From positions 64,785 through 128,784 of the IMG/VR virus record IMGVR_UViG_3300017746_000001: a DNA stretch of 64,000 bases; one strand, given 5' to 3'. The stretch is from a virus. How positions within the stretch are numbered: the first letter of the stretch is position 1; every line of letters begins with the position of its first letter. Shown one piece after another: positions 1 to 64,000 of this stretch. The translations under genes were made by a program, and so were the position numbers. The notes below the pieces were generated by a model, which made no database searches, had not been told where the DNA came from, and worked only from the letters and a program-made list of their open reading frames with translations.

Positions 1-126
1 TCAGTATGAATCAGCAGATTTAGCAGACAGTCCTTCCTTGATACATGACCTAGAGTATTTGAATCGGCCAACCACAAAGCCGATAATCGATTCCCTTTTG
101 GAAACAGCTAAGGGAGGTATGACAAG

Positions 127-810
127 ATGAGTATTGAATATTACAATTATGATTTAAGAAGAAGCAGAATGGGGGCTATGTTTGGAGACAAAGTAGCCAT
201 TAGAGAGGAATGGGTGAAGAGAACTCGCAGATATGTCGTCATGCAAGGGTTGGACCTCAATGCTCTTGCAACTTTTATCAAAAAGGGTCTATACGATAGG
301 CGATGCGAAGGATTTAACCAAAAGGCACTAGATGTTCCACTATCTGGCGCTCAACAATGGGTCTTGACATACATTATTCTTTCAGACTTCGGTGTTCCAG
401 ATTGGCTCAGAGACAAAGAAAAAGATGAAAATGTCCCTGCTATGGTAGTAGCAGAGCCGGAAGAAGACGATGATACAGTCGCTCAGGCATTGATTAAGCC
501 TGCTGCAAGTATGGCAGAGGCCACTACTCAAGCAACCATTGATGCGGGTAGTGCGACTCTCAATGCTAGTAAAGCAGTAGTAGGAGCAGCCGCTTCAATA
601 GCATCTGTGCCTGTAAAATCTCTAGCAGGACTTGTTAGAGGAACTGAGGCCGCAGCCAATGAAACTATTGAGGCTGTGGATCAGGCAATTACAGAGGCAA
701 CAGAAACCGCACCATTGGATGCAGAACACCCAGAAGCAACACAGGCTGACGCACAAGAAAACTCGGAAGACCAGGTTGAAAGTGTCGAAAGTGGTGAAAG
801 TGGTGAGTAG
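127..810 (+). CDS. hypothetical protein with Ala/Glu-rich C-terminus
   Basis: 227-aa ORF; GGAGGT SD-like sequence upstream. Confidence 0.7.
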   Translation: MSIEYYNYDLRRSRMGAMFGDKVAIREEWVKRTRRYVVMQGLDLNALATFIKKGLYDRRCEGFNQKALDVPLSGAQQWVLTYIILSDFGVPDWLRDKEKDENVPAMVVAEPEEDDDTVAQALIKPAASMAEATTQATIDAGSATLNASKAVVGAAASIASVPVKSLAGLVRGTEAAANETIEAVDQAITEATETAPLDAEHPEATQADAQENSEDQVESVESGESGE

Positions 811-812
811 TC

Positions 813-1457
813 GTGGAGGAAGAGGGCGAAAGCCAAAACTTCGACGGTCTATTGTACGAAGAACTAAGCCTTAATTATAGTGAGTCTCAAGAAGAAAAGC
901 GAAAAACCGAGCAATTGAGAATTGGGTTGCTAGTATTTACCGTAGCTTTGATGATTCTTGGCCCCGCTTTGCAGTATTACTATGCAGATATGTTCCTGTA
1001 TATTTTAGCAGCCGGAATAGCATTTACCATTGGTACGAATCTGACGATTGGAATTCTTTCTATAAGAATCGAAGATAAAGCAGATGTTATGGAGAATAGA
1101 ATCTCCGATCTGCTAGAGGAATTGAAAACTTCGACAGATGCATTGGCTGATTTTAATGATGTTTTGGGTAAAGTTCCTATCCATACTATGGTTGAATCTA
1201 TAGAATCTGCTAGAAATGAGATAGGACCTGCTCTTTCGAATATGCAAGATGTAGGTTGGGGCGAGATAACTGATGCGATTCAGACAACACTACGATGGGT
1301 CGATAAGTTGGATATGGATAAAATCCAAGGAATGATTCAGCCCTTTGTAATTGAAGCCCCTGTTATACAAATTTTAGATGATCCATTCGGAGTTCAAGTT
1401 GAGGTTGAAGCCGTACCAGATTTCTTCCCACCCCCACCGCCTTCTCATAGAGGATAG
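813..1457 (+). CDS. putative membrane protein (2 TM segments plus coiled coil)
   Basis: two hydrophobic stretches at about aa 36-84; directly follows previous ORF. Confidence 0.7.
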   Translation: MEEEGESQNFDGLLYEELSLNYSESQEEKRKTEQLRIGLLVFTVALMILGPALQYYYADMFLYILAAGIAFTIGTNLTIGILSIRIEDKADVMENRISDLLEELKTSTDALADFNDVLGKVPIHTMVESIESARNEIGPALSNMQDVGWGEITDAIQTTLRWVDKLDMDKIQGMIQPFVIEAPVIQILDDPFGVQVEVEAVPDFFPPPPPSHRG

Positions 1458-1601
1458 AATTCCACAAGAAATCAGGGGGTAGGGGGGTATCAAAACTCGC
1501 TTAGTTAATATCGTATGCGAATGTGGAGACACATATACTGCAATTGATTACCATAGATGCCTAAGTTGTGGAAAGAAACTACAAATCTTCTGATTGTTAT
1601 T

Positions 1602-2018
1602 TTACCAGTCAGTAATTGCCCCTTTAGGCATATTTTGAGAACTAAGAATATATTCCCCTAGAGTACGGTGTCCTCCTCCTTCTTTCTCGACCCTTACTGT
1701 TCCAACTCTTCTAAAGTCAGGGTGTTTGAATACACCCCCTATGACTCTTCTATCAACACCAGGAGGAGGAGGTAGTGCTTTACATACAAGATAAATATTT
1801 ACCTTTTGACCCATTAAACATCTATTCTTCGCCCATTTCCTTGCTTCTGCTATCCATAGGGCAGTCGGGTCTCTTCTTTTTTTGACATATGATTCTGGAC
1901 CTGTTTTTAGATTGAGTTCTGATAGCCTCTTTCTAAGCATAAGCTCACGACTCTCTGAACCTATGCCTATAGTTCCTTTGATTACTGAAATGATTTGTTC
2001 CATATGATCATCCCTCAT
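1602..2018 (-). CDS. hypothetical protein
   Basis: likely start at ATG 2018 overlapping the RusA stop (TGATG), with GGAGG upstream. Confidence 0.6.
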   Translation of the reverse strand: MRDDHMEQIISVIKGTIGIGSESRELMLRKRLSELNLKTGPESYVKKRRDPTALWIAEARKWAKNRCLMGQKVNIYLVCKALPPPPGVDRRVIGGVFKHPDFRRVGTVRVEKEGGGHRTLGEYILSSQNMPKGAITDW

Positions 2019-2512
2019 CAAATCGCCTCCATTATTGAATCCACCATATTCTTCCAAGGGTTGTCATCTGATAAAATTTCATCTATTGTTACGAGAGTAT
2101 AGGGCTTTTCACCTTGAGCAAGTTCAATTTTAGTCACTAGAAGAGAACAAACAAGATTATCGTCAGTAGCAACAATGCCAGATGCTAATAATGCATCCAT
2201 GTAGTGTTTAGCGATGTTATCAACATCTGGGCCGTTTGCCTTCAAACAGGCTTTTGCTGGATTTTTTACTCTATGTTTGTATTTTGGACATTCAAACATT
2301 GCATGTATTCGTACTTCTAATGCACCTTCAAGTCTTTGCTTGCCTTTCATTTTTTTTTCGGCCATTTTTTTAATTTTTATGGAGGATTCGTGATTTTTTT
2401 TTGTTGGGTGTGTCATTACGCCTTTAGGAGTTCGACGGAATCGTGGCCTTGCAGCCGCTACAGGTTGTCCATCGATCTTGATTTCAAACCTACTCAGTTG
2501 TCTCCCCCCCAC
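2018..2512 (-). CDS. rusA: RusA-family Holliday junction resolvase
   Basis: GQPVAAARPRF, PDVDNIAK-x3-DAL and DDNLV motifs. Confidence 0.85.
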   Translation of the reverse strand: MGGRQLSRFEIKIDGQPVAAARPRFRRTPKGVMTHPTKKNHESSIKIKKMAEKKMKGKQRLEGALEVRIHAMFECPKYKHRVKNPAKACLKANGPDVDNIAKHYMDALLASGIVATDDNLVCSLLVTKIELAQGEKPYTLVTIDEILSDDNPWKNMVDSIMEAI

Positions 2513-2691
2513 TCTTTGACAACATCATAAATCATTTCAGCCCAAGACTTCCATCCTCGCTGATATTTTATTATCATTAATTGTGCTTTAATCGTAACTG
2601 GAACATCTCTTGCGACTATGTAACAAGTTTCTATTGGCTGTAAAGTAGGTTGTTCTTCATCGTCGTTCGGACTTGCCACTTCATCTCCCAT
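2494..2691 (-). CDS. small hypothetical protein
   Basis: ATG 2691 lies 30 nt from a GTCAAAGGACAA promoter-like motif. Confidence 0.55.
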   Translation of the reverse strand: MGDEVASPNDDEEQPTLQPIETCYIVARDVPVTIKAQLMIIKYQRGWKSWAEMIYDVVKEWGGDN

Positions 2692-2762
2692 ACCTCTATT
2701 CAAGAGTTATTGTCCTTTGACCGTTCCGAAAGCAATATCCGTCAAACCCCCTGTCGAGCATC

Positions 2763-3263
2763 ATGGAAGAGGATATGCCATTCCCAATAGGGTCGGCTCT
2801 GAAACGACCTATAGGGTACAATTTGTACCATTGGGGCATCGCTTCTGAGTTCTATGACCCTGAAACAAAAAAACAGATGATTTATCAGTTCGGAGGCCCA
2901 TTTCAAGGATTATTGGAAAACCCTGATGTTAAGACAAAATTTGTAAATGCCGTTTGGCCTAGTACGAAAAGTGGCTCACATACAGGAATACACATTGGAT
3001 TGACCCCCTATGATGTATTTTCAGAAAATAAGAAAATTGAAGTTGTTGAAGTCCCAGAGAACCCCGTACCTGTATTAGATAGAGCGAAGGAGCTTCTCCA
3101 TAGATCTGATTACAACCCTGCGATAAGGAATTGCGAGCATTATGCTAACTATGCCCTTTCTGGTTCTTGGCAATCAGTACAAAGTAAAAAGGTCTTTTCT
3201 GAAGCTATGCAAATAGCAGGTTTGGCTTTGGTTGCTGCAGTATTCGGGGGAAGTAAGAATTAA
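2763..3263 (+). CDS. LRAT/NlpC-P60-like papain-fold acyltransferase or hydrolase
   Basis: YHWGI and YN-x4-NCEHYAN motifs; hydrophobic C-terminal tail. Confidence 0.8.
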   Translation: MEEDMPFPIGSALKRPIGYNLYHWGIASEFYDPETKKQMIYQFGGPFQGLLENPDVKTKFVNAVWPSTKSGSHTGIHIGLTPYDVFSENKKIEVVEVPENPVPVLDRAKELLHRSDYNPAIRNCEHYANYALSGSWQSVQSKKVFSEAMQIAGLALVAAVFGGSKN

Positions 3264-3281
3264 TGGGCAATACCCAATCCC

Positions 3282-4049
3282 TTGCTTGTGCCTAGCCATC
3301 GGCCCCCAGTAACTTTCACCCCAATTAAGACTGTCCCAGAAGTTGGAGATAAAATAACAGCCCTCCCAAAAGTAAGTTTTTGTGAGATTATGAAAATTAC
3401 AATTCACCCAAATATCAATCAATTATTCGGAGATTATCTTTTAATGGGCTCATGCCAATATGAACTGTGGCTATCTAAAGAAGGCGAGGAAGCAGAGTTT
3501 GGAAAAATATTGGCTCCTTCTAATCATTTGTCGTGGCTTGGAGATCATTGGGTGTTATTTCAGCACCCCTACAAGATTACTATTGACGAAGGAGTTGGTC
3601 AAGACTGGTGCGTAACCAACCCTAATACGCAAAAAACAATTCGAATGGTTGCTAAAGATGCCAAAGATGCAATAGAAGCACATAAGGAATATTTAGAAAA
3701 AATTGACGAATCATGCCCAGATGATTTCTATGTAGGAGAAGCTTACATGGCATCAATTGAGTTGGATGCTAATAAGTTGCTTAGGCAAATAGCAAAAGAC
3801 ATTACAAAACAAAAGCACCCTCTCAGCCCGTTGCATGGAATGGATGTCAATAGTTCTGCATTCTTGTCTTTGACTTCTCAGTTGGCTTTCTTGGATAATT
3901 CGAAAATAGATAAATTCGTTAGAATTGTTGAAAACGCCTTTTTGGATTTGACAAATGGCAATGGTTTCCAATGGTATACAGAGGGTCAAACGACACAATA
4001 TTGCTCCACATGTGTCAACAAGATTTTGTCTTGTAAATGTATTGAGTGA
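3282..4049 (+). CDS. hypothetical protein (start uncertain)
   Basis: 255-aa ORF with C-terminal CxxC...CxC. Confidence 0.6.
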   Translation: MLVPSHRPPVTFTPIKTVPEVGDKITALPKVSFCEIMKITIHPNINQLFGDYLLMGSCQYELWLSKEGEEAEFGKILAPSNHLSWLGDHWVLFQHPYKITIDEGVGQDWCVTNPNTQKTIRMVAKDAKDAIEAHKEYLEKIDESCPDDFYVGEAYMASIELDANKLLRQIAKDITKQKHPLSPLHGMDVNSSAFLSLTSQLAFLDNSKIDKFVRIVENAFLDLTNGNGFQWYTEGQTTQYCSTCVNKILSCKCIE

Positions 4050-4087
4050 AGAACAGACTTCAAACGACAAGACCGCTTGCTATATTT

Positions 4088-4723
4088 GTGTCTGAGGATT
4101 GGAGAAGTCAATACCTTCCGAGTAATACTACTGCCGCCGAGGAAATGGAGGATTTCCCTACCTCAAACACACCCGTAGTTGAAAAGGAAATCTTTGAGAG
4201 CGTTGAGGAACCATTAGATGAAAAGACTGTGGTGAATCTGTTAGAAGAAGGCCCTGAATCACAACTTTCTGTAGTCCTCGATAATCAACAGCGATTGATG
4301 ATGGCAATAGATCAGATGGCCTCTGGATTCTCTAGTCAATTACAAATACTCGCTAGAAGAATCGATAATTTTGAGAGAGTGCTTGAACAATCTCAAGGAC
4401 AGCCTACGATGACCAACTTATTGTTTGATGCGCCAGAAGTTTTTGAAAAGGTAGTGACTAGAGAGGATGATTCCTCAGAACTTATGCGAGCTGATGTGAT
4501 GGGAAATCATGTTCCAGCAATTCAGCCTAAAACCCCCGACCTTCAATTTGAAATTCCCGACGAAGTTGAGTCTCTGATAGATTTTGACCCGCATTTCCCT
4601 GTTTCAATTGAGACTCAAGTTGCATTCCACATGTGGAAGATTAAGAAATCGACATGGAATGAATTTGTCAAAGTTGCAGGTGGACCGAAAAAGGCAAAAA
4701 CAGCCAGAGAACTGATTGAGTAG
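4088..4723 (+). CDS. hypothetical acidic coiled-coil protein
   Basis: in-frame GTG at 4088, 29 nt after TTCAAACGACAA (4059). Confidence 0.6.
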   Translation: MSEDWRSQYLPSNTTAAEEMEDFPTSNTPVVEKEIFESVEEPLDEKTVVNLLEEGPESQLSVVLDNQQRLMMAIDQMASGFSSQLQILARRIDNFERVLEQSQGQPTMTNLLFDAPEVFEKVVTREDDSSELMRADVMGNHVPAIQPKTPDLQFEIPDEVESLIDFDPHFPVSIETQVAFHMWKIKKSTWNEFVKVAGGPKKAKTARELIE

Positions 4724-4759
4724 TGTCAATCTCTAAACGGCTGACCCCTATCCTTTGCC

Positions 4760-7279
4760 ATGGCCGAAGACCTTGTGATGCATTGGTTGGTTCGGCTTAG
4801 AGACATTTCAAACAATAGAGTCCCAGACATTTCATTGCTCAATGTTGCTCGAAGATTGGGTGGTGTTTCTGGAGACAAACCCCTTGAGAGCAAGTATTAT
4901 CGGGAAAAGGAACAGATAGATGATTCGGTTTTAGAAAAAATAGTCGATGGCTTGAAAGAAGCCTACAACAAAGATAGAGTAGTACCTGGAGAAAATGTAG
5001 GTGTTATTGCGGCTCATTCCATTTCTGAACCTGGTACTCAGATGACAATGAGGACATTTCATTATGCAGGGGTCGCGAATACGGTCAATCCGTTGGATGC
5101 GATGATTGCGGAACAATCGATGGTTCGAAGAATATACACAATGGGTCTTGCATTGGGTGAAGATATTAAATTAGATAGAGAAAAGGCCGAAAAATTGCGT
5201 TTTGGCGTTATGAGAACAAAATTGGGAGATGTTTGCGATATTGATTTCATAGATTATGAATCACAAGATGATATTGTGATTACAATGAAAAAGAAGTCTT
5301 CGGAAGATTCTGATGAAGAATGGGCGGCACTCAATAGTGACAATAGGTTTCCATCTTCTGATGAACTTGTTGAAGCGTTTCAGACTGTTTTCTTTTTCAA
5401 TTACGCTGGAGACCGGCGGTCTGATCCAGCAACGAGAGGAATGGAGATGCCTGGTTTGAGGTCGAACATTTCTGTTGGTAAAAATGAAGATGATTCGGTA
5501 TTTGTCAGGATGCCTCACTTCCCTGCTCGGTATAGGACTTCCTTACTGCACCTATTACACAATCTAGAGATTTGCAACAACTGTTCTTACCCCATACAAT
5601 ACATGAAAACACAACACCATTCTGAAAAAACCAAAGTAATTTCTAGAGATGATGAATCGGTGCCTTCCAACGAGGATTACTTGGCGATGGCAAAGAATTA
5701 CATGGACTTTGTTGAAAGTGGAGACATAGGCCAGATTGGGTTTGTCGAGGACTTAGCCCCAAAGAATAGGGAATCTTTGGCCGATGATGCCGTAGCCGAA
5801 GACCTCTTTGAAAAAATAGTTGAGGCTTCAAACGACTCAGAGGTTGAGAACTTTGAGGAATTATCTTACGGTTCTCCAGAATGGGCATTAGGGATTCGTA
5901 AGCTCTGGACTGCTACGCCTGCACACTATACTTTGGAGTTAGCCACTCAGACAGATTTCAAGTGCTGCAGAAGATGTGGCTTGGGTTGGCAGTTAGCTTC
6001 GGCAACACTTCGGCAAGTTGGAGACATAGACATAGACTACCTTATGTCGGAAGATATTTCGATTACAGATAAAACAAAAGTAAAGGATGGTTTTACCAAT
6101 TTGTATAGTCAGTTGACTAAAATTGCAGATCACCCACTAGATGATGTCAATTACGAGATTGTAAGTAAAGGTGATTCTAAAGGTAAGCAGATTCCATCCG
6201 ATGTTTATGAGGGCGTTTATCCTGGTTCTGGCCGCGAAGGTTCACTTACAGATTATCCTATACAAACAATGTCTTCTGGCAGAGGAATTGCAGGAGGCGT
6301 TGAGGGAGAGTATTTCCTATATGTTGTAGGCTCAGACACTCGAGGTTCGTCTGATTTCGTTTCTTCCTTACTTAGTGGCCCTGCAGCGAGAAGTTACTTC
6401 AATTCACCTATTGCTAACGGAAAGGGCTTTTCTAAGGATGTTTGGAAGGATAAACAAAGAGCGTCTTTCGCAGGTTATTTTGCTTTGACCGATGGAGATG
6501 ATAGGTTTGATTTCATGCGTTCAACTTGTGATGATCCGCGACAAGTGTACCATGCTTTAGGGATAGAGCCCGCTAGGATGGTTTTGTTAGAGAATTTGTA
6601 CCATATTGAAACAAATAGCGATGCAGATATAGCAGAGTTCGGAATTTCAAGTGCGGGGCTAGGAGTCCACATTAGCCACATGAGTTTGTTGATTGATGCA
6701 CTTTGTAGCGGAACTACCATGACCACTATCAGGAGTCAATCTTCCATCCAGGGAGGGCAAGGCATCGTTTCTAGAAAAGGCTCTATATCCAAGCAGTTAC
6801 CAGATGGTTCGCTCGTTAATTATGGAGAGATGTTAGCCATCGCATCTTATGAAACAGCAAATAGAGTCTTAATGGATGCCTCTTTAATGGGTGTCGTTGA
6901 TAGAATTCGTTCACTTAAAGGAGTACAGATTGTAGGAAATTTCGAAAATATAGGTTTTGATGGCACACCTCACAGAAGTAAAGGAGAAAATCTGCATCTT
7001 GTTGATGAATTGATAGCCCTACAAGGAGTAAAAGGGACAAAAGGCATAGGTGGGTTGAAAAAGCAAATCATCGATGAAATGGATTCCTATGTAAGTGAAT
7101 TATTCAGTGAAGGCTATACAATTACTGGTATGATGGAACTTCGAGAGTATGGCCCTCAGTTTGCACAATCTGACAAGTTCGCAATCTTGGCTCGCGACCC
7201 TGAATTTTTAGAACTCAAGTCAAAGCTCAAACGGGTTTTGGCTCGAATAGAAGAGATAAGAAATATTCTTGCGATCTAA
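4760..7279 (+). CDS. rpoA2: DNA-directed RNA polymerase subunit A'' (Rpo1C)-like protein with large insertion
   Basis: [31 protein letters not shown] trigger-loop region; C-terminal HMSLLIDAL and LAIASYET...GVVDRI blocks match A''. Confidence 0.9.
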
Positions 7280-7665
7280 ATGCCGTAAATCGCATTATCT
7301 CTTAGCCTCTTACTAGCTTCTTCTTCGGAAGTGTTCTGGGGCGGTTGAGGCTCTGGAGTAGGTTCTGGCTCATCTTGAGGTTCTTCTTCGCTCTGCGGGG
7401 GCTCTACGGGCTCAATTTCGAGAGTCTCTTCTACATCTTCAACTTCTTCGGCTTCATTTTCCTTTACCTCTTCTGGATTAAGTTCCTCTAATGCTTTTTG
7501 TTCCTCTTCATCTCTAGGGTATTCTTCTGTTTTGGACTTTACAGCATTACTTTCTCCAATGAAATATCTGCCTTCTTTGTATTTTTTCCAAAGAATAGAG
7601 ATTTCTTCGTTTTCTATACCTGAATGTTGGTGTTTGAATTGAGGCCATGTCATCTCGTCAGTCAT
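7276..7665 (-). CDS. acidic hypothetical protein with WPQF..H.G...EEIS.LW..YK motif
   Basis: ORF; motif shared with 12954..13382. Confidence 0.7.
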
Positions 7666-8093
7666 TAGAACGCCCTCCTTACTTCTTTAATGATTTCTTG
7701 AACCATATCTTTCGCTTCTTGAGTTAGCATTTTTGCCATGTGATCGTGATAATCACGCTTGGATTTGATTTCTTTCAAAGAAGTTAGTAAATCTTCGCTT
7801 ACTTTATCCGCCTTTTCAAACAATTCAATAGCATCTTGCTCTAACATAGCCTCTCCAGTAAACAAATCCACTAGTTGTTCTTTCGCTTCAAGTATTTCCT
7901 CAACTGGATTGTATTCTTCCTTTTCCTCTTCTTCTCCATCAAGATGAACTGCTTCTGTCAGCCAAAGAAGTTCCTCTAATGCTTCATTCTCTGCCATCTC
8001 ATGCAGTTTCTTATAGTTCTGATATGTCTTGCTTGCTTGCGCCAAACTCAAATTATTTTTGGAGCAAAGTTTCCTCCATTCGTTCCAGTTCAT
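7665..8093 (-). CDS. acidic hypothetical protein
   Basis: promoter-like TTCAAACGACAA 30 nt upstream; TAATG-coupled to next gene. Confidence 0.7.
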   Translation of the reverse strand: MNWNEWRKLCSKNNLSLAQASKTYQNYKKLHEMAENEALEELLWLTEAVHLDGEEEEKEEYNPVEEILEAKEQLVDLFTGEAMLEQDAIELFEKADKVSEDLLTSLKEIKSKRDYHDHMAKMLTQEAKDMVQEIIKEVRRAF

Positions 8094-8141
8094 ACAATAT
8101 TGTAGGGATGCTTGTCGTTTGAATGCTTCTAGAGTTTAGGT

Positions 8142-8196
8142 GGACGGAGGAGCCATGGTTACAGCCTATTCTGCCGCGCGGTCAGAACCCCCGTCC
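8142..8196 (-). ncRNA. candidate small structured RNA
   Basis: outer stem GGACGGGGG/CCTCCGTCC enclosing a TTCTG..CAGAA hairpin in a GC-rich intergenic stretch. Confidence 0.3.
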
Positions 8197-8224
8197 GAAC
8201 TGCCATGAAGGTGTTGTGGTTTAG

Positions 8225-8287
8225 GAGTTCGGGTCGGCAAAAGGGGGGAGCCTACCCAAGAGTTCGGGTCGGCAAAAGGGGGGAGCC
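8225..8287. repeat. 28-bp perfect direct repeat x2 (possible terminator or processing element)
   Basis: GAGTTCGGGTCGGCAAAAGGGGGGAGCC at 8225-8252 and 8260-8287. Confidence 0.85.
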
Positions 8288-8301
8288 CCCCCGAAGGAGG
8301 G

Positions 8302-8586
8302 CTAGTATGATTCCAAGGCATTCTTCATTGCGAGATGGAAGTTGCTACTCTGCCATGAGCTACTGTGATACAGTACCTCGAAGGCCGGATGGTCTTCCGA
8401 TATGCTCCTAGTGGCTTCCCCTTGTATGGTGATTTCAAAAACACCTTCTATAACTCTTAATTTAGCGGTCAAGTAGGCATCAAGTGTCCCATGACCGCTT
8501 TCTTCGAGTAATTTTTTCATTTTGTTTTCTGTTGCATTCCAAAGACCTAGGTTTTGGAAGTTTCCTCCACTAGCGGCATAACCCAT
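8302..8586 (-). CDS. hypothetical protein
   Basis: ATG 8586 is 29 nt from TTCAAACGG; alternative start at 8598. Confidence 0.6.
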   Translation of the reverse strand: MGYAASGGNFQNLGLWNATENKMKKLLEESGHGTLDAYLTAKLRVIEGVFEITIQGEATRSISEDHPAFEVLYHSSSWQSSNFHLAMKNALESY

Positions 8587-8628
8587 GCGCTCAGGCATAG
8601 GTGCTACCGTTTGAATCGTATGGTCAGT

Positions 8629-8904
8629 TCACTCCACATATACCATATTGTATTCTGGAGAGTTATCACTTGTTTTTGAATTGTGAAATACTAGAATCTT
8701 AGATCCTGCAGGAATTACCAGTTTCTCTTGCGTCCTTCCTTCATATGCCACTTTTCCTCTTGCTTCCCACAATCCAGAGATTGTGATGTAATTTTCTTGT
8801 TTTGCTAATTGTGCTGTTGCATTAATTATTTCGTTTATGTCGGGATTAGCCCCGAATTCTCCCGCTTCAATGCGGGACTTCATCTTGTCTTGTATGCTTG
8901 CCAT
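8629..8904 (-). CDS. hypothetical protein, paralog of 42690..43091
   Basis: motif-led start; ISGLW...GKVAYEGRT...IP.GSKIL block shared. Confidence 0.75.
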   Translation of the reverse strand: MASIQDKMKSRIEAGEFGANPDINEIINATAQLAKQENYITISGLWEARGKVAYEGRTQEKLVIPAGSKILVFHNSKTSDNSPEYNMVYVE

Positions 8905-8952
8905 GGTCAGTTGACAGAGTATCTGTCTTATCAATTATGTCTTATTCAGTCA

Positions 8953-9741
8953 TCATCTCGGTGCGAGTATATATTCTAATTTTGCACCATCAGGTAGTTT
9001 CGTTTTTATGCTAATTGGCATATTTTCTCCAAACCAAATATCACAAGTTTCTGCTTTAGCAGATTTGAGTTTCATAAATAGTGCGTTGAGATACTTTGTG
9101 CTGTATTCAGATTGAACAATTATTCTTTGCTCGTCTTCATTATTAATCTCTACCTCATGCGTCATATAGTTCCAGTCCCGAACCCAAAGGTTGATTTGGC
9201 CTGTTTCCGAATCTGCAGATAGGTTCCCTGTGTTGGCTTTCTTACGCATTCCATTGAGTGCTTCTTTCAGCCATGCAATTGAAACGCCATTTAAATGACA
9301 TCCCACTATGTTGCTAAAATCAGGCGTTCTCGGTATATTCATCGTTCTCCAATCAATAGTTTGTGGTTTTGCAGTCAAATATTTTGTCTTAATTTCTATT
9401 AACATGTCCTCAATTCTTATTTCGATTATATCAGACATACCTGCTGTTTTTACTGCAGTCAGTATATCATTCAAATTATCTAATGCTATTGAGCCCTCTT
9501 GTTCTACTTCGAATGAGGGGAATGAATTTGCAGACCATTCCCATATCATCATTGCTACATGGGAACCGTCAACTAATGTTGCACTTATTCCGTCTTTGGA
9601 AATTTGCATGCGTAACTCTAATTCTAAGATTGCAGTTATCTTTGTAAAATTCTCCAATTGCCTTCTTGTTAAACTTATATTTGCTATTGCACCTTGTTCC
9701 GGTACTTTTTTTATGATTTTTTTTTCTTTTATTATTGCCAT
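8953..9741 (-). CDS. pcn: PCNA-like DNA sliding clamp
   Basis: 262 aa; ISKDGISATLVDGSHVAM, YSTKYL, FGENMPISI and YILAPR C-terminus typical of PCNA. Confidence 0.85.
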   Translation of the reverse strand: MAIIKEKKIIKKVPEQGAIANISLTRRQLENFTKITAILELELRMQISKDGISATLVDGSHVAMMIWEWSANSFPSFEVEQEGSIALDNLNDILTAVKTAGMSDIIEIRIEDMLIEIKTKYLTAKPQTIDWRTMNIPRTPDFSNIVGCHLNGVSIAWLKEALNGMRKKANTGNLSADSETGQINLWVRDWNYMTHEVEINNEDEQRIIVQSEYSTKYLNALFMKLKSAKAETCDIWFGENMPISIKTKLPDGAKLEYILAPR

Positions 9742-9750
9742 GGTCAGTAT

Positions 9751-10884
9751 TTATCTTGTGTAATTCAAGACATCTTTATTCACGGTGGCATCTCCTCTGA
9801 TTGAGTTGTATGCCTTGTGTAATACTTTCAAATTGTTTCTATCGACCCATGTGCTGTGAAATCTTTCATACAGCATATCTGCTAGTCCTGTCGGATCACC
9901 TTCAAAATCTGATAATCTTTCAGCGTCCCTATCTAATTCATAGATATTGTGCAGTTTGCATACTTCTGTACCTGCCGCGCCTGGTAGGTTGAAGGCTGCT
10001 ATGAGTTCATCGAATGTCATCCCTGCGAAGGGATAGTAGTCGTCTTGTAGTCTTTCTTTCAAGAATTCTGTAGCCCAATCTTCTTCATAGTTGGGTTTTC
10101 GACCTACATTGATGAAGCGCCCATGATCTGTGCAGAATATCTTCTTCATCATTGCATTTAGTCTCCAACTTGTCGCATCGACTGATTTCGCCCCTAGTAA
10201 AGCAGCGATTGGTGCGGCATTCATGCCTCCAGCTCCTAGTAGGAAAACTGGCCTCTCGTTGTTTCTAATTACGGACATCATATCGATTGCCTCATACCAC
10301 AAAGAAGTAGTTGAGGGCCTGATTCCTTTTTGTTTGGGCTTTTGACCGCCCTTTTTCATTGAGTCATAGACTCTTGCTTTAGCTTGTGCCAGATTAGATC
10401 CAAAACAGACTTGTTCTTTTTCGTCTAGTTCGTACATATCGATGTGTCTCTCTATGTCCACATCATTTCTGCCGTGAACTACTGGGACAGTTACCGATAT
10501 TTCAGATTTCATCAACTCATACCATTCTTTCGAAGTTTTTTGTCTTTTCAAAGCTTCTTCATCTGATATTCCATCCATCCTTGGAATTGGAAAATCAGCC
10601 GAAATGATTGTGTCGTTTGGTCCGAATCCTACTTTTCTGTGCTTATCTATCAATCCTTCAACATCGAAGTCTTTCGCTAAGGAAGGATTTTCTAAAAACA
10701 GGAAGCCCCCTGAATCTTTTGCCACGAAGTTATCTTCCGTGAAATTCTCAAAGTGCCACCCTGGTTCTTTTATTTTTGATAAATCGACCAACACGCTGTC
10801 GGTCACATCTGCTATTTTCCAATTTTTACTTCCCATCGTCGCTGGATGCTCCGATGTATAATTTAGAAATTTTTTTCTTGCCAT
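9751..10884 (-). CDS. tRNA-guanine transglycosylase-fold protein (DpdA-like)
   Basis: DSGGF, ADFPI, VPVVHG, FLLGAG and SVDATSW motifs of the TGT barrel. Confidence 0.7.
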   Translation of the reverse strand: MARKKFLNYTSEHPATMGSKNWKIADVTDSVLVDLSKIKEPGWHFENFTEDNFVAKDSGGFLFLENPSLAKDFDVEGLIDKHRKVGFGPNDTIISADFPIPRMDGISDEEALKRQKTSKEWYELMKSEISVTVPVVHGRNDVDIERHIDMYELDEKEQVCFGSNLAQAKARVYDSMKKGGQKPKQKGIRPSTTSLWYEAIDMMSVIRNNERPVFLLGAGGMNAAPIAALLGAKSVDATSWRLNAMMKKIFCTDHGRFINVGRKPNYEEDWATEFLKERLQDDYYPFAGMTFDELIAAFNLPGAAGTEVCKLHNIYELDRDAERLSDFEGDPTGLADMLYERFHSTWVDRNNLKVLHKAYNSIRGDATVNKDVLNYTR

Positions 10885-10896
10885 GGTCAGTCAGTT

Positions 10897-11601
10897 TCAC
10901 TTAGGATCTCTGAATCTTTCTTCCATCATCCAGGGGATTGTATTCTCCCCTTCGTCTGAAAGGTGGTGTAATCCGTCGCTATTAATGGTGTTTTCCAGCA
11001 ATCGTAGGCTGTCGCACCATTTGTCGGAACTTTCTTCTAAGTGTATTTTTAATTCTTCTGCGCGTTCTTCGCTTAGTATGTATTCAGTATTGTGCTGATA
11101 GGTAATCAATACTCTTGGACCGCCTTTTAGTTCGACCCAATTGTGTATGAATACCGCTAGAGGCCCATTGTATATTGGTACCCAATGCTTAACCATTTCA
11201 GCACCGCACTTTTTACATTGGTATTCTGCTTTTTCTGCATTTAACCATAATCTCTCATAGGGGTATTTGCGGAAATCATACAGATTATCCTCATCATACC
11301 CACTCCATATATGTTCTTTTACATGCTCCTTCATCCAATACGGATTTCTGCTTACTTCATGTTTCCATACTCTGTATCTATATTGTGTGTCTCCATGTGC
11401 TGTATGTCTCGATTTCTCGGCTCTGTGGTTTGCAGCGATAAAAGAATCGGCATAGCTTCTTCTCATTTGTACGCTGTTTCGTGCTTTAACAAGCATTTCT
11501 TCACACATCCTCAAGAGATACGATGCAGCGCCTTCTTCATATCCGTCGTGATGGATATAGAAGACTTCATTTTCTATTTCATATGTTGCCCTTGTTGACA
11601 T
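10897..11601 (-). CDS. phage-type hypothetical protein
   Basis: motif-led; MSTRA...YIHHDGY N-terminus. Confidence 0.7.
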   Translation of the reverse strand: MSTRATYEIENEVFYIHHDGYEEGAASYLLRMCEEMLVKARNSVQMRRSYADSFIAANHRAEKSRHTAHGDTQYRYRVWKHEVSRNPYWMKEHVKEHIWSGYDEDNLYDFRKYPYERLWLNAEKAEYQCKKCGAEMVKHWVPIYNGPLAVFIHNWVELKGGPRVLITYQHNTEYILSEERAEELKIHLEESSDKWCDSLRLLENTINSDGLHHLSDEGENTIPWMMEERFRDPK

Positions 11602-11603
11602 GG

Positions 11604-11717
11604 TCAGTCGAACTTCTCGTACTCTCTAATCTTTGAAAGAGGTACGGAAGTCACTATTTCTCCTGTTTTTTTGTGCCTAAATTTTTGTTTAGGTAATTCT
11701 CTTGGGTCTTTAGGCAT
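11604..11717 (-). CDS. 37-aa small protein (not in ORF track)
   Basis: MPKDPRELPKQKF...; stop is the TGA inside the next motif; GAGGAAGGTG upstream. Confidence 0.5.
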   Translation of the reverse strand: MPKDPRELPKQKFRHKKTGEIVTSVPLSKIREYEKFD

Positions 11718-12183
11718 CGTCAATCACCTTCCTCAAATCTTCAATGAAAAAGGGGAAGTCCCTACTATGGTATAACCCATCAGTCGCTTCCATCCTGTCA
11801 GCAATATCAGTAATCGCTTTACGCAATTGTTTGATTTCTTCATATCTATCAAACTCTTTTCTTACTACCGTTAGGTCGAGTCTAAAGTTTTCTGAGTCAA
11901 ATTGCTCATGGCTAAGTGAGAATGATAGCCCAGACAAAAACTCGACTGGGTACATTTCTCTGCCCATTTCTATGATGAACTCTCGGTTCATCTTGTTTTT
12001 CAAATCTAACATTTCATTGTTGATGAATTCGTCCACTATGTCTGCGAAAGAGTCGCCCCAGACTAGATCTTGAACTGGAGTTATTCCTGGTTCAATATTC
12101 ACTAGCCCTTTTGTGGGTTGATTTTCACTTTCTTTGCCAAAGTGTATTCCTCCAGTTTCAATATCTAAAGGCCAAAATCCCAT
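11710..12183 (-). CDS. hypothetical protein
   Basis: TAATG overlap with GAGGAGGTG SD. Confidence 0.7.
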   Translation of the reverse strand: MGFWPLDIETGGIHFGKESENQPTKGLVNIEPGITPVQDLVWGDSFADIVDEFINNEMLDLKNKMNREFIIEMGREMYPVEFLSGLSFSLSHEQFDSENFRLDLTVVRKEFDRYEEIKQLRKAITDIADRMEATDGLYHSRDFPFFIEDLRKVIDDA

Positions 12184-12635
12184 TATTGCACCTCCTCAAC
12201 ATTAATCTTTGAAAATCCTATTTTATCACAAATCCAATATTCTAATCCTTTTTGCACGATGTCTCCAACAGACATAGAATGCATGTTGATTGTTTCGTGT
12301 CCTGATTTGTATTTTATTAGTGGTAAAAGTGGTTCTAACAACCCTTTTTCCACCATATCCATGTGTGAGCCACCATATGCATTAGATATTCTAAATGATT
12401 CTTCTAGCTCCTCTGTGTTTATTTTGGCTACTGCTCTGTAATATTCGAAATACTCTGGTTTCCAATTCTTACTTCCTTTACTTGTGGTCTCTAAATACGC
12501 TTCCCATGCAGGATATTTCTTTGCTGCATTGTCCCAACCACCGTCAGGACCATTTACGAATTCAACCATTTCATCTGTCGTATGTAATTGAAACAGAGTA
12601 ATTTTATCTTTATCTAATATTTTTTGTATTGCCAT
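12183..12635 (-). CDS. YodL-like domain protein
   Basis: motif-led start; C-terminal HSMSVGDIV...GF. Confidence 0.6.
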   Translation of the reverse strand: MAIQKILDKDKITLFQLHTTDEMVEFVNGPDGGWDNAAKKYPAWEAYLETTSKGSKNWKPEYFEYYRAVAKINTEELEESFRISNAYGGSHMDMVEKGLLEPLLPLIKYKSGHETINMHSMSVGDIVQKGLEYWICDKIGFSKINVEEVQ

Positions 12636-12637
12636 GG

Positions 12638-12838
12638 TCAGTATTTGAGTTTCCAAGTGTCATTCGCGTAGTTCTTACGAAATCTAGGGTTTCTTCCAAG
12701 GTTTCTCCCAATATCCTTGGGGGAAGTTCCGTGTTTGTATCTGTCATTAATCAGATCTGCTAATTGATTAGAGGTTAGCGCCCCTTTTTGTCTCAAAAGA
12801 CTGACGACATATTGTTCTAATCTTTTACTCAGCGCCAT
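12638..12838 (-). CDS. small winged-helix-like DNA-binding protein
   Basis: resembles 15949..16242 (IND...HGT...GN/RN L..PRF). Confidence 0.6.
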   Translation of the reverse strand: MALSKRLEQYVVSLLRQKGALTSNQLADLINDRYKHGTSPKDIGRNLGRNPRFRKNYANDTWKLKY

Positions 12839-12951
12839 TTTTTCCGTTTCCTGGGTTTATGCCCAAGGCTTTGTAAACGGTTTTGACATTTGGACTTCTC
12901 TGCTTTTGTATGTTGGAGATATTCCTTTCCACATGCTAAACATTTAGCCAT
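12829..12951 (-). CDS. 40-aa Cys/His basic microprotein (not in ORF track)
   Basis: motif-led MAKCLACGKEYLQH...KC. Confidence 0.6.
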   Translation of the reverse strand: MAKCLACGKEYLQHTKAEKSKCQNRLQSLGHKPRKRKKWR

Positions 12952-12953
12952 GG

Positions 12954-13382
12954 TCAGTTAAGGGATTCTTTGTACTCTGCCCAAAGTTTTGAAATTTCTT
13001 CCTTTGGTGTTCCCTTGTGTTTAGTTCTGAATTGAGGCCAACTTAGCCTCTCGAGTGTTTTAGGCTCCGAGGAAGAAGCGTCTTTACCTTCCACCCCTTC
13101 ACTCTTCGCCTCGTCCGAATCAAGATTTGAGGAACTTGATGTTTCAGCCTTGTTATCAGAGGCCAATTCGGTTTCGAGTGTTGTTTCGGCTATTGGTTCT
13201 GCATCATTTTGAACAGACCCGCCCTTTTCAAGTGCGATAAGCCTTCTTTTTATTTGTTTAATTTCCACGGTCAGTTTGCGAATTTTGTCCTTATCCTTTT
13301 CTTCATCAGGAACACGGAGTAAAGTCGCTCTTTGTACTTTCAATTGCACCAAACGGGCATGATCACTATCTGTCCAACTCAT
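12954..13382 (-). CDS. hypothetical protein with WPQF motif
   Basis: own TTCAAACGAC element upstream; stop lies within the next motif. Confidence 0.7.
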   Translation of the reverse strand: MSWTDSDHARLVQLKVQRATLLRVPDEEKDKDKIRKLTVEIKQIKRRLIALEKGGSVQNDAEPIAETTLETELASDNKAETSSSSNLDSDEAKSEGVEGKDASSSEPKTLERLSWPQFRTKHKGTPKEEISKLWAEYKESLN

Positions 13383-13425
13383 CTCGCTCGATTTGTTAGA
13401 GAGGGGATAGTCGTTTGAATGTTGT

Positions 13426-13647
13426 CTAAGCAGTTTGTTTTTGCTTAATCGGCCAAAACCTCTTCATAGGAAGATTACAATGCTTGCAATAGCCGTTGCC
13501 ATCTGCCATAACATCTGTCCTCCATAGTTTCTTTCTTTCAGAAAGAGGTCTGCCTTTTCTGTCTAATTCCCAACAACCGCACCTTTCATCTGCCTCAGTC
13601 ATCTGTGCATTCTTAGTAGTTATGTCGTTTCTAACTTTCGTCTTCAT
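13426..13647 (-). CDS. small Cys-containing protein
   Basis: motif-led; CGC and CKHC. Confidence 0.65.
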   Translation of the reverse strand: MKTKVRNDITTKNAQMTEADERCGCWELDRKGRPLSERKKLWRTDVMADGNGYCKHCNLPMKRFWPIKQKQTA

Positions 13648-13657
13648 GGTCAGTTTT

Positions 13658-14164
13658 TCATAGTAAATCTAGAATTTCTTCCACATAAACGCCCATTGCC
13701 ACATTAGCTTGCGCATTCATAATGAAATTCACACCTTCATTGATAGGTGCTGCTTCATCTGCGGCTCTGATTCCTGAAAAATATCTTTTGTTGTTATGAG
13801 GCCCAATTATGCAGTAGAAGTGGGATGTGTATTGTGCTTCCGTATATTCGCACATCCTAAATCCCTCGACATTGTATGTAATTCCATCTCTTTCATATCT
13901 TTGTCCGGTCATCCATACCTCGGGAGGAAGAACTTCCAACATTTCTTGGTATTCGCTCTCTTCAATTTCCGTGAAGGGTTTGCTGTAGGTCTTTTCTAAC
14001 ACATTAGCAATTAATTCTAATGCCACTTCAAAGTTCATCAACTCCCCTCCTGATTCATCTATTACTTCTGCAATCGGCCTTTTGCCGTAATGCGTAACAT
14101 CGCCATCAACGAGTGCTTCGATGTTACTCTTTCCTTTTTTGTAAATAACTTGTATTTCTTCCAT
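13658..14164 (-). CDS. DUF1419-like hypothetical protein
   Basis: motif-led; EIEESEYQEMLEVLPP. Confidence 0.65.
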   Translation of the reverse strand: MEEIQVIYKKGKSNIEALVDGDVTHYGKRPIAEVIDESGGELMNFEVALELIANVLEKTYSKPFTEIEESEYQEMLEVLPPEVWMTGQRYERDGITYNVEGFRMCEYTEAQYTSHFYCIIGPHNNKRYFSGIRAADEAAPINEGVNFIMNAQANVAMGVYVEEILDLL

Positions 14165-14171
14165 GGTCAGT

Positions 14172-14528
14172 TTAGAACCCTTTAGAGGGTTTTGCCTTTC
14201 TTAGTGCATTTCTAGCCAGTTCAAAGAAAGTTTCCCAATCTCCTCGGTCCATTTCAATGAAGGCATCGATTTCTTCGCTATGATCACCAATTACATATTC
14301 TAAGGCCGCATACATTTCTGGTGCTGCCGATATTAGTTCCGCTATTGCGAATCCTTCATCTTTATCATTTACTGTTCCGGCTTTAGCAAAACCAGTCTTA
14401 GCTTTGCTTTGTGATTTTACCAAGGCGATATGCTCGCCTAATTCTGTTTTTACTGCATAAGGATAGTGTCCTTGGATGATTCTTAAGGAAATATCTTGTG
14501 TTTTTGTGCTATCTACAGACCAACGCAT
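14172..14528 (-). CDS. phage-type hypothetical protein
   Basis: AELISAAPEMY motif; GGAGG upstream. Confidence 0.7.
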   Translation of the reverse strand: MRWSVDSTKTQDISLRIIQGHYPYAVKTELGEHIALVKSQSKAKTGFAKAGTVNDKDEGFAIAELISAAPEMYAALEYVIGDHSEEIDAFIEMDRGDWETFFELARNALRKAKPSKGF

Positions 14529-14530
14529 AG

Positions 14531-14710
14531 TTAGGCCTCCAAATCATATTCTATGTATCTTCCGTCATTTGTCCTTATATCCCCTACCATTTCGCAAGTA
14601 GCGCCACAGTCCTTGCAGACAAGTGTGACTCTTGCTTCTGTTAAACCATCGGTGTGATCTTCCACAATCCAATCGTGGCTGCCTCTTTTTTTACATTTCT
14701 CGTAGTTCAT
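14531..14710 (-). CDS. 59-aa Zn-ribbon protein (not in ORF track)
   Basis: motif-led MNYEKCKKRGSHDW...CKDCG. Confidence 0.65.
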   Translation of the reverse strand: MNYEKCKKRGSHDWIVEDHTDGLTEARVTLVCKDCGATCEMVGDIRTNDGRYIEYDLEA

Positions 14711-14718
14711 GGTCAGTA

Positions 14719-15156
14719 TCAGTCTTCTCTTTCTTTGAAGATCCTAATTATATCCAATAGAAACTCATTGATTGTCCACTCCGAATACGGAGCGTCCGAG
14801 AAGTCCACTTTGGCGTGAATCTCATCATGCGGTACGCCGATTGCGTCTGCGAGGTCGTTGAGCCATGCGATTCGCAACTTCCTGAGTTGGACTGCATCAT
14901 CAATTGTGTCTTTGGGATTCCAGGCTGTAATTGCCATACTTGCTTCGAATAGCAAGTCATGTAGCGCCGTTAGCCCATACACTTCAATTATGTGCATTCC
15001 CCACTCAGAAAGTTCCTCTTTTGCTTCTAAGGAACCAGCGTTTATCTCCGCATATTCTGTCCTTAATTCCATTTCGTTTGTTGCCATTAGTCTGATTTGG
15101 CAATTCTTCAGTTCGTCATTTCGGATTAGTTCGTCTAAAATGTCTTCTTCTGTCAT
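14719..15156 (-). CDS. hypothetical protein
   Basis: motif-led ORF. Confidence 0.75.
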   Translation of the reverse strand: MTEEDILDELIRNDELKNCQIRLMATNEMELRTEYAEINAGSLEAKEELSEWGMHIIEVYGLTALHDLLFEASMAITAWNPKDTIDDAVQLRKLRIAWLNDLADAIGVPHDEIHAKVDFSDAPYSEWTINEFLLDIIRIFKERED

Positions 15157-15165
15157 GGTCAGTAT

Positions 15166-15375
15166 TTATTCAAGTACACTCATACAAGTGGCGATAACAT
15201 TGTTGTAATCTGCACTCATAGCTAGGTCCGTAACTTGTTTGATGTCTTCTCTGGGCCATTGAGCCCTTTTTAGTTGTCTTTCAGTATAACCGATTATTGC
15301 GAAGGCGTTTCCATCAACTCCTAGTAGAGTCCCTTCTGCCTTTCCATTCTTTTCAATTAATTTTTCTATTGCCAT
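15166..15375 (-). CDS. phage-type small protein
   Basis: motif-led; LLGVDGNAFAIIG...AMSADY. Confidence 0.75.
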   Translation of the reverse strand: MAIEKLIEKNGKAEGTLLGVDGNAFAIIGYTERQLKRAQWPREDIKQVTDLAMSADYNNVIATCMSVLE

Positions 15376-15377
15376 GG

Positions 15378-15734
15378 TCAGACTTGGGGCGGTTGCTCTA
15401 ATTCCCAAGTGGAAAGTTCTTGATTCCACTTCCAAAGGAAACCATCCCATTGAACAAACCAACCACCGTTCATTTGAAACGGATCTGAATTAGTCATCAT
15501 TTGATTTGAAAAGGGCGTGGGAGCATTGGGGAGCAAATTTACTTGCTGCGCCCCTGGTGTTCTAATTAACTGAGGTATCATACACCAAATGAAGACTGAG
15601 GCATATCCCATCCAAAAGATAGGTGCTTCAACTTGTTCTGGTAATTTTAACCCGCTAATGTCTAAATCGACTAATCTAGCATACCAATAACCCCCTGCTA
15701 CGAGGGCCATCACTACGCCAAACAATCTTCTCAT
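15378..15734 (-). CDS. membrane protein
   Basis: motif-led ATG 15734 (alternative 15746); two hydrophobic segments. Confidence 0.7.
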   Translation of the reverse strand: MRRLFGVVMALVAGGYWYARLVDLDISGLKLPEQVEAPIFWMGYASVFIWCMIPQLIRTPGAQQVNLLPNAPTPFSNQMMTNSDPFQMNGGWFVQWDGFLWKWNQELSTWELEQPPQV

Positions 15735-15776
15735 GGTCAGTAACATGGCAGTGCCATGCGTCTTTGTCCTTTGAAA

Positions 15777-15986
15777 TTACTCGGTATCGAGTATTTCATA
15801 ATGTTCTTTCCAACTACCTACCAGTTCCATGTGTTTTGGAGATAGTGTGTCGCTATTTCCAGGACAAGGCTTTACTGGCCCATCCTGCCATTTCTTAAGT
15901 TTAGACTTAGACATGCTGATTGTGTGGATACTTCCACAAAATCTGCATTTAGCTTTCCAATTCGGTACTGTCGGCATCTTCATCAA
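15777..15986 (-). CDS. small Zn-finger-like protein
   Basis: CRFC...CP...H. Confidence 0.55.
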   Translation of the reverse strand: MMKMPTVPNWKAKCRFCGSIHTISMSKSKLKKWQDGPVKPCPGNSDTLSPKHMELVGSWKEHYEILDTE

Positions 15987-16242
15987 CTGTAAAATTGGGT
16001 GTTAATTCCCATACTTTGTGTGTGTATGACGAACTACTCGCCCGAATGCGTGCAGTTCCGACATCTTTGAATCTTGGGTCTTTCGCTAGAATGTTTCCTA
16101 ATACATTCATTGTAGTCCCATGCCTTGTAGTGTTGTTAATATGGTCATATATTGCTCCAGTAGGAGCGCTTCCATTTTCTTTTAGGTATTTTTCAACCTT
16201 ATTTCTTAGTCTTGCTGTTCTTCTACCTATCTTTAGTCCCAT
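15949..16242 (-). CDS. winged-helix protein (DUF3860-like)
   Basis: motif-led; IYDHINNTTRHGTTMNVLGNILAKDPRF. Confidence 0.65.
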   Translation of the reverse strand: MGLKIGRRTARLRNKVEKYLKENGSAPTGAIYDHINNTTRHGTTMNVLGNILAKDPRFKDVGTARIRASSSSYTHKVWELTPNFTVDEDADSTELES

Positions 16243-16253
16243 GGTCAGTCACC

Positions 16254-17513
16254 CTAGTCGTTACGGCAGAAGTCTTTAGTGACTTCGCCTATGATTAGGG
16301 AATTCTTTCTTCTTTGTATATGTTCTTTCATAGATTTTCTCTTTCCATCGTATTTCTTTGAGATGATTCTTGCTGGACCATGATTCTTTACAGGAATCTT
16401 GGTGTATCTTTTCTTTTCCTCTTCGGAAAGAGAAGATTGTATTTCTCCAGCGTAGTATGTGTTAAAAATCCCCTTTTCCAATTGAGAAGGAGTTAGTTTC
16501 CAAGAACCAGGCGTATACGGAGCAGGATAGTTTTTCTTTTCCTTGCTTGTGAGTCCTTTGATGACATACACATGCGTACAATCTGGATGGTCGCACCAAC
16601 CAGTCGCGTATGGCATTCTGTGATGGCCTGCATTACACCTGCCACCACGATTGAGAGTCATTCCTGCCTCGTGCCATTTAGCGTGTTTGTCGGTTTCAAC
16701 GAATTTCTCTTCGATAGCAAGGGCTTCCTTTAGCCCTATTCCGTCTGCGTCGATTAGACGATCCACTTCCCATTCTTTGCAGAATGGACACCACATACAG
16801 GAGCTTTTCTTGACAGGCGAACCATCGCCCCGATAATCCCAACCTAAATGCTTGAGCATTTCCAAACATTCCTTTCTGTTCATCTCCAAGCCTTGTAAGG
16901 GGTAATTGTATTCGTGACCCTTTATTTTGTTCTCAGAGTGATTGGCTGTGAATCTGTCGGTTCTCCCGCCTTCATCCTTCTCAATCCCTAAGCTCCAATG
17001 CTTAGTACATACCGAAGCATCCCCAAATCTTGAGTCGCCCCATTCCTGTTGAACTTGGCCCTTGAACCTCATACTGCAGATGTGGCTCGCCCCAGGCATT
17101 AGCGGGAGCATTCCTCCATCCAACAACCATTCTGAGATTGTGTAGGGCTCGTTTCTCTGTTCATACTGTTCTTTTTCATCATCTGAAAGTGATTTCCATT
17201 GTTTTTGTTGTAACGCCTTGTTGGTTTCCTTGTGGAAATATCGCACTAGATGATGTCTTACGACTACCAGTTCGACTCCTGCGGATTCACAACGATTTTT
17301 TGCGTATTCTATATTTTCATATGTTTCAGGCCATTCGCTACCAGGATCCGAGAACACAGCCGCTTCGAAGGGTGGGAACAGTTCGTCGAGTTTTGCTCGA
17401 CTCATTCCCAGGTACTTCGCTGCTTTGTCTCTTTCCAAGTGCATTGCGAGTAGTGCGGTTGAATCCACACCACCCCCAAAAGCCAACAAATTCACTTTTT
17501 TTTGAATTTTCAT
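16254..17513 (-). CDS. PAPS-reductase/adenine-nucleotide alpha-hydrolase family protein
   Basis: FGGGVDST PP-loop, DPGSEWPETY, KSSCMWCPF; motif-led start 17513. Confidence 0.8.
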   Translation of the reverse strand: MKIQKKVNLLAFGGGVDSTALLAMHLERDKAAKYLGMSRAKLDELFPPFEAAVFSDPGSEWPETYENIEYAKNRCESAGVELVVVRHHLVRYFHKETNKALQQKQWKSLSDDEKEQYEQRNEPYTISEWLLDGGMLPLMPGASHICSMRFKGQVQQEWGDSRFGDASVCTKHWSLGIEKDEGGRTDRFTANHSENKIKGHEYNYPLQGLEMNRKECLEMLKHLGWDYRGDGSPVKKSSCMWCPFCKEWEVDRLIDADGIGLKEALAIEEKFVETDKHAKWHEAGMTLNRGGRCNAGHHRMPYATGWCDHPDCTHVYVIKGLTSKEKKNYPAPYTPGSWKLTPSQLEKGIFNTYYAGEIQSSLSEEEKKRYTKIPVKNHGPARIISKKYDGKRKSMKEHIQRRKNSLIIGEVTKDFCRND

Positions 17514-17524
17514 GGTCAGTCTTC

Positions 17525-17962
17525 CTAGATACAATTATTGCAAACATGTGCTTTCTTCGTTCTTAGGTAGTTCATTTGTTTTATTGGGAATAAAACCTTG
17601 CATTTGTAGCATTGTCTTGATTTAAGACAAATCTTACAGGCTGTCGGTCTTAGACCCCATTTTGCCTTAGCATCTCTCTGCCAGTATTCCGGCTTAATTG
17701 GTAGTTCTTCCTTGCAAGTCTTACAGAATCGTAATTCTCCTTCCGGAGCGTTTTTCCAACTGTCAGGGCCAAAGGTTGGATTGTTTTCAATCAATCTTTC
17801 GTTGGCTTTCATCCTGATATGTATTGGAGTTTCCATGGCTTTTTTCGAAGCACATTTCTTACAGGTTGACCTATACACTCCACGATCCTTTCGAAATCCG
17901 AACTTGCTTAGAGGAAGATTTCGGTCACAAGACCTACAATACTTCTCTTCTTCATTTACCAT
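17525..17962 (-). CDS. multi-CxxC Zn-finger protein
   Basis: motif-led; repeated CxxC pairs. Confidence 0.7.
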   Translation of the reverse strand: MVNEEEKYCRSCDRNLPLSKFGFRKDRGVYRSTCKKCASKKAMETPIHIRMKANERLIENNPTFGPDSWKNAPEGELRFCKTCKEELPIKPEYWQRDAKAKWGLRPTACKICLKSRQCYKCKVLFPIKQMNYLRTKKAHVCNNCI

Positions 17963-17964
17963 GG

Positions 17965-18402
17965 TCAGTCACCTCTCGCCGCCTTTTTTTTAGCATGATA
18001 GCCCTTATTCTCTGCAGCATGGCAAATACGACATCTCGGGTTGAGTCCGTACTTGCATTTTGCCTTCTGGCTGAAATACTTGTCATTAGCGGGTAGCTCT
18101 GGGCCTTCTTCGTGCTTGCACTCGCCTTGGTAGCCTGTGCATTTCTTCGTAGTCCCTGCAGGAAGCGTCTTCCAAAGTCCTCGGTTTCTCTCCTGGTATC
18201 TTTGTGTAGAAGCAGCCTGCTTCTTCTTGTCTCTGGTCGCGTGTGCTACTTTCATGTGACACACCTTACATCTTGCTTGTTTGCCACTACTAGAGTTCTT
18301 CCTCATCTTCTTACCCCTCTTGGCATCATATACCGAGAGTCGCTTGTCGTCATAGAAGTCATCTAGTGGCTTTATTTGTTTACATAGTGTACATTGTTTC
18401 AT
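17965..18402 (-). CDS. multi-CxxC Zn-finger protein
   Basis: motif-led; KQCTLCKQIKPLDDFY...CKVC. Confidence 0.7.
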   Translation of the reverse strand: MKQCTLCKQIKPLDDFYDDKRLSVYDAKRGKKMRKNSSSGKQARCKVCHMKVAHATRDKKKQAASTQRYQERNRGLWKTLPAGTTKKCTGYQGECKHEEGPELPANDKYFSQKAKCKYGLNPRCRICHAAENKGYHAKKKAARGD

Positions 18403-18452
18403 GGTCAGTCTCCGAACATCTAAGTTCGGAATTGATTGCTATTAATATTATC

Positions 18453-19328
18453 TCACGAGTCGTGCGAACCATACAGGTGCTTTATTTTTCGAAGTGTTTC
18501 GAATTTCATGCTACCTGCTTCAATCCTGCCTTCCTTGTGCTTGAGGAAGCATTTTCCTATGTGTTCCGTGTAAGACGGAGGAATTGCCTCTTTCAGATTC
18601 GACCATTGGGTAATATGCTTAATTCCCATTGCTTTCTTAGCGGTTTTCATATCGGGTGGAGTCCATCCACCTTCAACGGCTCTGCCAGTCTTTTTGCATG
18701 TGCCTTTTACATGGTCTCGTAAGCTACCATAGATCCCCCATGGCTTGGGCTTACCTTTCGGCCCTATAGGCCAAGTTTTTGTTTCGTGATTACATAGAAG
18801 CGATTCTATGGGAAACGATGACTCAAACATACGGTGCCTTTGGACACCTAAACCGAATGAACTACCGCAAAGAATGGTATTCACCATCTTGGGGTTCGAA
18901 CCGATTCTGCCTGAGTTCTCCCATGGAATCATCCATGCTTCAACCACATTCTCAATCACATACGGCACACCTACATTCAGCAGGAAGTATCGTATTAAAG
19001 GCATTAAATCGACATCGCTCGGGTCATTTCCTTGTGCTATTGCTAAGTGTTTTGTCCTCGAATGAAATTGGCAGGGAGGTGATGCGTGGATTAAGTCGAA
19101 TTGTTGAAACCACCCTATAGGGGTTTCTTGAATAAAATCGATTATATCCGACTTTATGAACTTGTACGGATATTCTTTTTTACTTACGATGTCTATTCCT
19201 GTTATCTCGACATTTCCAAACGCTCTCTCATAGCCTACTGCTCCGCCACCGGAGCAGCAAAACAAATCGAGGATCTTCATTGGTTCGTCTATTTTCCAAT
19301 TGTAAGACCTGTCTTTCATATAATGCAT
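18453..19328 (-). CDS. DNA cytosine-C5 methyltransferase-like protein
   Basis: LDLFCCSGG, HASPPCQ, IENV, QRHR. Confidence 0.85.
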   Translation of the reverse strand: MHYMKDRSYNWKIDEPMKILDLFCCSGGGAVGYERAFGNVEITGIDIVSKKEYPYKFIKSDIIDFIQETPIGWFQQFDLIHASPPCQFHSRTKHLAIAQGNDPSDVDLMPLIRYFLLNVGVPYVIENVVEAWMIPWENSGRIGSNPKMVNTILCGSSFGLGVQRHRMFESSFPIESLLCNHETKTWPIGPKGKPKPWGIYGSLRDHVKGTCKKTGRAVEGGWTPPDMKTAKKAMGIKHITQWSNLKEAIPPSYTEHIGKCFLKHKEGRIEAGSMKFETLRKIKHLYGSHDS

Positions 19329-19336
19329 GGTCAGTA

Positions 19337-19828
19337 TTACTCATTCCAGTTAGATTTCTCTATGAATCCGTTTTCTTCCAGGTAATCGAGTCCAAATGAA
19401 CCCAATATCTCTTCTCTTAATTCAATCACCGACATTTCGAGGAATTCCCCTGTTGTCTTGTAGCCTAAATCAATTAGGGGTTCTCCGTTCTTCAAAACAC
19501 CACCTCGGTATATGTTCTGGTATTGCTCCTCGACTATAAAGAGGGGGTCTAGATCTTCTGCATACCCTCCGTCGTCTAAGGTGAGTACAATATCTCCGTC
19601 TGGTTCTTCCCCTACTCTAAATTCTGTGCCTAAGATGAAACTCTGCGTGTAGTGAATTCTTTTTTCGAATTCCTTTGTCCCTTCTGATGTGAGAATGATA
19701 TATCCATCCCCCTCATATAGTCCTAATCTCCACTCTAAACCTCCTAAATTGGTATCTCTTCTGTCAATCATTATTTTAACTCCTTTTGGTAGTTTTGCTG
19801 TAATATCTTTAGTTTCTTTTCTTGCCAT
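19337..19828 (-). CDS. hypothetical protein
   Basis: motif-led start 19828. Confidence 0.7.
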   Translation of the reverse strand: MARKETKDITAKLPKGVKIMIDRRDTNLGGLEWRLGLYEGDGYIILTSEGTKEFEKRIHYTQSFILGTEFRVGEEPDGDIVLTLDDGGYAEDLDPLFIVEEQYQNIYRGGVLKNGEPLIDLGYKTTGEFLEMSVIELREEILGSFGLDYLEENGFIEKSNWNE

Positions 19829-19841
19829 GGTCAGTATTAAT

Positions 19842-20111
19842 TCAGTTCGTGAGAGTAATTTCGACCCAACTCTTACTGCCTTCGTTTGGGCGAAGACCGT
19901 CAGAATAGGATTCATCTATTATCATAATGTTCTCAATCACTTGCCCTTCAAGGTTATGATTTTTGAGATTGCACCAAACTATTTGTGTCTCATCGCTCAA
20001 TCCCTTTTTCTTTAGTTGTTCCATGCTTTCAATTACCTCCCCTATGGTTTTCAATGTCCAGGGAGGGTTTCTAATTTCGTTGTTCAATGAACTGATTTTC
20101 ATATTTGCCAT
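19842..20111 (-). CDS. hypothetical protein
   Basis: motif-led start 20111. Confidence 0.7.
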   Translation of the reverse strand: MANMKISSLNNEIRNPPWTLKTIGEVIESMEQLKKKGLSDETQIVWCNLKNHNLEGQVIENIMIIDESYSDGLRPNEGSKSWVEITLTN

Positions 20112-20129
20112 GGTCAGTATCATTCTACC

Positions 20130-20210
20130 TCATAGGTCGTATTCAAACCCGTAGTTCGCCCACAAAGGAAATCCAGAGTTGTTGTATTTTTCTTTTATCT
20201 CTTCATTCAT
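20130..20210 (-). pseudogene. 26-aa remnant homologous to C-terminus of 38969..39283
   Basis: MNEEIKEKYNNSGFPLWANY vs EKEGYNNSGFPLWSDY. Confidence 0.5.
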
Positions 20211-20620
20211 TCATCATCACCTTCCGTTGATTCATTTTCATATTCCCATTGTCCATGACATTCTTGACATATTCCATATTCATTAAGAGGGGTTGGTATG
20301 TTTTGGTCGCAAACGAGTCCATAATCACATATACCTATTTCCGTGTAGTCTTCATCGGTGTTTAGGTGAAACTCTCTCCACCAATTATTGTAACCTTGAA
20401 TCATTTTCTCAATCGCGTCGAATCTTGCTCCACCAAGCCATCCCGTACAGGTTGGACATAACACCACATCTGGGCTTATGTCTCTGTTTAATTTGGTGCT
20501 TATTTTTCGAGGGATTATGTAGTTGTCACTCTCTGGGAACATCAAGGCATAAATCTCCTCGAGGGTTTCCTCTGCTTTGTGCATTCTTTCCTTGAAATCT
20601 GTTTCTTCTTTTGTTGCCAT
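20207..20620 (-). CDS. hypothetical CxxC protein
   Basis: motif-led; MATKEE N-terminus. Confidence 0.7.
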   Translation of the reverse strand: MATKEETDFKERMHKAEETLEEIYALMFPESDNYIIPRKISTKLNRDISPDVVLCPTCTGWLGGARFDAIEKMIQGYNNWWREFHLNTDEDYTEIGICDYGLVCDQNIPTPLNEYGICQECHGQWEYENESTEGDDE

Positions 20621-20629
20621 GGTCAGTAT

Positions 20630-21115
20630 TCACAGTTGTTCAAAGACAACTTCCTTGTCCTTGAGATAAATTATCTGTGTTATGTTGTGTTTTTCCTTTT
20701 CACCTCTAATGTAATTTAGAGCGTATTCAAGATTGCCTTTGTGGGGCAATACCCCGTAGGAGCCTTCTGGCTCGCCTTCTTTTACGAATAACACATTATC
20801 CTTACATTTCTTTTTGAACCATTGAGTTGTATCAAACTCAGTCACTAATGTCGTGACTATATGATCTAACTTCTCAAATGTTACTTCAGCTTCTTCTCCT
20901 TCCCAATTCGTGTAAGTATATTTCTGCGCATTTGCCCATTCATGTACTTTCTTTCCTTGTTCGAAGTCCAGCCAATCGTAGTCATTACAACCTCCACGCC
21001 CTCTGTTTGTTGCCGTTCCAACTCTTTTCCCGTTGAAATAGACTGATGCAGAGAAGCAGAGTGTTTCCTCGCTTAATTCATCGTGTATCTTTACATTCTT
21101 TACTGTAATTGCCAT
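20630..21115 (-). CDS. phage-type hypothetical protein
   Basis: motif-led; LSEETLCFSASVY...NRGRGG. Confidence 0.75.
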   Translation of the reverse strand: MAITVKNVKIHDELSEETLCFSASVYFNGKRVGTATNRGRGGCNDYDWLDFEQGKKVHEWANAQKYTYTNWEGEEAEVTFEKLDHIVTTLVTEFDTTQWFKKKCKDNVLFVKEGEPEGSYGVLPHKGNLEYALNYIRGEKEKHNITQIIYLKDKEVVFEQL

Positions 21116-21123
21116 GGTCAGTA

Positions 21124-21582
21124 TCAATCGAGTTCGATTATTCTCAAGCGATTACAATAAACAACCCAATTTTCGCTGTATAGCTTGTATTCGCCTTGCA
21201 TCCATTCTACGATTTCTGTTTTGGTTGGAGGCATCCAACCTCCGTTCTGTGCTTCCGTATGGTCTGCTACTTGTCTAGCAGTTTCTAGTTGCCATCTGGC
21301 TCCATTGAAAGTGATAATCCAATGTGCAGGGTCGCTAGAAAGACCGTATTCCTTCGAGAAGTCGTTTATCACATCCTCAAAACTTCTGTATCTTCCTTTA
21401 GCTCCACCATTCATTCCTGCCCCAGTACGGCCTAGTTCTCCATTTTCATACGAATCCTCGTATATCTCGCATATCCATGCCCTCACTTCAACGAATGCGT
21501 GACCGCAATCGTTTTCGTTATATTTTCTATCTTTTAAGCCATCATTGGCTTCTTCTAAGGTATATTCTCCTTTTTCTGCCAT
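21124..21582 (-). CDS. hypothetical protein
   Basis: motif-led ORF. Confidence 0.7.
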   Translation of the reverse strand: MAEKGEYTLEEANDGLKDRKYNENDCGHAFVEVRAWICEIYEDSYENGELGRTGAGMNGGAKGRYRSFEDVINDFSKEYGLSSDPAHWIITFNGARWQLETARQVADHTEAQNGGWMPPTKTEIVEWMQGEYKLYSENWVVYCNRLRIIELD

Positions 21583-21590
21583 GGTCAGTT

Positions 21591-22145
21591 TTACCAATCT
21601 GAACCTTCCGTAATTCGGGCATAGCCGCCAGAATGGAAGTTTCGTAAATCTTGTACTCTTTCATAGTATGCCACAGCATCTTCTTTACTTTCATGCATAG
21701 ACCAATGATCTTCTAGAGGTTCCATTGTATCTGAATCATATCCTACGCCTTTCAAAGCATGGAATACTACATGCCAGTCTGCAACTGGTTCAGTAAGTCC
21801 TGCCATATCTTGAGCGTGTTGCCCAGATGAATGCCATCTTTCTAGGCGTTCAAAGGCTTGTGTTGCTTCATCTGCAGCAGAATGAAATCTTTCTAATTCA
21901 ATTTCTCGTTCTTTTTTGTTGATGATTTCTTCGGACTCTCCTATGTATTTTGAAATATTAATTCCTAGGTCGTTTTCTAATTCCCATAATGTACCCGCCA
22001 TTGCGGTTTCCAATGTGGCTTCTCTGAACCACTGTATGCTTTGTTCGAGATTTTCTATGCTAAGACTATCTAGAATTTCTTTTTCTATTTTTTTAATATC
22101 TTCTTCCGCCATTTGACTTATCAAAGTCGTTTTGTCGTATTTCAT
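21591..22145 (-). CDS. hypothetical protein
   Basis: motif-led ORF. Confidence 0.7.
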   Translation of the reverse strand: MKYDKTTLISQMAEEDIKKIEKEILDSLSIENLEQSIQWFREATLETAMAGTLWELENDLGINISKYIGESEEIINKKEREIELERFHSAADEATQAFERLERWHSSGQHAQDMAGLTEPVADWHVVFHALKGVGYDSDTMEPLEDHWSMHESKEDAVAYYERVQDLRNFHSGGYARITEGSDW

Positions 22146-22153
22146 GGTCAGTA

Positions 22154-23110
22154 TTACCAGTATTGCTCTAGGAGTTTCTTTTCTGCTATGAATGGGAGCA
22201 TTCTGAACCACTTGTCCATAGTTCCCACTATTCGTTCTCCTGTGCTTCCACTTGGCCTGTATTTTACATCTTTAAGTGCAAAGAGAAGTTCTTCTTCTGC
22301 GTTTATGCATAGTGTGAAGGACAGGTTGTAGGGGATCTTGGCTGCTTCGTCTGATGCCAACCCCTGTGTTCCTGTCTGCGCTCCTCTAGCCGCTAATTCC
22401 CATCTTCTGGGTTCAGGCCAAATCATATCCTTTGGGAATTGCCCCCACAAGTCAGTAGGCTTCTTCGGCCTTCGATATTCGTAATTCCCTCCAGACCACG
22501 CTGAAAAGTGCGTAGTCAATGCAGGGGGTTTCCATACCTTTCTTAACATGGCTCGTGGGTTTTCCATTGCCCAATATACCGGATTTATTTCTTGTATCAG
22601 TTCGTATGTGTGTTGAACGAGTTGCAGCGCGTTGTCTGCGGCATCGCTCTTTGGCACTCTAGGTTCGTTTGCGCTCCAATGATGCATACAAGATGCAATG
22701 GAGAAGCATTGACAGGGTGGACTCGCTAGTACGATGTCCCAATCTGTCCCTACATCTTCAATTGTCAATTCTTTGATGTTCATGCAGATGTCTGGTTCCA
22801 TTCCTGGGTCATTGTCTATTGTCAAAACATAATGCCCTCTGTCCTCAAACGCCTTTGTCCAACCCTTTCTTCCACTAAACAAATCTAGAATTTTCAATTT
22901 CTTGTCATGTTCTGCGAATTGTAGCTCATCAGGGCCTTTCTTTCTGCTTTCTAGGACTGCGGAGATGAATTTCTGCCTACATTTGTAGTTTAGCCATACT
23001 CCTTCGCCCTCATCATTCAATCTTATTGCATATTTGCCCCTGATAGGGTCATCGCAACAAACACACTTTTGCCTTTTTCCTTTTTCCATAATTGCGTTCT
23101 GAATTATCAT
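22154..23110 (-). CDS. DNA cytosine methyltransferase-like protein with N-terminal Cys extension
   Basis: ILDLFSG, ASPPCQ, MENP, KPTDLW. Confidence 0.8.
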   Translation of the reverse strand: MIIQNAIMEKGKRQKCVCCDDPIRGKYAIRLNDEGEGVWLNYKCRQKFISAVLESRKKGPDELQFAEHDKKLKILDLFSGRKGWTKAFEDRGHYVLTIDNDPGMEPDICMNIKELTIEDVGTDWDIVLASPPCQCFSIASCMHHWSANEPRVPKSDAADNALQLVQHTYELIQEINPVYWAMENPRAMLRKVWKPPALTTHFSAWSGGNYEYRRPKKPTDLWGQFPKDMIWPEPRRWELAARGAQTGTQGLASDEAAKIPYNLSFTLCINAEEELLFALKDVKYRPSGSTGERIVGTMDKWFRMLPFIAEKKLLEQYW

Positions 23111-23152
23111 GGTCAGTCTCCGATATTGTAGATCGGAATTTATAGTTCTTAT

Positions 23153-24049
23153 TCATATCGGAATTTTCCTGTTTACTGGTTCTTGTATTTCAAAGTCCAG
23201 CGCAGGATGTTTCCTGTATTTTTTACTATCTTTGTCGTTGTCCCAGATCAGATACCCACCAACATAGTTGCATGTCCATCCTCCGAAGTAATCGTTAATA
23301 TCCGCCCAGAATATTGCTTCTGGGAAAACAACTGTCTTATCACAACATCTGTGAAAATATTCATACGGATGATTTCCGTTTGTAGTTTGGGGAGGCCAGA
23401 ACAGATTCGAAGAATCATCAACGAGTATACTGTCTGCTTCCCACCCATTTGTTCGAGCAAGGACTGGAATTAGAGGGACTTCGTCCTTTGGTTCCCAGTC
23501 AGATTCATCTATCAAATCACCTTCATTGGTGGTTATCTTAATCTGGTCTATTCCTCCTTCATCACCGCCGCCTGAGAACTCAATTTCGATTCTCTTCCAG
23601 CCGAGTGCATCCATTATAGCAAAGCCTCTATCGACCTTGTTTTCAATTGTCGGATAATAGTAATGCCCATCATCTAGATTTCTTTCTAGACTGCCCAAAG
23701 CGTCTTTAATGTCTTTCAATGTATCTTCTAAGATGTATTCATCAGTATACCTCTCAATTGTTCTATCCATTGAAATTTTCTTCGCTTGTTTGGATTGATA
23801 AGGATATTCTAATTCACCATTGTATTTTCTCTCCTTTTCCATAGGTATTGCATTTTCATAATCTTCTTTAGAATTTTTTATCGCTTCTTTCGCCTTAACA
23901 GATTTTAATCCGTGTAAGTAAGAGAAATCTGTTGTTTTCATAATTTCTTCATCACTCAAAGACATCCATTGAGATATATTCATTCCTCTTAATATAAATT
24001 CTCTCCTTTCGTAAGGGAGTTTTTCAATTTCTTTTATATTCATTGCCAT
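23153..24049 (-). CDS. hypothetical protein, paralog of 43497..44276
   Basis: motif-led; FSGGGDEGGI. Confidence 0.7.
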   Translation of the reverse strand: MAMNIKEIEKLPYERREFILRGMNISQWMSLSDEEIMKTTDFSYLHGLKSVKAKEAIKNSKEDYENAIPMEKERKYNGELEYPYQSKQAKKISMDRTIERYTDEYILEDTLKDIKDALGSLERNLDDGHYYYPTIENKVDRGFAIMDALGWKRIEIEFSGGGDEGGIDQIKITTNEGDLIDESDWEPKDEVPLIPVLARTNGWEADSILVDDSSNLFWPPQTTNGNHPYEYFHRCCDKTVVFPEAIFWADINDYFGGWTCNYVGGYLIWDNDKDSKKYRKHPALDFEIQEPVNRKIPI

Positions 24050-24059
24050 GGTCAGTATT

Positions 24060-24809
24060 TCAAAGCTTAATGAAAGCGAACCAATATGTTCCGGTTCCGT
24101 TGCTTCCTACGCTTTTCTTAGTTCTTGTTCCAACAAGTGGTTGCTCTGGTAATATCTTCAACATATCTGAGACACTTATCGAAAGATCATTGTATTTGAA
24201 TAGAAGAACTCCTTTTGGCTTTAAACATCGCCAAATTTCATCGAATCCTCTTCTCACATCGTCTTTCCATCCGTACCCTAATTTTCCGTATTTCTTGAGC
24301 ATTATTCCTCCCTTTGCTTCTAGAATATGAGGGATGTCCCACACAACTAGGTGGAATGTTTCATCCTCGAAGAACATATCTCGATAGTCTCCTATCACAT
24401 CGGGCTTTACAGACCATCCTGGTTGTAATTCAATTGCCCCTGGTTCTTCCTCTCGAATATCCATGTATATGCAACTTGGGTGTTTCTTGTCAAACCAAAT
24501 TGAACGCGCACCGCAGCATAGATCAGCCAATATTTTACCATCAAGATGTACTTGAACTCGCCAATATCCTTTCTCTAAGCCCGTTTTATGCACTCTTCCT
24601 TTTCCTTTTAGTGTCTGTAGTGCGTTTCTTACTTTGTGTTTCCATTCCGGTGAATCTTCCCAACCTGTAGTGCATACTTCGTCGTCTATAAGTTCCTTGT
24701 GAGACTTTTTGACATACTCGTATATCATTTCTATGTGGTGAAGACCATCTGGAACGCATTTCATATTTGTTTCAGTTAGTTTCTTTTGCAAAGTTATTTT
24801 ATTTGCCAT
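24060..24809 (-). CDS. SAM-dependent methyltransferase with N-terminal wHTH
   Basis: DLCCGARSIWFDK, DIPH; N-terminal WKHKVRNALQTLK..GYW. Confidence 0.8.
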   Translation of the reverse strand: MANKITLQKKLTETNMKCVPDGLHHIEMIYEYVKKSHKELIDDEVCTTGWEDSPEWKHKVRNALQTLKGKGRVHKTGLEKGYWRVQVHLDGKILADLCCGARSIWFDKKHPSCIYMDIREEEPGAIELQPGWSVKPDVIGDYRDMFFEDETFHLVVWDIPHILEAKGGIMLKKYGKLGYGWKDDVRRGFDEIWRCLKPKGVLLFKYNDLSISVSDMLKILPEQPLVGTRTKKSVGSNGTGTYWFAFIKL

Positions 24810-24817
24810 GGTCAGTA

Positions 24818-25390
24818 TTACACTTTGAATTGGGCTAGTATCTCTTCCTTTGAATAGGGTTCAATATCTGCCCAGTTTGCTGCGACTCGTAATATTAATT
24901 CCACTTCTCTTTTTGTCATATTGACATCATGGATTTCGTATTCATCTCTTTTTTCTTCGCTTGATGAATTAAAATTTCGAATCGGTAAGTGTTTCTTTGT
25001 TTCTTTGTGTTTTGCATAGTGCAAAGTGATCCTCTTTGGAATTTTCTCCGTTGGGTTGAGTTGGAACTCACCCATAGGATTGTCTGCGAAAAACGCATAG
25101 TAGCGTTGTGGTAGCTCCCATGCTCCATCAGGGTCCAAAATGAGGACCCTGTGCATATATTTCTCAAGGTGTTCTTGGGCGAAGAAGCAGAACGGGTGTT
25201 GTCCTACATCCAATGATTCATCATATTGATTGCCTAGAACTTCCATTACCTTTTCAGCAAGGCCTCTGTTGATTTCTTCCGACAAGTCAATCAGTCCCTT
25301 AATGAAAGAAACTGAGTTGCTATTGGTATTTCTGCTTGTCCTGCTCTGTGGCCCACTAGAGGGGTCACTTCTGCTTCTGATGCGCTGCAT
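24818..25390 (-). CDS. hypothetical protein (start uncertain)
   Basis: ORF without the motif; overlaps upstream ORF. Confidence 0.6.
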   Translation of the reverse strand: MQRIRSRSDPSSGPQSRTSRNTNSNSVSFIKGLIDLSEEINRGLAEKVMEVLGNQYDESLDVGQHPFCFFAQEHLEKYMHRVLILDPDGAWELPQRYYAFFADNPMGEFQLNPTEKIPKRITLHYAKHKETKKHLPIRNFNSSSEEKRDEYEIHDVNMTKREVELILRVAANWADIEPYSKEEILAQFKV

Positions 25391-25512
25391 CTAATCACTC
25401 TACATAGTGTCCCTGATTCTAAGAACCCTAAGTCCTTTACCAGTTTCACAATTTGGTTTTTCATAAATGGGGCTTTCTTTACCCCTTTCTTTCGTATCTT
25501 TAGTCCTACCAT
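25291..25512 (-). CDS. small basic protein
   Basis: motif-led ORF. Confidence 0.6.
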   Translation of the reverse strand: MVGLKIRKKGVKKAPFMKNQIVKLVKDLGFLESGTLCRVIRCSASEAEVTPLVGHRAGQAEIPIATQFLSLRD

Positions 25513-25514
25513 GG

Positions 25515-25766
25515 TCAGTAACCGCCTACTCTCTTGATTTTGAGTGGCCTCTGTCTTGTTTTTCCTGTTTTTGTCTTAGGCTTGCCCTCTAGGACATAAT
25601 TAATCATTTTTCTAGAGTGTCCATCTAGACACTTCTTTACGATTGTTTCCATTTCTAGTATCTTCCATCTACATTTTGTTTTGGCATACTCATCCCAATG
25701 AGGAAATATTCCTTCTTTCCTCAATCGAGCAGCCGTGTAGTTTTTTCCTATATTCAAATCGCTCAT
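25515..25766 (-). CDS. small basic protein
   Basis: motif-led; stop lies inside next motif. Confidence 0.65.
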   Translation of the reverse strand: MSDLNIGKNYTAARLRKEGIFPHWDEYAKTKCRWKILEMETIVKKCLDGHSRKMINYVLEGKPKTKTGKTRQRPLKIKRVGGY

Positions 25767-25794
25767 GGTCAGTATTTTTTATTTCTTCATTGCC

Positions 25795-26334
25795 TCACTC
25801 GGAGGCTGGGTATTTCTTGTTAATAATATGGCGTGCCAAACTATCTATATACCCATATATGGCGTCGGCACTTTCACGCTCAAAAGGTTCCCAAGCGTGG
25901 CCTACCAAGTGAGCATCTTGAGATGCTTCGTCCATCTCAAAAAATTCATCAGGCAGTTCTTTGAAGAGATAGAAGCAAGATGCCCATTTAAGGCACCTCT
26001 CTTCGTAACTCAACTTTCCTTTTTCGTTTTCTTTTTCGTTTTCACTTTCGTGTGCGCTGTCGATCTTACCCTGTAGGTCGTCAATCTTTTCATAACATCT
26101 CTTCAACGCAGTAATCAGGTCGCTAATGTCAACTTCCGGATTTCCATGTTGTAAGTCGTCGTTTAACTTTTCTAAGTCAATTCTTTCTGATTCTTTTACC
26201 TTAGTACGGGCTTCAGAATTATCTTTCTCCCGTATCCATATAGATGCGTCTTTTACATTTTTACCTGCAAAATAGAGTTTGATTTTGTCGATTGTTATCC
26301 AACCTACTGTTGGTCTACCATCGCTTCCTCTCAT
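25795..26334 (-). CDS. hypothetical protein
   Basis: ATGA overlap with GAGGTG SD. Confidence 0.7.
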   Translation of the reverse strand: MRGSDGRPTVGWITIDKIKLYFAGKNVKDASIWIREKDNSEARTKVKESERIDLEKLNDDLQHGNPEVDISDLITALKRCYEKIDDLQGKIDSAHESENEKENEKGKLSYEERCLKWASCFYLFKELPDEFFEMDEASQDAHLVGHAWEPFERESADAIYGYIDSLARHIINKKYPASE

Positions 26335-26549
26335 TCGTTCACCTCGATTGCATCATCTACAGTCAGTTTTCCGCCATCAATTACTTCATCGAGGCTTGCA
26401 CCGTCTTTTGCTACTTCAATAGCAAATTCTCTGTCAGATAAACTTGAGTCTATCCATTCATATTCTTTTCTTAATTCTTCATTTACTGTTATTTCTTTCG
26501 CCCAATAAATTGATTGGGATAACATTACATTGAATTTTTTGTCTGCCAT
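26331..26549 (-). CDS. hypothetical protein
   Basis: motif-led ORF. Confidence 0.7.
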   Translation of the reverse strand: MADKKFNVMLSQSIYWAKEITVNEELRKEYEWIDSSLSDREFAIEVAKDGASLDEVIDGGKLTVDDAIEVNE

Positions 26550-26558
26550 GGTCAGTTT

Positions 26559-26897
26559 TTAGTTTAATGAAAGCTGATAGAGACAGGCGACTGTTCCTTC
26601 GCCGTTAATCTCTTGTCTTCCAATAGGCCACTCATCTAATGCTTCACCGTTGTCATCAGTAGGCCAAATTTCACATTCTGCTAGCCACACTTTCAATTCT
26701 CGGTCATTATTATGCGTTAGTGTATTATTTCTCGCATAAAGTTCTAGTAGCCCTTCTAACATGTTTCGTCTGGCATCTTCTATCTTCTCGAAGAAGATGT
26801 ATTCATCTATTGCCTCTTGCATACATACAGCGTGTGATTCTTGCGGATCATGTATGTATGTAGCATATATTGTTGTAAATTTTGTTTTGTTTGCCAT
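26559..26897 (-). CDS. hypothetical protein
   Basis: motif-led start 26897. Confidence 0.7.
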   Translation of the reverse strand: MANKTKFTTIYATYIHDPQESHAVCMQEAIDEYIFFEKIEDARRNMLEGLLELYARNNTLTHNNDRELKVWLAECEIWPTDDNGEALDEWPIGRQEINGEGTVACLYQLSLN

Positions 26898-26904
26898 GGT
26901 CAGT

Positions 26905-27792
26905 TTATGCTGTTGCTTTCCAAAGGGCTTTGCCGTTTGATTGCACAGCGCGAACGAATGTCGCGGCCATGCTTGGGCTGTTGAATGTGACATCCCTAGT
27001 GAATACCAGTTCGTCGCCTCTTTCCCTCAGAGTTCCTTCTTCTATCAGTTTGTTTCTGCTTCTTACTTCCGACTCTCTCCATGAGGGTCTAGGCCGTAAA
27101 TTGGCCGTGGAGCCTCGCTTGACTAGGAATTTTCCATTGTCGAGGTTTTCCCCTCGTGCAATTATTCCATTTTTCAGTCGTAGTTCTAATTCTTGCCTAT
27201 TCCAAGTTTCCTCAGTAAGCCATTCTCCTTTGTTGCTCATTTGTAGCACTTGCATTCCAACACCTTTCCAGGCGTTTTGGAATACTACTGCAACTGAGGC
27301 TTGTCTCGAAGCCCCCCCTGCTCGTATATGCGGCCCTCCGAAGTCCAATCGGGCTCGGAAGAACACAAGATGCGATGCTTTGGGTAAGATCGTGTCGTGC
27401 CAATAGTAGTTGCTAGTGTATGCCGGAATCAAGAGAGTTACAAGTTCTGCAAGACCGTTTGCTACTGAATCATATGCTTTCTGCACCCAATTTTTTAGCG
27501 TAGTCTTGTCGTCTTGTTTCACATAAGGAGGATTACACCATACTCTGCCAGTCCACTCTTGATGGAGCGAGTTGGCTTCTTTGTCATAGTAATCCTCGAC
27601 TAATGCGTTCTCTTCGCTTGCGGCTGCATCTAAAGTGTAAGGCCCAAATCGCTCGTCTAATGCTTCGAAAACATCTCTTGGTGTCCAGAAGTCATTTTTC
27701 TTGCTCTTAGGCATTATTCCATTTTTTGCATAATTTTGGAAGTCGCTTCGTAGCTTCTTCTCTAATTCTTCTTCTTCTTTTTTTGTTGCCAT
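26905..27792 (-). CDS. phage Dam-type N6-adenine DNA methyltransferase fused to DUF4357-like domain
   Basis: WTPRDVF, LDAAAS, WCNPPY; C-terminal TRDVTFNSPSMAATFV...NG...WK. Confidence 0.85.
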   Translation of the reverse strand: MATKKEEEELEKKLRSDFQNYAKNGIMPKSKKNDFWTPRDVFEALDERFGPYTLDAAASEENALVEDYYDKEANSLHQEWTGRVWCNPPYVKQDDKTTLKNWVQKAYDSVANGLAELVTLLIPAYTSNYYWHDTILPKASHLVFFRARLDFGGPHIRAGGASRQASVAVVFQNAWKGVGMQVLQMSNKGEWLTEETWNRQELELRLKNGIIARGENLDNGKFLVKRGSTANLRPRPSWRESEVRSRNKLIEEGTLRERGDELVFTRDVTFNSPSMAATFVRAVQSNGKALWKATA

Positions 27793-27801
27793 GGTCAGTA
27801 A

Positions 27802-28314
27802 TCAATTGGATGGTTCCCAATCTATTCTTTGTTGGTTGTCTTCTGCTACATCTTCTGGAATTACCCAAATATGCTGTACCATTTCGTTTCTGAAATCCAT
27901 TGAAACATCGCCTAATGCCGAAAATGCTTCTGCGTTAGCCTCTGCGTCTGAGAGTGTCGTAGCATTGTATAATCGACTTAATGCCCTAAAGAGTTGAATT
28001 GTCTTTTCTTTCTCTTGAACCTGTTCTTCTTTTCTTTCTAGGGATGTCATAATCCAATCTTTTATGTGTGACTTCCAATAGCCTTCTAATTCTTTGATTA
28101 TTTCTCTCATTTCGTCTTCACTTTTTACTATTGGGTCAGCCCAAACACTTGATTCGTGCCTTTCTATTGGATATTCCTTCCAAAGTAATTTGCACATTAT
28201 TTCAAAATATTCGTTATGACTCCAAGTATCGTGTAGTATTTTGTCCCAGAATTGTACTGGGTCTAATTCACGGAGGGTTGGCCCTCCTAATTTTATTTCA
28301 ATATCTTTAACCAT
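27802..28314 (-). CDS. hypothetical protein
   Basis: motif-led start 28314. Confidence 0.7.
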   Translation of the reverse strand: MVKDIEIKLGGPTLRELDPVQFWDKILHDTWSHNEYFEIMCKLLWKEYPIERHESSVWADPIVKSEDEMREIIKELEGYWKSHIKDWIMTSLERKEEQVQEKEKTIQLFRALSRLYNATTLSDAEANAEAFSALGDVSMDFRNEMVQHIWVIPEDVAEDNQQRIDWEPSN

Positions 28315-28322
28315 GGTCAGTA

Positions 28323-29210
28323 TCATTCAAACCGAGTCAATCCTCGGTTTATGTTGTTATTGTCTAATTCTATACAAACAGCATTTCTGCCTGTTTTCAA
28401 GCAAGCCTCTGCTATTCCAAGCCCTCCAGCGAATGGGTCAAGCACTAGATCTCCTTCCTCTGTCGAGAACTGCAGCATATCTGCTAGAATCTCAATTGGT
28501 TTTTCGGTCTGATGCTTTTTCTTCGTGTTGCTCGGTCTTGATGCTGTTAGTATGTCGTGAATATAGTGCTGTGGATTGGGTTTTCTCTTGAATCCGCCCA
28601 TGTTGTAGGGCTTTCCCTTCGAATAGAAGAAAATCAACTCGTGTCGAGCCCTTCCATAGTAACCCATTCCAATTTGCACCTTATCCCATATCCAAGTTCT
28701 GTTGTATGTGAAACCTGCTCCCATAGTGAGTTGCCTTTGATTCTCGTTGTAATCTGCGATGTCTCCATACATGGAACGACCCGCAGCAGGCATGAACACG
28801 AACATGTGTCCTCCTGGTTTCAAAACTCTGTGTAACTCTCTAAGGATTTCATCATCTAGGTCTTTGGTTTCAAAATCCCAACCTCCCTTACGATTCCTAG
28901 CTCTAGCAGTTCCGGTCTGCATCTGCTTGTTCAAAGCAGAATACGGTGGATCTGTTATTACAGCGTCAAAATGGTTATCTGGGAAAGTGGGTAATGTTGC
29001 CCAAGCATCTCCTTCGATGATTAGTGCCTGATTGTCACCCGTATGGGCGATATAGACACCTCGCTCCACTCTTTGGAAGCATTTTCCTATATTTTCATTA
29101 AGTCTACCTCGAATAGTCGAGGGTATTTCATCTTCAAATTCTTGATATATCACCTGGAGAGTTTTTTCATCTTCCAGGAATTGTATTAATCTTTTTCTTA
29201 GACTTACCAT
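28323..29210 (-). CDS. N4/N6 DNA methyltransferase (beta class)
   Basis: TDPPY, HQTEKP, VLDPFAG. Confidence 0.9.
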   Translation of the reverse strand: MVSLRKRLIQFLEDEKTLQVIYQEFEDEIPSTIRGRLNENIGKCFQRVERGVYIAHTGDNQALIIEGDAWATLPTFPDNHFDAVITDPPYSALNKQMQTGTARARNRKGGWDFETKDLDDEILRELHRVLKPGGHMFVFMPAAGRSMYGDIADYNENQRQLTMGAGFTYNRTWIWDKVQIGMGYYGRARHELIFFYSKGKPYNMGGFKRKPNPQHYIHDILTASRPSNTKKKHQTEKPIEILADMLQFSTEEGDLVLDPFAGGLGIAEACLKTGRNAVCIELDNNNINRGLTRFE

Positions 29211-29217
29211 GGTCAGT

Positions 29218-29751
29218 TTATTCTTTTTCCGATTTTATATCTGCTATTGTTGCCGTAAAGGCCGCTTTAGCATCTGTTTCGTTTAGTATTTCTTTTACAA
29301 ATTCATATCCCGATGGAACACCATCGTGGAGGGGGAGGCACTCTTCATAGCACTCGTAGGCTCCTTCTGCCCATTCTTCTGCGTCACCGTCGCTAGAAAT
29401 TGTAATTTCATCTCCTAAGTGGTGTTTGGCGAGCAACAAAGTTGCTGTAACCAATCCGTCGTATTCCTTTCTCGCAGTCTTGCAGAAATTCAATACCATA
29501 TCTTCGTCTTTTCTCCAACTACTTTGAATCGGTTTCCTTTTTAAGACGAATGTTTCGTGTCCACCGTCGAAACGGATTTCATTATCCGTAATTGTAGGGT
29601 CGTTCCAGTGTTCGTATTGATTGTTTTGTTTAGCTCTTTCAAGTATTGGGCTTCCTTCAAGCAGTTGCTTGGCATCCCTTGTCATATTATTCCATTTTTT
29701 ATCGGACACTTTCTTGTCCTTTTTCATATACCAATAGTGTGTATATCCCAT
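29218..29751 (-). CDS. phage-type conserved protein
   Basis: motif-led; MGYTHYW...FCKTARKEYD...SSDG. Confidence 0.75.
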   Translation of the reverse strand: MGYTHYWYMKKDKKVSDKKWNNMTRDAKQLLEGSPILERAKQNNQYEHWNDPTITDNEIRFDGGHETFVLKRKPIQSSWRKDEDMVLNFCKTARKEYDGLVTATLLLAKHHLGDEITISSDGDAEEWAEGAYECYEECLPLHDGVPSGYEFVKEILNETDAKAAFTATIADIKSEKE

Positions 29752-29870
29752 GGTCAGTAGTTTGCATGTGAGTTAGTGAATCGGATACTCATTCCAATTC
29801 CCATTCCTCATATGTCCATGTTTGTTCTTCATCTTCAATCCTGAAAACGATTCTATCGCCACTTCGCATA

Positions 29871-30497
29871 TCACACATCCTCCGTGATTCCGAGATTTCT
29901 CTTTTGATAAACTTCGGCCACTTTACTCGGCTCGACTGGATCTAATCCTTTCTTCGCCCTTTCTGCGTTTTTTGCGTTGGCTTTAGCTATTGAATTGATT
30001 GTTGGTCTTTTTTTGTCTGTCTTGTATATTACTCGAGACATCATAAAGTCCTTCTTCATCATCCTGTGGGAGTTTTCCCAGTTTCTTTGCATGGATTTCC
30101 TCAATTCTGCTTTTCTCAACTCTAATGGTATCTTATTCCATTGCCTCTTGAAGCAGACATCACATACTTCCTCTAGTGTGAGGCCATGTTCTCCTGCATC
30201 TTCGAATGCTGAAAGCATAATTCCATATTTCTCGTTGAGTTTCGCTTTTTCTATGAGTGTTGCATATCCATTTGCTAGTCTGTCTGCTCTATCAGATGCA
30301 GCCTTTTCTATCGCCATCATGTTGTCAGGTTCGTTGCTGTATCTTTCTAAGACTTCTTGCCATCTTGTCCAAAGGGCTCTCTCTTGCCTTAGACTTACAA
30401 CACTTAGAATATCGAATTCTTTAGCATCTATGTCTATTTGGAGCGAGAAGCCCCCTTCTTCATTTTCGACTAATTTCATTGTGTTTGGTACTACCAT
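29871..30497 (-). CDS. hypothetical protein
   Basis: motif-led ORF. Confidence 0.7.
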   Translation of the reverse strand: MVVPNTMKLVENEEGGFSLQIDIDAKEFDILSVVSLRQERALWTRWQEVLERYSNEPDNMMAIEKAASDRADRLANGYATLIEKAKLNEKYGIMLSAFEDAGEHGLTLEEVCDVCFKRQWNKIPLELRKAELRKSMQRNWENSHRMMKKDFMMSRVIYKTDKKRPTINSIAKANAKNAERAKKGLDPVEPSKVAEVYQKRNLGITEDV

Positions 30498-30597
30498 GGT
30501 CAGTTTTGTCTTCGAGGCACTTGCCTCTTAGGTGTTCCCGTAGGAAAGTAATCGGTCCTATCCTTTTCATACAGTAAGGACAATAGTCACGCATTAT
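30460..30597 (-). CDS. small C2H-type Zn-finger protein
   Basis: CPYC...HL...C within ORF 30460..30693; start approximate. Confidence 0.4.
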   Translation of the reverse strand: MMRDYCPYCMKRIGPITFLREHLRGKCLEDKTDHGSTKHNEISRK

Positions 30598-30836
30598 TTT
30601 TCCTCTCCCACTATATCGAATCTGCCGTCTTTCAATCTTTTGAATTTGGCGTTTGCATTGAGCCATGAAAATGCTTGTTGCGGGTTGCAACATGCCATCC
30701 CATGATTTTTTAGCAATTTACCAGAATCTAACATTCCATTGTATGCTATATTAGTAGGAGTTGATGGTCCGTGTTCTCTTATGTGATTCAATGCTGCTTG
30801 TTCTAGCATTCTTTTCTTCAACACGAATCTTGCCAT
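30594..30836 (-). CDS. small wHTH-like protein
   Basis: 80-aa ORF, basic. Confidence 0.55.
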   Translation of the reverse strand: MARFVLKKRMLEQAALNHIREHGPSTPTNIAYNGMLDSGKLLKNHGMACCNPQQAFSWLNANAKFKRLKDGRFDIVGEEK

Positions 30837-31018
30837 CCAAATATCATCCTCATCTTACTCAATAGTCTGCTACCCTGCTTGTCAGGGCTACCATGTAAGG
30901 CTTCTGCAAGGGTGCGGTTCACCCAAACATTGCCATGATCGCAGACTGGTCCAAATCCTTTCTTCTTAGATACGGCACTATGTAGTGCCTTTCCACATTT
31001 TCTGCATTTATCTTCCAT
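30818..31018 (-). CDS. DUF6011-like Zn-finger protein
   Basis: motif-led; CRKCGKAL...S...GFGPVC. Confidence 0.7.
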   Translation of the reverse strand: MEDKCRKCGKALHSAVSKKKGFGPVCDHGNVWVNRTLAEALHGSPDKQGSRLLSKMRMIFGWQDSC

Positions 31019-31123
31019 GGTCAGTATTGCTATACGGCAAGACCCTCTCCGAGAGTCGTGCCAACCGAGGATAGTGGCGGGATTTATACCCGCTTCAAAC
31101 TCTCTAGCGTTAATCTTTCTTCA

Positions 31124-32311
31124 TCAATGCCAAGTATCAACGATTCTGGGCAATGATATATCGTGTTTTTCTAATTTACTAAATAATACTCTGGTAAATG
31201 ATTCGATGGCTTGTAACCCATTTTGGTCGTACCTTACGAAGTTGTTCCAGAACATATTTTCTAAGTATATTTCATCCATTATCCGATTTACTCTATGCAT
31301 CCCCCAACGAATTTCTTCGCCAGCAAGACCATTAAACTCGGCAATGGTGCAAAGTTCTTCTACTTTCAATGCCGCATCTTCGGCTAATTGTTCTCTTTCA
31401 ATTCCTGACATGATATAATAATCCACGGAATCGACTTCTTGCCTAGGGATGCTAGCTAATTTTTTATTCAACCATTCCATAAAAGGCTTGAGAGGATTTA
31501 TTATTTGTATATCCCCTAAATTAAATAGCCATTCACGGTCACTTTTCATATTCGTGTGAAGCGTTATATGACTGGAAAGCGTTTTGCTTTCAAATATATA
31601 GCTCTCAGTCACTTCAAAATATTCATATCCGAAACTTTGGTTCAATAATTTTTGCCACTTCATTCCAAATCCTTGCCTGAATAACAATATTGTCATGGCA
31701 TGATATACTGGAAGGCTATTAACATCATTCATTGAATCGCGGAATCCCGAGTTGCTATCTTGCATTAGGGCCTCAGAAAAATAATCATCAATCCAATCCT
31801 CATCGGGAGGATCTCCTAATGCCACTAAACAGGGCAGTTCATCATTCAGACCTGTCCCTATTGTATTATGAAGTATTTGCACTTCTACTTTGTGATTTAC
31901 CCAAACCTCTTCCATCAATACTCTCTTGTTGTTGGGTTGTGTGCTATACCCTAAGTCGTGTAGCAGATTAGAAATTGCTACAGGAGGAATTGCTTTTATG
32001 TCGGTTGTCCAATCATTGTATCCATCCATCACTAAACTGTGTATGAATGGAGGGGTGTTGGTAGTCCAATGTATTTCCTTGAACCTCCCCTTGTAGTAGT
32101 CGTCAGTTACATATAATGTAACCATATCATACTCACAGTCATTTAGCAACCACTCAATTTCCCCATCTACAAAACTGTAATCGGAATTGTTGGTTTCTTT
32201 TACAAAAATATTTTTTGCTATGTTTTTTTTGCATTCAGGACCGATGCCTGATTGCTGCCCTTCTAAAGTTTTCAGGGACTTTCCACATTTTATACAATTT
32301 TTGTGTTTCAT
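31124..32311 (-). CDS. hypothetical protein with N-terminal DUF6011-like finger
   Basis: motif-led; CIKCGKSL...GIGPEC. Confidence 0.75.
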   Translation of the reverse strand: MKHKNCIKCGKSLKTLEGQQSGIGPECKKNIAKNIFVKETNNSDYSFVDGEIEWLLNDCEYDMVTLYVTDDYYKGRFKEIHWTTNTPPFIHSLVMDGYNDWTTDIKAIPPVAISNLLHDLGYSTQPNNKRVLMEEVWVNHKVEVQILHNTIGTGLNDELPCLVALGDPPDEDWIDDYFSEALMQDSNSGFRDSMNDVNSLPVYHAMTILLFRQGFGMKWQKLLNQSFGYEYFEVTESYIFESKTLSSHITLHTNMKSDREWLFNLGDIQIINPLKPFMEWLNKKLASIPRQEVDSVDYYIMSGIEREQLAEDAALKVEELCTIAEFNGLAGEEIRWGMHRVNRIMDEIYLENMFWNNFVRYDQNGLQAIESFTRVLFSKLEKHDISLPRIVDTWH

Positions 32312-32321
32312 GGTCAGTTGT

Positions 32322-33431
32322 TCAGCGAAGTTCGCTGAACATTGAGGCTAGCTTCTGCGTAGTCTCTTTGTCAATTTTTTGTGTCGCATAGAATAGAAAC
32401 AGCATTGAGTCCAGGAAATCTTGTTTGGTTTTTATGACTCCTTTGTTTTTCAATGCTAGGATCTTATCTCCAATGCTTTCTATAGTTCTATCTTCGCTTG
32501 CTTCAACTGCTGCAAACATCCAATTCCAGTCAATAACCCCTTCTGTTCGATTTGGTAAAGCCGTATCGATGCAGGGTGGGCTCTTGTGTATGACTGATTC
32601 TTCTAGATTGTTTTCTAAATTGTTGATTTCAATTGCTTCCTCTTCGGATTTTTCATTGTGCGTGTGCATACAATTTTCGTCATGCACATGCTTCTCCACT
32701 ACGATTTCTTCCTCTTCGGGTTCTTCCTCTTCGGGTTCTTCCTCTTCGGGTTCTTCCTCTTCGGGTTCTTCCTCTTCGGGTTCTTCCTCTTCGGGTTCTT
32801 CCTCTTCGGGAAAAGGTGAGTTCTGATGTATGAAATCATGTTCCCCGATTATTTGATGTGTAATGTATTCTTGCAAGTGACTAACCACTTCTGTCGAATC
32901 TTCTGCATCATCATCATTTAGGAAATCTCCCATGACATCGTGTGGATTCAATCCTTCATCCATCCTATCATGGAAAGCATGAAGGAGGTCAATTTGTTTC
33001 AAAAGACCTTCGCCATCGAAATTTTTCCAAAAAGTATCGGGTACGCCGTAGTCTTCTAGACTGGCTCCATCATGTGCAAGTACCCATTGGTATTTACTTA
33101 GAGTGTTCTCGATTACGGTAATAAAGCACCGTAGAGCATGTAAATACTCTGTTTGTATTAATTCTTTACTTGTTTCAACCGTTTCTCTTGTCAATCCACC
33201 ATTATGTTCCATTATTCTTCCTATACCGGAACCTACATCCATTACGAATTGGTTTGCCACCGCTTCGCCTTGACAATTAGTTGCTTTACCTTCGTCGTCA
33301 AAAACATATAACAGGTCTATTTGATATAGTTTCGCTAAAGCGATTAGTGTTAAATTGTGAGGTTTGATAAAAATTCTTAATTCTTGTATCAACCTATCTT
33401 CTTCTTTTTCAATTGTTGCGTTTATAGCCAT
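32322..33431 (-). CDS. acidic hypothetical protein with EEEEP repeats
   Basis: motif-led start 33431. Confidence 0.75.
   Translation of the reverse strand: MAINATIEKEEDRLIQELRIFIKPHNLTLIALAKLYQIDLLYVFDDEGKATNCQGEAVANQFVMDVGSGIGRIMEHNGGLTRETVETSKELIQTEYLHALRCFITVIENTLSKYQWVLAHDGASLEDYGVPDTFWKNFDGEGLLKQIDLLHAFHDRMDEGLNPHDVMGDFLNDDDAEDSTEVVSHLQEYITHQIIGEHDFIHQNSPFPEEEEPEEEEPEEEEPEEEEPEEEEPEEEEPEEEEIVVEKHVHDENCMHTHNEKSEEEAIEINNLENNLEESVIHKSPPCIDTALPNRTEGVIDWNWMFAAVEASEDRTIESIGDKILALKNKGVIKTKQDFLDSMLFLFYATQKIDKETTQKLASMFSELR
32707..32810. repeat. 15-bp perfect tandem repeat (about 7 units) in CDS
   Basis: TTCTTCCTCTTCGGG units encoding PEEEE. Confidence 0.9.
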
Positions 33432-33439
33432 GGTCAGTT

Positions 33440-34513
33440 TTAGAGAATATACATCCTCTCTCTCCATCTGTCATCTTTATCTGCGATATTTAGCGCCTGG
33501 ACAAGTGTTCTGAGATCTAATTGTGTTCGAGCAAGGTTTTCAACCCCTGCTTCTTTGTTGATTCTCTCATTTTCTTGATGAAACGAGATTAGGTAATTCA
33601 ATACCTCCTCTTTTAGTCCCAAGTCCATTTCCGGCCTTATCTCTCTTAGTTTCAATTTCATATGTTCTAGCTTTTCGTCTTCTGTTAGGAACAGAGGCAC
33701 ATTCATTGCCCTGCTCAATAAAGCGTCGTCAAAGTCCGATTCATGGAGGTTGGTGATAATTATTACCTTGCCCCTGAATGAGAATTGCGAAGGCATTGCC
33801 TTGCTCTCACCCTTTTCGAACTCCTTTGCTAGTTTCTCTGCTTCTTTTGGGTCGGACACTTGAATATTGGCTTTGGTATTCCAAACCACATTTCTGATTT
33901 CATAAGTGTCAGTCATTGATTTCAAAATTTCCATCATTTGACCCTTTTGTTCTTTTAGATTGACATCATCCATTACGATTATTCCACCATGCCTGTATCT
34001 CAAGGCGGTTTCATATAGTGCGGTTGGGGTGCATTTACTTGTTAGCCAAGTGTAATCCTTGCCTTGTTCCAAGCCCCTTGCTTTGAGGATTTTCTCCACC
34101 GTCCAAGATTTACCAACACCTGCTGTGCCATAAATCAAAACGCAGTAAATTATCCCCATCACTAGGTCGTCCACAGTTCTCTTGAATGTCTCGAATCGCG
34201 CCTCGACGCTTTTCTCAAGTGACATCACCGTTCTAATACCGAACGGCTTGTTACCGTGGATTAGCTTTGCCTTCTTTGTAGCAATAATTCGACTTTGAGC
34301 ATCTATCCCCTTAATAACAGGCTTTTTCCCTGGTTTCTTTGGGGGTTTTTCAACTTCTATCTCTTGCTTTACAGACTTAATCTGTTTCTTTCTATCTGTT
34401 TTCTTAGTGGTTTGAGCATTGGTTTTTACACCATTTCTTGACTCTCCCCTTTCCCACATTTCCTCGTAAGGAATGTCTTTTCTTGTATTTCTGAATATTT
34501 CAAAAAAACCCAT
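33440..34513 (-). CDS. AAA+ ATPase
   Basis: Walker A GTAGVGKS, Walker B IIVMDD, IIITN sensor, ALLSR arginine finger. Confidence 0.85.
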   Translation of the reverse strand: MGFFEIFRNTRKDIPYEEMWERGESRNGVKTNAQTTKKTDRKKQIKSVKQEIEVEKPPKKPGKKPVIKGIDAQSRIIATKKAKLIHGNKPFGIRTVMSLEKSVEARFETFKRTVDDLVMGIIYCVLIYGTAGVGKSWTVEKILKARGLEQGKDYTWLTSKCTPTALYETALRYRHGGIIVMDDVNLKEQKGQMMEILKSMTDTYEIRNVVWNTKANIQVSDPKEAEKLAKEFEKGESKAMPSQFSFRGKVIIITNLHESDFDDALLSRAMNVPLFLTEDEKLEHMKLKLREIRPEMDLGLKEEVLNYLISFHQENERINKEAGVENLARTQLDLRTLVQALNIADKDDRWRERMYIL

Positions 34514-34521
34514 GGTCAGTT

Positions 34522-34920
34522 TCAGAGAAACACATCTCTGTTTGTTGTTCCGTCTTTATCTTGTGTTACAAATACAGTAACAGGCTCACTAAATAGTGCT
34601 TTTCCAGTTGCGACAATTCCAATATCTTCTGGGAGATCACAGTCTCCTCCTTCTTCATCACACCCCATTAACACATGGTCTCCGTGTAACGACAATACTC
34701 GCTCGATTCTGCAACCCGCCACTTCTGCGACGAATTCTCTTGCTACTTGATTCATCGGTAATCCTTCATATCGGCCCATACTGTTTCCCCAGAGGGTCCA
34801 ATTTTCGTCTGATGTGCAAACCTCAATATCGCCACCTACTCCTTCTTGTAAATCTTCTAATCCATTTGATTCGAAAGGTTCAACCTTTCCATTTGTTCTT
34901 AAAATAAGTCCTTTTGCCAT
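34522..34920 (-). CDS. DUF3846-like protein
   Basis: motif-led; LEDLQEGVGGDIE...LPMN..A. Confidence 0.7.
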   Translation of the reverse strand: MAKGLILRTNGKVEPFESNGLEDLQEGVGGDIEVCTSDENWTLWGNSMGRYEGLPMNQVAREFVAEVAGCRIERVLSLHGDHVLMGCDEEGGDCDLPEDIGIVATGKALFSEPVTVFVTQDKDGTTNRDVFL

Positions 34921-34942
34921 GGTCAGTTAATTCTAGAATATG

Positions 34943-35530
<588 letters not shown>

Positions 35531-35537
35531 GGTCAGT

Positions 35538-35942
35538 TCACAGTTTCTTCATATTTGCATTTATTATTTCTTCAATTGCCAATCTGTTTCCGTAAGCGCG
35601 AACTCTAAAGTAATCTTCGCGCCCCTCTGATTTTTCAGGAACATCAGGGAAAAAATAGTGCATATTATGATGAGGGAATATCAGGTGCATTCCTGCATTA
35701 TCATCGACATCGTAAACTTCCCTTTCTGGATATTTTGTGCATGGCCTACCGTTTGCAGCCTTCATATCTTCGAACATTTGTTGCACCTTTCCCTGTAATG
35801 TTATAGGGTCTCTCACCATTATTACAGTCATATTTTGGGGGTCTCCCATGTGTGTTGCGTAGGCATCGAGTACCTGTTTCCATGCTTTCATTATTGCTTT
35901 ATCATAGTCATTCAATTCTTCATCTTTTGAACTATCTGTCAT
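35538..35942 (-). CDS. hypothetical protein
   Basis: motif-led start 35942. Confidence 0.7.
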   Translation of the reverse strand: MTDSSKDEELNDYDKAIMKAWKQVLDAYATHMGDPQNMTVIMVRDPITLQGKVQQMFEDMKAANGRPCTKYPEREVYDVDDNAGMHLIFPHHNMHYFFPDVPEKSEGREDYFRVRAYGNRLAIEEIINANMKKL

Positions 35943-35950
35943 GGTCAGTA

Positions 35951-37003
35951 TCACCCTACTATCAGAGGCCGTATTGCTTCGGCTACTGCTTTAGCTACTG
36001 GAACGCTAACTGCGTTACCAATTCCCCTGTAAGAGTGTTTTGCGTTTTCGAACTTGAAATCATCGGGGAATCCTTGCATATTAGCATATTCCCTAACTGA
36101 ATAGGGTGTAAGTGTTCCGTCCTCTCGCATCACCATAGTAGTGCTTTGGTCGGATGCGTAGTGTGCTAAGCAGGTATTTCCGATTACTTCTCTTCCGATT
36201 TCTTTAACAGATGGCTTGTCCCTATACACCCCATCGATTCTGTTCTGGATGTAATTAGGTAGTTCTTCGCCATTGAGAGGAGCAACATCTGGATTTTCTT
36301 CCAAGATTTTGCCTACAGTATGAGTCATAGTAAGTGGCCTTTTCCTCAAGGTAGGCTTCGCTGCCTCCTTGTTTATGCCAACTAAGAACATTCTTTCTCT
36401 CCTCTGCGCTATTCCAAAATCGGTTGTGTTCAATTTTCCGTAAGTAAAGGTGTAGTATCGTCCTAATCTTCCACCCCTTACGGGGCATGGCGTATTCTTT
36501 AGAGTCTCCATAATTATAGAGCATCCAAGTAAGTCAGTTACATTCTCGACGACAAATGCCTTCGGTTGCGTATCTGCTACGAATCGCCTGTAATGTAGGA
36601 ATAAATCCCCACCTTTCTGCGCGTATTGATTGTAGTTTCTTTTAGGTTTACTGTCTGAGTGTCTAGTTCCATGCAAAGCAGCTAATTTGCTGTAAGTTAT
36701 GCAGGGGAAACCTCCGACTATCACATCAGGAAGTCCAAGTTTAGCCACTAATTCATCTGTTGAAAGCATGTGAATTGAATCCGTGGACAATTTTGTTCCA
36801 GGGAAGTTCATTGCGTGTGTCTTGGCTTGGTTTGGATCTACTTCGTTTGCAAACTTGATGTCATAACCTGCTTGCTCGAATCCTTTGTCCATTCCTCCAA
36901 TTCCAGCGAATAGAGACCATGTGTTCAGTCCTTCTGTTTTTTCGTACTCATTTAGCGGAGTATCGTTTTCAACTCCATATTCTTCTAGTCCTAATTGTAC
37001 CAT
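35951..37003 (-). CDS. dcm: DNA (cytosine-5)-methyltransferase
   Basis: SLFAGIGG, GGFPC, ENV, QRRER, GNAV. Confidence 0.92.
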   Translation of the reverse strand: MVQLGLEEYGVENDTPLNEYEKTEGLNTWSLFAGIGGMDKGFEQAGYDIKFANEVDPNQAKTHAMNFPGTKLSTDSIHMLSTDELVAKLGLPDVIVGGFPCITYSKLAALHGTRHSDSKPKRNYNQYAQKGGDLFLHYRRFVADTQPKAFVVENVTDLLGCSIIMETLKNTPCPVRGGRLGRYYTFTYGKLNTTDFGIAQRRERMFLVGINKEAAKPTLRKRPLTMTHTVGKILEENPDVAPLNGEELPNYIQNRIDGVYRDKPSVKEIGREVIGNTCLAHYASDQSTTMVMREDGTLTPYSVREYANMQGFPDDFKFENAKHSYRGIGNAVSVPVAKAVAEAIRPLIVG

Positions 37004-37015
37004 GGTCAGTAGGAG

Positions 37016-37852
37016 CTAGCCGCCCCTGATATTCCCTAAATCGCAACGAATCCATGTTTCTTCATCGATTCCTATAGATAGGGCTTTTTCTTTGCTCTTT
37101 TCTTTGTCTATGCATTCCCAATCCCAATCCTTGTTCAGATCTTCGATGGATGGTATGAAGCTCCTAATAAGTTGGATCGCTTTTGTTCTTGATATTTCAC
37201 CATCCATCTCATCAAGGACTTTTTGCATCTCTTCCCATAAATGAAGAGTTGAACTTCCATCATCATCGGGTGGTCTGTAATGCGCCCTAGTTTTATTTGT
37301 TGCTTCAACGAATACTTGTGCCTGTTTGTGTTCAAAATATATTTCTTTAAATTTATTCAGGTATTTCCATTCCGTGTAGGTATGGCCTTGGTCATCGACC
37401 AAGTAATCGTTCATTCCGCCTCCAATCTCGTCATTGCCATCAATGTAGTTACCCCAGTAATCCATCCCACATTCCATGTAGGCTGCATCAACTGAATATC
37501 CTTGTTGATTGAGTGCTTCGAATATTTGGTAAGGAGGAGCCCATGCTGTGTCGAAATCGAACTCTATCTCATTCTTTTCTTTACTGGTATATCCACAATA
37601 GTCGATTTTTGGTTCCCATTTGGTTCCCCAATTAGCGACATTCCAGTTGTACCAGAATTCAGGGTCTTCGCGGTAATCATCTTGATTGCCTTCATCCTTG
37701 TATGCTGCCGAATTTGGCGGCGGTACTAGGTGAGCAAATAGCCCGTATCCATCATTGTCTTCTTCGTTTTTCTTTATTATTTGCACGATTTCTTCCAGTT
37801 TTTCTGGATTATCATGCCTTAATCTTATATTATTATTGCACCAGTTTGGCAT
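37016..37852 (-). CDS. DUF1281/YubB-like protein
   Basis: MPNWCNN, WY.WN..NWGTKW, FDTAWAPP. Confidence 0.75.
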   Translation of the reverse strand: MPNWCNNNIRLRHDNPEKLEEIVQIIKKNEEDNDGYGLFAHLVPPPNSAAYKDEGNQDDYREDPEFWYNWNVANWGTKWEPKIDYCGYTSKEKNEIEFDFDTAWAPPYQIFEALNQQGYSVDAAYMECGMDYWGNYIDGNDEIGGGMNDYLVDDQGHTYTEWKYLNKFKEIYFEHKQAQVFVEATNKTRAHYRPPDDDGSSTLHLWEEMQKVLDEMDGEISRTKAIQLIRSFIPSIEDLNKDWDWECIDKEKSKEKALSIGIDEETWIRCDLGNIRGG

Positions 37853-37860
37853 GGTCAGTA

Positions 37861-38406
37861 TTATAGTCCATCTATCTCGATTTTTGCTAGGTCAAAGCCT
37901 AGATCGATAGCCTCTTGGACTGTTACGGTTCTTTCTTCTCCAGTAATTGAACTTGGTTCAACTGGATTTCCTGGGTGGAATGTGAAAACTACTTTTTCTC
38001 CTTGATGTTCTCCGATGATAATTACGGTGAAATTAGTTGCTTCGGCATCTGCTACTATGTGTGCGTTCATTCCAATAACTGCACTTAGAAAACCTGTGTT
38101 TTTTGCATCTATAAGTTTCACTTCGTAATCTTCTGGATCACTTAGAAGGCCTAGTTCTATCATTCCTGTTTGTCCTGCTAATTCCTTATTATTGGATATA
38201 TAGGCTTCGCACCCGTTCATTATTTCTGGATGCTTAAATAGCGTCCATTCACTTTCTAGTAGGGCTGCTTCAAGAGTCTCTACTTCGTCGTATTGACGGT
38301 AATAACTCCCTGGACCATTTAATCTCATTGAGACTGTTGTATTCCAATGTTGCGGTATTTTTTCCTTTGTTTTATTAATAGCTTTAATTACTTCATTATT
38401 GCTCAT
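37861..38406 (-). CDS. hypothetical protein
   Basis: motif-led; VVFTFHPG. Confidence 0.75.
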   Translation of the reverse strand: MSNNEVIKAINKTKEKIPQHWNTTVSMRLNGPGSYYRQYDEVETLEAALLESEWTLFKHPEIMNGCEAYISNNKELAGQTGMIELGLLSDPEDYEVKLIDAKNTGFLSAVIGMNAHIVADAEATNFTVIIIGEHQGEKVVFTFHPGNPVEPSSITGEERTVTVQEAIDLGFDLAKIEIDGL

Positions 38407-38416
38407 GGTCAGTTAC

Positions 38417-38758
38417 TCATTCTCCCTTTGGGGAGAACCAGTATTCTGTAGCAGAGCCTTCAAAGTCGATTATCACTCTGAAACTCTTCCATCTCTTAGA
38501 AATCTCATTTTCAATTTCTTCTTCTTCTTCGAGTATTAGATTTTTGATCCAATCCTTGTAGTAACCCTTGTCTAAATCTGCTGTTCCAACTTTCCATATA
38601 CTGTTGGATATGTGATTTTCTAACCACTTGATGTAATCAAGGAGTTCTTCTTTTGAAGGTTCCAAAATGATTACCTCCTTTTCTCTACCTTGGTTACTGG
38701 GGTATTTTAGAGAAAACTTAGCAACACCTGGGAAATTCCTTGAGTAAATGTTTGTCAT
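38417..38758 (-). CDS. hypothetical protein
   Basis: likely ATG 38758 after GAGGAGG SD. Confidence 0.65.
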   Translation of the reverse strand: MTNIYSRNFPGVAKFSLKYPSNQGREKEVIILEPSKEELLDYIKWLENHISNSIWKVGTADLDKGYYKDWIKNLILEEEEEIENEISKRWKSFRVIIDFEGSATEYWFSPKGE

Positions 38759-38760
38759 TT

Positions 38761-38961
38761 TTATTCCTCCTCGTAGCGTTGTGAATAATCGTTGATTCTC
38801 CAAGAACCAATCGTGTTTCCGTTGATGTCTTGGATTATTCCGCCATCGCTTCCGTTGGCGATGCGTTCCACTATTTCTGCAAAGATTCTTTTTGTCTCTG
38901 GTAGCGGTGTTTCGTTGAACGCCGCATTATCTATGTTATATTCGATTTTTATGTTTGCCAT
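38761..38961 (-). CDS. phage-type small protein
   Basis: motif-led; DNAAF...DINGNTIG. Confidence 0.75.
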   Translation of the reverse strand: MANIKIEYNIDNAAFNETPLPETKRIFAEIVERIANGSDGGIIQDINGNTIGSWRINDYSQRYEEE

Positions 38962-38968
38962 GGTCAGT

Positions 38969-39283
38969 TTATTCTTGTTTGTGCCAATCATCGAAGTCGT
39001 AGTCGGACCATAAGGGGAAACCTGAGTTGTTATATCCTTCTTTTTCAATGAGTCCATGCTCGACGACAGATTCCTTATTTACACACAAGTAAATATACAC
39101 TTTTCCGACATTGGTAAGGCCCCAACCTGGAGCATCATCCCCGTCATTGAGCCACCTTCGCACGAAAAGTGCTGCTAGTGTCCATGTTTGTGTTTTTTCT
39201 CCTGCTTCTACCGTTAGAGCAGGTTCTTCTTTGCCAGCGTAATTCGCTTGCAGAAATTCTAGGATTTCTTCTTTTGTTGCCAT
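38969..39283 (-). CDS. hypothetical protein
   Basis: variant motif TGAGACCATG; MATKEE N-terminus. Confidence 0.7.
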   Translation of the reverse strand: MATKEEILEFLQANYAGKEEPALTVEAGEKTQTWTLAALFVRRWLNDGDDAPGWGLTNVGKVYIYLCVNKESVVEHGLIEKEGYNNSGFPLWSDYDFDDWHKQE

Positions 39284-39287
39284 GGTC

Positions 39288-39614
39288 TCAAGCCTCCATT
39301 CTGGGATGTAAGTTTGCATAACCTTCTGCAATCCAATTATTTATGGTTTTTATTGCAAAGGCGTTTTTCTCTCTGTTTGTCTTAAATCTTGAGATCTTCT
39401 CAATAGCCTCATTAACTTTCATATCGAGTTCTATTGATACTTTCTTCTGATTCTTCCCTAGTGCTTGTCTAGTCTCTTCCCAAAGATGGTATGCCGCCAT
39501 AATAGCGGCTTCTGAATTATCTCGGTTAGAAGAGTGTAGTTTTTCGAGCAGATTTGCGAATCTGTCTCTTAGTATTTGCAGTTTTACTGCGTTTCTCTTA
39601 GTATTTCTTGCCAT
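39288..39614 (-). CDS. hypothetical protein
   Basis: motif-led start 39614. Confidence 0.7.
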   Translation of the reverse strand: MARNTKRNAVKLQILRDRFANLLEKLHSSNRDNSEAAIMAAYHLWEETRQALGKNQKKVSIELDMKVNEAIEKISRFKTNREKNAFAIKTINNWIAEGYANLHPRMEA

Positions 39615-39621
39615 GGTCAGT

Positions 39622-39897
39622 TCAATTCCATTCTTCCCAAAGTTCGTCAGATTGCTTGGGTTCTGGTATTTCTTTTGTATCGTTTTCTTCATCGACTGAA
39701 TATGAGTCATATTCGGGCGAATCTGCATCTTCGTCGTGGGCGTGTTCACAAAAGAACTCTCCACTTTGCAGTTCGTCTTGATGAAATGCTAACAAATGTA
39801 ATATTCCACCTATGTTGTCCAAAATTGTGATCATTTTGTTGATTCCTAATATAATCGCTAATAAAAGCGCTATTATCAAATATATCTCTATTCCCAT
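39622..39897 (-). CDS. small membrane protein
   Basis: motif-led; N-terminal hydrophobic helix. Confidence 0.7.
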   Translation of the reverse strand: MGIEIYLIIALLLAIILGINKMITILDNIGGILHLLAFHQDELQSGEFFCEHAHDEDADSPEYDSYSVDEENDTKEIPEPKQSDELWEEWN

Positions 39898-39912
39898 GGT
39901 CAGTCAACTAGG

Positions 39913-40419
39913 CTACACAAGCCCTGCTCTTTCAGCATATCCGTCTAATCCTAGTTCGAAGTTTTCCATTACCCATGTGAAATCTTTTTCGTATGTGAAT
40001 GGGCCTGTTGTCCCTCTACCAATGTAGAGATTTACTCTTTCACAACCCAATACCACTTCTTCTGGTTCGAAAATCATCAACTGATTTTGTTGTTCTTTTC
40101 TCCAAGGAACTACTAGATTTGCTCCATCTCGATACGCTATCTCGCCCGATAGCATGAATCTTCTAAGTGGAGTACCATATAGCTCGTCAACTCCAACATG
40201 CGCTCTACAAGCACTTGCGATGCTATCCATTTCAAGAACAGACAATCTGTGGAAGTTTTTCACAAATACATCTATTTCCTTCACTTCTTTCACCATGCGC
40301 ACATATGCGACCTTTCCCTTTCTTACGCTTACATCTGCGCGTGTGGAAATTGCCTGTATCGCTTTTTTCAATAGTTTTGAAACCTCTGCGGTTTGTAAGT
40401 ATCTAATCTCTTGGTTCAT
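39913..40419 (-). CDS. hypothetical protein
   Basis: motif-led start 40419. Confidence 0.7.
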   Translation of the reverse strand: MNQEIRYLQTAEVSKLLKKAIQAISTRADVSVRKGKVAYVRMVKEVKEIDVFVKNFHRLSVLEMDSIASACRAHVGVDELYGTPLRRFMLSGEIAYRDGANLVVPWRKEQQNQLMIFEPEEVVLGCERVNLYIGRGTTGPFTYEKDFTWVMENFELGLDGYAERAGLV

Positions 40420-40429
40420 GGTCAGTCGC

Positions 40430-41500
40430 TCATCCAATCAATGTAGAGTGGAATATTGCGTTGTCTCTAGCGTCGGATGCTGTTCCGCATTGGTTCGGAC
40501 ATGAACCGCAGTCGGTGACGCACCCAATAACATGAGCTTCTCTTTCAATCGTTGCTCTTGAGTCATCAAAGTAAATCGGACCACCCCATAACTTCGTTTT
40601 TGTCAGAATTGCTGTGCCATCCTCATTCTTCCTACCAATTTTTCTAGCGATGTAGGACTTTGGATGACCTAATTTCTCCTGCTTCATGTAGGGGAATCTA
40701 GGGTCTGTTCTTCTGAATCTCCACGGAGTTTCGATGATTCGAATATTTTCTTTTATAGATAACTCATAGAATCTTTCTTGTGCCTCGTACAATACTTGCC
40801 CAAACCCTTCTTCTAGAGTCTGTTCATCATTCCATGCAAAGGTGCATAGGCGCATGTAAAAGCATTCTTGCTCGTTCATTTTTTGAAATTTCTTGATTAC
40901 GGTTCTGATTTCTTTCACCCTTGAATTAGGGTCGAAGTCTTCTGTCCAATCATAACCCGCGATTACGCTCCAATGGAAGATAGCGCCAGAAAGCGCTAGC
41001 CTCTCAAGGATTTCATCTGAGGGGATTTTCCAGAATTTTGTAATTAAAACCATTCTTGAGCCCACCATAGCGGCTGTCTCAGCCGCCCTGGTTGCAAGTT
41101 CCCAATCATATGAGGGATCTCCCATAACTCCATTCCTTACCCATCTTTTTGCAATCTCTCCACCTGTGCATCTTTTGAGATGCGCAATCGTGTCTTTCTG
41201 CAATAGCGTTGGTATCAGAACTTGTGGCGTAGGCTTGTCGAACTTGATTGCGTTTGTCAAGGTGTATTGGCTTCCGTCAGCATAGCATCCGTAGCATCCT
41301 CCTTTGCAACCATAAATTGTGTCCATTACATTCTTATCCGTTTTTCCGTTTTCTTTAAGCCGGATTATTTTAGCCTCGAAAGGCTTCAATGGTCTCCCTG
41401 CTTTTGTTGTATTTCTTGATGTCTGCTTAGGCAGAGCAGGTAATTCATACTCTTCCTGTATTGCAAACATATTCGTCCAATGTTTATTTGTCATTGTCAT
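40430..41500 (-). CDS. radical-SAM-like Fe-S protein
   Basis: CxxxCxxC (GCKGGCYGCYA), RNGVMGDPS, C-terminal CxxCxxxC. Confidence 0.6.
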   Translation of the reverse strand: MTMTNKHWTNMFAIQEEYELPALPKQTSRNTTKAGRPLKPFEAKIIRLKENGKTDKNVMDTIYGCKGGCYGCYADGSQYTLTNAIKFDKPTPQVLIPTLLQKDTIAHLKRCTGGEIAKRWVRNGVMGDPSYDWELATRAAETAAMVGSRMVLITKFWKIPSDEILERLALSGAIFHWSVIAGYDWTEDFDPNSRVKEIRTVIKKFQKMNEQECFYMRLCTFAWNDEQTLEEGFGQVLYEAQERFYELSIKENIRIIETPWRFRRTDPRFPYMKQEKLGHPKSYIARKIGRKNEDGTAILTKTKLWGGPIYFDDSRATIEREAHVIGCVTDCGSCPNQCGTASDARDNAIFHSTLIG

Positions 41501-41780
41501 GGTCAGTATTGTCTTTCATTTTGATATACATTATCGCCATGTTGTCGTTTTGAAATGACTCGAAAAGCCATTTATCCTCTATGAGATAGTCCATCAATTG
41601 AATTACATTCTTTTCCGGCTCCATGTCCCATTCCTTACCTATCTTGTTCCAATCCTTATCTTCCAACAATCCTGTTTCCTTGTATTCTTCTATAAGACTC
41701 TCCTTAGTATGGATTTGGGTTATATCTGTCCCGTTCCAAGAGCATAGGAAGTAGTCGTCATTTTCTAAATCTATATCCAT
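41484..41780 (-). CDS. hypothetical protein
   Basis: motif-led ORF. Confidence 0.7.
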   Translation of the reverse strand: MDIDLENDDYFLCSWNGTDITQIHTKESLIEEYKETGLLEDKDWNKIGKEWDMEPEKNVIQLMDYLIEDKWLFESFQNDNMAIMYIKMKDNTDHDNDK

Positions 41781-41792
41781 GGTCAGTTAGCC

Positions 41793-42317
41793 TCACTCAG
41801 CAACGCCAAGTTGGACTGCGCTGGATGCTCGCATGAGCATCCATTCTTCGCATCCCTCTTTTTTCTTAAGGCTCCTAGTCCAGTCGGCGGGCGTAGGAAC
41901 GAAACCGAAGTCCTCGTTCATGTGTTGCTCGCCAATCCAACGGACAGGTATGTTTTTTGTGTGGAAGTTTTCTTGCAATTTGATTTCTAGTAGCTTGTTC
42001 TCAAGGTCTGATAGAATAGATTGGTTCGTGTTGTTCGGTTCAAGATTCTCAAGTGCGGCCATCGTGACTGCAATCTCCTCTCTCTCGACGCTAAGATCCT
42101 TCTTTTCTTTTCTTGCATTAGTCTTGACTCGGATAAAAGGTCCGAATACCTGTTCTGCAATTTCTATTCCGCCAGTATGATGTAAAACTACTCTATGTGC
42201 AAAATGCCAGTCTTGTTTCTTGAATTGGTCAAAGAATTCGTGGATTCTCAAGTAATCCTCCGGTTCTCCACCCCACTTCTTTGCTGAACTCATTGCATGG
42301 TGTATTGCTGTACTCAT
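41793..42317 (-). CDS. DUF6915-like phage protein
   Basis: HAMSSAKKWGG...HR..LHH..GI...EQHM.ED.G. Confidence 0.7.
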   Translation of the reverse strand: MSTAIHHAMSSAKKWGGEPEDYLRIHEFFDQFKKQDWHFAHRVVLHHTGGIEIAEQVFGPFIRVKTNARKEKKDLSVEREEIAVTMAALENLEPNNTNQSILSDLENKLLEIKLQENFHTKNIPVRWIGEQHMNEDFGFVPTPADWTRSLKKKEGCEEWMLMRASSAVQLGVAE

Positions 42318-42427
42318 TCTTCCTCAATCCTTGTTGTTTTGACTTCTGGGAATCGGAAGACCTTGACGGCCAACCAATACAGAAATCTTTCATACATATC
42401 TTGTATTGTTAATTTTAACATGGTCAT
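42314..42427 (-). CDS. 37-aa small protein (not in ORF track)
   Basis: motif-led; ATGA-coupled to next gene. Confidence 0.55.
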   Translation of the reverse strand: MTMLKLTIQDMYERFLYWLAVKVFRFPEVKTTRIEEE

Positions 42428-42435
42428 GGTCAGTT

Positions 42436-42681
42436 CTAGTCCTCAGTTTCATCAAATTGTCTCAACTCTCTCACCTTCTTGTGATATAGTGCAAGTGCTT
42501 TTTGCTCACCAACAACAACCCATCCTTCGACTAACTCCTTTGTGTCATCAGATGTATGTCGGACTATGTCAATAGCCCAGTGTTTAGCAAGTCTGTGCAT
42601 CTCTACTTCTTTATCTTTAATTATTCCACTATATTTTTCTGTGTCAAATTTTTTTGTTTCTAAAAATTTCTTGTTTGTCAT
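42436..42681 (-). CDS. hypothetical protein
   Basis: motif-led start 42681. Confidence 0.7.
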   Translation of the reverse strand: MTNKKFLETKKFDTEKYSGIIKDKEVEMHRLAKHWAIDIVRHTSDDTKELVEGWVVVGEQKALALYHKKVRELRQFDETED

Positions 42682-42689
42682 GGTCAGTA

Positions 42690-43091
42690 TCACTCAGGAG
42701 GCGCGATTTCTACACCACCAATGTGCATGGTTCCATCATCCATATAATTTTTGGCATATTCAAAGACTGCTGTTGCATGTCTTCCGAAATCTCTACTCTG
42801 TTCATCGTCGCAGGTAAGAAGGTAGTCTCTTATGATGAAGTCTACCAACCTATCCAGTAGGTCTGCCTTTTTTTCCTTCAAAGACCAATGGAAACCATAT
42901 GGGACATAAACCAAATTGTAATCTGGTTGTCCATCATGTTCTTTGTTATTTATGAACTGGAGTATCTTGCTTCCTTTTGGAATAATTAGTTCCTCTTCTG
43001 TTCGTCCTTCATAGGCTACTTTTCCTTTTCCAGGCCATAGGCCTGAAATAGCGATTGGTTCACTTTCGTTTTCATTGTTATTTGTTGTCAT
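42690..43091 (-). CDS. hypothetical protein, paralog of 8629..8904
   Basis: motif-led start 43091. Confidence 0.75.
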   Translation of the reverse strand: MTTNNNENESEPIAISGLWPGKGKVAYEGRTEEELIIPKGSKILQFINNKEHDGQPDYNLVYVPYGFHWSLKEKKADLLDRLVDFIIRDYLLTCDDEQSRDFGRHATAVFEYAKNYMDDGTMHIGGVEIAPPE

Positions 43092-43099
43092 GGTCAGTA

Positions 43100-43450
43100 T
43101 CACTCAGGTTGAGTGATCTGTTGAAATTCCAACTCGGCATCTGTAAATGTCTTCCATCTTACTAGGTCGTTTGTTTGAATCCCGATTTTAGGGTTGCTAT
43201 TCAGCCCACCATAGCCTGAGTCATCAATAGAGATGCATTGGAAGTCTTGTGCGTTTTTGATTCCCCAATCTTCATCGCAAAAACCCATAAAGTAAGGCGA
43301 ACATGGCGAACATGTTAATTTTAACCAAATCCCTTCTTCGTTGTTTTTTACTTCTCTCCAGTTATATATGAGTTCTTCTTTGTATTCTTTGGGTAATGAA
43401 GCTCGAGCGTTTTTTGACACCCAAGCATATGCCCAATAAGTTACTCCCAT
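43100..43450 (-). CDS. hypothetical protein
   Basis: follows a motif-led 10-aa ORF (43453..43485). Confidence 0.7.
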   Translation of the reverse strand: MGVTYWAYAWVSKNARASLPKEYKEELIYNWREVKNNEEGIWLKLTCSPCSPYFMGFCDEDWGIKNAQDFQCISIDDSGYGGLNSNPKIGIQTNDLVRWKTFTDAELEFQQITQPE

Positions 43451-43496
43451 TTTTATTCCTCTTTAATTTCTTCTTTTGTTGCCATGGTCAGTTGGC

Positions 43497-44276
43497 TCAG
43501 TAATTTGAGCCGCGTACTTCATATTGTATTTCATAAGGTTCGTAATACTCTTCATCTTCATCATAAGGATAGAAGGTAATCGTTCCGTTCGTACTTGGGT
43601 GGTTTGCCCAAGAACCGAAATTAGCCCTTAGAGGCAGATATGTCGGACTCATTGTACGAGCAATTCCCATTTTCCTCAATGACTTCATATTGAGCCATTC
43701 TTCCTGGAACATCTTTTCCTCATCGGCTTTGATTTCTTCTTCTGTTCCACCTTTCCTAGACCATATGTGGGCCGTGTAAAGGGTGAATCGTTCATCACTC
43801 AAGAGTATTTCTTCAATTTCTCCCTTGTCGTTTACAATCGTAGCATAGACATTTTCTACGCATCCTGAATCGTGGCCTCCGCTAAATGTGCAGACCAGTT
43901 TACTCCATTGCATATCCTTGATGTATTGCCTCAAAATGTCATTCCATTCTTCTTCACCTACTCTTTCTCTAGCCACCACCCATCTTTCTTGATTGGTGAT
44001 AGATGCGCTCCAAGCATCTGTTTCAGTTTCCATGAAACGGATTTTTTTCTTGATGGATTCAAGAGATCGTTCTTCGGGCGATGTATTCTTTCCAAGCCCC
44101 CAGTATGTATTCTCATTGCTTTTTCTTTCACTAAACCATTCTAGGTAGTCTTTGTATGATTTGGTCTCCATCAGTTCCTCATCGGACATGGTTCTCCATT
44201 CTTCCTCGGATTTTCCTTCTACGGTAAATGGGTGCAATTTTGCACCTAATCTTTCTATAAACATTTTATTTGCCAT
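43497..44276 (-). CDS. hypothetical protein, paralog of 23153..24049
   Basis: motif-led; FSGGHDSGCV. Confidence 0.7.
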   Translation of the reverse strand: MANKMFIERLGAKLHPFTVEGKSEEEWRTMSDEELMETKSYKDYLEWFSERKSNENTYWGLGKNTSPEERSLESIKKKIRFMETETDAWSASITNQERWVVARERVGEEEWNDILRQYIKDMQWSKLVCTFSGGHDSGCVENVYATIVNDKGEIEEILLSDERFTLYTAHIWSRKGGTEEEIKADEEKMFQEEWLNMKSLRKMGIARTMSPTYLPLRANFGSWANHPSTNGTITFYPYDEDEEYYEPYEIQYEVRGSNY

Positions 44277-44284
44277 GGTCAGTA

Positions 44285-45175
44285 TTACAAGTGTTCCCTA
44301 CGGAACTCTTCTGCAGCATCTTTACCGAATACTTCTTCCATCATCTCTTCCATTCGGACTTGAGACACTAAAAGGTCGTCTAGCATGTGCTGTTTCTTCT
44401 CTAATATCCGGTATTCATCCTTGTTTTTCAGATTCTTGACTAGGTCTGTGTCCTTCTGGAAGATGCTCACCACCCTGATTCTCATATTGGGACCAGTTGT
44501 GACTGAAGCTGTATGAACTCTGGAGCAACCAGGCAGGGTCTTGTAAACCAAATGATGGAGAATTGCTATGAATCCCCCTGGTTTGGTCACTCTAACTGCC
44601 TCATTCACCCATGCATAAGGACGAATGGGTTCTGTTTCCCATAGAGGACTACTGTATGTGATTTCGACTCTCTTGTGCTTCGTGTTCTCCACCATGTCGT
44701 ATGGGGGATCCACTAGCAGGTAGTCGTAAGTTTCGTCTTCCATAGGGAATGTCTCCGTCGCGTCTGCAACGAATGTAGGGTCGTTAGTCTCCTGTATGTC
44801 CATTGTGTCTTCGTTCTCTCTTCCTTGAATACTGCCAGAGAACAGATGCAAAACCTTGCTTCCCTCTCTTATCTGCAGTAAATCATCAATCTTGTTCAAG
44901 AATCCGCCTGGATAGCCTCCCTTGTAGGGTGCTGTGTTCCTGCCGCATACCATCGAACTTCTCCTTGAGGCCGAGCCGTGAATCGACTTGTCCTTTGTCT
45001 TGAGTTTGTTGTAGTGTACTGCCAGTCTCCAAACTGAACCTTTTGATACCTTTACGCCGATTTTCTCGGACCACTTCTCGGCTACATCATCATATTCCAT
45101 TTCTTGTAAATCTCTCAGGACTTCTTCCTTGTGGTCGTTGAGAAGTCCAACTTTTTTGCCTCTTAATTTTAGCAT
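44285..45175 (-). CDS. amino-DNA methyltransferase-like protein with N-terminal HTH
   Basis: YKGGYP, VLHLFSG, VDPPY. Confidence 0.75.
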   Translation of the reverse strand: MLKLRGKKVGLLNDHKEEVLRDLQEMEYDDVAEKWSEKIGVKVSKGSVWRLAVHYNKLKTKDKSIHGSASRRSSMVCGRNTAPYKGGYPGGFLNKIDDLLQIREGSKVLHLFSGSIQGRENEDTMDIQETNDPTFVADATETFPMEDETYDYLLVDPPYDMVENTKHKRVEITYSSPLWETEPIRPYAWVNEAVRVTKPGGFIAILHHLVYKTLPGCSRVHTASVTTGPNMRIRVVSIFQKDTDLVKNLKNKDEYRILEKKQHMLDDLLVSQVRMEEMMEEVFGKDAAEEFRREHL

Positions 45176-45182
45176 GGTCAGT

Positions 45183-45431
45183 CTAGGCTAGAATTAGCCG
45201 CATAATCTCTTCAGTCTTGTCAGGCTTTAGAGGATTGACTACTGCTTGGTGTATAATTGAAGCAGGAAATCCATCAGACATCGAAGTAGCTTCAATGATT
45301 ACGCATTTCCAGTTCGGCCTCAATACATTAGTTGTAGATACCACATCCTCTGCCCAACGGTATTCGCTTTTCTTATCCACCACAATGTATTGTGCTGGCT
45401 TCCTAGGCTTCTTGAGCATTATAATTTTCAT
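45183..45431 (-). CDS. hypothetical protein
   Basis: motif-led ORF. Confidence 0.7.
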   Translation of the reverse strand: MKIIMLKKPRKPAQYIVVDKKSEYRWAEDVVSTTNVLRPNWKCVIIEATSMSDGFPASIIHQAVVNPLKPDKTEEIMRLILA

Positions 45432-45489
45432 GGTCAGTACAGATGCAATCTCCGCATCTCTTACATATTGGACAACAAATGTCGTTCAT
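45403..45489 (-). CDS. 28-aa Cys-rich microprotein (not in ORF track)
   Basis: motif-led MNDICCPICKRCGDCICTDH... Confidence 0.5.
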   Translation of the reverse strand: MNDICCPICKRCGDCICTDHENYNAQEA

Positions 45490-45497
45490 GGTCAGTT

Positions 45498-45845
45498 TTA
45501 AGGGAACATCTTGTTCCATTCTTCTATTGTATAGGTAGTGTAAGGTGTTTTTTCTTCACCATACTGGTTTGCGAGAAAGGGCATAATTATTGTTTTTTGA
45601 TTATCCCCTATAATGCAATCGCGTAGTAAAACTCCTGCCCAAGAATCTTGATCATAATCGCCTGGGAAATGTCCATTTAACCTCTCGATTAATTTTTCTG
45701 CTCTTTCTTGAGCATCTTCTTTTCTCTCGTATGTGAAAAGAGCCCCGTTTGAGGCATCACAAGCACAATATCCTACCATTTGGTTCTCCGCAACAACCCA
45801 AAGGTTGTCAGGAGTATATTTTGTTCTATTAGATGTATTATCCAT
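45498..45845 (-). CDS. hypothetical protein
   Basis: variant motif ACTCACCATG. Confidence 0.7.
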   Translation of the reverse strand: MDNTSNRTKYTPDNLWVVAENQMVGYCACDASNGALFTYERKEDAQERAEKLIERLNGHFPGDYDQDSWAGVLLRDCIIGDNQKTIIMPFLANQYGEEKTPYTTYTIEEWNKMFP

Positions 45846-45863
45846 GGTGAGTTCGGGTTGACG

Positions 45864-45907
45864 AAAAAATGTGGGGAGTTTGTTGCAGTAATCGCAACAA
45901 ACTCCCC
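45864..45907 (-). terminator. long hairpin followed by T-tract
   Basis: GGGGAGTTTGTTGC/GCAACAAACTCCCC stem, then TTTTTT on the - strand. Confidence 0.6.
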
Positions 45908-45917
45908 TTAATTTCTA

Positions 45918-46172
45918 TTAGTCATTTATACTCGCCCACATCTCTTGGGCTGTTTTTCCTTGATAATTTTTATTCCAGTATCTATTACTGGTGTTTTCTT
46001 TATCTTGCGCATAACTCTTGTCTTTTGACCAGAGGTATGCTTGATTTTTCGCGATTTTCCTAAATTTGTTTGCTATATATTTGTTTTGAGACTGTGATAG
46101 CCTCTTTACTTTCTTGAAGAATCTAGTAGGTTCCCAGATTCTTGCACCAACTATAGGTGAAATGCGTTTCAT
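45918..46172 (-). CDS. small basic protein
   Basis: variant motif ACTAACCATG. Confidence 0.6.
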   Translation of the reverse strand: MKRISPIVGARIWEPTRFFKKVKRLSQSQNKYIANKFRKIAKNQAYLWSKDKSYAQDKENTSNRYWNKNYQGKTAQEMWASIND

Positions 46173-46479
46173 GGTTAGTTGGTCACTTTACCGTCAGACC
46201 ACGACAAGCACGCATACAGGGGTTAGTTTCCCATATCGTACTTCGTTGAGGCAGGCGTGAACATTATTGTGATAAACAAAAACAACATTTGGTAGCAATA
46301 CCCTCTCTCTGCCTCGTATTGCATGGTTAGTATGTGTCTCTCAAAACCGAGCATTTCGCTTCCCCGTAGGGGTGCGGTAAGGCTGAAACACAGTTTGCCT
46401 TTTTCTATTAAGAGCAAAGGTCGTGCTGCTCTGTCACGGCCCCATAGGGGTCTTATCTCTAGTTACTCGGAATTGTTCT

Positions 46480-47136
46480 TTAGTTCCTAGGCCTACCGGA
46501 GAGTCGGCGGAATGTATTTTTAGCATTCACCTTCTTAGGTATTGTAACCTCTTCGGGTGGGTTTTCCTCTTCCAGTTGCTTTTGTTTGAGGAGTTTTCTT
46601 CTGCGGTAAACGCGATCCCTCCTGTTTGCATCTGTCCCAGGTATGTATGCCATTGCCTCATCCGGCCAATTCTCTCGAAGTGCTAATTCTAGAACACCTC
46701 TTATCGTAGTTATTTCCTCGATAGGTCTCTTTGGTCTTGGTGTTTTCCTGTAACCTTCCGTCATGGAATGACGACTTAGTGTAGCGTCGAATTTTTTACC
46801 TCCGAACACCTCTTGGGCGCTTTTTTCACGGCTGTTCTTCACTATATCGCTGCATTGTTTGAATGTTTCCTGCAGGACCTTTATCACGCCAACTTCTAAT
46901 TTTTGTTGTTTCGCCATTTCTATAGCGCGTGTAATGTGAATTGATTCTTCTACTGCATCTTTTCTAATTTGAAGCAATAGATTGTCTGCATGCCCGTGTG
47001 CTAGTGCATTATCGCACCAGAAGCACGAGGCTGTGCCGTGAGTATCGAAGTTGTATTTTCGCTTCTCACATCGACCATTGTTCCTGATTACTTTCTCAAG
47101 ATGGTTGGTCAAGTCGCTTTTCCTTTCGTTTGTCAA
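46480..47136 (-). CDS. basic hypothetical protein, possibly nucleic-acid binding
   Basis: TTG start after GAGGTAGGTG; CFWC; Arg-rich C-terminus. Confidence 0.65.
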   Translation of the reverse strand: MTNERKSDLTNHLEKVIRNNGRCEKRKYNFDTHGTASCFWCDNALAHGHADNLLLQIRKDAVEESIHITRAIEMAKQQKLEVGVIKVLQETFKQCSDIVKNSREKSAQEVFGGKKFDATLSRHSMTEGYRKTPRPKRPIEEITTIRGVLELALRENWPDEAMAYIPGTDANRRDRVYRRRKLLKQKQLEEENPPEEVTIPKKVNAKNTFRRLSGRPRN

Positions 47137-47324
47137 AATGCACCACCTACCTCAAGTTTTTGGAGGTTTGACTCCATAGCATTTGGCAGCAGCGCATTGT
47201 AATACATATCGTAAAACATGGTCAGTTGCCTACTAGACGGTGCGGTTTGACTTTCTCGCTCCCAAAGCGATACAGTCCCTAGGCACCCCCTAGCAGGGTT
47301 GTGATATTCAAATGGTCAAACCAA

Positions 47325-49085
47325 TTACTTAGAACGATTTTTTTGAGACACTTTTTTGGGATTCCTGGCTTTGTGAGCCTTATTTCTTTCATCCCTACTC
47401 TTGTTTCTCATAGCAATCGTTTCCTCGCTGTATGGTACTGCCAGAAGACAAATCGTTGGTTCTCCTGCAAAGTCCTCAACCCTCACTTGAAGGTGGGACG
47501 CATTCTTGCCAATATTCCCGCTTGTTGCGGTCTTGACTACTTGGGGTCTGGCTCTACTAGCATCTCGCGATACCAGTTGGTAGCCATCATTAGCCCCATA
47601 TGGAAGGAACAAGTGGGTCTCGCTCAAAGCATCTATCGCTCGAACGAGTCCAGTCAGTTCGTGTAAAGGATCGGCTTCGACTAATTCCTTCGCCCTATTC
47701 AGTAAGAAACTGAAATTTGTTAGAGCAAGGTCGTCTGAGCCTGTCCTGTTGTTCTGTCCAATTATGTCACATGTAGTCACGCTGCGGTTGAATCCCATAA
47801 CCTCCAAGAACGGAAGTATTAGGCTTCTCACCGTCAAATCGCTGATATTATCCTTAGTCAACCAGATTTGAGACTGCGTCTTACCGTATTTGTTTGGCTT
47901 GTTCGCGTTCTCTACAGTTCTGGATGATTTCTTGAAGGCGCTGATGTGGAGTTTAATTCCATATGGGTGATCAAAATTCCAGTTAACCTCTTTGGCTTCC
48001 TGAAGCTGATTGCCCTCTAGTTGCCCTCCATGGGCAGCCACCAGTAGACTTCGTATCATATCTATGCTCAGAGGGGTTTTCCCACTAATCATAAAGTTCA
48101 ACATAGGATGTATAGCGGTTCGGCTTGTCGCAAAGGACATTAAGCCTAGACGCGCTAGAACATTATGCTTGAATGCAAATGCATCGGCAAACCATGACGA
48201 TTCATTGCGCTGGAAGTTCATTTGAGACTGTGTCAACAATCCCATTGCAATAGAGTTAGTCCTTTTTGGGTCAGGGAACGACATTTTTGTGTCTTTACCC
48301 TTACCGGACCTTCTCGGGGCTGATTCTATCTTGAAACAGCCTTGAACTTGCGCATTTTCATCTCCTGGACAAGTAACGATGTCATAGAGAGTCCATGTCG
48401 AGCATTCTGAAACTGCTTCTGTCATAATAAAGCCGAATTGAACGCCATCAGGCTTGTCTTTGCGGTTGTTAAGCGCTTCAACAAAGTCCTCGACATTCTC
48501 TCGACTGTATAGACCAGACGCAGCTATTCCACTAGACTGCAAATCGGAATGCATCTTTACATCTTCTGCGATGTCGATGCTCATTCCTAGCATGCTAGCA
48601 AATAAACTCGTGTCTCCTCCACCGTCTTCCAACGAAGAAATAATTGCGTATGAAGCTCCAAATCCGCGTGAGATTCTCTTCTCCCCAGGCTTTCGTGGAT
48701 TATCCTCGAATATCTCTGGGTGGCGGTTTTCTAGTTCTGCTAGCCATTGCTTTCTATTGTGCGCATGATCTTTGCCTGTCACTATAACTTTGGAACGGAT
48801 TCCGCAAATATTCGCTTCTCCGTATTTCCCTGTCTGTTGTCGTGCTAGGTCCATCGATTCAATTGCGTTCGCATTGACTTGTGCCTTTTCGCTTTCTTTC
48901 TGTTGGTTTGTGTGTACACTAATGATTTCATCAATTAACAGATGTTTCTTAGGGTAATGTGAGAGTGTTATTCCCATTCCCTTTGCCTGTTCTCTTAGTT
49001 CTACCATTGTGTTCTTATCCATTTTTTCATGTAGTGTAGCCTCTTGTGTGCTACCATTGCCTGTATAATTATTGTAAATTACCAT
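47325..49085 (-). CDS. large hypothetical protein with Rho-N/HeH-like N-terminal segment
   Basis: motif-led; TMVELREQAKGMGI...KKHLLIDEI. Confidence 0.75.
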   Translation of the reverse strand: MVIYNNYTGNGSTQEATLHEKMDKNTMVELREQAKGMGITLSHYPKKHLLIDEIISVHTNQQKESEKAQVNANAIESMDLARQQTGKYGEANICGIRSKVIVTGKDHAHNRKQWLAELENRHPEIFEDNPRKPGEKRISRGFGASYAIISSLEDGGGDTSLFASMLGMSIDIAEDVKMHSDLQSSGIAASGLYSRENVEDFVEALNNRKDKPDGVQFGFIMTEAVSECSTWTLYDIVTCPGDENAQVQGCFKIESAPRRSGKGKDTKMSFPDPKRTNSIAMGLLTQSQMNFQRNESSWFADAFAFKHNVLARLGLMSFATSRTAIHPMLNFMISGKTPLSIDMIRSLLVAAHGGQLEGNQLQEAKEVNWNFDHPYGIKLHISAFKKSSRTVENANKPNKYGKTQSQIWLTKDNISDLTVRSLILPFLEVMGFNRSVTTCDIIGQNNRTGSDDLALTNFSFLLNRAKELVEADPLHELTGLVRAIDALSETHLFLPYGANDGYQLVSRDASRARPQVVKTATSGNIGKNASHLQVRVEDFAGEPTICLLAVPYSEETIAMRNKSRDERNKAHKARNPKKVSQKNRSK

Positions 49086-49099
49086 GGTCAGTCAAATAG

Positions 49100-49650
49100 T
49101 TGAGTATTCTAATTCTAGAGCAGCCTCTCTACTGCAGGCTTGCTAATATTGCAATACTAGCGGGTGCCTTCACTCACGAGTTCTAATTCGTGTATTGAGT
49201 TATTCGAGTTTTACCTCAAATACTACTCTAGAAGGGCTAGACCAAGCGTTCTGCTTTCACAGATTACCATTCTCGCCCCTGGTTGTTTGGCCTTTCGGCC
49301 TGATGGCATCATTTTATCCCCTCTGCAACATCTCTGCTGGAAAGGACTGGACTCAATTATCGGATTTCCACTTCATCCGACCATCATTTTGTGGCCTCTC
49401 GGCCCTAGGTTTGCGAGGTTTCGCTCGCTCCGTTTACCCTCTCGGGCCTCGGTGTAGTTTGTATGAAGCCTCTCGGCTTCGTATGCAACTTCCTTCACCC
49501 TCAATTCCGGAACCCTGCATGGGCCTGCGCACTTTTGGTTGCGCATAGTAATACATGATTAGTTTACGAACCTACTAAATTCTTCTTAACTCATAAAGAA
49601 TCTCGTAGTGAGTTATGCAATAGAAAGCCAAAGGCTTTCTAGTGCTATTT
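49100..49650 (-). ncRNA. candidate large structured RNA
   Basis: several GNRA-capped hairpins on - strand (GGCC-GAAA-GGCC, GGCC-GAGA-GGCC, CCC-GAGA-GGG, GAAGCC-GAGA-GGCTTC, CTGT-GAAA-GCAG); no credible ORF; ends approximate. Confidence 0.65.
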
Positions 49651-49737
49651 CGTAATACATGATTAGTCCGAGATTGTTACTCACCACCTTATCTCGAATC
49701 GGGTGGGTCATAGTATCTGCCATGAAATTTTTTGAAT

Positions 49738-50001
49738 TTACTGCGGGTGCTTTGATTGATGTCTAGCGACTGCAATCACATAATTTGCGTTTTGTTGGGC
49801 TTCTTTCAGTTGTTCTCGACTATTCCTTAAATCTTCTAAGGATTTGTCCCTGACTGCCTTTGTGATGAGCCTTTTCATCCACAAATGTGTGATTTGGTCG
49901 TCTAACTGGCGACCCGTCAACATTCTTGTTTTCATGTTTCCGTTACTTTTCTTTCGGAGAAGTGCATCCGACCCATTGGGATTTTTTTGCGTATTAGGCA
50001 T
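49738..50001 (-). CDS. small basic protein
   Basis: variant motif ACTAACCATG directly after the tRNA CCA. Confidence 0.65.
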   Translation of the reverse strand: MPNTQKNPNGSDALLRKKSNGNMKTRMLTGRQLDDQITHLWMKRLITKAVRDKSLEDLRNSREQLKEAQQNANYVIAVARHQSKHPQ

Positions 50002-50010
50002 GGTTAGTTT

Positions 50011-50087
50011 TGGCGGGTCTAGCAGGGTTCGAACCTGCGGCCTTCCGGTTAAGAGCCGGACGCTCTACCTGACTAAGCTATAGACCC
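50011..50087 (-). tRNA. tRNA-Lys (anticodon CTT), CCA encoded
   Basis: GGGTCTA acceptor stem, TCCGG-CTCTTAA-CCGGA anticodon arm, GGTTCGAACC T-arm, ends GCCA. Confidence 0.95.
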
Positions 50088-50782
50088 TTTTGACCCTCTG
50101 ACGAGGGTTTTGTCGTAAAACATTGTTAGTAGTAACATGTCGGTCTTTCCCGACTGTCTTTGTTTGATGAGATCAAGTCCCATCATGCGTATTTTATCAG
50201 CAATACATTATCAAACTTCCTCGGGCATAGCCCGCACAACATCTTTTCCCTCGACCTAATCGTTAGGGAAATTCGTAGCCTGATTTGTGTTCACCGTTAG
50301 GTGTGTTGCATATCTTCCAGAGGTTAGCTTCTACCAGATTTCTCATTCTCAGAGTCAAGTTACCTGTTGGTAATCCTGTTCTGTGAGGCTGGTTTCGCAA
50401 CGCCGCTTTCGCTTTTTCTCTCTCTCAATACTGCTGTAACGCATTTAGCGTATGTGTATGACACCCAATTCATCCCTAAATGGGGGCCGCCCGCCTTTTT
50501 GTTTCCAAAAATTGGACTTTGGTTTCTGTTCATTCCTCTCAAGGAGGAGGCAACTACGCCCCAAAGTGATTCCAACTAGGTTAATCTGCTAAGAAAAACC
50601 CATTTGGCGGGTTACTCATCATGCATTCGAGCGAGAATAAATCTCGGGATTACTTCGTGAAATGCATGAGTTATTAATCCGGTGTTCCATGTTACTCTCA
50701 CACATTCCTCAATGTTAGCACATTGCTTGTGTAAGTAGATCGTGTAGCCCCTCGGGGCAACCAGATGGAGAACTCTCGTTCT

Positions 50783-50889
50783 CACTATATAGGCCATCGG
50801 CCCTCTAGAAGAGAGCCAAATACAGCCTTTCAGGCGCTTTGACACGCCTTTACACTATATAGGCCAACGGCTCTCTAGAAGAGAGCCAT
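50783..50889. repeat. ~37-bp imperfect direct repeat x2, 70-bp spacing
   Basis: CACTATATAGGCCAWCGGCYCTCTAGAAGAGAGCCA. Confidence 0.85.
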
Positions 50890-50911
50890 AGTTAGTACCA
50901 TATAGAGTAAT

Positions 50912-51371
50912 TACTGTAGTATACGCCATCGGCATTCTTGAACTAGGGACATAAATGCCTCTATTTCGTGTCAAATTAGCCTGTTACCAGGCGTTTTTCG
51001 AACCGTATGGCGATCTGAAGCTATTCACTACAATAAGTTAGTAGTAAATAGCCGCTATACTGTAGCATACGCCATCGGCCTTCTTGAAGAACGGACATTT
51101 CGTACCGTTCTAACTGCAAATCTGCCTGTTTCCAGGTGTCTTCTGAACCGAATAGCGATCTAAAGCTACTTACCACTATAAGTTAGTAGTAAATAGCCGC
51201 TATACTGTAGCATACGCCATCGGCATTTATCAAACAAGCCCTAATAGACTGTTTTTTCGGACCCCTAGGTGATTTTCCTAAGTGATCTGATATTCTTAGC
51301 TCACATATTTGTAAATGTGTGCAAAGTTAATACCGAGTAGCACAATTGCTACTAATTACGCCATCGGCATT
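50912..51371. repeat. ~145-bp imperfect tandem repeats with TACGCCATCGGC cores
   Basis: GCCATCGGC at 50925, 51071, 51216, 51360; ATAAGTTAGTAGTAAATAGCCGCTATACTGTAGCATACGCCATCGGC present twice. Confidence 0.85.
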
Positions 51372-51399
51372 AATTAAGCAATCCCATTCTGACAGAAAT

Positions 51400-52296
51400 A
51401 TGGCTGATGCTCTGAGTATGGGACTTCGCTCTTTTGAAGGATTGAATTGCCCTGTAGGAAAACCTCCAGAGTGTATTTTTTCTGGAGGGGGCATCGAACT
51501 CAATACTGATGATAACAAAGTTTTGGACAATCCTTCCTGCCCAGTCTGTGGATTAACCCCCGAACTAATGATTATGGAAAGTAGTTTAACATTCGATTCT
51601 GAGGGGCGAGCAATAGCTCCAGTTACTTTATCACTTACAGGTTCGCAAAGAAATAGAAGAGAGTTTAGAAACAAACTAACTGAAATGCTACTTAATCCGA
51701 AATTCGAACTATCTGCAAATGCACAGGGTCAAGGTGTGATTTACTTCGAAAAATTGTTAGATGCAGGGTATCACAAAGGAGGAACTGGTTTAGATGCTGT
51801 CACTCATACATCGATTTATTTAGCAACTAGATTTGATTACAACTTTGTGCCGTTAGATCAGATAGTTAATTCCGATTCTATTTTGAAGAAGAAAGTTAAC
51901 AGGTTAGTGAAGAGAGCGATTAACGAGAAAGTAATAGAAAGACCTGTTGCTGAACCTTTATCTGTACTTAATTCCGTATTAGCGAGAAAACCTCAAACAT
52001 CAGAAGTAGAGAAGCGAGCAAGGGAATTATCTAGAATACATGTACCAGGACTTCGCCCCCAATATCATGCTGCGGCTTCATTGTACATGGCACTTAGAGA
52101 AAATAACTCTAGATGGGAAGAGTGGATGAGCCAGGAATCCGTAGGAGAGATTTTTCACATTGGCAGAAAATCAGTAGGTTTAGGCTACAAGGCTATATCT
52201 GAAAGAGTGAATCCAAAGGATAACCCCCCTCCTAAGTGGGAAACTGGTCCAGGACTAACTGCTTCTCAAATACGCCAATTAAGAAAGTTGAGGTAA
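51400..52296 (+). CDS. tfb: transcription initiation factor TFB/TFIIB-like protein
   Basis: N-terminal Zn ribbon (CP..C, CPVCG); two cyclin-like repeats (SIYLATR, AAASLYMALR); C-terminal SQESVGEIF HTH; TTAATTAA 30 nt upstream. Confidence 0.75.
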   Translation: MADALSMGLRSFEGLNCPVGKPPECIFSGGGIELNTDDNKVLDNPSCPVCGLTPELMIMESSLTFDSEGRAIAPVTLSLTGSQRNRREFRNKLTEMLLNPKFELSANAQGQGVIYFEKLLDAGYHKGGTGLDAVTHTSIYLATRFDYNFVPLDQIVNSDSILKKKVNRLVKRAINEKVIERPVAEPLSVLNSVLARKPQTSEVEKRARELSRIHVPGLRPQYHAAASLYMALRENNSRWEEWMSQESVGEIFHIGRKSVGLGYKAISERVNPKDNPPPKWETGPGLTASQIRQLRKLR

Positions 52297-52719
52297 TTTA
52301 TCCTTAGCTTGGTCTTTTTTCATGTGATGAAGCATGTAGTGAATATCTCTTCTTGAAAATTTACCATTTGGCAGTTTTTTGGCTGAAATCCACTTATACC
52401 TGATAATTTGCCCGTCATTTGCGTCAAAATCATCTAAACTAAGACCGTATAAATCCATAATTCTTTCTTGATCAACTTCTTCTTCGGGTATTAGCCCCCA
52501 GATAGTCTGCTTGTTTGAGTTGCTTGTTTCGTGATTCATTACTCTTGTATGCCCTGCTTTTGAGAATAAAGCAGGATAACTTGACAATACGCCTGCTATT
52601 GCTGACGAAGGCTCTCCTAGATGATCACTTATTGTTTCGAACTTGAGATCTTGATTTTCAAACTTAGCGAATACTTTTACTATTTTTTTAACGAGTGGGT
52701 TTTTTGCTTTCCTTCCCAT
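52279..52719 (-). CDS. wHTH-like hypothetical protein
   Basis: ORF; TAATG-coupled. Confidence 0.65.
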   Translation of the reverse strand: MGRKAKNPLVKKIVKVFAKFENQDLKFETISDHLGEPSSAIAGVLSSYPALFSKAGHTRVMNHETSNSNKQTIWGLIPEEEVDQERIMDLYGLSLDDFDANDGQIIRYKWISAKKLPNGKFSRRDIHYMLHHMKKDQAKDKLPQLS

Positions 52720-52925
52720 TAAAGTTCCCCCACTTCTACAGCCACACTTTCGCTGTGGATTTGTTCAATTTCTCTTTCTAGCTTACTGATATGCGCTTTC
52801 ATTTCCTCTTCCTCCCTAATTAGTCCATTGATGACATCATCAAAAGACAGATACGGCCATTTTTTCCTCTCGCACAATTTTTGATGTGTTTCTAATTGAA
52901 TAGAAACGACCTTCTTCGATGTCAT
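52719..52925 (-). CDS. small ribbon-helix-helix/antitoxin-like protein
   Basis: VVSIQLETHQKL...SFDDVINGLI. Confidence 0.6.
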   Translation of the reverse strand: MTSKKVVSIQLETHQKLCERKKWPYLSFDDVINGLIREEEEMKAHISKLEREIEQIHSESVAVEVGEL

Positions 52926-52965
52926 AATACCACCATTGATTATACGCTAATGGAATTGTCGTATA

Positions 52966-53238
52966 ATGAGTTCGATTACAATGCAAGACATAGTAATGAT
53001 TTTAGGGCACCTATACTTCCATTGGAATATGTCAAGTGAGGCGGAGGAGTGGAATCCAGTTATCATGCGATGCTTGTCTAGAACACGAGATTCAGAATTC
53101 TCAGTAGAGGAAGCATTCAATATTCGACAACAAATGAGGCGAAAGGGGTTGAACCCTGCGGCTATCGCATTACTTGTTCTTCAATTAGAAGATGTAGACC
53201 CTGTGAGGAAAAATGATGCCCTTGACGGCTATTGCTAA
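52966..53238 (+). CDS. hypothetical protein
   Basis: 90-aa ORF divergent from 52925. Confidence 0.55.
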   Translation: MSSITMQDIVMILGHLYFHWNMSSEAEEWNPVIMRCLSRTRDSEFSVEEAFNIRQQMRRKGLNPAAIALLVLQLEDVDPVRKNDALDGYC

Positions 53239-53363
53239 TCCCTTTTGTGGGCATAGCAAGGCAGAAGTAAGAGTTTTTCCCATTTTAGGAGTATCTTGTT
53301 CAGAGTGTAAAACCTGTGGACATATGTCGTTATCCATATACGACAAACACGCTTAGAGGTTTT

Positions 53364-56024
53364 GTGAACATAGGATTCGCCATCATAGGAAACCCGCCTT
53401 TTATGCCTACGGGCTACGGAACTCAATGCCGAATGCTAGGAGAATCTTTAGTTTCTGACGGTTTTCCCGTGTGCCATATTTCAGACTGGAGTTATTCAGG
53501 GTCAATAATGGATTACAACGGAGTAAAAGTATATCCTGTATCAGAATATCCAGGGACGCTGAAAAGTGATGATTTGGTCAAGAAGATTTCACATTTTGCA
53601 GCACAAGAGGATTTAGACGACATAATTACAATATTCCTAGGAGATCTGTGGAAATGGAATGGCTTAGGCCGATTCCCACCTAACTCAATCGTAATTTGTC
53701 CAGTAGACGGTTCGGGCTTAATTCCAAAAGAAGTGATGGAAATCGGTTCTTTTGACCATGTGGCTTCAATGTCAAAATGGGGTTCAGAGGTAATCGAAGA
53801 ATATACAGGAGCGCCCCCTCTTTACTTACCTCATGGATTCGACCCTGAGTTACAATCTGCTGTAGAGGATTTGTCCGTCAGAGTAATTCGTTCTAGATGG
53901 ACAGAATTGCTCACAAAGATGCGCGTTCCTCTCTCAAAAGGAGATGATGCTTTCATCGTGGGCTTCTTTGGAGATTTTTCCGTAAGGAAGGAACCAGAAA
54001 TTAATCTCCTAGGGTTTCGTATGTTTGTTGAATCACTCCCTATTGAAGAAAGAGAGTTTGTGAAGCTTTACTTGAAAGGAAAACCAGAACACCCTCAATC
54101 TCAAAGTTCTTCTATGTATCAATCAATAGGCATTCCTTCTTCCATGGTACTTACTGTAGCAGACTCCGACTCTCAGTTAGGTTTGACAACCGAGCAAATG
54201 GCTAGATTACTCAAAGGAGTCGATGTTTTGTTGCATTGCAGCAGTCAAGAAGGCTTTGGGATATTTCAAATCGAGGCTCAGGCCGTTGGAACACCCGTAA
54301 TCAACACTTCTTTTGGCCCTATGACTAATTTGAATGCTTTTTCTGATTTATGCCTTGAGGCCGTCAAATACAGAGAAGTAAATGGAGTGAAGTATGGGCA
54401 AGCAGATCCGAAGCATATTGCAGATAGGCTTGCTATGCTTTACCAAGAATGGAAAGATGAAACATTGTGGATAAGTCGCAGAACTGCAGTTAAGAACTGG
54501 GCGCAAGATTGGTCTTATCCTTCCGTGTATCGTAATACGATACAACCTGCACTTCAAAAAATTGTAGACGAATTGAAAGCACCTCGGATTAAGATTAGGC
54601 CGCCCATCGAAACCCACCATGTAGCCTTTGTTTCCACATTCGATACTGAATGCGGAATTGCCACATACACACGAATGCTTGCTAATTCTTTGATACAGAA
54701 CGGAGTAAAAGTGAGCGTACTAGCAGAAGTTACACCCGACCACCCAGTTAGCGATGAGCCTACTGATTATGACGGTATATCTGTCTATAGGTGTTGGAGT
54801 AGGAATGCTCCAAATTGGGTTTTAGCAGACGAAATACTAAACAAAATCCACCCAGATGTTCTTCATGCTCAACATGAATGGACTATGATTGGTCAGGCGA
54901 CTCAAGCTCTTGCTAATCTGATAAGTAATTTTGATGGCGCTAGAGCCATCACATGGCACACTCCCGACTTCCCCTCGAACGAAAGGGCTCGGAATACATT
55001 CATGTTGTTTGATTCAGTTTGTGATCTTCACATTTTGCATAATCGTTCGAAAGTGCCAATGATGGCATCTCAATGCATGAATGGAGTCACACATATTGAT
55101 CATGGGATTCTTTCCATTGAGCCGAATCCCAATGCTAAATCCATTGTTCAGGTAGGAGAGCGTGTTCCGATGTTATTCACCTACGGTTTCTTATCAGGCG
55201 GCAAAGGAGTTCATACATTCTTGAAGGCGGCACTAAAGGCTGTTGAAAAATCGCCTTACTTTGAAGTAGTTGCTTATGGAGGGGCTCACCCTAATTATCC
55301 CACGCATCCTGATTTACTCAAGGAATGTCACGATTTGGCCGACCAATCTGAACAGATTTACTTCATACCAAAATTGTTGTCAGAAGAAGAGATTGATTTA
55401 CATTGTAATGCTGCTGATTTCCTTGTTTTCCCGTATGAAGGAGAGTTGTTATCAGGTGGGTCAATTTCAAGTTCTTCTGGTGCTGTTTTCAGAGTTTTGG
55501 ATTCGGGCAAGCCAATTATCTGCAGCGACGAGGGTCGCTTGAGAGACATTATAGGAGGCATACATGGATGGAAAGTTGCACAGGGAGATTCTGAAAGCCT
55601 TTCTGAAGCTATCGCTGATGCAGTATCTTGTTATTTGTCAGAACCTTCTCGCTATAACAAGATGAGAGCGTCCGTAAAGCAATTGTCTCACAGGTTGTCA
55701 TGGGATAATGTGAGTAAGAGACATATCAATGCCTATAGAAAGGCCTCAAAGTTATGGGGTGTGTATTCTAGTAACCCTACCGCAGCATTTAGCGGCATTC
55801 AAGGCGAGCATATTGATTTCATGGATATTGAAACAGTTTCTTCAACCACGGGTTCGGAAGACGAAGAAATTACACAATTGGATAAAGGCGGTAATTTTGA
55901 TTTGAACAATTTACCTACACCGCCCCACCCTGATTCTCCTCTTTGGAATTCAGAAGATAGAAAAAAAATGATTGAACATATAGATAGCATAGGGGGTGAT
56001 TCCAATACCGGACAAGAATCTTGA
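53364..56024 (+). CDS. tandem GT-B (family 4-like) glycosyltransferase
   Basis: PTGYG, EGFGI...EAQAVGTPVI; second unit ECGIATYT, GFLSGGKG, FPY, SSGA; GTG 53364 is 29 nt after CATATACGACAA. Confidence 0.85.
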   Translation: MNIGFAIIGNPPFMPTGYGTQCRMLGESLVSDGFPVCHISDWSYSGSIMDYNGVKVYPVSEYPGTLKSDDLVKKISHFAAQEDLDDIITIFLGDLWKWNGLGRFPPNSIVICPVDGSGLIPKEVMEIGSFDHVASMSKWGSEVIEEYTGAPPLYLPHGFDPELQSAVEDLSVRVIRSRWTELLTKMRVPLSKGDDAFIVGFFGDFSVRKEPEINLLGFRMFVESLPIEEREFVKLYLKGKPEHPQSQSSSMYQSIGIPSSMVLTVADSDSQLGLTTEQMARLLKGVDVLLHCSSQEGFGIFQIEAQAVGTPVINTSFGPMTNLNAFSDLCLEAVKYREVNGVKYGQADPKHIADRLAMLYQEWKDETLWISRRTAVKNWAQDWSYPSVYRNTIQPALQKIVDELKAPRIKIRPPIETHHVAFVSTFDTECGIATYTRMLANSLIQNGVKVSVLAEVTPDHPVSDEPTDYDGISVYRCWSRNAPNWVLADEILNKIHPDVLHAQHEWTMIGQATQALANLISNFDGARAITWHTPDFPSNERARNTFMLFDSVCDLHILHNRSKVPMMASQCMNGVTHIDHGILSIEPNPNAKSIVQVGERVPMLFTYGFLSGGKGVHTFLKAALKAVEKSPYFEVVAYGGAHPNYPTHPDLLKECHDLADQSEQIYFIPKLLSEEEIDLHCNAADFLVFPYEGELLSGGSISSSSGAVFRVLDSGKPIICSDEGRLRDIIGGIHGWKVAQGDSESLSEAIADAVSCYLSEPSRYNKMRASVKQLSHRLSWDNVSKRHINAYRKASKLWGVYSSNPTAAFSGIQGEHIDFMDIETVSSTTGSEDEEITQLDKGGNFDLNNLPTPPHPDSPLWNSEDRKKMIEHIDSIGGDSNTGQES

Positions 56025-56337
56025 TGATGATTTAGCAGCAGAACAGCAGATGATTGCGGAGGTTCGAGATTTCCTTAATCGAGATAGAACCAACAGTTCG
56101 ATATTCGACTTGAATAATGATGGATTAGTTGATTTCGACGACCTTAGAGATGCTTTACTGCGGTTTGAATGGATTATTTTTAGTGGCGTATTATTGACCC
56201 TGTTGCCGATCCTCAATTGGCTTGAAATTACATCTATCGATGGCGATTTGTTTTGGTCTTTGGCAGGTTTTTGCTTGCTTATCGAGGGGTTGATTTCAGT
56301 TTATCAAATTAGAAATATGACAAGGAGGAAGAAATAA
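55996..56337 (+). CDS. membrane protein with EF-hand-like loop
   Basis: DLNNDGLVDFDD plus two hydrophobic segments. Confidence 0.7.
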   Translation: MIPIPDKNLDDDLAAEQQMIAEVRDFLNRDRTNSSIFDLNNDGLVDFDDLRDALLRFEWIIFSGVLLTLLPILNWLEITSIDGDLFWSLAGFCLLIEGLISVYQIRNMTRRKK

Positions 56338-56657
56338 TGAGTTACAAGAGATTGTTTCGATACCTGGTAATGATTATGCTTGGAGGATTAGGTTTATTCA
56401 ATTCATATAAATTGGAGTTGAGATATGAAACTAATAGTAACTTAGAATTGTTATGCCAAAACGGCATAATTGTTTCTAGTATCGTAATTATTTACTTTGC
56501 ACTAGCATTTATGGTCGAAATTTTGTTGAGGAGGAATTTGCATTCGAGAAAACCGAGAGTTCGGCAGCGTAAGTTCAAGAAAAACACCCCTTTGGAAACA
56601 GAAGAGGTTATCGGGGCTCAAGAATTCTATGAAAAAGAGACTAAGGAGGAAGAATAA
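56337..56657 (+). CDS. membrane protein
   Basis: two hydrophobic segments; TAATG-coupled. Confidence 0.7.
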   Translation: MSYKRLFRYLVMIMLGGLGLFNSYKLELRYETNSNLELLCQNGIIVSSIVIIYFALAFMVEILLRRNLHSRKPRVRQRKFKKNTPLETEEVIGAQEFYEKETKEEE

Positions 56658-57448
56658 TGAAAGTAAGTGTGATTTGTATTACTGCTAGAGAAACACCAGG
56701 ATTGGGCAGACTTCTTGATTCCTTAGTTTCTCAAACATTTCCAAAAGAAGACTTCGAACTCGTTTATGGTGATAGATTGTGGGAGTCAAGAGAATCCGAG
56801 GTCAAGGCTTTAGCTTCAGAGTATCAACTTAACTTCACTTATGTTAGAGACATACCGACCAAAGAAGGCCCTTGCCCTGCAGGTGCGAGAAATGCTTGTG
56901 TTGATGTCGCGAAAGGAGATTGGATATTGTCCATAGATGATTTAACATTCCTAAAACCAGATACCATACAACAGCATTGGGATTTATATTTATCTGGGTT
57001 CGATTCCGTGGCAGGATCGTATCTTTCTTCTACTGGTGGCGAAGAGTTTGTGATAGATGATGCACGAATTACAAACGAAGGGGGAGTGGTTAGTCCTACT
57101 GATCTAACGGTTTGGTTATCATGGTGGGGACTGCATACTGCATTCTCGAAAACAGCCTACGACAAGATAAACGGCTATGATGAGACATTTGATGGCGTTT
57201 ATGGCATGGAAGACATAGACTTCGGCCATCGTTTGAAGATGGCAGGATGCACTATGGCATGGGAACCAAGTATTCTTGTCCTTTGCGATAAAGGCCCAAG
57301 TCACAAGGACACGCACTCAACACTTCTCAAAGAAGGCGCACCTACCTCTTGGGCTCGAGGTAGCCTTAAGTGGAGGAACGATAAGTTGATTGATTACAGT
57401 CGGGCGATGAATGTCGTAAGAGGCAAAAAGGAGGTGAAGAATAGATGA
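56657..57448 (+). CDS. GT-A (family 2) glycosyltransferase
   Basis: VSVIC, ARN, SIDD, GYDETF..YGMEDIDFG.RL. Confidence 0.88.
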   Translation: MKVSVICITARETPGLGRLLDSLVSQTFPKEDFELVYGDRLWESRESEVKALASEYQLNFTYVRDIPTKEGPCPAGARNACVDVAKGDWILSIDDLTFLKPDTIQQHWDLYLSGFDSVAGSYLSSTGGEEFVIDDARITNEGGVVSPTDLTVWLSWWGLHTAFSKTAYDKINGYDETFDGVYGMEDIDFGHRLKMAGCTMAWEPSILVLCDKGPSHKDTHSTLLKEGAPTSWARGSLKWRNDKLIDYSRAMNVVRGKKEVKNR

Positions 57449-57615
57449 AATTTAGAACTACATCTGGAATGACTGAGTTCAATAAAAAATATATTTCCGC
57501 ATGGACCGAGCATAAAGATGGTACAGATGTTTTCATGTTGTGCGGTAGTGTATTCACTATCGTTAGAATGGAAAGAGAAATGTTCTCCGAATGGTGCCGA
57601 GGTGAGACAGTATGA
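57445..57615 (+). CDS. 56-aa small protein (not in ORF track)
   Basis: ATGA overlaps at both ends; GGAGGTG SD. Confidence 0.6.
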   Translation: MKFRTTSGMTEFNKKYISAWTEHKDGTDVFMLCGSVFTIVRMEREMFSEWCRGETV

Positions 57616-58229
57616 GCGATACTAGGTTGAATGTTGACCAATGGGATGCTCATTGCCCCATTTGCAAAGAGATTGTAGCCGAAGAAAGTTGGCCTAGACT
57701 ACTAAAAGATAAAATGAAGGATGCTCAAATGGAAGCACCTCCTTGCCCTTTCTGCGGTGCTGATATTGAATATAATTACTTGACTGTTCCTAATAAGGCC
57801 ATGAGGGGAATGACACATAACATGATTATTTCCTGTCCTTCTTGTGGTTCAGGCCATTTCTATGAAGGCATAGATGTTTTGACTAATAGAGCTAAGATTG
57901 TTTTGAAGATGCCTCCTGAGTACGACTTTAAGCAAGCGCAAAAGCAAATAGATCTTGCAGGTGATGAAGAATCTAGAGAAAGAGCAAAGAAACATGCTCA
58001 GGACTGTTTGATGCTTTCTGCGTTTTTCAGAATTCAAAATTTCCCTTGCCTTGACGATGGTTGGGATGCAATGGGGTATGGTGTCAGACCCCTAGAAAGA
58101 ACCGAAATTATGAATAAATTCTATGTTTGGACTAATAAAGAGGCAGTTGGCGAAGCCAATCAAGACGATAATCCACTCAAGAAAACCCCTAGAACAAGGA
58201 AATCCAAGAAGAAAAAGAAGTGGTGGTAG
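57612..58229 (+). CDS. Zn-ribbon protein
   Basis: CPIC, CPFC, CPSC. Confidence 0.7.
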   Translation: MSDTRLNVDQWDAHCPICKEIVAEESWPRLLKDKMKDAQMEAPPCPFCGADIEYNYLTVPNKAMRGMTHNMIISCPSCGSGHFYEGIDVLTNRAKIVLKMPPEYDFKQAQKQIDLAGDEESRERAKKHAQDCLMLSAFFRIQNFPCLDDGWDAMGYGVRPLERTEIMNKFYVWTNKEAVGEANQDDNPLKKTPRTRKSKKKKKWW

Positions 58230-58271
58230 GGTTGTGTCAGGTTTATACGACAATGACGGTTGACTTGATAC

Positions 58272-58421
58272 ATGCGTGAACCATACATCAAGCTAGCCCT
58301 AAACTTTAGTGATGCAGACGGAAACCCAGGAGTCATTCAGACTGAATGCGCTCCCAATGTGGTTGGAGAAGCCTGGGAATCATTGAAGCAACAGGTAGCA
58401 GATCTCCAAAAGAAAGAATGA
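58272..58421 (+). CDS. 49-aa small protein (not in ORF track)
   Basis: ATG 30 nt after TTTATACGACAA. Confidence 0.5.
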   Translation: MREPYIKLALNFSDADGNPGVIQTECAPNVVGEAWESLKQQVADLQKKE

Positions 58422-58456
58422 GAAATCCCTAAACCCTAAGCCCCCCTCGGAGGGCT

Positions 58457-58753
58457 ATGGTTGGACGACTCGGGGCTCATGCAATGATGCCCACCTTTAC
58501 TTTAATGGAGCCTTCCGACATACAGGAAGATTTCCATTTGTCAAGTTTATCCAGTATGGATGAACTTCCTAAAATTTCAGTTGACGACCCTGCGATAATT
58601 AGCCTCAAAGTTGAATTAGATATGAATAATGAGGAATTATCAGGTAGAGTAGTAAAATTCCTACGCAGATCACTCAAGGCAGGCATAGCACCGTTCTATC
58701 GTCAAATTGTTGCGACACCAATTGCGAAAGAAGATAGAATATGGAGTGTGTAA
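58457..58753 (+). CDS. rpoH: RNA polymerase subunit H (Rpo5/RPB5 C-terminal domain)
   Basis: HAMMP, LPKISVDDPA, GRVVKFLRRSLKAG...YRQIV. Confidence 0.85.
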   Translation: MVGRLGAHAMMPTFTLMEPSDIQEDFHLSSLSSMDELPKISVDDPAIISLKVELDMNNEELSGRVVKFLRRSLKAGIAPFYRQIVATPIAKEDRIWSV

Positions 58754-58754
58754 G

Positions 58755-59402
58755 ATGCAACCCCACTCAGCAGTAAATGATTCTAACTACGATTCTATAG
58801 CTTCCCCTGTAAGCCCATGGGTAAAGGGTGAAAGTCACGCTACCAGGATGAGGCGTGTCGATAACATGAGAAGAATTTCATATTCTCCTTCACTTCAACC
58901 AGAAGGTACAATGTCTGGAGTAAAAAACCTGTTTGAAGGATATGGAATGGGTGCTTTACTATTTACAGGACTGTGTGGCGCAGCATTTGGAATTAAATCT
59001 GGTAAACCTACTGGGAGCAAGAAGAGTAGAGAAGCAGGCAAAACTGGTATTCAACAGTCTGCCCTTGCGGGGTTATTAATTGGGGGCATCCATGCAGGAA
59101 CAACCCGTGACCCACTTCTAAGTGTTAATACTGAGAGTTTAGTCAGGACATTAGTCCCATTACCTTCACCTAACATGAAAGGATTGGGGCATCCAGTAAA
59201 CAACTATGGAGAACCCTCTAGCAGTTATTCTTTCCCGAAATATAGTACAGAGAGAGGAGAGGATATGGCTACAATGCTTGTTTTGTTCCCATTAATAGGA
59301 GCATTGGGGCATGGAATTGGCAGGTATTTTCTTCTCAATGCAATCTATTCTAAAGATACAATACCTGCATTTAAGACAATTTCTAAGAAATTAAAAGTTT
59401 AG
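58755..59402 (+). CDS. membrane protein with Gly-rich hydrophobic segments
   Basis: first ATG after the rpoH stop. Confidence 0.65.
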   Translation: MQPHSAVNDSNYDSIASPVSPWVKGESHATRMRRVDNMRRISYSPSLQPEGTMSGVKNLFEGYGMGALLFTGLCGAAFGIKSGKPTGSKKSREAGKTGIQQSALAGLLIGGIHAGTTRDPLLSVNTESLVRTLVPLPSPNMKGLGHPVNNYGEPSSSYSFPKYSTERGEDMATMLVLFPLIGALGHGIGRYFLLNAIYSKDTIPAFKTISKKLKV

Positions 59403-59443
59403 GTTATATTCAAACGGCTTTAACGCTTCGTAAGGCCGATAAC

Positions 59444-59902
59444 ATGGGACGAATGCTAGAAGAAGGCGATCAACTTACATTAAGAATTTTTACTCTGCTA
59501 CTGGTCAATTCATTTTTGATTGGTTCGGCTGTGGCTATGCATGCACAAGGATTGTTCTTCCCAAACGAGGGGAGTTGGACTGCAGTTGGTGTTCAATGGA
59601 TGATGGCGGCAGTTACAGTACAAATGATTGGCTTTATGCTCTACAAGGTATTCTTCCAAGAGCGTCTTGAAGATCAATCTTACATTCAGAATTTGATGTA
59701 CCAGACTAGAAGGAACACTAAGATGATGAATGCGGAGCTTCAGAAGTTCACAATAGGACTAGAAATGGAGCAGAAACAGAGAGAGATGGAAAGAATCATG
59801 TCACAAATGCAAGGACAGACCCCTACTACCGTTGACGACCCCCATGTTCCCGAAAATCCCCAAATAAGCCTTGCACCCGATGTAAGGAATAACTTGAGGT
59901 GA
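59444..59902 (+). CDS. membrane protein (2 TM segments plus coiled coil)
   Basis: TTCAAACGGC upstream. Confidence 0.75.
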   Translation: MGRMLEEGDQLTLRIFTLLLVNSFLIGSAVAMHAQGLFFPNEGSWTAVGVQWMMAAVTVQMIGFMLYKVFFQERLEDQSYIQNLMYQTRRNTKMMNAELQKFTIGLEMEQKQREMERIMSQMQGQTPTTVDDPHVPENPQISLAPDVRNNLR

Positions 59903-59906
59903 GATA

Positions 59907-60128
59907 TTGGGCGTGTTGGATAGCAGGTTATTCCCTGATGACAACGATTTACGAATGTCTCATATGGCTGATGCTTATGCATTTCGCTCTCTTTGGGATT
60001 TGAGAATATATACAATCAAAATATGGGTCTATACTGGAACAGCATCAGTAGTTTCTATCCTAGGCACTTCCATAGCAGAAGAATTCTTCGACTTTTCTCT
60101 TTTCAGTTGGTTGCTTGGACTCTCGTGA
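59907..60128 (+). CDS. small membrane protein
   Basis: TTG start after GAGGTGAG. Confidence 0.65.
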   Translation: MGVLDSRLFPDDNDLRMSHMADAYAFRSLWDLRIYTIKIWVYTGTASVVSILGTSIAEEFFDFSLFSWLLGLS

Positions 60129-60161
60129 AACTTCAAACGGCAATAACCCTAGCACATACCA

Positions 60162-61067
60162 ATGACAATGACAGCGTTCCTTCCGTTTGACCGTAAACCA
60201 GGCAAAAATGTTGCCTCAATGATTTGCAAATATAGCAACATGGTAAGTAAAGCAACTACTGGTGTTGACTGGATGTTTCAAGGCCCCGTTACCCGAGGCA
60301 GAGGCTCAATGCTAGTACAGTTGGTTGATTTCAGAGATTTCCTTAAGAGTTCAGAACCCGAAGTAAGAGACTGGGCTGATGATGCAGGTTGGACTGCTCC
60401 CTGGTCTATTGCGATAAGTGTCACTCACAAGAGAAGGACTGATGAAGAGTATGCTTTTTGGCATGCGTTTACCGCAGTTTTGTGGAATGCCTATAGAGAC
60501 AGTTTAGCTTCTGAGGAAATATGGCTTACTGCAGACGATGATGGATTTCCAACTACTCCTTTTTCGATTGGTGAGTTCCTACCAGACTTCAATTCTTCCG
60601 AAGCAGAAGATGTTGCACCTTCTGACGATTACGAGGAAGAAGCACCAGATCTTCTTCCGCCACCTCCTATGATGATGCAAGCACCGAAGCAAGCACCCCC
60701 TCAGCCTCGCGCACCCGAGCCTGAGCCTGAGCCCGAGCCCGAGCCCGAGCCCGAGCCTGAGCCCGAGCCCGAGAGATTACCCCCTCCACCATCAAGAACC
60801 GAGCCGGAACCAGAAATCGTTGAAGATTATGAGGATGAATTTGAAGAAGAGGATGACGATAGCAAAGGATTGGTTTTAGTCCCCGTCAATTTTGGAGATG
60901 ATGATGATGATGATTTCGATGAAGAAGATGAGGATGAAGATAACTTTGAAGAGGATGACTTCGAAGAGGATGACTTCGAAGAGGATGACTTCGAAGAGGA
61001 TGACTTCGAAGAGGATGACTTCGAGGACGAGGAAGAGGAAGACTCAGGAGCCATCACAGACTGGTGA
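60162..61067 (+). CDS. protein with Pro/Glu repeats and very acidic tail
   Basis: TTCAAACGGCAA 30 nt upstream. Confidence 0.75.
   Translation: MTMTAFLPFDRKPGKNVASMICKYSNMVSKATTGVDWMFQGPVTRGRGSMLVQLVDFRDFLKSSEPEVRDWADDAGWTAPWSIAISVTHKRRTDEEYAFWHAFTAVLWNAYRDSLASEEIWLTADDDGFPTTPFSIGEFLPDFNSSEAEDVAPSDDYEEEAPDLLPPPPMMMQAPKQAPPQPRAPEPEPEPEPEPEPEPEPEPERLPPPPSRTEPEPEIVEDYEDEFEEEDDDSKGLVLVPVNFGDDDDDDFDEEDEDEDNFEEDDFEEDDFEEDDFEEDDFEEDDFEDEEEEDSGAITDW
60714..60773. repeat. 6-bp tandem repeat encoding (PE)n
   Basis: CCYGAG units. Confidence 0.85.
60945..61025. repeat. 15-bp tandem repeat encoding (FEEDD)n
   Basis: TTCGAAGAGGATGAC units, about 5 copies. Confidence 0.85.
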
Positions 61068-61073
61068 GGCTTA

Positions 61074-61829
61074 ATGCCTGACATGCTCCCTGGACAGGTT
61101 GCCTACGGAGGAGTGCTTTGGTTACGGCACATATGGGCTTCGTGGAAAAAACATAGAGTTGGAATTTACGGAGTATGGGGTACAGGTAAAACTACCTTGA
61201 ATCGTCAGATTTCAACTAGCGGAGAGTTAGAAATAGATGAACTGGAAGATTTGAAAACAAGTACACACCACTCTTACAATCAGAAGAAAAGAAAATTCAT
61301 CTTGCCTCCGACCTCAACAAAAAGAGTAAGGATAAATGCATCTGAAACTATCGTAGCATCTCGAACACTTTCAGCAACAGATTTAGGAGGGCATGAAGAA
61401 TATTTTGATTTGTGGCTAGAAGACATGGTAACAAGAAAAGTTGAAATCATAATTTGGTTGATAGATCACAGACACCTACACAATCCCGAAGATACATCTC
61501 AACAAGAAATTTTCAACAAGTTTGTTGATGTTTTAGTGTCTGGAAATTATCCTTTCAAAACTAGAAAGTTAAGGAAAATGGCTAGAGGCTACAAACCTAA
61601 GCTACTAGCAGTAGTGGCTAACAAGGCTGATGTTTGGTTAGACGATAGTTGGGCTGCAGGAGTTCAGAAGAAACAAGTCGCTCAACATCCAATATTCAAC
61701 CCATTTACCAAGGATCTCGTTAGACTTCAAAGAAACTTGATGATTCCAACGCTAAAACGGTCTTGTTCTGCCTTGAGAAATTGGAATGTAGAGAGAGTAA
61801 TTTGGGATTTATTGCAGGCCAAGCCATAA
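61074..61829 (+). CDS. Ras/Arf-like small GTPase
   Basis: G1 GVWGTGKTT, G3 DLGG, G4 NKAD, G5 CSAL. Confidence 0.85.
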   Translation: MPDMLPGQVAYGGVLWLRHIWASWKKHRVGIYGVWGTGKTTLNRQISTSGELEIDELEDLKTSTHHSYNQKKRKFILPPTSTKRVRINASETIVASRTLSATDLGGHEEYFDLWLEDMVTRKVEIIIWLIDHRHLHNPEDTSQQEIFNKFVDVLVSGNYPFKTRKLRKMARGYKPKLLAVVANKADVWLDDSWAAGVQKKQVAQHPIFNPFTKDLVRLQRNLMIPTLKRSCSALRNWNVERVIWDLLQAKP

Positions 61830-61851
61830 ACGACAAAGACGCTTCGATAGC

Positions 61852-62571
61852 ATGATGGCTACTACATCTGTGTACTACCCTCAAGTCAACTTTGAGTTCG
61901 ATAATAACCCCGACCCAATAGCAAGAAGGAAGAACAATATATCGAGTGCGAAGAAGGTTTTGATGCCTGCAAGACAATGGGGGATACCTGGTTATCCGAA
62001 ATATAACGACCATGGAGTTTGTTGCGTTACTGGCGTTCAACTTCTTAGTTTAGGGAGTGAGGCTTACAACAAGCCACTTTTAGATCCAGATACACTTACC
62101 CCCTTAGATGATGGAGAAACGCTATATTCGCATTTCTTTTCAGATATGGCAGGACATCATAGTGCCTTTACCGCCATGATGTATGTAGATAGAGGCGCAC
62201 CACTACGGTCATCATATTGCCCTGAGCTACTACAGTTATACTGGCTATACAGCCAATGGAAGATTCAAGAGCAAGATGAGGCAGTAAATGAAAGAAGTTC
62301 CTTCTTATGGAAGAGAAGAAGAATTAAGATGATTCCAAAGCAACTAGAGGAAAATGGCAGAAATATGCCGACTATGGTCGAAGACCTAGAGCCTTTTATG
62401 AAAATTCTAGAAAAGTACGAAGGAAAGGGAGTCACTACAGGCCAATATCAAAATCCTTTAACCAGAGAAGTTGACTTTGTTCAGATAATGATAGACCTTA
62501 GAGTTGCGAGAGCCCACGATTTACCGTCATCGTTATCCGACGCAACCGTGTCGGAGGGGCGAGGACCATGA
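61852..62571 (+). CDS. hypothetical protein
   Basis: CATAAACGACAA upstream. Confidence 0.7.
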   Translation: MMATTSVYYPQVNFEFDNNPDPIARRKNNISSAKKVLMPARQWGIPGYPKYNDHGVCCVTGVQLLSLGSEAYNKPLLDPDTLTPLDDGETLYSHFFSDMAGHHSAFTAMMYVDRGAPLRSSYCPELLQLYWLYSQWKIQEQDEAVNERSSFLWKRRRIKMIPKQLEENGRNMPTMVEDLEPFMKILEKYEGKGVTTGQYQNPLTREVDFVQIMIDLRVARAHDLPSSLSDATVSEGRGP

Positions 62572-63296
62572 CTTACGGAAGCTATCAACAAACCGTTTCG
62601 CCTACACCTGCACCTGCCGCATCTGGCTATGGCATTGCTACCGCACCTGCTGTTGCTGCCCCTGCCATGCCACAAGCACCAATGGGAATGCCCCAAGGAG
62701 GAAACCCCTACCTTACCCCAGATATGTTGTATCAGCAGTTAGGTTACTTCACACCACCTACAGAAGTTGATATTGATATAGATTTACTTCATAATACAAA
62801 CGAAATGGCGACATTTTTAGCAGAAGAAGGAGGATTAAGTGTCCTGGCTTCTTTAGTTTCTGTAGTCGTAGATCATAGATTGAAGAATTTCTTCGAATCT
62901 TTTACCATTGGACTAAATGAAGCAGAGGATGGTTCAGGCCTATTCCTAAAACCACGAAGCGAGCAAGTCTCCGAAGAGGGTGCTAGAATCAAGGGTATCA
63001 CACCCACTACTGTTCAGGCTGAATTATCAGCCATGGGAATGCAACTCAAGAGAGATTTAGTCGATCCTGGTCGAAGTGTTATGAATACTCATCGACAGGC
63101 TGCTAGTTTGGCTGCAAATTCCTCGTTCTTGAGTGCTTTAGAAACGGCTGCAGGAGGAGATTCAGCAGGCGGTTCAGGAGTCTTGAGTAATGTGATGAAT
63201 TGGGGGCTTCATGTTGGAACCGGAGGCTTAGTGCCTAGAATTCAGCCTAACCCTATGACTGGCCCTAGTATGCCACCTATGCAACCCCCGATGTGA
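62568..63296 (+). CDS. hypothetical Pro/Ala/Met-rich protein
   Basis: ATGA-coupled ORF. Confidence 0.7.
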   Translation: MTYGSYQQTVSPTPAPAASGYGIATAPAVAAPAMPQAPMGMPQGGNPYLTPDMLYQQLGYFTPPTEVDIDIDLLHNTNEMATFLAEEGGLSVLASLVSVVVDHRLKNFFESFTIGLNEAEDGSGLFLKPRSEQVSEEGARIKGITPTTVQAELSAMGMQLKRDLVDPGRSVMNTHRQAASLAANSSFLSALETAAGGDSAGGSGVLSNVMNWGLHVGTGGLVPRIQPNPMTGPSMPPMQPPM

Positions 63297-63300
63297 TTAA

Positions 63301-63585
63301 ATGGTTAGAAGCGAAGATTTGTCAAGAAAATTGGCTGAATTAATGAAGCCGTCGAATCAGAACCCTGATGGTATGTCAGTGCATGGAATGGTCGAAGATT
63401 GGTTTAACCCAAAACCAATGGTTATGCGCCATGTTATCGTAATTCAGTTAATTGCTGCTTGCATAGTAGCTCTCGTATTATTGGCTACATCTGCTTCTAC
63501 ATTTAATCCAGAGCAAATGTTAGTAGCAATATTTTCTTTTCTTTTATTCATTGCATTAGCAGTTGGTTTGTTTAGTAAGATATAA
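63301..63585 (+). CDS. small membrane protein
   Basis: two hydrophobic segments. Confidence 0.7.
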   Translation: MVRSEDLSRKLAELMKPSNQNPDGMSVHGMVEDWFNPKPMVMRHVIVIQLIAACIVALVLLATSASTFNPEQMLVAIFSFLLFIALAVGLFSKI

Positions 63586-63641
63586 CAAACCGTAACGGTG
63601 TGACGGGTCGAGTTTATCCTTGATACCCCCCTGCGACTAAC

Positions 63642-64000
63642 ATGGTGAGTCGTGTCCAACATCAGACTGCTACTGTTTTGAAGGCTGCAAAAGCGTCTAA
63701 TTTAGGAAGGGCGCAGATAAAAATAAACCCACATTGCCATTGTGCATCAGGCTTGGCTGGACATTGTACTTCTAGACATTGTGGGTCTGGAAAAAGACCT
63801 ATTGGCTTAATTGTTGAGCAAAGAAAAAGAGATATTGCAACAGACACTTTCGTTTATGAACCAAAGGTTGGAAGAGAATGGGGGAGTGATCCTGCCTATG
63901 ATAGATTGAGTGTTGCCGCACTAGGTTTAGGGTCGTACATACTATTTACACACTTATACAGCACTAAACAGCCTTTGTCACAAAGAGATCAAAACAGAAT
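63642..64000 (+). CDS. partial hypothetical protein running off the window
   Basis: open frame from ATG 63642 (MVSRVQHQ...); TTTATCC 29 nt upstream. Confidence 0.6.
   Translation, partial: MVSRVQHQTATVLKAAKASNLGRAQIKINPHCHCASGLAGHCTSRHCGSGKRPIGLIVEQRKRDIATDTFVYEPKVGREWGSDPAYDRLSVAALGLGSYILFTHLYSTKQPLSQRDQNR

Follow-up and report, generated by a model that had tools for sequence, protein, structure and literature searches.

Archaeal-type A'', H and TFB homologs without a recognised catalytic core in a complete marine virus genome: possible remodelling of the host polymerase

What may a virus do with genes resembling parts of the archaeal transcription machinery, when the catalytic core of the enzyme is not found with them? 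The question is raised by a window of 64,000 nt, the second half of the 128,784-bp IMG/VR record IMGVR_UViG_3300017746_000001. The record is a complete marine virus genome, closed, with 123-bp direct terminal repeats (DTR) at its ends; the virus is probably tailless, and its host is presumably a planktonic archaeon. A preliminary description of the window had reported dispersed A''-, RpoH- and TFB-like genes, and proposed that the element either encodes its own multisubunit polymerase or swaps subunits into the host enzyme, redirecting it to two private motifs. The genes concerned, with a neighbour, are the following (window coordinates):

4760–7279, plus strand: A''/Rpo1C-like gene (839 aa), with Pfam, NCBIfam, structure and profile matches
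51400–52296, plus strand: TFB-like gene, with an N-terminal four-Cys segment and a two-cyclin core; homolog in the related genome G001
57612–58229, plus strand: gene for a multi-zinc-ribbon protein (205 aa), immediately preceding the RpoH-like gene; shares 48% identity with its G001 counterpart
58457–58753, plus strand: RpoH/Rpo5-like gene (98 aa), of the archaeal short form

All three assignments were confirmed, although none of the three proteins attains its NCBIfam equivalog or subfamily cut-off. The A''-like protein matches Pfam RNA_pol_Rpb1_5 (E 3.3e-19; 69.8 bits, cut-off 28.5) and NCBIfam rpoA2 (5e-28), yet the latter with 98 bits against an equivalog cut-off of 420. Among solved structures, it matches archaeal Rpo1C chains best (3.1e-15), and profile-profile alignment with cellular A'' covers residues 12–164 (probability 99.9) and about 405–738 (probability 98.5, E 3e-15): the two proteins are collinear over the full length, both ends being aligned. 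Between these segments lies an insertion of about 240 aa (about residues 165–405), which carries invariant CxxC pairs, and a helical extension of about 100 aa is found at the C-terminus. The AF2 model is of low quality (mean pLDDT 51.3), and archaeal Rpo1C chains are again its best fold matches (E 3.6e-5), at TM values of only 0.12–0.26.

The 18-residue trigger-loop block is present. In 17 aligned family members, otherwise 26–87% identical to the query, E90-P91, Q94 and R98-V105 do not vary, nor do the catalytic residues of the loop, among them the His of TFHYAG; three blocks of the A'' C-terminus (LGIE-AR, H..LL.D and YE...VL) are retained. Such invariance is expected where purifying selection maintains a functional polymerase part, not a decoy. 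The second trigger helix, LGLPRLIE in 12 of 12 cellular sequences, is replaced by NPLD.MI in the viral A'', a change that could equally well accompany an altered or a lost catalytic function.

The TFB-like frame is open from a TTG at 51346, the conserved start being M19, at 51400. Pfam TFIIB is found under its cut-off (18.6 vs 23.6 bits); the family profile spans both cyclin repeats of the Pyrococcus TFB core (1.3e-10), the core fold, as predicted, resembles that of TFB/TFIIB chains (1ais_B, TM 0.72, rmsd 3.6 Å), and four Cys are invariant in the N-terminal part. For the RpoH-like protein, Pfam Rpb5_C scores 27.7 bits (cut-off 23.5), and the family profile matches the whole chain of M. jannaschii subunit H (8.4e-9). 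The sole solved-structure match of the multi-zinc-ribbon protein, RPA12, is not significant (E 0.47), and an Atlas search returned nothing. As anticipated, the ORF list shows the three genes scattered on the plus strand, without a rpoH-B-A'-A'' operon; their location "among orphan genes" holds in part, the neighbours including DNA methyltransferases, PCNA, RusA and glycosyltransferases.

In the whole genome, including the rest of the contig, where a search for Rpo1N, Rpo2 and TBP had been suggested, Rpb1 domains 1 and 2, Rpb2 domain 6 and TBP gave no match at E<=1; positive controls for the polymerase search were detected in 14 of 14 genomes. No DFDGD-type motif is present in the six frames, and the 10 largest unknown proteins lack a DxDxD. 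With A', B, TBP and the DFDGD motif not found genome-wide, the first proposal, a multisubunit polymerase of the virus's own, is not supported.

The viral A'' has 19 further full-length relatives, on contigs up to 129 kb. Among 185,579 species genomes, the best cellular match is partial (3e-18), and the viral form is absent from all 80 best loci. The phylogeny, run against archaeal and giant-virus homologs, groups the viral sequences in a single clade (SH-aLRT 100) with a long stem, outside all 77 sampled archaeal sequences; 12 giant-virus rows cluster apart from it, and many giant-virus Rpb1 genes appear among the distant relatives in a scan of IMG/VR. In the complete relative G001, a DTR genome of 127,570 bp, a BLASTP match is found for 66 of 168 ORFs, and A'' and TFB homologs occupy syntenic positions. 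Rpb2 is absent from G001; an RpoH-like gene was not found there either, so that the pairing of A'' with H is not general.

The reading that we favour, with a probability of roughly 55%, is that the virus remodels the host polymerase by subunit replacement and its own TFB, rather than bringing an enzyme of its own. The proposed swap fits the genes that remain (A'', H and TFB, without the core); we infer that the viral subunits enter the host enzyme and that this enzyme reads the motif. The virus would encode a catalytically plausible replacement for A''/Rpo1C, the half of the largest subunit that comprises trigger loop and jaw, in the present sub-lineage also one for RpoH/Rpo5, and a TFB-type initiation factor. 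In the infected cell, newly assembled polymerase would incorporate viral A'' (and H) with host A', B and small subunits, gaining a zinc-bearing surface of about 240 aa and an altered second trigger helix; with the viral TFB, this chimeric enzyme would be dedicated to viral transcription units, including a 40-kb array with a lineage-private heptamer abutting ATG.

Weak support comes from co-folding the viral A'' and RpoH proteins (score 0.60, best control 0.00), the runs agreeing in at least 50% of contacts, with a partner pLDDT of at least 67. Among 80 solved complexes, 58 attain the mark, and so do 2 of 110 mismatched pairs; only 7 of the 80 complexes, and both passing mismatches, score 0.60 or less. 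Since Rpo1C and Rpo5 adjoin in solved polymerases, the pass may stem from likeness to these. According to the available text of PMC13556214, Rpo1'1'', Rpo6 and Rpo5 join late in the assembly of the M. maripaludis enzyme, so that the exchanged parts would be those added last; modelling in the same text places Rpo5 on Rpo1', not Rpo1''. Judging from sequence, the strong divergence of A'' (98 vs 420 bits; long branch) would count against pairing with host A'.

The viral transcription units, and the motifs, are represented by these features:

8629–49091, minus strand: array of 61 ORFs, mostly small genes, over about 40 kb, each starting A-CTGACC-ATG
47275–49556, minus strand: most deeply covered RNA-contig unit, comprising the array's first gene (586 aa) and a leader of about 470 nt
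50011–50087, minus strand: tRNA-Lys(CTT), with the motif variant ACTAACC-ATG directly after it
4735–4741, plus strand: AAACGGC box, core of the second motif, 18 nt upstream of the A''-like start codon

In the array, which includes PCNA and DNA methyltransferases (at least six methyltransferase-like genes), the usual gap from a stop to the next ATG is 7–12 nt. ACTGACC-ATG is found at 61 gene starts, with no information upstream of -9 and none of TATA/BRE type from -76 to -10; SD-like sequences precede 3 of 61 array starts vs 28 of 96 starts elsewhere. Relatives feature different heptamers: ACCGCTC-ATG in G001 (93 copies), L176 (9) and L180 (19), ATTGAAC-ATG in L177 (6 copies). The second motif is present in 5 full copies, and its AAACGGC core in 4 of 95 non-array upstream regions (0.17 expected), a weak enrichment. 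Of the two private motifs initially described, the first is genuine, private to its lineage and associated with the ends of RNA contigs, while the second is weak; the polymerase genes may be linked to them.

The RNA evidence consists of assembled metatranscriptome contigs, blind to strand and true ends (32 pieces of 171; X15 and X16 are one sample). For 3 of these 32, the upper end coincides with the A of a motif ATG (4, counting the variant site), and for 5 (6 with the variant) it is no more than 2 nt away. Only 5 of the 32 span a site, whereas random placement would give 18 on average; in 20,000 such placements, none of the three figures was attained. The most deeply covered unit has its upper end at a variant motif, ACTAATC-ATG, again on the A: contigs from four runs, in three studies, end at 49538–49556, with an adapter-bearing loose end at 47278. 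Ends located at the ATG are explained equally well by RNA processing and by initiation.

The heptamer might be read at the RNA level, a tentative alternative: a virus-encoded, sequence-specific endoribonuclease would cut long precursors between ...CTGACC and AUG, generating leaderless mRNAs. A'', H and TFB would then serve elsewhere, as in processive or termination-resistant transcription of 40–60-kb units, or of heavily methylated viral DNA, which the methyltransferase-like genes of the array would suit. The missing TATA/BRE-like information, the motif's position in the short gap after the preceding stop, the near absence of SD-like sequences and the variant directly after the tRNA are all consistent with cleavage, as are the RNA contigs which span sites (49085 in three runs, 47219 in one). 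However, no candidate for such an RNase came to light; the first gene of the array (586 aa) has no informative relative, and primary and processed 5' ends are indistinguishable from contigs.

It is unlikely, instead, that the viral A'' (and H) act as decoys for host shut-off, poisoning or sequestering host A'/B or assembly intermediates, with the virus using leftover host enzyme and its own TFB. The remodelled second trigger helix, the large insertion and the score far under the equivalog cut-off would suit this role, and archaeal viruses are described as inhibiting the host polymerase, as with ATV RIP (available text of PMC5123050 and PMC8448823). Yet a decoy could do without the trigger-loop catalytic residues, invariant in 17 sequences; full-length collinearity with A'' is retained, and a 129-kb genome would still need a polymerase.

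It is also very unlikely that we are dealing with a non-viral element, plasmid-like or cellular, from a marine archaeon, its three genes being ordinary cellular paralogs. Neither Pfam (27 first-half proteins) nor PHROGs (10) recognised a capsid, portal or tail gene, and the available text of PMC10160649 considers the MCP-less "magrovirus group D", which it describes as enriched among cellular-size samples, a possible plasmid-like element. Against this, terminal repeats close both this genome and G001, rRNA was searched and none detected, which speaks against a cellular contig, and the A'' form occurs in none of the 80 best species-genome loci. A packaging-ATPase-like gene is present (phrog_2666, 1.1e-12). 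Among 24 listed run rows, 14 DNA rows contain 98–99% of the words sampled from a 10-kb stretch, 9 of them labelled viral metagenome. The virus-like nature originally claimed is supported by the repeats, the viral-metagenome rows, the packaging gene and the lack of rRNA. The viral thermosome is 30–37% identical to the best homolog in each of five archaeal genomes tried, a Poseidoniaceae genome being marginally best.

Hardly credible is a complete viral polymerase diverged past recognition, with A'' as the one subunit still recognisable and the others among unmatched proteins of 790–2989 aa, for which crAss-like and phiKZ-like phage polymerases reportedly offer a precedent: seven proteins of 530–1068 aa and a 2989-aa ORF do lack a significant family match, with G001 counterparts at 23–30% identity, but nothing matches the Rpb1 and Rpb2 domains searched even at E<=1, the DFDGD-like and DxDxD motifs are missing as reported above, and A'' and H are readily recognisable, so that extreme divergence of their partners alone is unlikely.

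Remodelling of the host enzyme may be compared with several known systems. Cellular archaeal Rpo1C, Rpo5 and TFB share with the viral trio the collinear trigger-loop A'', the short H and the Cys-rich, two-cyclin TFB; they belong to a rpoH-B-A'-A'' operon, whereas the viral genes are dispersed, without A' or B, and the 839-aa viral A'' differs in its insertion, C-terminal extension and second trigger helix. Short virus-specific signals at gene starts, such as the poxvirus late TAAAT(G) initiator and nidovirus transcription-regulating sequences, resemble the heptamer in lying directly at each start and in varying between related lineages; they belong to other virus classes and enzymes, and the likeness is a lead only. 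Giant eukaryotic viruses and jumbo phages are, likewise, large DNA viruses with polymerase-subunit homologs and a TFIIB-like factor, but their multisubunit polymerases include the catalytic pair, whereas the genomes considered here encode, of the largest subunit, the A'' half alone, with or without H.

TFB homologs are encoded by some rudiviruses and by the Asgard viruses JinchiV1 and PBV300, where they are presumed to direct the host polymerase; the available text of PMC13700489 reports no polymerase subunits for these viruses, in contrast with A'' and H here. The one published mention found of an RNA polymerase A gene in a comparable element is a single sentence, in the available text, on the marine "magrovirus group D" (Philosof et al. 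2017, PMC5434244; Xu et al. 2023, PMC10160649). That group, as there described, is defined by a family-B DNA polymerase and has no closed genome, whereas the present closed genome has no DNA_pol_B match at E<=1. It features a thermosome, a resolvase, a "DNA-dependent RNA polymerase A" gene of archaeal affinity and no recognised morphogenetic block; the present genome resembles it in encoding a thermosome, RusA, a serine recombinase and A''.

All three genes for archaeal-type transcription proteins reported in the preliminary description are confirmed by profile evidence. They are listed here, with other recognized genes of the window.

Transcription genes and other recognized genes of the window (coordinates, product, evidence)
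4760–7279: A''-like protein, a homolog of archaeal Rpo1C, 839 aa; Pfam Rpb1 domain 5 and profile-profile alignment
8953–9741: PCNA
16254–17534: PAPS-reductase-like protein
35951–37003, minus strand: full C5 methyltransferase; 2.5e-47
51346–52296: TFB-like protein, a homolog of TFIIB-type initiation factors, with a conserved start, M19, at 51400; family profile and predicted fold
58457–58753: RpoH-like protein, an Rpo5 homolog in the short archaeal form, 98 aa; Pfam Rpb5_C (PF01191)

The A''-like protein passes the domain cut-off of Pfam PF04998 (69.8 vs 28.5 bits) and lies below the equivalog cut-off of NCBIfam rpoA2 (TIGR02389; 98.2 vs 420.65 bits); its best matches among solved structures are archaeal Rpo1C chains (3.1e-15). 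When aligned by hhalign to 12 cellular A'' sequences, residues 12–164 match with a probability of 99.9, and residues ~405–738 match A'' positions 216–461 of 476 with a probability of 98.5 (E 3e-15): as both ends are matched, the protein is a collinear, full-length A''. It also features two insertions, the larger of ~240 aa and containing two CxxC pairs that are invariant, and ends in a helical tail of ~100 aa; an AF2 model, tried for reading the larger insertion, was too poor (mean pLDDT 51.3). The trigger-loop block (GEPxTQMTLxTFHxAG) is present with its catalytic His: E90, P91, Q94 and R98–V105, which include the His of TFHYAG in the first trigger-loop arm, are invariant in 17 of 17 aligned relatives. 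The second trigger helix, LGLPRLIE in 12 of 12 cellular A'', is replaced in the viral family by NPLD.MI..QS. The A''-like protein is thus a trigger-loop-bearing subunit under evident constraint.

The RpoH-like protein scores above the Pfam cut-off (27.7 vs 23.5 bits) and below that of NCBIfam (NF007129; 33.8 vs 83). Its family profile aligns end to end with subunit H from M. jannaschii (1hmj_A, residues 2–76 of 78; 8.4e-9), and 13 relatives are found at 51–99% identity, one of them from a Tara source. Co-folding of the viral A'' and RpoH proteins gives a score of 0.60, vs 0.00 for the best control, a pass that may stem from similarity to solved polymerases; at least 50% of contacts are common to the runs, and partner pLDDT is 67 or more. 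Of 80 solved complexes, 58 reach the mark, as do 2 of 110 mismatches, and scores as low as 0.60 are featured by only 7 of the 80 solved complexes and by both passing mismatches. The prediction weakly suggests that viral RpoH may bind viral A''.

The TFB-like protein is weak as a single sequence, with a Pfam score under the cut-off. The profile of nine relatives, in turn, matches both cyclin repeats of the Pyrococcus TFB core (1d3u_B, 1ais_B; 1.3e-10, positions 97–275 vs 17–197). The core is predicted with a pLDDT of 74–94, and the top 34 fold matches listed are all TFB or TFIIB (1ais_B: TM 0.72, rmsd 3.6 Å). Four N-terminal cysteines (C35, C43, C65, C68) are invariant in 9 of 9 sequences; a zinc-ribbon fold was not recovered in this part of the model, where pLDDT is below 50. 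Of the nine relatives, one is named "uncultured Mediterranean phage uvMED" and one is source-labelled TFIIB/Brf1; an annotated phage collection returned no match for either the A''-like or the TFB-like protein. Two further proteins were not retained as candidates: a 205-aa zinc-ribbon protein, considered as a transcription factor, has sub-threshold Pfam ribbons, a non-significant RPA12 match (E 0.47) and no Atlas match, and the 146-aa neighbor of the TFB-like gene has only a weak match to PCNA (E 0.014). Between the TFB-like and RpoH-like genes (53316–57448, plus strand) lie a 902-aa double GT4 glycosyltransferase and a GT2 enzyme, both kept, at 35–36% identity, in the syntenic relative G001.

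The A''-like gene is not located beside A' or B in a polymerase operon: neither was found in the whole 128,784-bp genome (G000). Rpb1 domains 1 and 2 and Rpb2 domain 6 gave no match at E<=1 over the whole genome, in searches producing matches in 14 of 14 control genomes, nor was any match to TBP found there. A six-frame pattern search did not find the DFDGD-type loop, DxDxD is absent from the ten large proteins (453–2989 aa) lacking family matches, and no polymerase part was recognized by Pfam in 17 large and 10 mid-sized first-half proteins. The pair of catalytic double-psi beta-barrel subunits, typical of giant-virus and jumbo-phage enzymes, is not found in this genome. On these results, a multisubunit polymerase of the virus's own, one of two interpretations offered in the preliminary description, is not supported.

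Several observations support a viral nature of the genome. The IMG/VR record, of which the 64-kb window covers bases 64,785–128,784, is 128,784 bases long and classed as direct terminal repeats, 100% complete; a sequence check shows the repeat to be exact, 123 bp long. A second closed genome with terminal repeats, G001, adds to the support. G+C content is 39–44%, and skews reveal long single-strand gene blocks. rRNA, which together with ribosomal-protein operons would have spoken for a cellular contig, does not appear: Rfam, run over both halves, yields only one tRNA-Lys(CTT), the sole match in the window, and no match in the other half. Of the virion genes named in the preliminary description, a terminase has a counterpart in a candidate ATPase of 254 aa (G000 27441–28205, plus strand; locus L002:8441–9205), which aligns to positions 323–485 of the phrog_2666 profile, annotated "terminase large subunit" (1.1e-12), and is 56% identical to its G001 copy; this makes it a candidate for the packaging of DNA into a tailless virion. 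As for the capsid, no capsid, portal or tail family was recognized among 27 first-half proteins by Pfam and 10 by PHROGs. A 198-aa protein without family match (G000 23377–23973, minus strand; L002:4377–4973), 74% identical between G000 and G001, is the best conserved of the structural-block proteins and a capsid protein candidate.

Among the first-half proteins (17 large, 10 mid-sized), Pfam recognizes a thermosome, a guanylate-kinase-bearing protein of 2151 aa, fibronectin repeats and a serine recombinase. The thermosome, a group II chaperonin (G000 28242–29744, minus strand; L002:9242–10744; Pfam 1.6e-101), is 53% identical to its G001 copy. The attempt to trace the host through it failed: the top homologs from five archaeal genomes, one per genome, are 30–37% identical, with that from Poseidoniaceae only marginally ahead. 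The 2151-aa ORF (G000 29896–36351, minus strand; L002:10896–17351) contains guanylate kinase, DUF7831 and DUF5754 domains and has a 2464-aa counterpart in G001. A 10-kb test stretch is present in 20 of 24 listed run rows: 14 DNA rows contain 98–99% of its sampled words (9 labelled viral metagenome, 4 seawater/marine metagenome, 1 with a coded organism label), and 6 RNA rows, from four studies, contain 12–65%.

The A''-like protein has 16 full-length relatives at 48–87% identity in the protein database, plus three at 26–27%, on contigs of 59–129 kb; next come cellular A'', only at ~1e-14 and over 11–26% of the query. Scanning one genome for each of 185,579 prokaryote species gave only ordinary A'' genes among the loci returned (best E 3e-18). 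In IMG/VR, a scan with the single protein gave nothing; an alignment-based one found, among 80 kept loci, one whole-length relative, G001 (127,570 bases). Of 168 ORFs, 66 are matched by BLASTP in G001, their order being kept after circular permutation. The A''-like (843 aa) and TFB-like proteins, the thermosome, the glycosyltransferases and large unknown proteins are common to both genomes; an RpoH-like gene was not found in G001 by protein, tblastn or profile searches, nor was Rpb2.

A phylogeny, proposed in the preliminary description as a check, sets viral A'' sequences apart from archaeal and giant-virus ones. A "quick" maximum likelihood tree was computed on 364 columns, with 77 rows from archaea, 12 from giant viruses and 13 from the viral family; the last group together in a single clade (SH-aLRT 100), whose stem measures ~1.2–1.5 changes per column. 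Left out were 3 of 80 archaeal loci (ORF <300 aa), 64 of 76 giant-virus rows (a random 12 were retained) and 7 near-duplicates among the 20 viral sequences. The viral clade branches outside the Poseidoniales/Thermoplasmatota rows and is separate from that of the giant viruses; the tool warns that long branches meet, which makes the attachment point of the viral clade tentative. Among the loci retrieved, Bathyarchaeia contigs L115, L116, L130, L131, L152, L154 and L158 feature a fused A'+A'' gene of 1272–1281 aa in one frame, and archaeal-A'' contigs L119, L130 and L142 are titled bacteria, probably by mis-binning.

Two private motifs had been suggested, of which the first is borne out. CTGACC-ATG starts 61 minus-strand ORFs between 8,629 and 49,091, the array, with a single copy on the other strand genome-wide; A precedes the hexamer at 60 of the 61 sites. 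From -76 to -10 of these starts no sequence information is present, and no TATA/BRE-like signal. The motif occupies the usual 7–12-nt gap after the previous stop codon, and an SD-like sequence lies ahead of 3 array starts out of 61, vs 28 of 96 starts elsewhere. The second motif, TCAAA[CG]GACAA, is a lead only, with 5 copies and its core, AAACGGC, in 4 of 95 upstream regions.

In G001, the equivalent array features 93 copies of CCGCTC-ATG and none of CTGACC-ATG. Metagenome loci with A''-like genes divide likewise: ACTGACC-ATG also occurs in L173 (5 copies; A'' identity of 78%), while L176, L180 and L005, at 36–37% identity, use ACCGCTC-ATG (9, 19 and 15 copies, respectively) and L177, at 40%, has 6 copies of yet another heptamer, ATTGAAC-ATG. 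A at -7, G at -4 and C at -1 are common to the three heptamers (consensus A-Y-Y-G-M-N-C). Because the heptamer differs between virus lineages, its reader must be encoded by, or co-evolve with, each lineage.

Gene content of the array includes at least six DNA methyltransferase-like genes (18453–37003, minus strand): three C5-type, a Dam, an N6_N4 and the full C5 enzyme. The 586-aa first gene has no Pfam or NCBIfam family, and its best Atlas score (0.78, UvrD_C-like) is below the meaningful level; a DpdA/TGT reading of 9751–10884 was dropped, having no Pfam support. Between the array head and the TFB-like gene, about four direct repeats of ~145 bp are present (50783–51371), with the core GCCGATGGC on the minus strand; placed at the strand-switch point, they may be an origin or a master promoter.

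Logan contigs from four metatranscriptome runs of three studies (runs X15 and X16 being from one sample) were mapped to window positions 30,500–50,400. They cover 22–30 of 30 bins, with the greatest depth over 46.4–50.4 kb; such contigs give no strand, true ends or expression level, and may include DNA carried over into RNA libraries. Contigs of all four runs end at 49,538–49,556 and two start at 47,275 and at 47,278, with an adapter-bearing loose end at 47,278; this outlines a ~2.28-kb RNA unit, composed of the 586-aa gene and a ~470-nt leader. Its upper end (49,556) coincides with the A of ACTAATC-ATG, a variant of the motif. Of the 171 pieces, 32 are considered here: three have upper ends (38,961, 41,500 and 42,427) precisely at the A of a motif ATG, two more (44,275 and 34,511) end within 2 nt of one, and only 5 of the 32 span a motif site by 31 nt or more to both sides, vs a mean of 18 for random placement. 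The values observed for ends and crossings were reached by none of 20,000 random placements. Statistically, the hint is clear: RNA units seem to start at the motif ATG, which fits initiation and processing alike.

A loose end containing CATGGTCAG adjoins a different sequence, and at 42904 and 43471 RNA-run contigs of related strains join other sequence at or near motif borders, which suggests that strain variants carry other cassettes there. Together with the finding that only 16 of ~85 array ORFs are matched in G001, these joins suggest a cassette-like turnover of array genes. Two joints (38968>39265, 42696>43471), considered as leader-body joining, have sides of only 20–22 letters and were not used as evidence.

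The second interpretation in the preliminary description, the exchange of subunits into the host polymerase, stands as the simplest reading, since the genome supplies A'', TFB and, in one sub-lineage, H, and none of the rest of the enzyme; its probability is put at about 55%. Polymerase assembled during infection would take up viral A'' (and H) with host A', B and small subunits, and the chimeric enzyme would be recruited by viral TFB. In M. maripaludis, Rpo1'1'', Rpo6 and Rpo5 are reported to be late additions to the assembling enzyme (PMC13556214), which fits the exchange of exactly these parts; the model given there, however, puts Rpo5 on Rpo1'. As to what the exchange achieves, we infer several possible gains: recognition of the private heptamer as initiator, processive transcription of 40–60-kb units, transcription of heavily methylated viral DNA, considered because of the array methyltransferases, or escape from host control of the polymerase.

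It seems rather unlikely that the heptamer itself is a promoter, at which chimeric polymerase and viral TFB would initiate without TATA, directly before the ATG. If so, each small array gene would give its own leaderless mRNA, and heptamer and reader would co-evolve into ACTGACC, ACCGCTC or ATTGAAC, according to lineage; such a private code would, for archaea, be the first core-promoter system specific to a virus. Subunit exchange, if true, would be the first example in which a virus re-tools the multisubunit polymerase of its host by swapping in part of the catalytic subunit. Lineage-private heptamers and RNA ends on ATGs provide a testable system for leaderless-mRNA initiation or RNA processing in uncultured marine archaea.

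Viral strategies known so far are based on small inhibitors or regulators. Archaeal viruses, according to reviews, encode no polymerase and wholly depend on the host enzyme (PMC5569661), a working rule contradicted by the present finding. TFB homologs are mentioned for some rudiviruses and Asgard viruses (PMC13700489); virus-encoded transcription machinery is in itself already known. Outside subscription journals and supplements, no paper was found on an archaeal virus with A'' and H homologs, or analyzing the polymerase gene of the marine contigs known as magrovirus group D: the prior record is one sentence, mentioning a polymerase gene in related, unclosed contigs. Group D, as described by Philosof et al. 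(PMC5434244), lacks a closed genome or morphogenetic block, and its nature was left open; two later papers report no MCP and a possibly plasmid-like nature (Xu et al. 2023, PMC10160649; 2025 Poseidoniales virus paper, PMC11706807). The genome resembles group D in its thermosome, resolvases (RusA, serine recombinase) and A'', and in having no recognized capsid module. It differs in the family-B DNA polymerase of that clade: DNA_pol_B has no match at E<=1 in the whole genome (control positive in 6 of 14 genomes). Marine elements of this kind, which the literature has left undecided between virus, plasmid and cell, are now represented by a closed genome described at the gene level. A virus that brings the trigger-loop/jaw half of the largest subunit, a second subunit and TFB, leaving out the catalytic core, would follow a third strategy, intermediate between using the host polymerase and supplying a complete one, and would offer a natural experiment on the exchangeability of polymerase parts.

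Follow-up and report, generated by a model that had tools for sequence, protein, structure and literature searches.

A heptamer in place of the ribosome-binding site along a one-strand gene array of a marine archaeal virus

Organization of the array

The window analysed here is a 64,000-nt stretch of DNA (positions 64,785 to 128,784 of virus record IMGVR_UViG_3300017746_000001). It contains a 41-kb one-strand block of a marine archaeal virus, in which nearly all genes carry the same heptamer in place of a ribosome-binding site: on the minus strand, between 8,629 and 50,001, ACTGACC or a one-base variant lies immediately 5' of 65 ATGs. The array, its promoter boxes and the neighbouring transcription gene are located as follows (window coordinates throughout).

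8629..50008 (−) one-strand array, ~75 genes; 65 heptamer-led ATGs, 9 SD-led and 2 box-promoter-led starts
50110..50120 (−) TTTTACGACAA box, 22 nt before tRNA-Lys; probably drives head unit as a conventional promoter
50011..50087 (−) tRNA-Lys(CTT), array head
15764..15774 (−) TCAAAGGACAA box within array, just upstream of heptamer-led 15734
13408..13418 (−) TCAAACGACTA box, ~25 nt upstream of start 13382 (no motif, no SD)
51346..52296 (+) TFB/TFIIB homologue, 4-Cys ribbon and two cyclin repeats; divergent from array head

The heptamer-led starts are listed below from head to tail; each is ACTGACC-ATG unless another heptamer is given.

49999..50008 (−) ACTAACC-ATG, head variant, 87 aa; starts 2 nt past tRNA CCA
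49083..49092 (−) 586-aa head protein, unknown fold
47217..47226 (−) 28-codon micro-ORF; end overlaps SD-led TTG 47136
46322..46331 (−) ACTAACC-ATG, 33 codons
46170..46179 (−) ACTAACC-ATG, 84 aa
45843..45852 (−) ACTCACC-ATG, 115 aa; T6 run upstream
45487..45496 (−) 28-codon micro-ORF
45429..45438 (−) 82 aa
45173..45182 (−) 296 aa
44274..44283 (−) 259 aa
43483..43492 (−) 10-codon micro-ORF; SD of 43450 inside its codons
43089..43098 (−) 133 aa
42679..42688 (−) 81 aa
42425..42434 (−) 37-codon ORF; end overlaps SD-led 42317
41778..41787 (−) 98 aa; 17-nt overlap with next motif-led start
41498..41507 (−) 356 aa, CX3CX2C radical-SAM-like; present in 6/6 records
40417..40426 (−) 168 aa
39895..39904 (−) 91 aa
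39612..39621 (−) 108 aa
38959..38968 (−) 66 aa
38404..38413 (−) 181 aa
37850..37859 (−) 278 aa
37001..37010 (−) 350 aa, C5 DNA methylase
35940..35949 (−) 134 aa; chance SD-like GGGTGAT upstream
35528..35537 (−) 195 aa; RNA contig end 35531
34918..34927 (−) 132 aa
34511..34520 (−) 357-aa ATPase; RNA contig end 34511
33429..33438 (−) 369 aa
32309..32318 (−) 395 aa
31016..31025 (−) 66 aa
30495..30504 (−) 208 aa
29749..29758 (−) 177 aa
29208..29217 (−) 295 aa, N6/N4 methylase
28312..28321 (−) 170 aa; RNA contig end 28312
27790..27799 (−) 295 aa, Dam methylase
26895..26904 (−) 112 aa
26547..26556 (−) 72 aa
25764..25773 (−) 83 aa
25510..25519 (−) 73 aa; upstream stop is motif TGA
24807..24816 (−) 249 aa; RNA contig end exactly at A 24809
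24047..24056 (−) 298 aa; RNA contig ends at A 24049, two runs
23108..23117 (−) 318 aa; RNA contig end at A 23110
22143..22152 (−) 184 aa
21580..21589 (−) 152 aa
21113..21122 (−) 161 aa
20618..20627 (−) 137 aa; RNA contig end 20621
20109..20118 (−) 89 aa; RNA contig end at A 20111
19826..19835 (−) 163 aa
19326..19335 (−) 291 aa
18400..18409 (−) 145 aa
17960..17969 (−) start 17962, 145 aa; GAGGTG adjoins motif, exception to exclusivity
17511..17520 (−) 419-aa PP-loop protein
16240..16249 (−) 97-aa wHTH (DUF3860-like)
15732..15741 (−) start 15734, 118 aa; box promoter just 5'
15373..15382 (−) TCTGACC-ATG, 69 aa
15154..15163 (−) 145 aa
14708..14717 (−) 59 aa
14162..14171 (−) 168 aa
13645..13654 (−) 73 aa
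12949..12958 (−) 40 aa
12633..12642 (−) 150 aa
11599..11608 (−) 234 aa
10882..10891 (−) 377 aa
9739..9748 (−) 262-aa PCNA-like
8902..8911 (−) 91 aa; last gene of array

With at most two mismatches, ACTGACCATGG is found 78 times in the window vs 14.4 copies expected from shuffles, and this count was reached in 0 of 100 shuffles. The exact CTGACCATG has 61 minus-strand copies, every one within 8,900-49,090 of the window, and a single plus-strand copy in the whole 128,784-bp contig. Information in the logo of heptamer-led starts is limited to -7..+3, and no BRE/TATA-like signal appears at -20..-45. Own-heptamer copies are followed by ATG in 791 of 856 cases, by GTG in 3 and by TTG in none. As the preliminary description had noted, the TGA inside the motif serves as the upstream stop at 25515, 17965, 15378, 12954, 12638 and also 11604, whose preceding ORF is just 37-39 aa long.

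SD sequences and the heptamer

Nine starts in the array are led by a Shine-Dalgarno (SD) sequence.

47134..47156 (−) TTG 47136 (GAGGTAGGTGGTG), 218 aa; 4-nt overlap with upstream stop
43448..43465 (−) ATG 43450 (GAGGA), 116 aa
42315..42332 (−) ATG 42317 (GAGGA), 174 aa; ATGA overlap
39281..39300 (−) ATG 39283 (GGAGG), 104 aa
38756..38775 (−) ATG 38758 (GAGGAGGA), 113 aa
26332..26350 (−) ATG 26334 (GAGGTGA), 179 aa; ATGA overlap
14526..14545 (−) ATG 14528 (GGAGG), 118 aa
12181..12200 (−) ATG 12183 (GAGGAGGTG), 157 aa
11604..11740 (−) 37-39-codon ORF, start 11717/11723 (GAGGAAGGTGAT); ends on the motif TGA at 11604

The starts 39283 and 11717/11723 are additions to the seven described before; in all seven of those, a GAGG-type box lies 6-10 nt before the start codon, which overlaps or adjoins the preceding stop.

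The SD and the heptamer had been proposed to exclude each other. We scored SDs as duplex energy against GAUCACCUCCU in -20..-4, with a cut-off of -8 kcal/mol, which was passed by 3 of 64 motif-led starts vs 6 of 13 gap-filling non-motif starts in this genome (Fisher P=5e-4). In six related records the cut-off was passed by 22 of 393 motif-led starts, compared with 9 of 36 non-motif starts (P=4e-4) and 164 of 3,663 internal ATGs (P=0.31), so SD-like pairing at heptamer-led starts is at the background rate only; a cruder junction-based test in 40-nt windows found no difference (61/311 vs 21/75, P=0.12). The exclusivity is thus statistical rather than absolute, as the GAGGTG adjoining the motif at 17962 illustrates. 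The view that the motif replaces the SD stands, since it occupies the SD's place and SDs at motif-led starts are no commoner than chance.

Outside the array, internal operon genes of the same genome have strong SDs such as GAGGTGAT, while operon-first genes have no SD and a TCAAACGRC box 15-30 nt upstream, therefore the host uses both leaderless and SD-led initiation.

The heptamer in related viruses

Using the 419-aa PP-loop protein as a probe, we found relatives with the same architecture and other heptamers (ACTGAAC, ACCGCTC, ATTGAAC, ATTTGAC and (A)CTACCC-A). One clade of arrays contains at least 6 heptamer classes, which are clustered on the tree yet switch between close relatives, and variants of the heptamer lacking G concentrate at array heads in four records. 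Because relatives share the architecture with other heptamers, likeness to the eukaryotic Kozak context, suggested earlier, does not explain the motif: ACCGCTC places C at -3, and the G at +4, frequent in this genome (56% of heptamer-led starts), falls to 32% across the ACTGACC class and ranges over 26-64% in other classes. Pairing with host 16S rRNA is likewise not supported, since no conserved rRNA could read heptamers that differ between close relatives. As for an RNA of the element itself, the head non-coding RNAs hold no complement of the heptamer, even with G-U pairs allowed, and none is enriched on the sense strand.

RNA contig ends

The metatranscriptome data are all assembled contigs from a single study (32 of 199 contig pieces listed), whose ends cannot prove RNA ends. 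Of the 16 pieces listed for runs X1 and X4, 9 start, read in mRNA sense, no more than 2 nt from the A of a heptamer-led ATG (probability of at least 9 such ends, 8e-16). Five listed pieces end exactly at the A (23110, 24049 twice, 24809 and 20111; probability of at least 5, 3e-11), and some of the X1/X4 end contigs have 2-3 unaligned letters past it. In runs X3 and X6, 16 of 16 listed pieces end 15-118 nt inside genes and 0 at +1. These data suggest that the heptamer places the beginning of each mRNA exactly at its start codon, and the contig ends at +1 may be primary RNA ends. Of the two options offered before, the first, an RNA that begins beside the ATG, agrees with these ends. Direct recruitment of ribosomes is less likely, as the heptamer is also found ahead of a tRNA and of non-coding RNA units.

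Initiator-type promoter or RNA cleavage site

Several features argue that the heptamer is read on DNA at the start site. Heptamer copies without a following ATG have C at -1 and a purine next in 54 of 65 cases (P=2e-5). The heptamer lies upstream of small RNA units whose terminal stem begins at +1, and of a tRNA. Antisense to the arrays, copies of a virus's own heptamer are 3-5 times rarer than expected, with 4 observed against expectations of 18.4 (other-class arrays), 11.9 (one-substitution neighbours) and 12.9 (Markov model). In two relatives (G004 and G005), a hairpin with T8 stands 18-21 nt before a heptamer-led ATG, and no box promoter is found ahead of the genes remaining after it. Its counterpart here is the following run.

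45864..45869 (−) T6 run, sense strand, 15 nt before ACTCACC-ATG 45845

An initiator-type promoter is therefore tentatively favoured over a cleavage site, at which transcripts from the boxes would be processed. Cleavage would fit the clear box promoters of the same genome, among them one heading the array and one shortly before heptamer-led 15734. It would also fit the near-absence of upstream ORFs overlapping heptamer-led ATGs, as if RNA were cut there; even in relative G003, whose heptamer has no stop, ATGA-type overlaps number only 2 among ~98 starts. The initiator reading is in turn weakened by the lack of a BRE/TATA-like signal at -20..-45, where archaeal initiation as known requires TBP and TFB to be bound. 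Outside arrays of the same genomes the heptamer shows no depletion, which also counts against an initiator.

The TFB homologue beside the array head matches TFIIB cores (E 1e-10) and has the same divergent placement in three relatives; the virus further carries an RNA polymerase A''-like gene. Among the candidates examined, no heptamer-reading factor was identified.

Proposed expression of the array

Tentatively, and with somewhat less than even confidence, we suggest that the heptamer acts as an initiator-type promoter that fixes where the RNA begins, yielding leaderless mRNAs, with SD-led genes as second cistrons. The heptamer and the following purine would define the 5' end; in the array this purine is the A of ATG, and each gene would therefore be expressed as a leaderless mRNA. 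Archaeal ribosomes start on leaderless mRNAs without an SD. Genes without the heptamer would be translated through a classical SD and stop-start overlap. Such a minimal promoter, without a TATA box, would be read at -7..+1 by a factor that we propose to be virus-specific and to co-evolve with the heptamer. A short head unit, made up of a tRNA, non-coding RNAs and genes led by the G-less variant and closed by a terminator, would be transcribed from a conventional box promoter; behind this unit, the main heptamer class would drive 60-100 accessory genes, and head unit and main array may be expressed in a temporal order.

Organization of the array and its gene starts

All genes in window 8,629–50,001 are encoded on the minus strand. 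Allowing up to two mismatches, ACTGACCATGG occurs in the window 78 times against 14.4 expected, a number reached in 0 of 100 shuffles. All 61 minus-strand copies of the exact CTGACCATG fall within this array; the plus strand of the entire contig has one copy, and the other 87 kb of the contig are essentially without it. The heptamer ACTGACC or a one-base variant directly abuts 65 ATGs, of which 60 open ORFs of at least 40 aa and 5 open micro-ORFs of 10–37 codons, and there is no conservation upstream of −10 (A of the ATG being +1). The preceding stop mostly ends 7–10 nt before the heptamer-led ATG; where the TGA within the motif terminates the upstream ORF, this distance is 2 nt. In the relative G004 the TGA of the heptamer terminates the upstream ORF in 51 of 71 cases. 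In the relative G003, whose heptamer contains no stop codon, the mode of the stop-to-start distance is 7 nt, with 2 ATGA-type overlaps in about 98 junctions.

The preliminary description had named seven array genes (starts 12183, 14528, 26334, 38758, 42317, 43450 and 47136) that lack the motif and have a Shine-Dalgarno (SD) sequence instead, and all seven are as described. Further SD-led starts are found at 39283 (GGAGG) and in a 37–39-codon ORF beginning at 11717/11723 (GAGGAAGGTGAT); the latter ORF is terminated by the motif TGA at 11604, in agreement with the reported use of this TGA as an upstream stop. The array holds three kinds of starts, namely heptamer-led starts, SD-led second cistrons and box-led starts, the last represented by the following features.

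Box-led starts within the array
13382, minus strand: start with neither motif nor SD, with a TCAAA(C/G)GAC box at 13408–13418
15764–15774, minus strand: TCAAA(C/G)GAC box inside the array, the second case with neither motif nor SD, also just upstream of the motif-led start 15734

Two other observations concern the composition of this region. Since 44 heptamer copies (window 8,900–49,090) read ACCATGG, the palindrome CCATGG is frequent in the contig (54 occurrences), an unusual feature in viral DNA if none of the many methylases encoded here protects it. Moreover, non-coding sequence (GATATGCAAC..., CCGAGGAAGTT) is conserved between window 50,121–50,420 and the array heads of the relatives G002 and G003; it precedes the box promoter and tRNA in all three records and is a second conserved RNA or DNA element of array heads.

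Shine-Dalgarno sequences at motif-led and other starts

Each start was scored by the best duplex of positions −20 to −4 with GAUCACCUCCU, which we take to be the 16S rRNA anti-SD tail and which agrees with the GAGGTGAT boxes that the virus has at genes outside the array; the cut-off was −8 kcal/mol. In this genome 3 of 64 motif-led starts pass, against 6 of 13 gap-filling non-motif starts (P=5e-4). For the six related records (this contig and five IMG/VR relatives), the cut-off is passed by 5.6% of motif-led starts (22 of 393), by 4.5% of internal ATGs (164 of 3,663; P=0.31) and by 9 of 36 non-motif starts (P=4e-4). Because the rate at motif-led starts equals that of internal ATGs, the SDs found at motif-led genes arise by chance alone, and heptamer-led starts do not behave as SD-type ribosome-binding sites (P=0.31 against internal ATGs). 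Motif-led and SD-led starts had been proposed to be mutually exclusive, with the motif standing in for the SD. Statistically this is the case, motif-led genes carrying SDs less often than non-motif genes, with exceptions such as the GAGGTG at motif-led 17962; the background SD rate of motif-led starts bears out the second part of the proposal. A cruder junction test with 40-nt windows around stops gave no difference (SD in 61 of 311 vs 21 of 75, P=0.12); we regard it as too diluted and used the start-based test in its place.

Outside the array, internal operon genes have strong SDs (GAGGTGAT or GGAGG), and operon-first genes have no SD and are preceded by a (T)TCAAACGRC-type box that ends 15–23 nt before the ATG. 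This box pattern is enriched (29 vs 14.2), and from an archaeal TATA-like element at this position, transcription would start at the ATG. The tRNA-Lys that heads the array is also preceded by this box, at a distance of 22 nt, in this genome and in G002. The simplest common denominator of these starts is that the ribosome needs either an SD or a 5'-terminal AUG.

Heptamer classes among related arrays

Relatives were collected via homologues of the PP-loop protein of the array, giving five IMG/VR records (whole contigs) and 80 metagenome loci. An exact 14-mer search of IMG/VR gave single chance matches only, among the matches listed, and the 586-aa protein of the array head recovered no relative when used as an IMG/VR probe. 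All close relatives share the array architecture, and their heptamers differ as follows.

Heptamer classes in the arrays of relatives
ACTGAAC: 24 loci, 340 copies
ACTGACC: 13 loci, 216 copies
(A)CCGCTC: 13 loci, 315 copies
ATTGAAC: 7 loci, 105 copies
ATTTGAC: 2 loci, 29 copies
(A)CTACCC-A: 2 loci, 32 copies

Two short contigs carry ACTGATC as well, and the DNA around distant PP-loop homologues (at most 40% identity) is without any such motif. In a quick IQ-TREE tree built from 63 rows of PP-loop protein sequences, the arrays that bear a motif group into a single clade (51 rows, SH-aLRT 99). The heptamer labels cluster on the tree, with 13 changes against 38.9 in shuffles, and ACTGACC and ACTGAAC alternate among close relatives; as this is a single gene, its exchange between arrays could mimic such switches. 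Sequence logos have information only at −7 to +3. G occupies +4 in 26–64% of copies depending on the class (ACTGACC class, 32%), and arrays of the ACCGCTC class have C at −3. The observation is real, statistically supported and general to a virus family. Since the heptamers differ among its members, a reader that is carried by the virus and co-evolves with its sites is called for.

Variants without G (ACTAACC, ACTTACC, ACTTAAC, ACCACTC) concentrate in the first genes of four arrays, and minor heptamer variants cluster in further arrays too, as promoter classes would. Every major heptamer has exactly one G and the head variants have none. The head of the relative G005 (L141:400–640, a stretch taken from this record) contains three ACTTACC copies followed by ATC, GTC and GTT, in non-coding DNA before the first ORF.

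The gene content of the arrays is hypervariable. Their 419 proteins fall into 296 families. Only four of these are common to the six records, namely the PP-loop protein, a CX3CX2C radical-SAM-like protein, a 170-aa protein and an N6/N4 methylase. The conserved core in this genome is accompanied by 5–6 DNA methylases and includes the following genes.

Conserved array core
40433–41500, minus strand: radical-SAM-like protein
16257–17513, minus strand: PP-loop (PAPS-reductase-like) protein
9754–10884, minus strand: TGT/DpdA-like protein

This core looks like a 7-deazaguanine-type DNA modification set and not like a heptamer reader.

Signals at a possible start site on DNA

Thirty non-redundant array segments (454 kb) were scanned for their own heptamer. 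Of its copies, 791 lead into ATG, 54 into another triplet that begins with a purine and 11 into a pyrimidine. For non-ATG copies, 15.3 with a purine and 26.5 with a pyrimidine are expected, so that the former are above and the latter below expectation; a purine follows 54 of the 65 non-ATG copies at a purine content of 58% (P=2e-5). Position −1 is C, and +1 is a purine in all ATG copies. The heptamer may be an initiator (Inr)-type core promoter element, for which a pyrimidine at −1 and a purine at +1 of a mapped RNA 5' end are required, together with action on DNA in one orientation. The heptamer is also rare on the antisense strand of the arrays, where 4 copies were found against 18.4 expected from the same words in arrays of other classes (P=6e-5); one-substitution neighbours predict 11.9 (P=0.008) and a second-order Markov model 12.9 (P=0.004). 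Outside the arrays of the same genomes it is not depleted, which neither a promoter nor a cleavage site predicts cleanly.

Putative terminators are found in front of heptamer-led genes in several records. In G004, a 13-bp hairpin with T8 is followed after 21 nt by ACTGAAC-ATG and then by about 65 more genes with no box promoter, and in G005 a hairpin with T8 is followed after 18 nt by ACTTATC-ATG. T8 runs lie 1.1–1.4 kb into the array in G002 and G003, and in this genome a T6 run lies 15 nt before the ACTCACC-ATG at 45845. A search for BRE/TATA elements at −45 to −14 found at most 0.12 bit at every position in this genome, G005, G004 and G003; in the smaller site sets of G002 (51 sites) and G001 (44 sites), single positions reach 0.18 bit, and no box is common to the records.

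The heptamer also precedes RNA genes. In G004, RNA units of 64 nt and 90 nt read ACTGAAC|GG...CC|ACTTAAC-A, and their terminal stem has its first base precisely at +1 and its last base directly ahead of the following heptamer (z ~ −3); a tRNA-Arg in the same array is flanked by heptamers likewise. These structured units and the tRNA-Arg(TCT), each bounded by heptamers, lie at 29,892–30,515 of G004 (L135:9892–10515, in the stretch taken from it). The 90-nt units expose GGAGGGAGG, an SD look-alike; that it serves as a decoy for the anti-SD of host ribosomes is pure speculation.

RNA ends in marine metatranscriptomes

Four marine metatranscriptomes were compared with window 19,000–38,999 as assembled contigs, with 32 of 199 pieces listed; X1 and X4 are two samples of one study, and parts of the stretch without RNA cover were not counted as evidence. 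Among the 16 listed pieces of X1 and X4, five have their mRNA-sense 5' end exactly on the A of a motif-led ATG (23110, 24049 twice, 24809 and 20111), two end one base upstream of the A (20621 and 35531) and two end two bases inside the ATG start (28312 and 34511). Given 30 motif-led starts in 20 kb, the probability of at least 9 of 16 ends within 2 nt is 8e-16. These contigs end at +1 with no run-on into unlike sequence and with the shared heptamer excluded; because they stop short of the shared heptamer, branching of the assembly graph at a repeat would not be the cause. The 16 listed pieces of X3 and X6 end 15–118 nt inside genes, with 0 of 16 at +1. The earlier suggestion that the motif creates a 5' end next to the ATG is accordingly backed by X1 and X4 (9 of 16) and not by X3 and X6 (0 of 16), in both cases from contigs. 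Listed contigs also cross the junctions at 20111 and 19828, so read-through RNA or contaminating DNA is present. The ends of these assembled contigs strongly suggest, without proving it, that the A of the ATG is the first base of the mRNAs.

Ends at 27793 and 35111, which could be taken as 3' ends at −1, were discounted as they adjoin masked repeats. The oligo-dT-selected runs X9, X10, X12 and X13 contain 11–15% of the sampled words of window 19,000–28,999, and the very A-rich sense strand may account for this capture. At window 37,846–38,406, an abundant related strain (contig depth about 86–89, X3 and X6) shares only the gene 38406–37861; at each of the two flanking junctions the similarity is lost a few nt from the ATG, as if whole cassettes were swapped at the heptamer.

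The virus and candidate readers of the heptamer

The window is the right half (64,785–128,784) of a single 128,784-bp contig, which encodes a thermosome (Cpn60_TCP1, E 1.6e-101), a serine recombinase outside the array, an 839-aa protein with RNA polymerase Rpb1 domain 5 (A''-like), glycosyltransferases and very large proteins without known domains; a polymerase domain was looked for in the giant proteins of 2,989 and 2,151 aa and none was found. Magrovirus 'group D', as described in passages of Philosof et al. 2017 (PMC5434244), has a thermosome, a resolvase, RNA polymerase A and DNA polymerase, without a recognised morphogenetic block. Because the record resembles this group, we treat it as a putative virus, or virus-like element, whose hosts would be Poseidoniales (Marine Group II) archaea, an assignment by analogy. 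A thermosome search of genome contigs for the host returned just two bacterial chaperonins. A near-identical stretch of about 45 nt (GTAACGGTGTGACGGGTCGAGTTTATCCTCTATACCCCTATGCG...) occurs at 49,734–49,783 and 61,034–61,083 of the whole contig (in the stretches L147 and L148 taken from it), both copies directly upstream of minus-strand genes of the large-protein block. Both genes are without an SD, and the stretch is probably a strong promoter present in two copies.

The virus also has a homologue of transcription factor TFB that retains the four conserved Cys and matches TFIIB cores with a profile E of 1e-10; in every case its gene is oriented away from the array head. The 586-aa protein is encoded by the first large gene of the head unit, and fast-evolving homologues occupy the same place in G005 and G002 (22% identity); it has 10 homologues among 1.84 billion representatives. 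It belongs to no Pfam or NCBIfam family, its Atlas scores are at most 0.78, and its structural model (AF2 pLDDT 59.9, poor) gave no match (Foldseek best E 0.42; VIA best Z 5.1 over 54 residues). A wHTH protein (DUF3860-like) was rejected as a reader, as its recognition region does not track the heptamer class in 35 tblastn matches. Among the 73 array proteins, the 25 listed of 28 matched Pfam families comprise methylases, PCNA, an ATPase and DUFs, and no nuclease or RNA polymerase. A guide RNA was sought with G-U pairs allowed. The head regions contain no complement save two single chance-level matches, complements on the sense strand are as frequent as those of control motifs, and no element RNA with a co-varying complement was found; the idea that a non-coding RNA of the element complements ACUGACC thus failed, with nothing beyond chance in the head regions.

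Possible explanations for the heptamer

Taken together, the heptamer probably sets a 5' end and makes leaderless mRNAs. That it does so as a promoter is quite possible, though we hold this tentatively. A start site read on DNA is favoured by the purine after non-ATG copies and the C at −1, the antisense depletion, the hairpins with T8 in front of heptamer-led genes that lack a box promoter, the heptamers before RNA genes, the clustering of G-less and minor variants, and the viral TFB homologue and A''-like subunit. A more specific picture, possible but more doubtful, is a private transcription start of a family of marine archaeal viruses with neither TATA nor BRE and only seven bases upstream of +1. 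It would be recognised by a fast-evolving viral reader (an early protein or the TFB homologue, working through host RNA polymerase fitted with the viral A''), captured genes with a heptamer would become leaderless, and 45–100 sites would be re-coded in concert. The same 5' ends could come from RNA processing, in which the box promoter upstream of tRNA-Lys and a few internal boxes produce long precursors and a sequence-specific endoribonuclease of the virus cleaves them after C(−1), in front of the purine at +1, releasing leaderless mono- or bicistronic mRNAs, small RNAs and the tRNA. RNA contigs ending at +1, the absence of a promoter-like signal upstream of the heptamer, the box promoter at the array head with boxes within the array (one just upstream of motif-led 15734), the direct flanking of array-embedded tRNAs by heptamers and the depletion of heptamer plus pyrimidine on the sense strand (11 vs 26.5 expected) all fit with cleavage, as do upstream stops just before the heptamer with hardly any overlaps, even in G003 (2 in about 98). 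The MazF family does include endoribonucleases specific for seven bases. However, antisense depletion is unexpected for a signal on RNA only, and the hairpin with T8 before the main array of G004 and G005 would stop transcription of the precursor. Sense-strand runs of at least T5 are not avoided (19 vs 17.9 expected), which is a weak argument against one 41-kb precursor. Moreover, five sense-strand copies are tolerated on the strand bearing the large late-gene block, tandem minor and major heptamers stand 8 nt apart without obvious use, an RNase family is not found among the 73 array proteins (25 of 28 matched Pfam families listed), and listed contigs cross two junctions. We consider such processing rather unlikely. 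It is improbable that the heptamer is a translation signal on uncut polycistronic RNA, where ribosomes would stop 2–10 nt upstream, be held or re-recruited by the heptamer via a viral RNA-binding protein or RNA and restart at the AUG (termination-reinitiation with a private enhancer). The tight stop-to-start spacing (2 or 7–10 nt), the TGA of the G004 heptamer as upstream stop (51 of 71), the lack of SDs at heptamer-led starts and the A-rich codons 2–6 would suit it, but the heptamer also stands before a tRNA and units of non-coding RNA, a purine and not a start codon comes after 54 of the 65 non-ATG copies, RNA contigs end at +1, the heptamer is depleted antisense, the gene first after a terminator is likewise heptamer-led, and a complementary RNA was not found.

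Very improbable, as a sole explanation, is a DNA cassette boundary, with the heptamer as a crossover or insertion site that shuffles accessory genes in an integron-like manner and its position at starts as a by-product. The hypervariable content (419 array proteins in 296 families, 4 in all six records), the build of each unit (heptamer, ATG, ORF, stop), the strand-specific and antisense-depleted heptamer, the strain breakpoints in RNA contigs at junctions 37846 and 38403 and the serine recombinase elsewhere on the contig speak for it. Against this, seven bases without dyad symmetry or conserved flanks are unlike any known recombinase site, and the abutment to ATG, the lack of SDs, the purine and RNA ends at +1 and the heptamers before small RNAs are left unexplained. 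Nor do the sites resemble integron attC, whose imperfect inverted repeats form hairpins on either side of a cassette near an integrase and attI: there is no conserved sequence outside −10 to +3, and a tyrosine recombinase was not found among the 73 array proteins. A cassette role may exist alongside the role in expression. Finally, the ribosome itself might recognise ACUGACC by pairing with host 16S rRNA, or ACCAUGG as a Kozak-like context, the latter having been raised in the preliminary description. ACCATGG is the eukaryotic consensus and is read by 44 copies here, and archaeal initiation factors are eukaryote-like. But one clade uses ACCGCTC, ATTGAAC, ATTTGAC, ACTGAAC and (A)CTACCC-A, −3 is C or A and +4 is not conserved, so the Kozak pattern (purine at −3, G at +4) is broken by C at −3 in one class and by a variable +4; the other 87 kb lack the motif and have GAGGTGAT-type SDs or box promoters. 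Because the heptamers are class-specific, both the Kozak idea and a conserved host rRNA as reader fall, and this explanation can hardly hold.

Comparison with known systems

The nearest described system is that of the start-associated sequences (SAS), and the closest functional analogue is the late initiator TAAATG of poxviruses. In the consulted sections of Pope et al. 2011 on Cluster K mycobacteriophages, SAS are 13-bp GGGATAGGAGCCC-like repeats with the SD core AGGAG, present in 11–19 copies 3–7 bp from the start, and the authors propose binding by a host or phage factor (PMC3203893). By the same sections, SAS are, as here, short asymmetric repeats in one orientation and in the non-structural half of the genome only, lying just upstream of starts with ATG strongly preferred and sometimes with the upstream stop inside the repeat; they are absent from the host genome (PMC3203893). 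However, the heptamer has 7 nt, abuts the ATG, is present in 45–100 copies per genome and has no SD core, which places it outside SAS; it also varies among related viruses, precedes RNA genes and coincides with RNA contig ends at +1. The initiator of poxvirus late promoters overlaps the ORF start codon, and in the parts of the source that treat it, poxviruses share with this virus a virus-specific element over the start codon, a virus-directed transcription machinery and temporal classes with related but distinct motifs (PMC11980589). They differ in an AT-rich upstream region, a complete RNA polymerase of their own and eukaryotic hosts, whereas here there is no upstream element and only the TFB homologue and the A''-like subunit were found. 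Poxvirus late mRNAs also gain a poly(A) leader.

Short start signals of comparable size are known from other systems. In non-segmented negative-strand RNA viruses, a short gene-start signal at every junction sets the mRNA 5' end. Minimal start-site promoters include the yeast mitochondrial nonanucleotide, the baculovirus late TAAG and the Trichomonas Inr with IBP39, in which the information lies within about 10 nt of +1 and is read by a dedicated polymerase or initiator-binding protein. These differ from the present case in their polymerases (RNA-dependent, single-subunit, baculoviral) and in their hosts, and we know of no such gene-start or minimal-promoter system in archaea or their viruses. 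Archaeal leaderless mRNAs, as characterized in excerpts of two sources, have the AUG at the 5' end or a few nt from it, no SD and a strong preference for AUG, with internal cistrons led by SDs (PMC7531240, PMC11698992). The array resembles them in the absence of SDs, the AUG preference and the SDs for internal cistrons, and would also do so in an AUG near the RNA end. However, known archaeal leaderless genes are preceded at about 25 nt by a BRE/TATA promoter, an arrangement that the box-led genes here appear to share, whereas array genes are without such a box and packed 7–10 nt after the previous stop.

In the searchable text of the literature on magroviruses and Poseidoniales, there was no mention of promoter, leaderless or start codon, supplements (possibly with gene-start tables) lying outside this search; the same kind of text gave nothing relevant on leaderless mRNA in archaeal viruses or Poseidoniales. 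Three 10-mer spellings of the motif retrieved unrelated papers only (primers, barcodes).

Should the heptamer be a promoter, it would represent the first class of TATA-independent initiation signals in an archaeal, Pol II-like system, and its classes, together with their matched readers, would be naturally orthogonal expression tags of seven bases. Should it be a cleavage site, this would be a viral system that makes leaderless mRNAs, as has been debated for bacterial MazF. Either way, the concerted evolution of dozens of cis sites is striking, and the heptamer would explain how a hypervariable block of 60–100 anti-defence and DNA-modification genes is expressed without ribosome-binding sites. 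It would also provide an exact gene-start rule for abundant uncultured viruses of the Poseidoniales type, in which standard gene callers will misplace starts.

What the first reader, a model, noticed from the sequence alone, without database searches (positions are those of the whole stretch)
45843..50011. Motif variants bound RNA elements and micro-ORFs at the 5' end of the array
Seen: variants cluster at the start of the array. ACTAACCATG occurs directly after the tRNA CCA (49999) and at 46170 and 46322; ACTCACCATG at 45843; ACTAATCATGTATTAC twice (about 49548-49563 and 49652-49667). Several open only tiny ORFs within hairpin-rich spacers; the 49658 copy reads Met-Tyr-Tyr-Glu-Ile and continues into hairpins, and the 46322 copy sits at the base of a GTATTGC/GCAATAC stem. 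Inference: the motif marks unit boundaries, including non-coding units, which favours a transcription, processing or recombination role over a purely translational one.
Basis: partly seen in the sequence, partly recalled or inferred. Interest (0 to 1): 0.7.

Follow-up and report, generated by a model that had tools for sequence, protein, structure and literature searches.

The report
Gene-start tag also bounds RNA units
A marine, probably archaeal, virus puts the same ten-letter tag in front of about 65 consecutive genes, and also around a tRNA and several non-coding RNAs, so the tag looks like a private "unit starts here" signal rather than an ordinary ribosome-binding site.

Summary
The window is half of a complete 128.8-kb virus record with terminal repeats. 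Its minus strand carries a 42-kb one-way array.

- **Main array:** 58 units begin with the invariant ACTGACCATG.
- **Head (50896-45843):** only 2 of 10 copies are canonical.
- **Head content:** three promoter-like modules, a 760-nt structured RNA, tRNA-Lys, a hairpin unit, a 470-nt structured RNA, four genes and the array's only terminator-like hairpin.
- **Micro-ORFs:** they are not conserved as proteins. One is the relic of a gene with an internal deletion.
- **Relatives:** nine related loci share the layout. One distant relative uses ACTGAACATG instead, and there and elsewhere non-coding units carry the tag with ATA or ATT in place of ATG.
- **Ribosome-binding sites:** tag-led genes lack Shine-Dalgarno sites, while untagged second genes of cassettes have them.
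- **Cassette exchange:** homology blocks between relatives start and stop at the tag, and cassette order differs between relatives.

My reading is a virus-private unit-start signal acting on transcripts. It could work by initiation at the A of ATG or by cleavage just before it; these are not resolved. It also serves as the joint for cassette exchange.

This scan reported a similar array with a different tag in another marine virus (e1-1063336). My paper searches found no published description.

The parts
51178..51231 (-). Promoter-like module 1: a conserved block (GATGGCGTAT at 51221-51212), 24 nt of filler, then a start-less tag copy, ACTAACTTAT (51187-51178).
   Evidence: The same block and the same 24-nt spacing occur in L118, L119, L121, L122 and L124.
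51033..51086 (-). Promoter-like module 2: block at 51076-51067, 24 nt of filler, then ACTAACTTAT at 51042-51033.
50887..50940 (-). Promoter-like module 3: block at 50930-50921, a different 24-nt filler, then ACTAACTATG at 50896-50887. This is the first tag copy of the array.
   Evidence: In relatives the copy reads ACTAACTATG in 5 of 5 loci that reach this far.
50131..50886 (-). A structured, apparently non-coding RNA unit of about 760 nt that follows the first tag copy.
   Evidence: folding z -6.0 (0 of 20 shuffles fold as well); 84-86% nucleotide identity to relatives; no Rfam family. RNA-library contigs cover 50151-50822.
50121..50130 (-). Tag variant ACTAACAATG, which heads a 33-nt hairpin leader and the tRNA.
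   Evidence: The corresponding copy reads ACTTACAATG in 7 relatives and is a tandem ACTTAACATA-ACTCAACATA in L126.
50011..50087 (-). tRNA-Lys(CTT) with an encoded CCA.
   Evidence: It is present in 7 of 8 loci L118-L125 and in L126. Compensatory changes in the acceptor stem are seen.
49999..50008 (-). Tag variant ACTAACCATG, 2 nt after the tRNA. It heads an 87-aa ORF (50001-49738).
   Evidence: The 91-aa ORF at this place in L121 is unrelated.
49554..49667 (-). A 104-nt hairpin unit between two ACTAATCATG copies. It holds the 15-aa micro-ORF.
   Evidence: z -5.1, with a closing stem next to both tags; no counterpart in any relative.
49093..49563 (-). Tag ACTAATCATG (49563-49554) followed by a structured RNA of about 470 nt. 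It holds the 40-aa micro-ORF.
   Evidence: z -4.9; 111 predicted pairs, 2 with compensatory change; modular inserts; 1-nt indels; a 47-nt core is identical in L126; no Rfam hit.
47325..49092 (-). Canonical tag (49092-49083) and a 586-aa orphan gene (49085-47325).
   Evidence: the family's N-terminus is conserved, so the tag's ATG is the true start. No domain was found.
46480..47226 (-). Canonical tag (47226-47217), a 28-aa relic N-terminus, and a 218-aa ORF in another frame (47136-46480). Together they are a gene with an internal deletion.
   Evidence: 47145-46546 aligns to residues of about 196-460 of the 407-488-aa proteins of relatives (E 1e-25 to 1e-27); the N-terminal peptide resembles theirs.
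46180..46331 (-). Tag ACTAACCATG (46331-46322) and a 152-nt unit that holds the 33-aa micro-ORF and starts with the GCAATAC/GTATTGC hairpin. I read it as a non-coding cassette.
   Evidence: Its first 37 nt recur at another array position in L125. It is absent at this place in L118 and L122.
45918..46179 (-). Tag ACTAACCATG (46179-46170) and a conserved 84-aa gene.
   Evidence: the MKRISP... N-terminus is seen in 4 relatives with the same tag version.
45864..45907 (-). A terminator-like hairpin of 15 pairs followed by T6. It is the only such element in the array and separates the head from the main array.
   Evidence: (z -6.2). It is conserved in L118, L120, L121 and L122.
45498..45852 (-). Tag variant ACTCACCATG (45852-45843) and a 115-aa gene, the first unit after the terminator.
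   Evidence: Relatives have ACTTACCATG at this place, and L126 has ACTCATCATG.
8619..45496 (-). The main array: 58 exact ACTGACCATG copies that head cassettes of one or two genes. The last copy (8628-8619) is start-less, ACTGACCATA.

Best explanation
The tag (core ACTNA[C/A]N followed by AT) is a virus-private unit-start signal that acts on transcripts, not a ribosome-binding site.

The mechanism I commit to, narrowly, is an initiator-type promoter element. RNA synthesis begins at the A that follows the seven-letter core. Tagged genes are then read from leaderless mRNAs, and the tRNA and non-coding RNAs each get their own start.

At the head of the array the tag sits a fixed 24 nt downstream of a conserved BRE/TATA-like block. 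That is the geometry of a normal archaeal promoter, which the host machinery could use early in infection. Inside the array the tag stands alone. There it would have to be read by a virus-modified polymerase; the virus encodes A''-like and TFB-like proteins.

Because every unit carries the same ten letters, the tag is also the joint at which cassettes, coding or non-coding, are exchanged between related viruses.

Shown: the anatomy, its conservation, the lack of Shine-Dalgarno sites on tagged genes, the start-less copies, the fixed spacing at the head, and homology blocks that end at the tag.

For: 1. **The tag bounds non-coding units in every relative.** These are the leader plus tRNA, two large structured RNAs and small hairpin units.

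2. **Copies without a start codon exist only at non-coding places.** They are ACTAACTTAT twice, ACTGACCATA, ACTAACCATT after the tRNA in L118, and five copies ending in ATA in L126. A at +1 and T at +2 are kept in all of them except the two ACTAACTTAT copies.

3. **Shine-Dalgarno-like words track the absence of the tag.** They occur before 5 of 43 tag-led ORFs, 8 of 16 array ORFs without the tag and 32 of 75 ORFs outside the array (Fisher p 0.003 and 0.0004). This is the known archaeal pattern: the first gene of a transcript is leaderless and distal genes use Shine-Dalgarno sites (my own knowledge of the field).

4. **The head has promoter geometry.** The spacing between the conserved block and the tag is 24 nt with three unrelated fillers, in the window and in five relatives.

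5. **The large RNA's upstream context is not conserved.** It is different in each relative, and in L123 it is the end of the tRNA. Nothing conserved but the tag precedes it.

6. **A terminator separates head from array.** A single conserved terminator-like hairpin is followed 11 nt later by a tag copy and then 37 kb with no other promoter-like signal.

7. **The tag version is lineage-specific.** It is ACTGACC here and in 8 relatives, and ACTGAAC in L126. A cassette shared between the lineages at 84% identity carries each lineage's own version. This fits a reader that evolves with the virus.

8. **Transcription-related proteins.** Pfam hits for Rpb1 domain 5 (E 3e-19) and a weak TFIIB hit (E 0.002, below the family's cut-off).
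Against: - No RNA 5' end has been mapped. The only RNA data available were assembled contigs, which cannot show ends.
- The 60 canonical copies have no information at all from -60 to -5 (at most 0.15 bit per position). There is therefore no TATA or BRE, and no archaeal polymerase is known to start without TBP and a TATA box.
- RNA-library contigs run across tag copies: 49083-49092 in X1, X2 and X3, and 47217-47226 in X1 and X2. Read-through RNA therefore exists, which suits a cleavage model as well.
- Perfect 10-of-10 identity at 58 sites is as typical of a nuclease or a base-pairing target as of a promoter.
- The TFIIB hit is below Pfam's threshold, and I found no full set of polymerase subunits.
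- The end of the tag, ACCATGG, also resembles a start-codon context, so a translational part is not excluded.
Confidence: 0.3

Rival explanations
1. RNA punctuation by cleavage. The head promoter makes one very long transcript, and a sequence-specific endoribonuclease cuts between the seventh letter of the tag and the A. The nuclease might be one of the orphan head proteins. Cutting would release leaderless mRNAs, the tRNA precursor and the non-coding RNAs.
For: - No promoter-like information lies upstream of internal copies.
- Gaps between genes are too short for any other signal. The upstream stop codon begins 11 nt before to 2 nt inside the tag at 45 of 62 copies.
- The non-coding units have closing stems that end next to the tags on both sides, as processing substrates do.
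- Contigs from RNA libraries run across tag copies.
- The head genes are conserved orphans.
- The Shine-Dalgarno pattern fits this model equally well.
Against: - No nuclease domain was found in any head protein.
- The conserved terminator at 45907-45864 would have to be read through to express the main array.
- Cleavage 33 nt before a tRNA is not needed, because RNase P would trim the leader anyway.
- The fixed spacing of the tag from the upstream block has no role in this model.
- No partial copies of the tag are avoided inside genes.
Confidence: 0.25
2. A private translation signal. The tag is a start-codon context or a termination-reinitiation signal read on the polycistronic RNA, by the ribosome or by a viral factor. 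The copies at non-coding units would then be relics or mere cassette joints.
For: - The tag abuts the start codon, and one copy uses GTG as the start (ACTGACCGTG at 13275).
- A at -3, CC at -2 and -1, and G at +4 in 36 of 60 copies resemble a eukaryote-type start context (my own knowledge).
- The upstream stop codon usually lies 1-5 nt before the tag.
- The sequence downstream is A-rich and poor in C and G.
- Tagged genes lack Shine-Dalgarno sites.
Against: - Start-less copies sit at non-coding units, and tagged non-coding units are conserved in 9 relatives.
- The tag precedes a tRNA.
- The tag lies in the promoter-like modules at a fixed spacing.
- The two lineage versions, ACC and AAC, cannot both pair with one ribosomal RNA sequence, even allowing wobble. 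This is my reasoning.
Confidence: 0.2
3. A recombination joint only. The ten letters are kept because they are the site, or the microhomology, at which cassettes are swapped, as in an integron. Gene expression would depend on something else.
For: - Among 28 BLASTN blocks of at least 120 nt between the window's array and relatives, 16 start within 3 nt of a tag start and 13 end on the last letter of the next tag or one beyond it.
- Cassette order differs between relatives.
- A 58-nt mini-cassette and a non-coding cassette sit at different positions in different relatives.
- One cassette is 96% identical to its counterpart in a relative, next to one that is 74-79% identical.
Against: - There are no inverted repeats and no second conserved element at cassette ends.
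- No recombinase was seen at the head. My domain searches covered 9 head proteins.
- A joint alone would not need to abut the start codon.
- A joint alone would not explain the missing Shine-Dalgarno sites or the fixed promoter spacing.
Confidence: 0.1

Closest known systems
Start-associated sequences (SAS) of cluster K mycobacteriophages (PMC3203893; I read passages)
   Same: Both are short asymmetric repeats in one orientation, confined to the non-structural part of the genome. Both lie just before the start codons of many unrelated genes, are conserved across related phages and are absent from the host. The function of SAS is unknown.
   Different: SAS is 13 bp long, lies 3-7 bp before the start, contains the Shine-Dalgarno core AGGAG and heads 13-19 genes. 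The tag here abuts and includes the start codon and has no Shine-Dalgarno core. It heads about 65 consecutive units, including a tRNA and non-coding RNAs, in a probable archaeal virus.
Intergenic repeats of halovirus HF2 (PMC8707807; I saw the abstract in a search listing only)
   Same: Both are repeated sequences between the genes of an archaeal virus that serve as expression signals.
   Different: The HF2 repeats are 29 and 58 bp long, contain AT-rich promoter motifs and lie in real intergenic gaps. Here the repeat is 10 nt, has no AT-rich box, and lies in gaps of a few bases.
Integron gene-cassette arrays
   Same: Both are one-way strings of mostly single-gene cassettes behind one strong promoter. 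Cassette order differs between relatives, and the joints fall in a short conserved core.
   Different: This array has no attC-type inverted repeats at cassette ends. I found no integrase next to it. The conserved element lies at the 5' end of each cassette and includes the start codon.
Gene-start signals of viruses with their own transcription: the poxvirus late TAAATG initiator, the T4 late promoter TATAAATA, nidovirus TRS, and mononegavirus gene-start signals
   Same: All are short, nearly invariant words at or just before each gene of one expression class, read by virus-specific machinery. The poxvirus word overlaps the ATG.
   Different: Those systems have known polymerases or factors. Here none is identified, the host is an archaeon, and the word also bounds tRNA and non-coding RNA units.
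Heptamer-punctuated gene array in another marine virus
   Same: It is also a marine, probably archaeal, virus with about 90 consecutive genes each preceded by one tag. It too has start-less tagged non-coding cassettes.
   Different: Its tag is different (ACCGCTCAC). I did not see its sequence and could not test whether the two viruses are related.

Membership tests
Shine-Dalgarno ribosome-binding site | A purine-rich word complementary to the 3' end of 16S rRNA (GGAGG or GGTGA type), 4-10 nt before the start codon. | tested here: not met
   such words occur before 5 of 43 tag-led ORFs, against 8 of 16 untagged array ORFs and 32 of 75 ORFs outside the array. The tag itself has no such word and touches the ATG.
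Canonical archaeal promoter | BRE and TATA box about 23-38 nt upstream of the transcription start. | tested here: not met
   information at each position from -60 to -5 is at most 0.15 bit over the 60 canonical copies. This applies to internal copies only.
Canonical archaeal promoter (the three head modules only) | A conserved upstream element at a fixed distance from the start site. | tested here: inconclusive
   the conserved block lies 24 nt before the tag, with three different fillers, in the window and in 5 relatives. The A/T-rich stretch at about -29 to -19 is only TATA-like. No transcription start has been mapped.
Integron attC site | Imperfect inverted repeats at the 3' end of each cassette, and an adjacent tyrosine integrase. 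| tested here: not met
   no conserved sequence lies before the tag. Searches found no recombinase domain in the head proteins. The rest of the genome was not searched for one.
Start-associated sequences of cluster K phages | A 13-bp GGGATAGGAGCCC-type word with a Shine-Dalgarno core, 3-7 bp before the start codon. | tested here: not met
   compared with passages of PMC3203893. The sequence is different, there is no Shine-Dalgarno core and there is no spacer. The one-orientation rule and the restriction to one genome part are shared.
Known RNA families for the bounded elements (group I/II introns, RNase P, tmRNA, large ornate RNAs) | A match to an Rfam covariance model. | tested here: not met
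   only the tRNA passes. All other matches in 45800-51400 score far below their families' gathering scores.
Self-splicing or spliced intron in the head | RNA in which the element is removed. | tested here: inconclusive
   no joint was reported in 45800-51000 in 4 runs, and contigs of X1, X2 and X3 run from the structured RNA into the 586-aa gene. Contigs drop rare forms, so a minor spliced form could be missed.
Guide-RNA-directed recognition of the tag | A conserved viral RNA that carries the complement of the tag. | tested here: not met
   no GGTYRGT on the sense strand between 45000 and 51200. Elsewhere there are only scattered single hits.

The most novel reading that the evidence does not exclude
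A family of large marine archaeal viruses runs a 40-kb accessory-gene array by punctuation. A ten-letter tag, read by a factor the virus itself encodes at the head of the array, creates an RNA 5' end exactly at the AUG of each cassette. About 65 genes are thereby turned into leaderless mRNAs, and a tRNA and several structured RNAs are released. The same tag lets coding and non-coding cassettes be swapped freely between viruses, and the tag and its reader co-evolve (ACC in one lineage, AAC in another).
Probability: 0.35. Interest if true: 0.85.

Novelty: new variant of a known kind. Interest (0 to 1): 0.72.

Why it matters
Archaeal viruses are thought to rely on host promoters and host ribosome-binding rules. 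Here about a third of a complete 129-kb virus genome uses one private ten-letter signal in place of both, and the same signal frames a tRNA and two large conserved structured RNAs.

If the tag makes RNA ends, it would be a new way to make leaderless mRNAs in archaea. It would also point to an unknown sequence-specific factor among the orphan head proteins, either an initiation factor or a nuclease.

The tag also defines a cassette system that shuffles at least six DNA methyltransferase genes and many orphan genes between viruses of abundant ocean archaea.

The question is testable now, because the element is present in marine RNA libraries from several studies.

Tried and rejected
**Intron idea.** I asked whether the two ACTAATCATGTATTAC copies, or the 28-aa/218-aa frame break, mark an intron. 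There is no Rfam intron match. There is no joint in the head in 4 runs, and contigs are continuous from the structured RNA into the 586-aa gene. The frame break is an internal deletion relative to the 407-488-aa genes of relatives. Rejected.

**Guide RNA.** No complement of the tag lies in the head RNAs. Rejected.

**Avoidance of partial tags, and depletion of T-runs.** Sub-words of 5-8 letters occur at their expected numbers outside the tag copies. T5+ runs number 17 on the sense strand, about what the base composition predicts. Neither result is informative.

**Function of the 586-aa head protein and the other head proteins.** Pfam, PHROGs, a PDB sequence profile and the Atlas gave nothing usable. 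The representatives search found 11 proteins in total and no annotated one.

**Host.** A 24-nt piece of the tRNA and the thermosome-like protein found nothing in genome contigs. I therefore could not test whether a host genome uses the tag.

**Relatives in viral contigs.** Single-protein and first-alignment scans found none. A 14-letter tag pattern returned 117 loci with at most 2 copies each, which is chance level.

**Read-laying results that I do not count as evidence (contigs only):**
- No cover at 50952-51500 in 4 of 4 runs.
- Depth is unequal between contigs.
- Some contig ends lie at or near tags: 49556 (X3), 49554 (X2), 49538 (X1, X8), 46172 (X3), and 50008/50007 (X1/X2).
- One X3 contig ends at 49661, one base before an ATG. 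It runs on for 16 letters unlike the window, and those letters resemble 49760-49745.
- An adapter is joined at 47278 (X1).
- These ends may be graph breaks where strains differ at cassette joints, not RNA ends. X1 and X2 have near-identical tables and may be one data set.
- X1 and X2 contigs reach 47263, which is 37 nt upstream of the tag at 47226. So not every RNA-library contig starts at a tag.

**Run shares under 0.2.** I did not use them for any statement about habitat.

**Tools unavailable.**
- I did not ask for supplementary files of papers. The tables of PMC5434244 and PMC11706807 may list related genomes.

Full report
**What the window is.** The window is bases 64785-128784 of a 128,784-bp virus record with a 123-bp direct terminal repeat, rated complete.

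- It encodes an 839-aa protein with RNA polymerase Rpb1 domain 5 (E 3e-19).
- It encodes a weak TFIIB-like protein (E 0.002, below the family cut-off) and glycosyltransferases.
- Outside the window it encodes a thermosome-like protein.
- A 2017 paper describes 'group D' magrovirus-like elements with a thermosome and RNA polymerase A, for which no closed genome was then known (PMC5434244; I read passages). This record may be of that kind. I did not test this by phylogeny.
- Related DNA comes from marine metagenomes, and the head of the array is held by marine RNA libraries.

**The array.** ACTNAYCATG occurs 70 times in the window against 1.4 expected. The exact ACTGACCATG occurs 60 times on the minus strand of the whole record and once on the plus strand. 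All the minus-strand copies lie between 8,900 and 49,100 in window coordinates, and each opens an ORF.

- Around the 60 canonical copies nothing is conserved from -60 to -5 (at most 0.15 bit per position).
- The conserved word is (A/T)ACTGACCATG followed by a preference for GCAA and an A-rich, C/G-poor stretch.
- The upstream gene's stop codon begins between 11 nt before and 2 nt inside the tag at 45 of 62 copies, most often 4 nt before it.
- The genes include at least six DNA methyltransferases, a PAPS-reductase-like protein and many orphans.

**The observation.** I add ACTAACAATG at 50130-50121, 33 nt before the tRNA. I also add ACTAACTATG at 50896-50887, and two start-less ACTAACTTAT copies further upstream.

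Read 5' to 3' on the minus strand, the head is:
1. three promoter-like modules;
2. a 760-nt structured RNA (z -6.0);
3. tag, a hairpin leader and tRNA-Lys;
4. tag and an 87-aa ORF;
5. tag and a 104-nt hairpin unit (z -5.1);
6. tag and a 470-nt structured RNA (z -4.9);
7. tag and a 586-aa gene;
8. tag and a damaged gene;
9. a conserved spacer;
10. tag and a 152-nt unit;
11. tag and an 84-aa gene;
12. a 15-pair hairpin followed by T6;
13. ACTCACCATG and the main array.

Only 2 of these 10 head copies are canonical, against 58 of 58 exact copies downstream. The 152-nt unit is not significantly structured overall (z -0.4), so 'hairpin-rich' does not hold for all spacers.

**Relatives.** The 586-aa protein has 11 homologues. 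An alignment scan of metagenome contigs gave 8 loci, L118-L125, at about 50% amino-acid identity and 46-48% G+C.

- All 8 carry the same tag before their genes, and 7 of 8 carry the same tRNA-Lys at the head. The eighth locus starts downstream of that point.
- In L120, L121 and L122, every copy after the terminator-linked ACTTACC copy is canonical (14, 15 and 15 copies). Variants therefore cluster at the head in relatives too.
- A wider alignment found a more distant relative, L126. It has the same tRNA and layout, but its tag is ACTGAACATG in the array and ACTTAAC or ACTCAAC at the head.

**Are the micro-ORFs genes?** No.

- The 470-nt element is 85-95% identical in nucleotides to relatives, while the gene next to it is 66-69% identical in nucleotides and about 50% in protein.
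- It differs from them by single-base indels. Relatives carry inserts of about 0 to 240 nt between conserved GNRA-capped hairpins.
- The ORF that starts at its tag is 40 aa here and 99-128 aa in relatives. The frame is shifted between residues 7 and 18.
- Its predicted closing helix pairs the letters right after the tag with letters just before the next tag. Only 2 of 111 predicted pairs show compensatory change, because the sequences are so alike. A 47-nt core is identical in L126.
- The 15-aa unit has no counterpart in any relative.
- The 33-aa ORF is 20 aa in L125, where the unit sits elsewhere in the array.
- The 28-aa ORF at 47219 resembles the N-terminus of the 407-488-aa proteins of relatives. 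The 218-aa ORF that follows in another frame aligns to their residues of about 196-460. This is one gene with an internal deletion.

**Evidence that the tag is not just a translation signal.**

- Tag copies without a start codon occur only at non-coding places. They are the two upstream promoter modules, the last copy of the array, ACTGACCATA, ACTAACCATT after the tRNA in L118, and five copies ending in ATA in L126.
- The tag precedes the tRNA leader in every relative.
- The context upstream of the large RNA differs in each relative, and in L123 it is the end of the tRNA itself.

**Evidence that the tag stands where a transcript start would.**

- Shine-Dalgarno-like words occur before 5 of 43 tag-led ORFs, 8 of 16 untagged ORFs inside the array and 32 of 75 ORFs elsewhere in the genome (p 0.003 and 0.0004). 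Some untagged 'ORFs' in that count are mis-called starts, which weakens the contrast rather than creating it. Untagged array genes are the second genes of two-gene cassettes.
- In archaea, first genes of transcripts are commonly leaderless and distal genes use Shine-Dalgarno sites. This is my own knowledge of the field.
- At the head, a conserved block (GATGGCGTAT and the letters around it) lies exactly 24 nt before the tag core, with three unrelated fillers, in the window and five relatives. That puts a TATA-like stretch about 20-29 nt before the A that follows the core.
- The only terminator-like element in 42 kb lies between head and main array, 11 nt before a tag copy.

**Evidence for cassette exchange at the tag.**

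- Of 28 BLASTN blocks of at least 120 nt between the main array and L118, L120, L121, L122 and L126, 16 begin within 3 nt of a tag start. Four more begin inside a tag.
- Thirteen of the 28 end on the last letter of the next tag or one beyond it. Three others end only because the locus ends.
- Cassette order differs between relatives.
- The methyltransferase cassette at 45182-44285 is 94-96% identical to relatives, while its neighbour is 74-79% identical.
- A 58-nt mini-cassette (45496-45439), whose small Cys-rich ORF runs into the next tag, sits at four different places in the relatives.
- One cassette is shared with L126 at 84% identity, and each copy carries its own lineage's tag version.

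**RNA data.** Only assembled contigs of RNA libraries were available. What may be said is limited. Contigs from X1, X2 and X3 cover the 470-nt RNA and the 586-aa gene as one piece. Contigs of X1 and X2 cross the tag at 47217-47226. No joint was reported in the head. The element therefore occurs in RNA libraries of at least three studies as unspliced, read-through sequence. Contig ends, uncovered parts and depths are listed under Tried and rejected and are not used as evidence.

**Mechanism.** The anatomy fits a virus-private unit-start signal that works on transcripts. I cannot separate initiation at the tag from cleavage at the tag.

- I lean slightly to initiation (0.30 against 0.25). The reasons are the promoter geometry at the head, the terminator followed by a tag, and the viral A''-like and TFB-like genes.
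- Against initiation, internal copies have no TATA or BRE, and no archaeal polymerase is known to start without them.
- A private translation context (0.20) is weakened by the start-less copies and by the two lineage versions of the tag.
- A pure recombination joint (0.10) does not explain the link to start codons and to missing Shine-Dalgarno sites.

**Comparison and novelty.** The closest published thing I could check is the start-associated sequence of cluster K mycobacteriophages. It shares the one-way, class-restricted, start-linked pattern and the unknown function. It differs in that it contains a Shine-Dalgarno core and lies 3-7 bp upstream of the start.

The HF2 intergenic repeats are real promoters but are longer and AT-rich (abstract only). 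Integrons share the cassette logic but not the site structure.

Searches for the tag itself and for related wording found no description. These were, together with passages of PMC5434244 and PMC11706807. The library lacks most subscription journals.

This scan noted a like array with another tag in a different marine virus (e1-1063336). I did not see that DNA.

Noticed in passing
window 49093-49556 (-); L118-L126: The 470-nt structured RNA is modular. It has a conserved 5' core of about 170 nt and a 3' core of about 210 nt. Relatives carry inserts of 0 to about 240 nt between GGCCGARAGGCC hairpins. A 47-nt stretch is 100% identical in the distant relative L126, whose neighbouring protein is only about 24% identical. 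There is no Rfam match.
   Followed up: partly
window 50131-50886 (-): A second, larger structured RNA (about 760 nt, z -6.0) lies directly behind the first tag copy. It is 84-86% identical in relatives and begins with two copies of a 34-nt palindrome-containing repeat (50886-50853 and 50826-50793).
   Followed up: partly
window 50887-51231 (-): There are three tandem modules of about 145 bp. Each has a conserved block, 24 nt of filler and a tag core. Only the third ends in ATG; the first two read ACTAACTTAT. Relatives have two such modules.
   Followed up: partly
window 46480-47226 (-): This gene has lost about 170-250 codons relative to the 407-488-aa genes of relatives. What remains is a 28-aa N-terminal relic and a 218-aa C-terminal ORF in another frame. 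Contigs of RNA libraries carry the same arrangement.
   Followed up: yes
window 45439-45496 (-); L118-L124, L126: A 58-nt mobile mini-cassette encodes a Cys-rich peptide (CCPxCKRCGDCIC) whose last three codons are supplied by the next tag. It is 94-96% identical across relatives and sits at different array positions.
   Followed up: partly
window 44285-45182 (-): A DPPY-type DNA methyltransferase cassette is 94-96% identical to L120, L121 and L122, while flanking cassettes are 74-79% identical. This looks like a recent exchange. The array holds at least six DNA methyltransferase genes.
   Followed up: partly
window 49661 (-), run X3: One RNA-library contig ends exactly one base before the ATG of the 49667-49658 tag. 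It runs on for 16 letters that match 49760-49745 with one change. This could be a back-join, a tandem duplication in another strain or an assembly artefact.
   Followed up: no
window 8100-8630 (-): At the array's end there is a start-less tag copy, ACTGACCATA (8628-8619), 21 nt before an untagged gene. It is followed by two tandem C-run/T-run elements (about 8296-8225) whose tails (GYCRACCCGAACTC) match the tail of the head terminator. After them comes a GC-rich hairpin holding tag-like fragments.
   Followed up: partly
window 13266-13275 (-) and 15373-15382 (-): There are two one-mismatch tag copies. ACTGACCGTG uses GTG as the start. In TCTGACCATG the upstream gene's TGA stop lies inside the tag.
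   Followed up: partly
L126 8540-8620: In the distant relative, the unit after the tRNA contains a tandem array of GATTTGATTTGATTC-type repeats.
   Followed up: no
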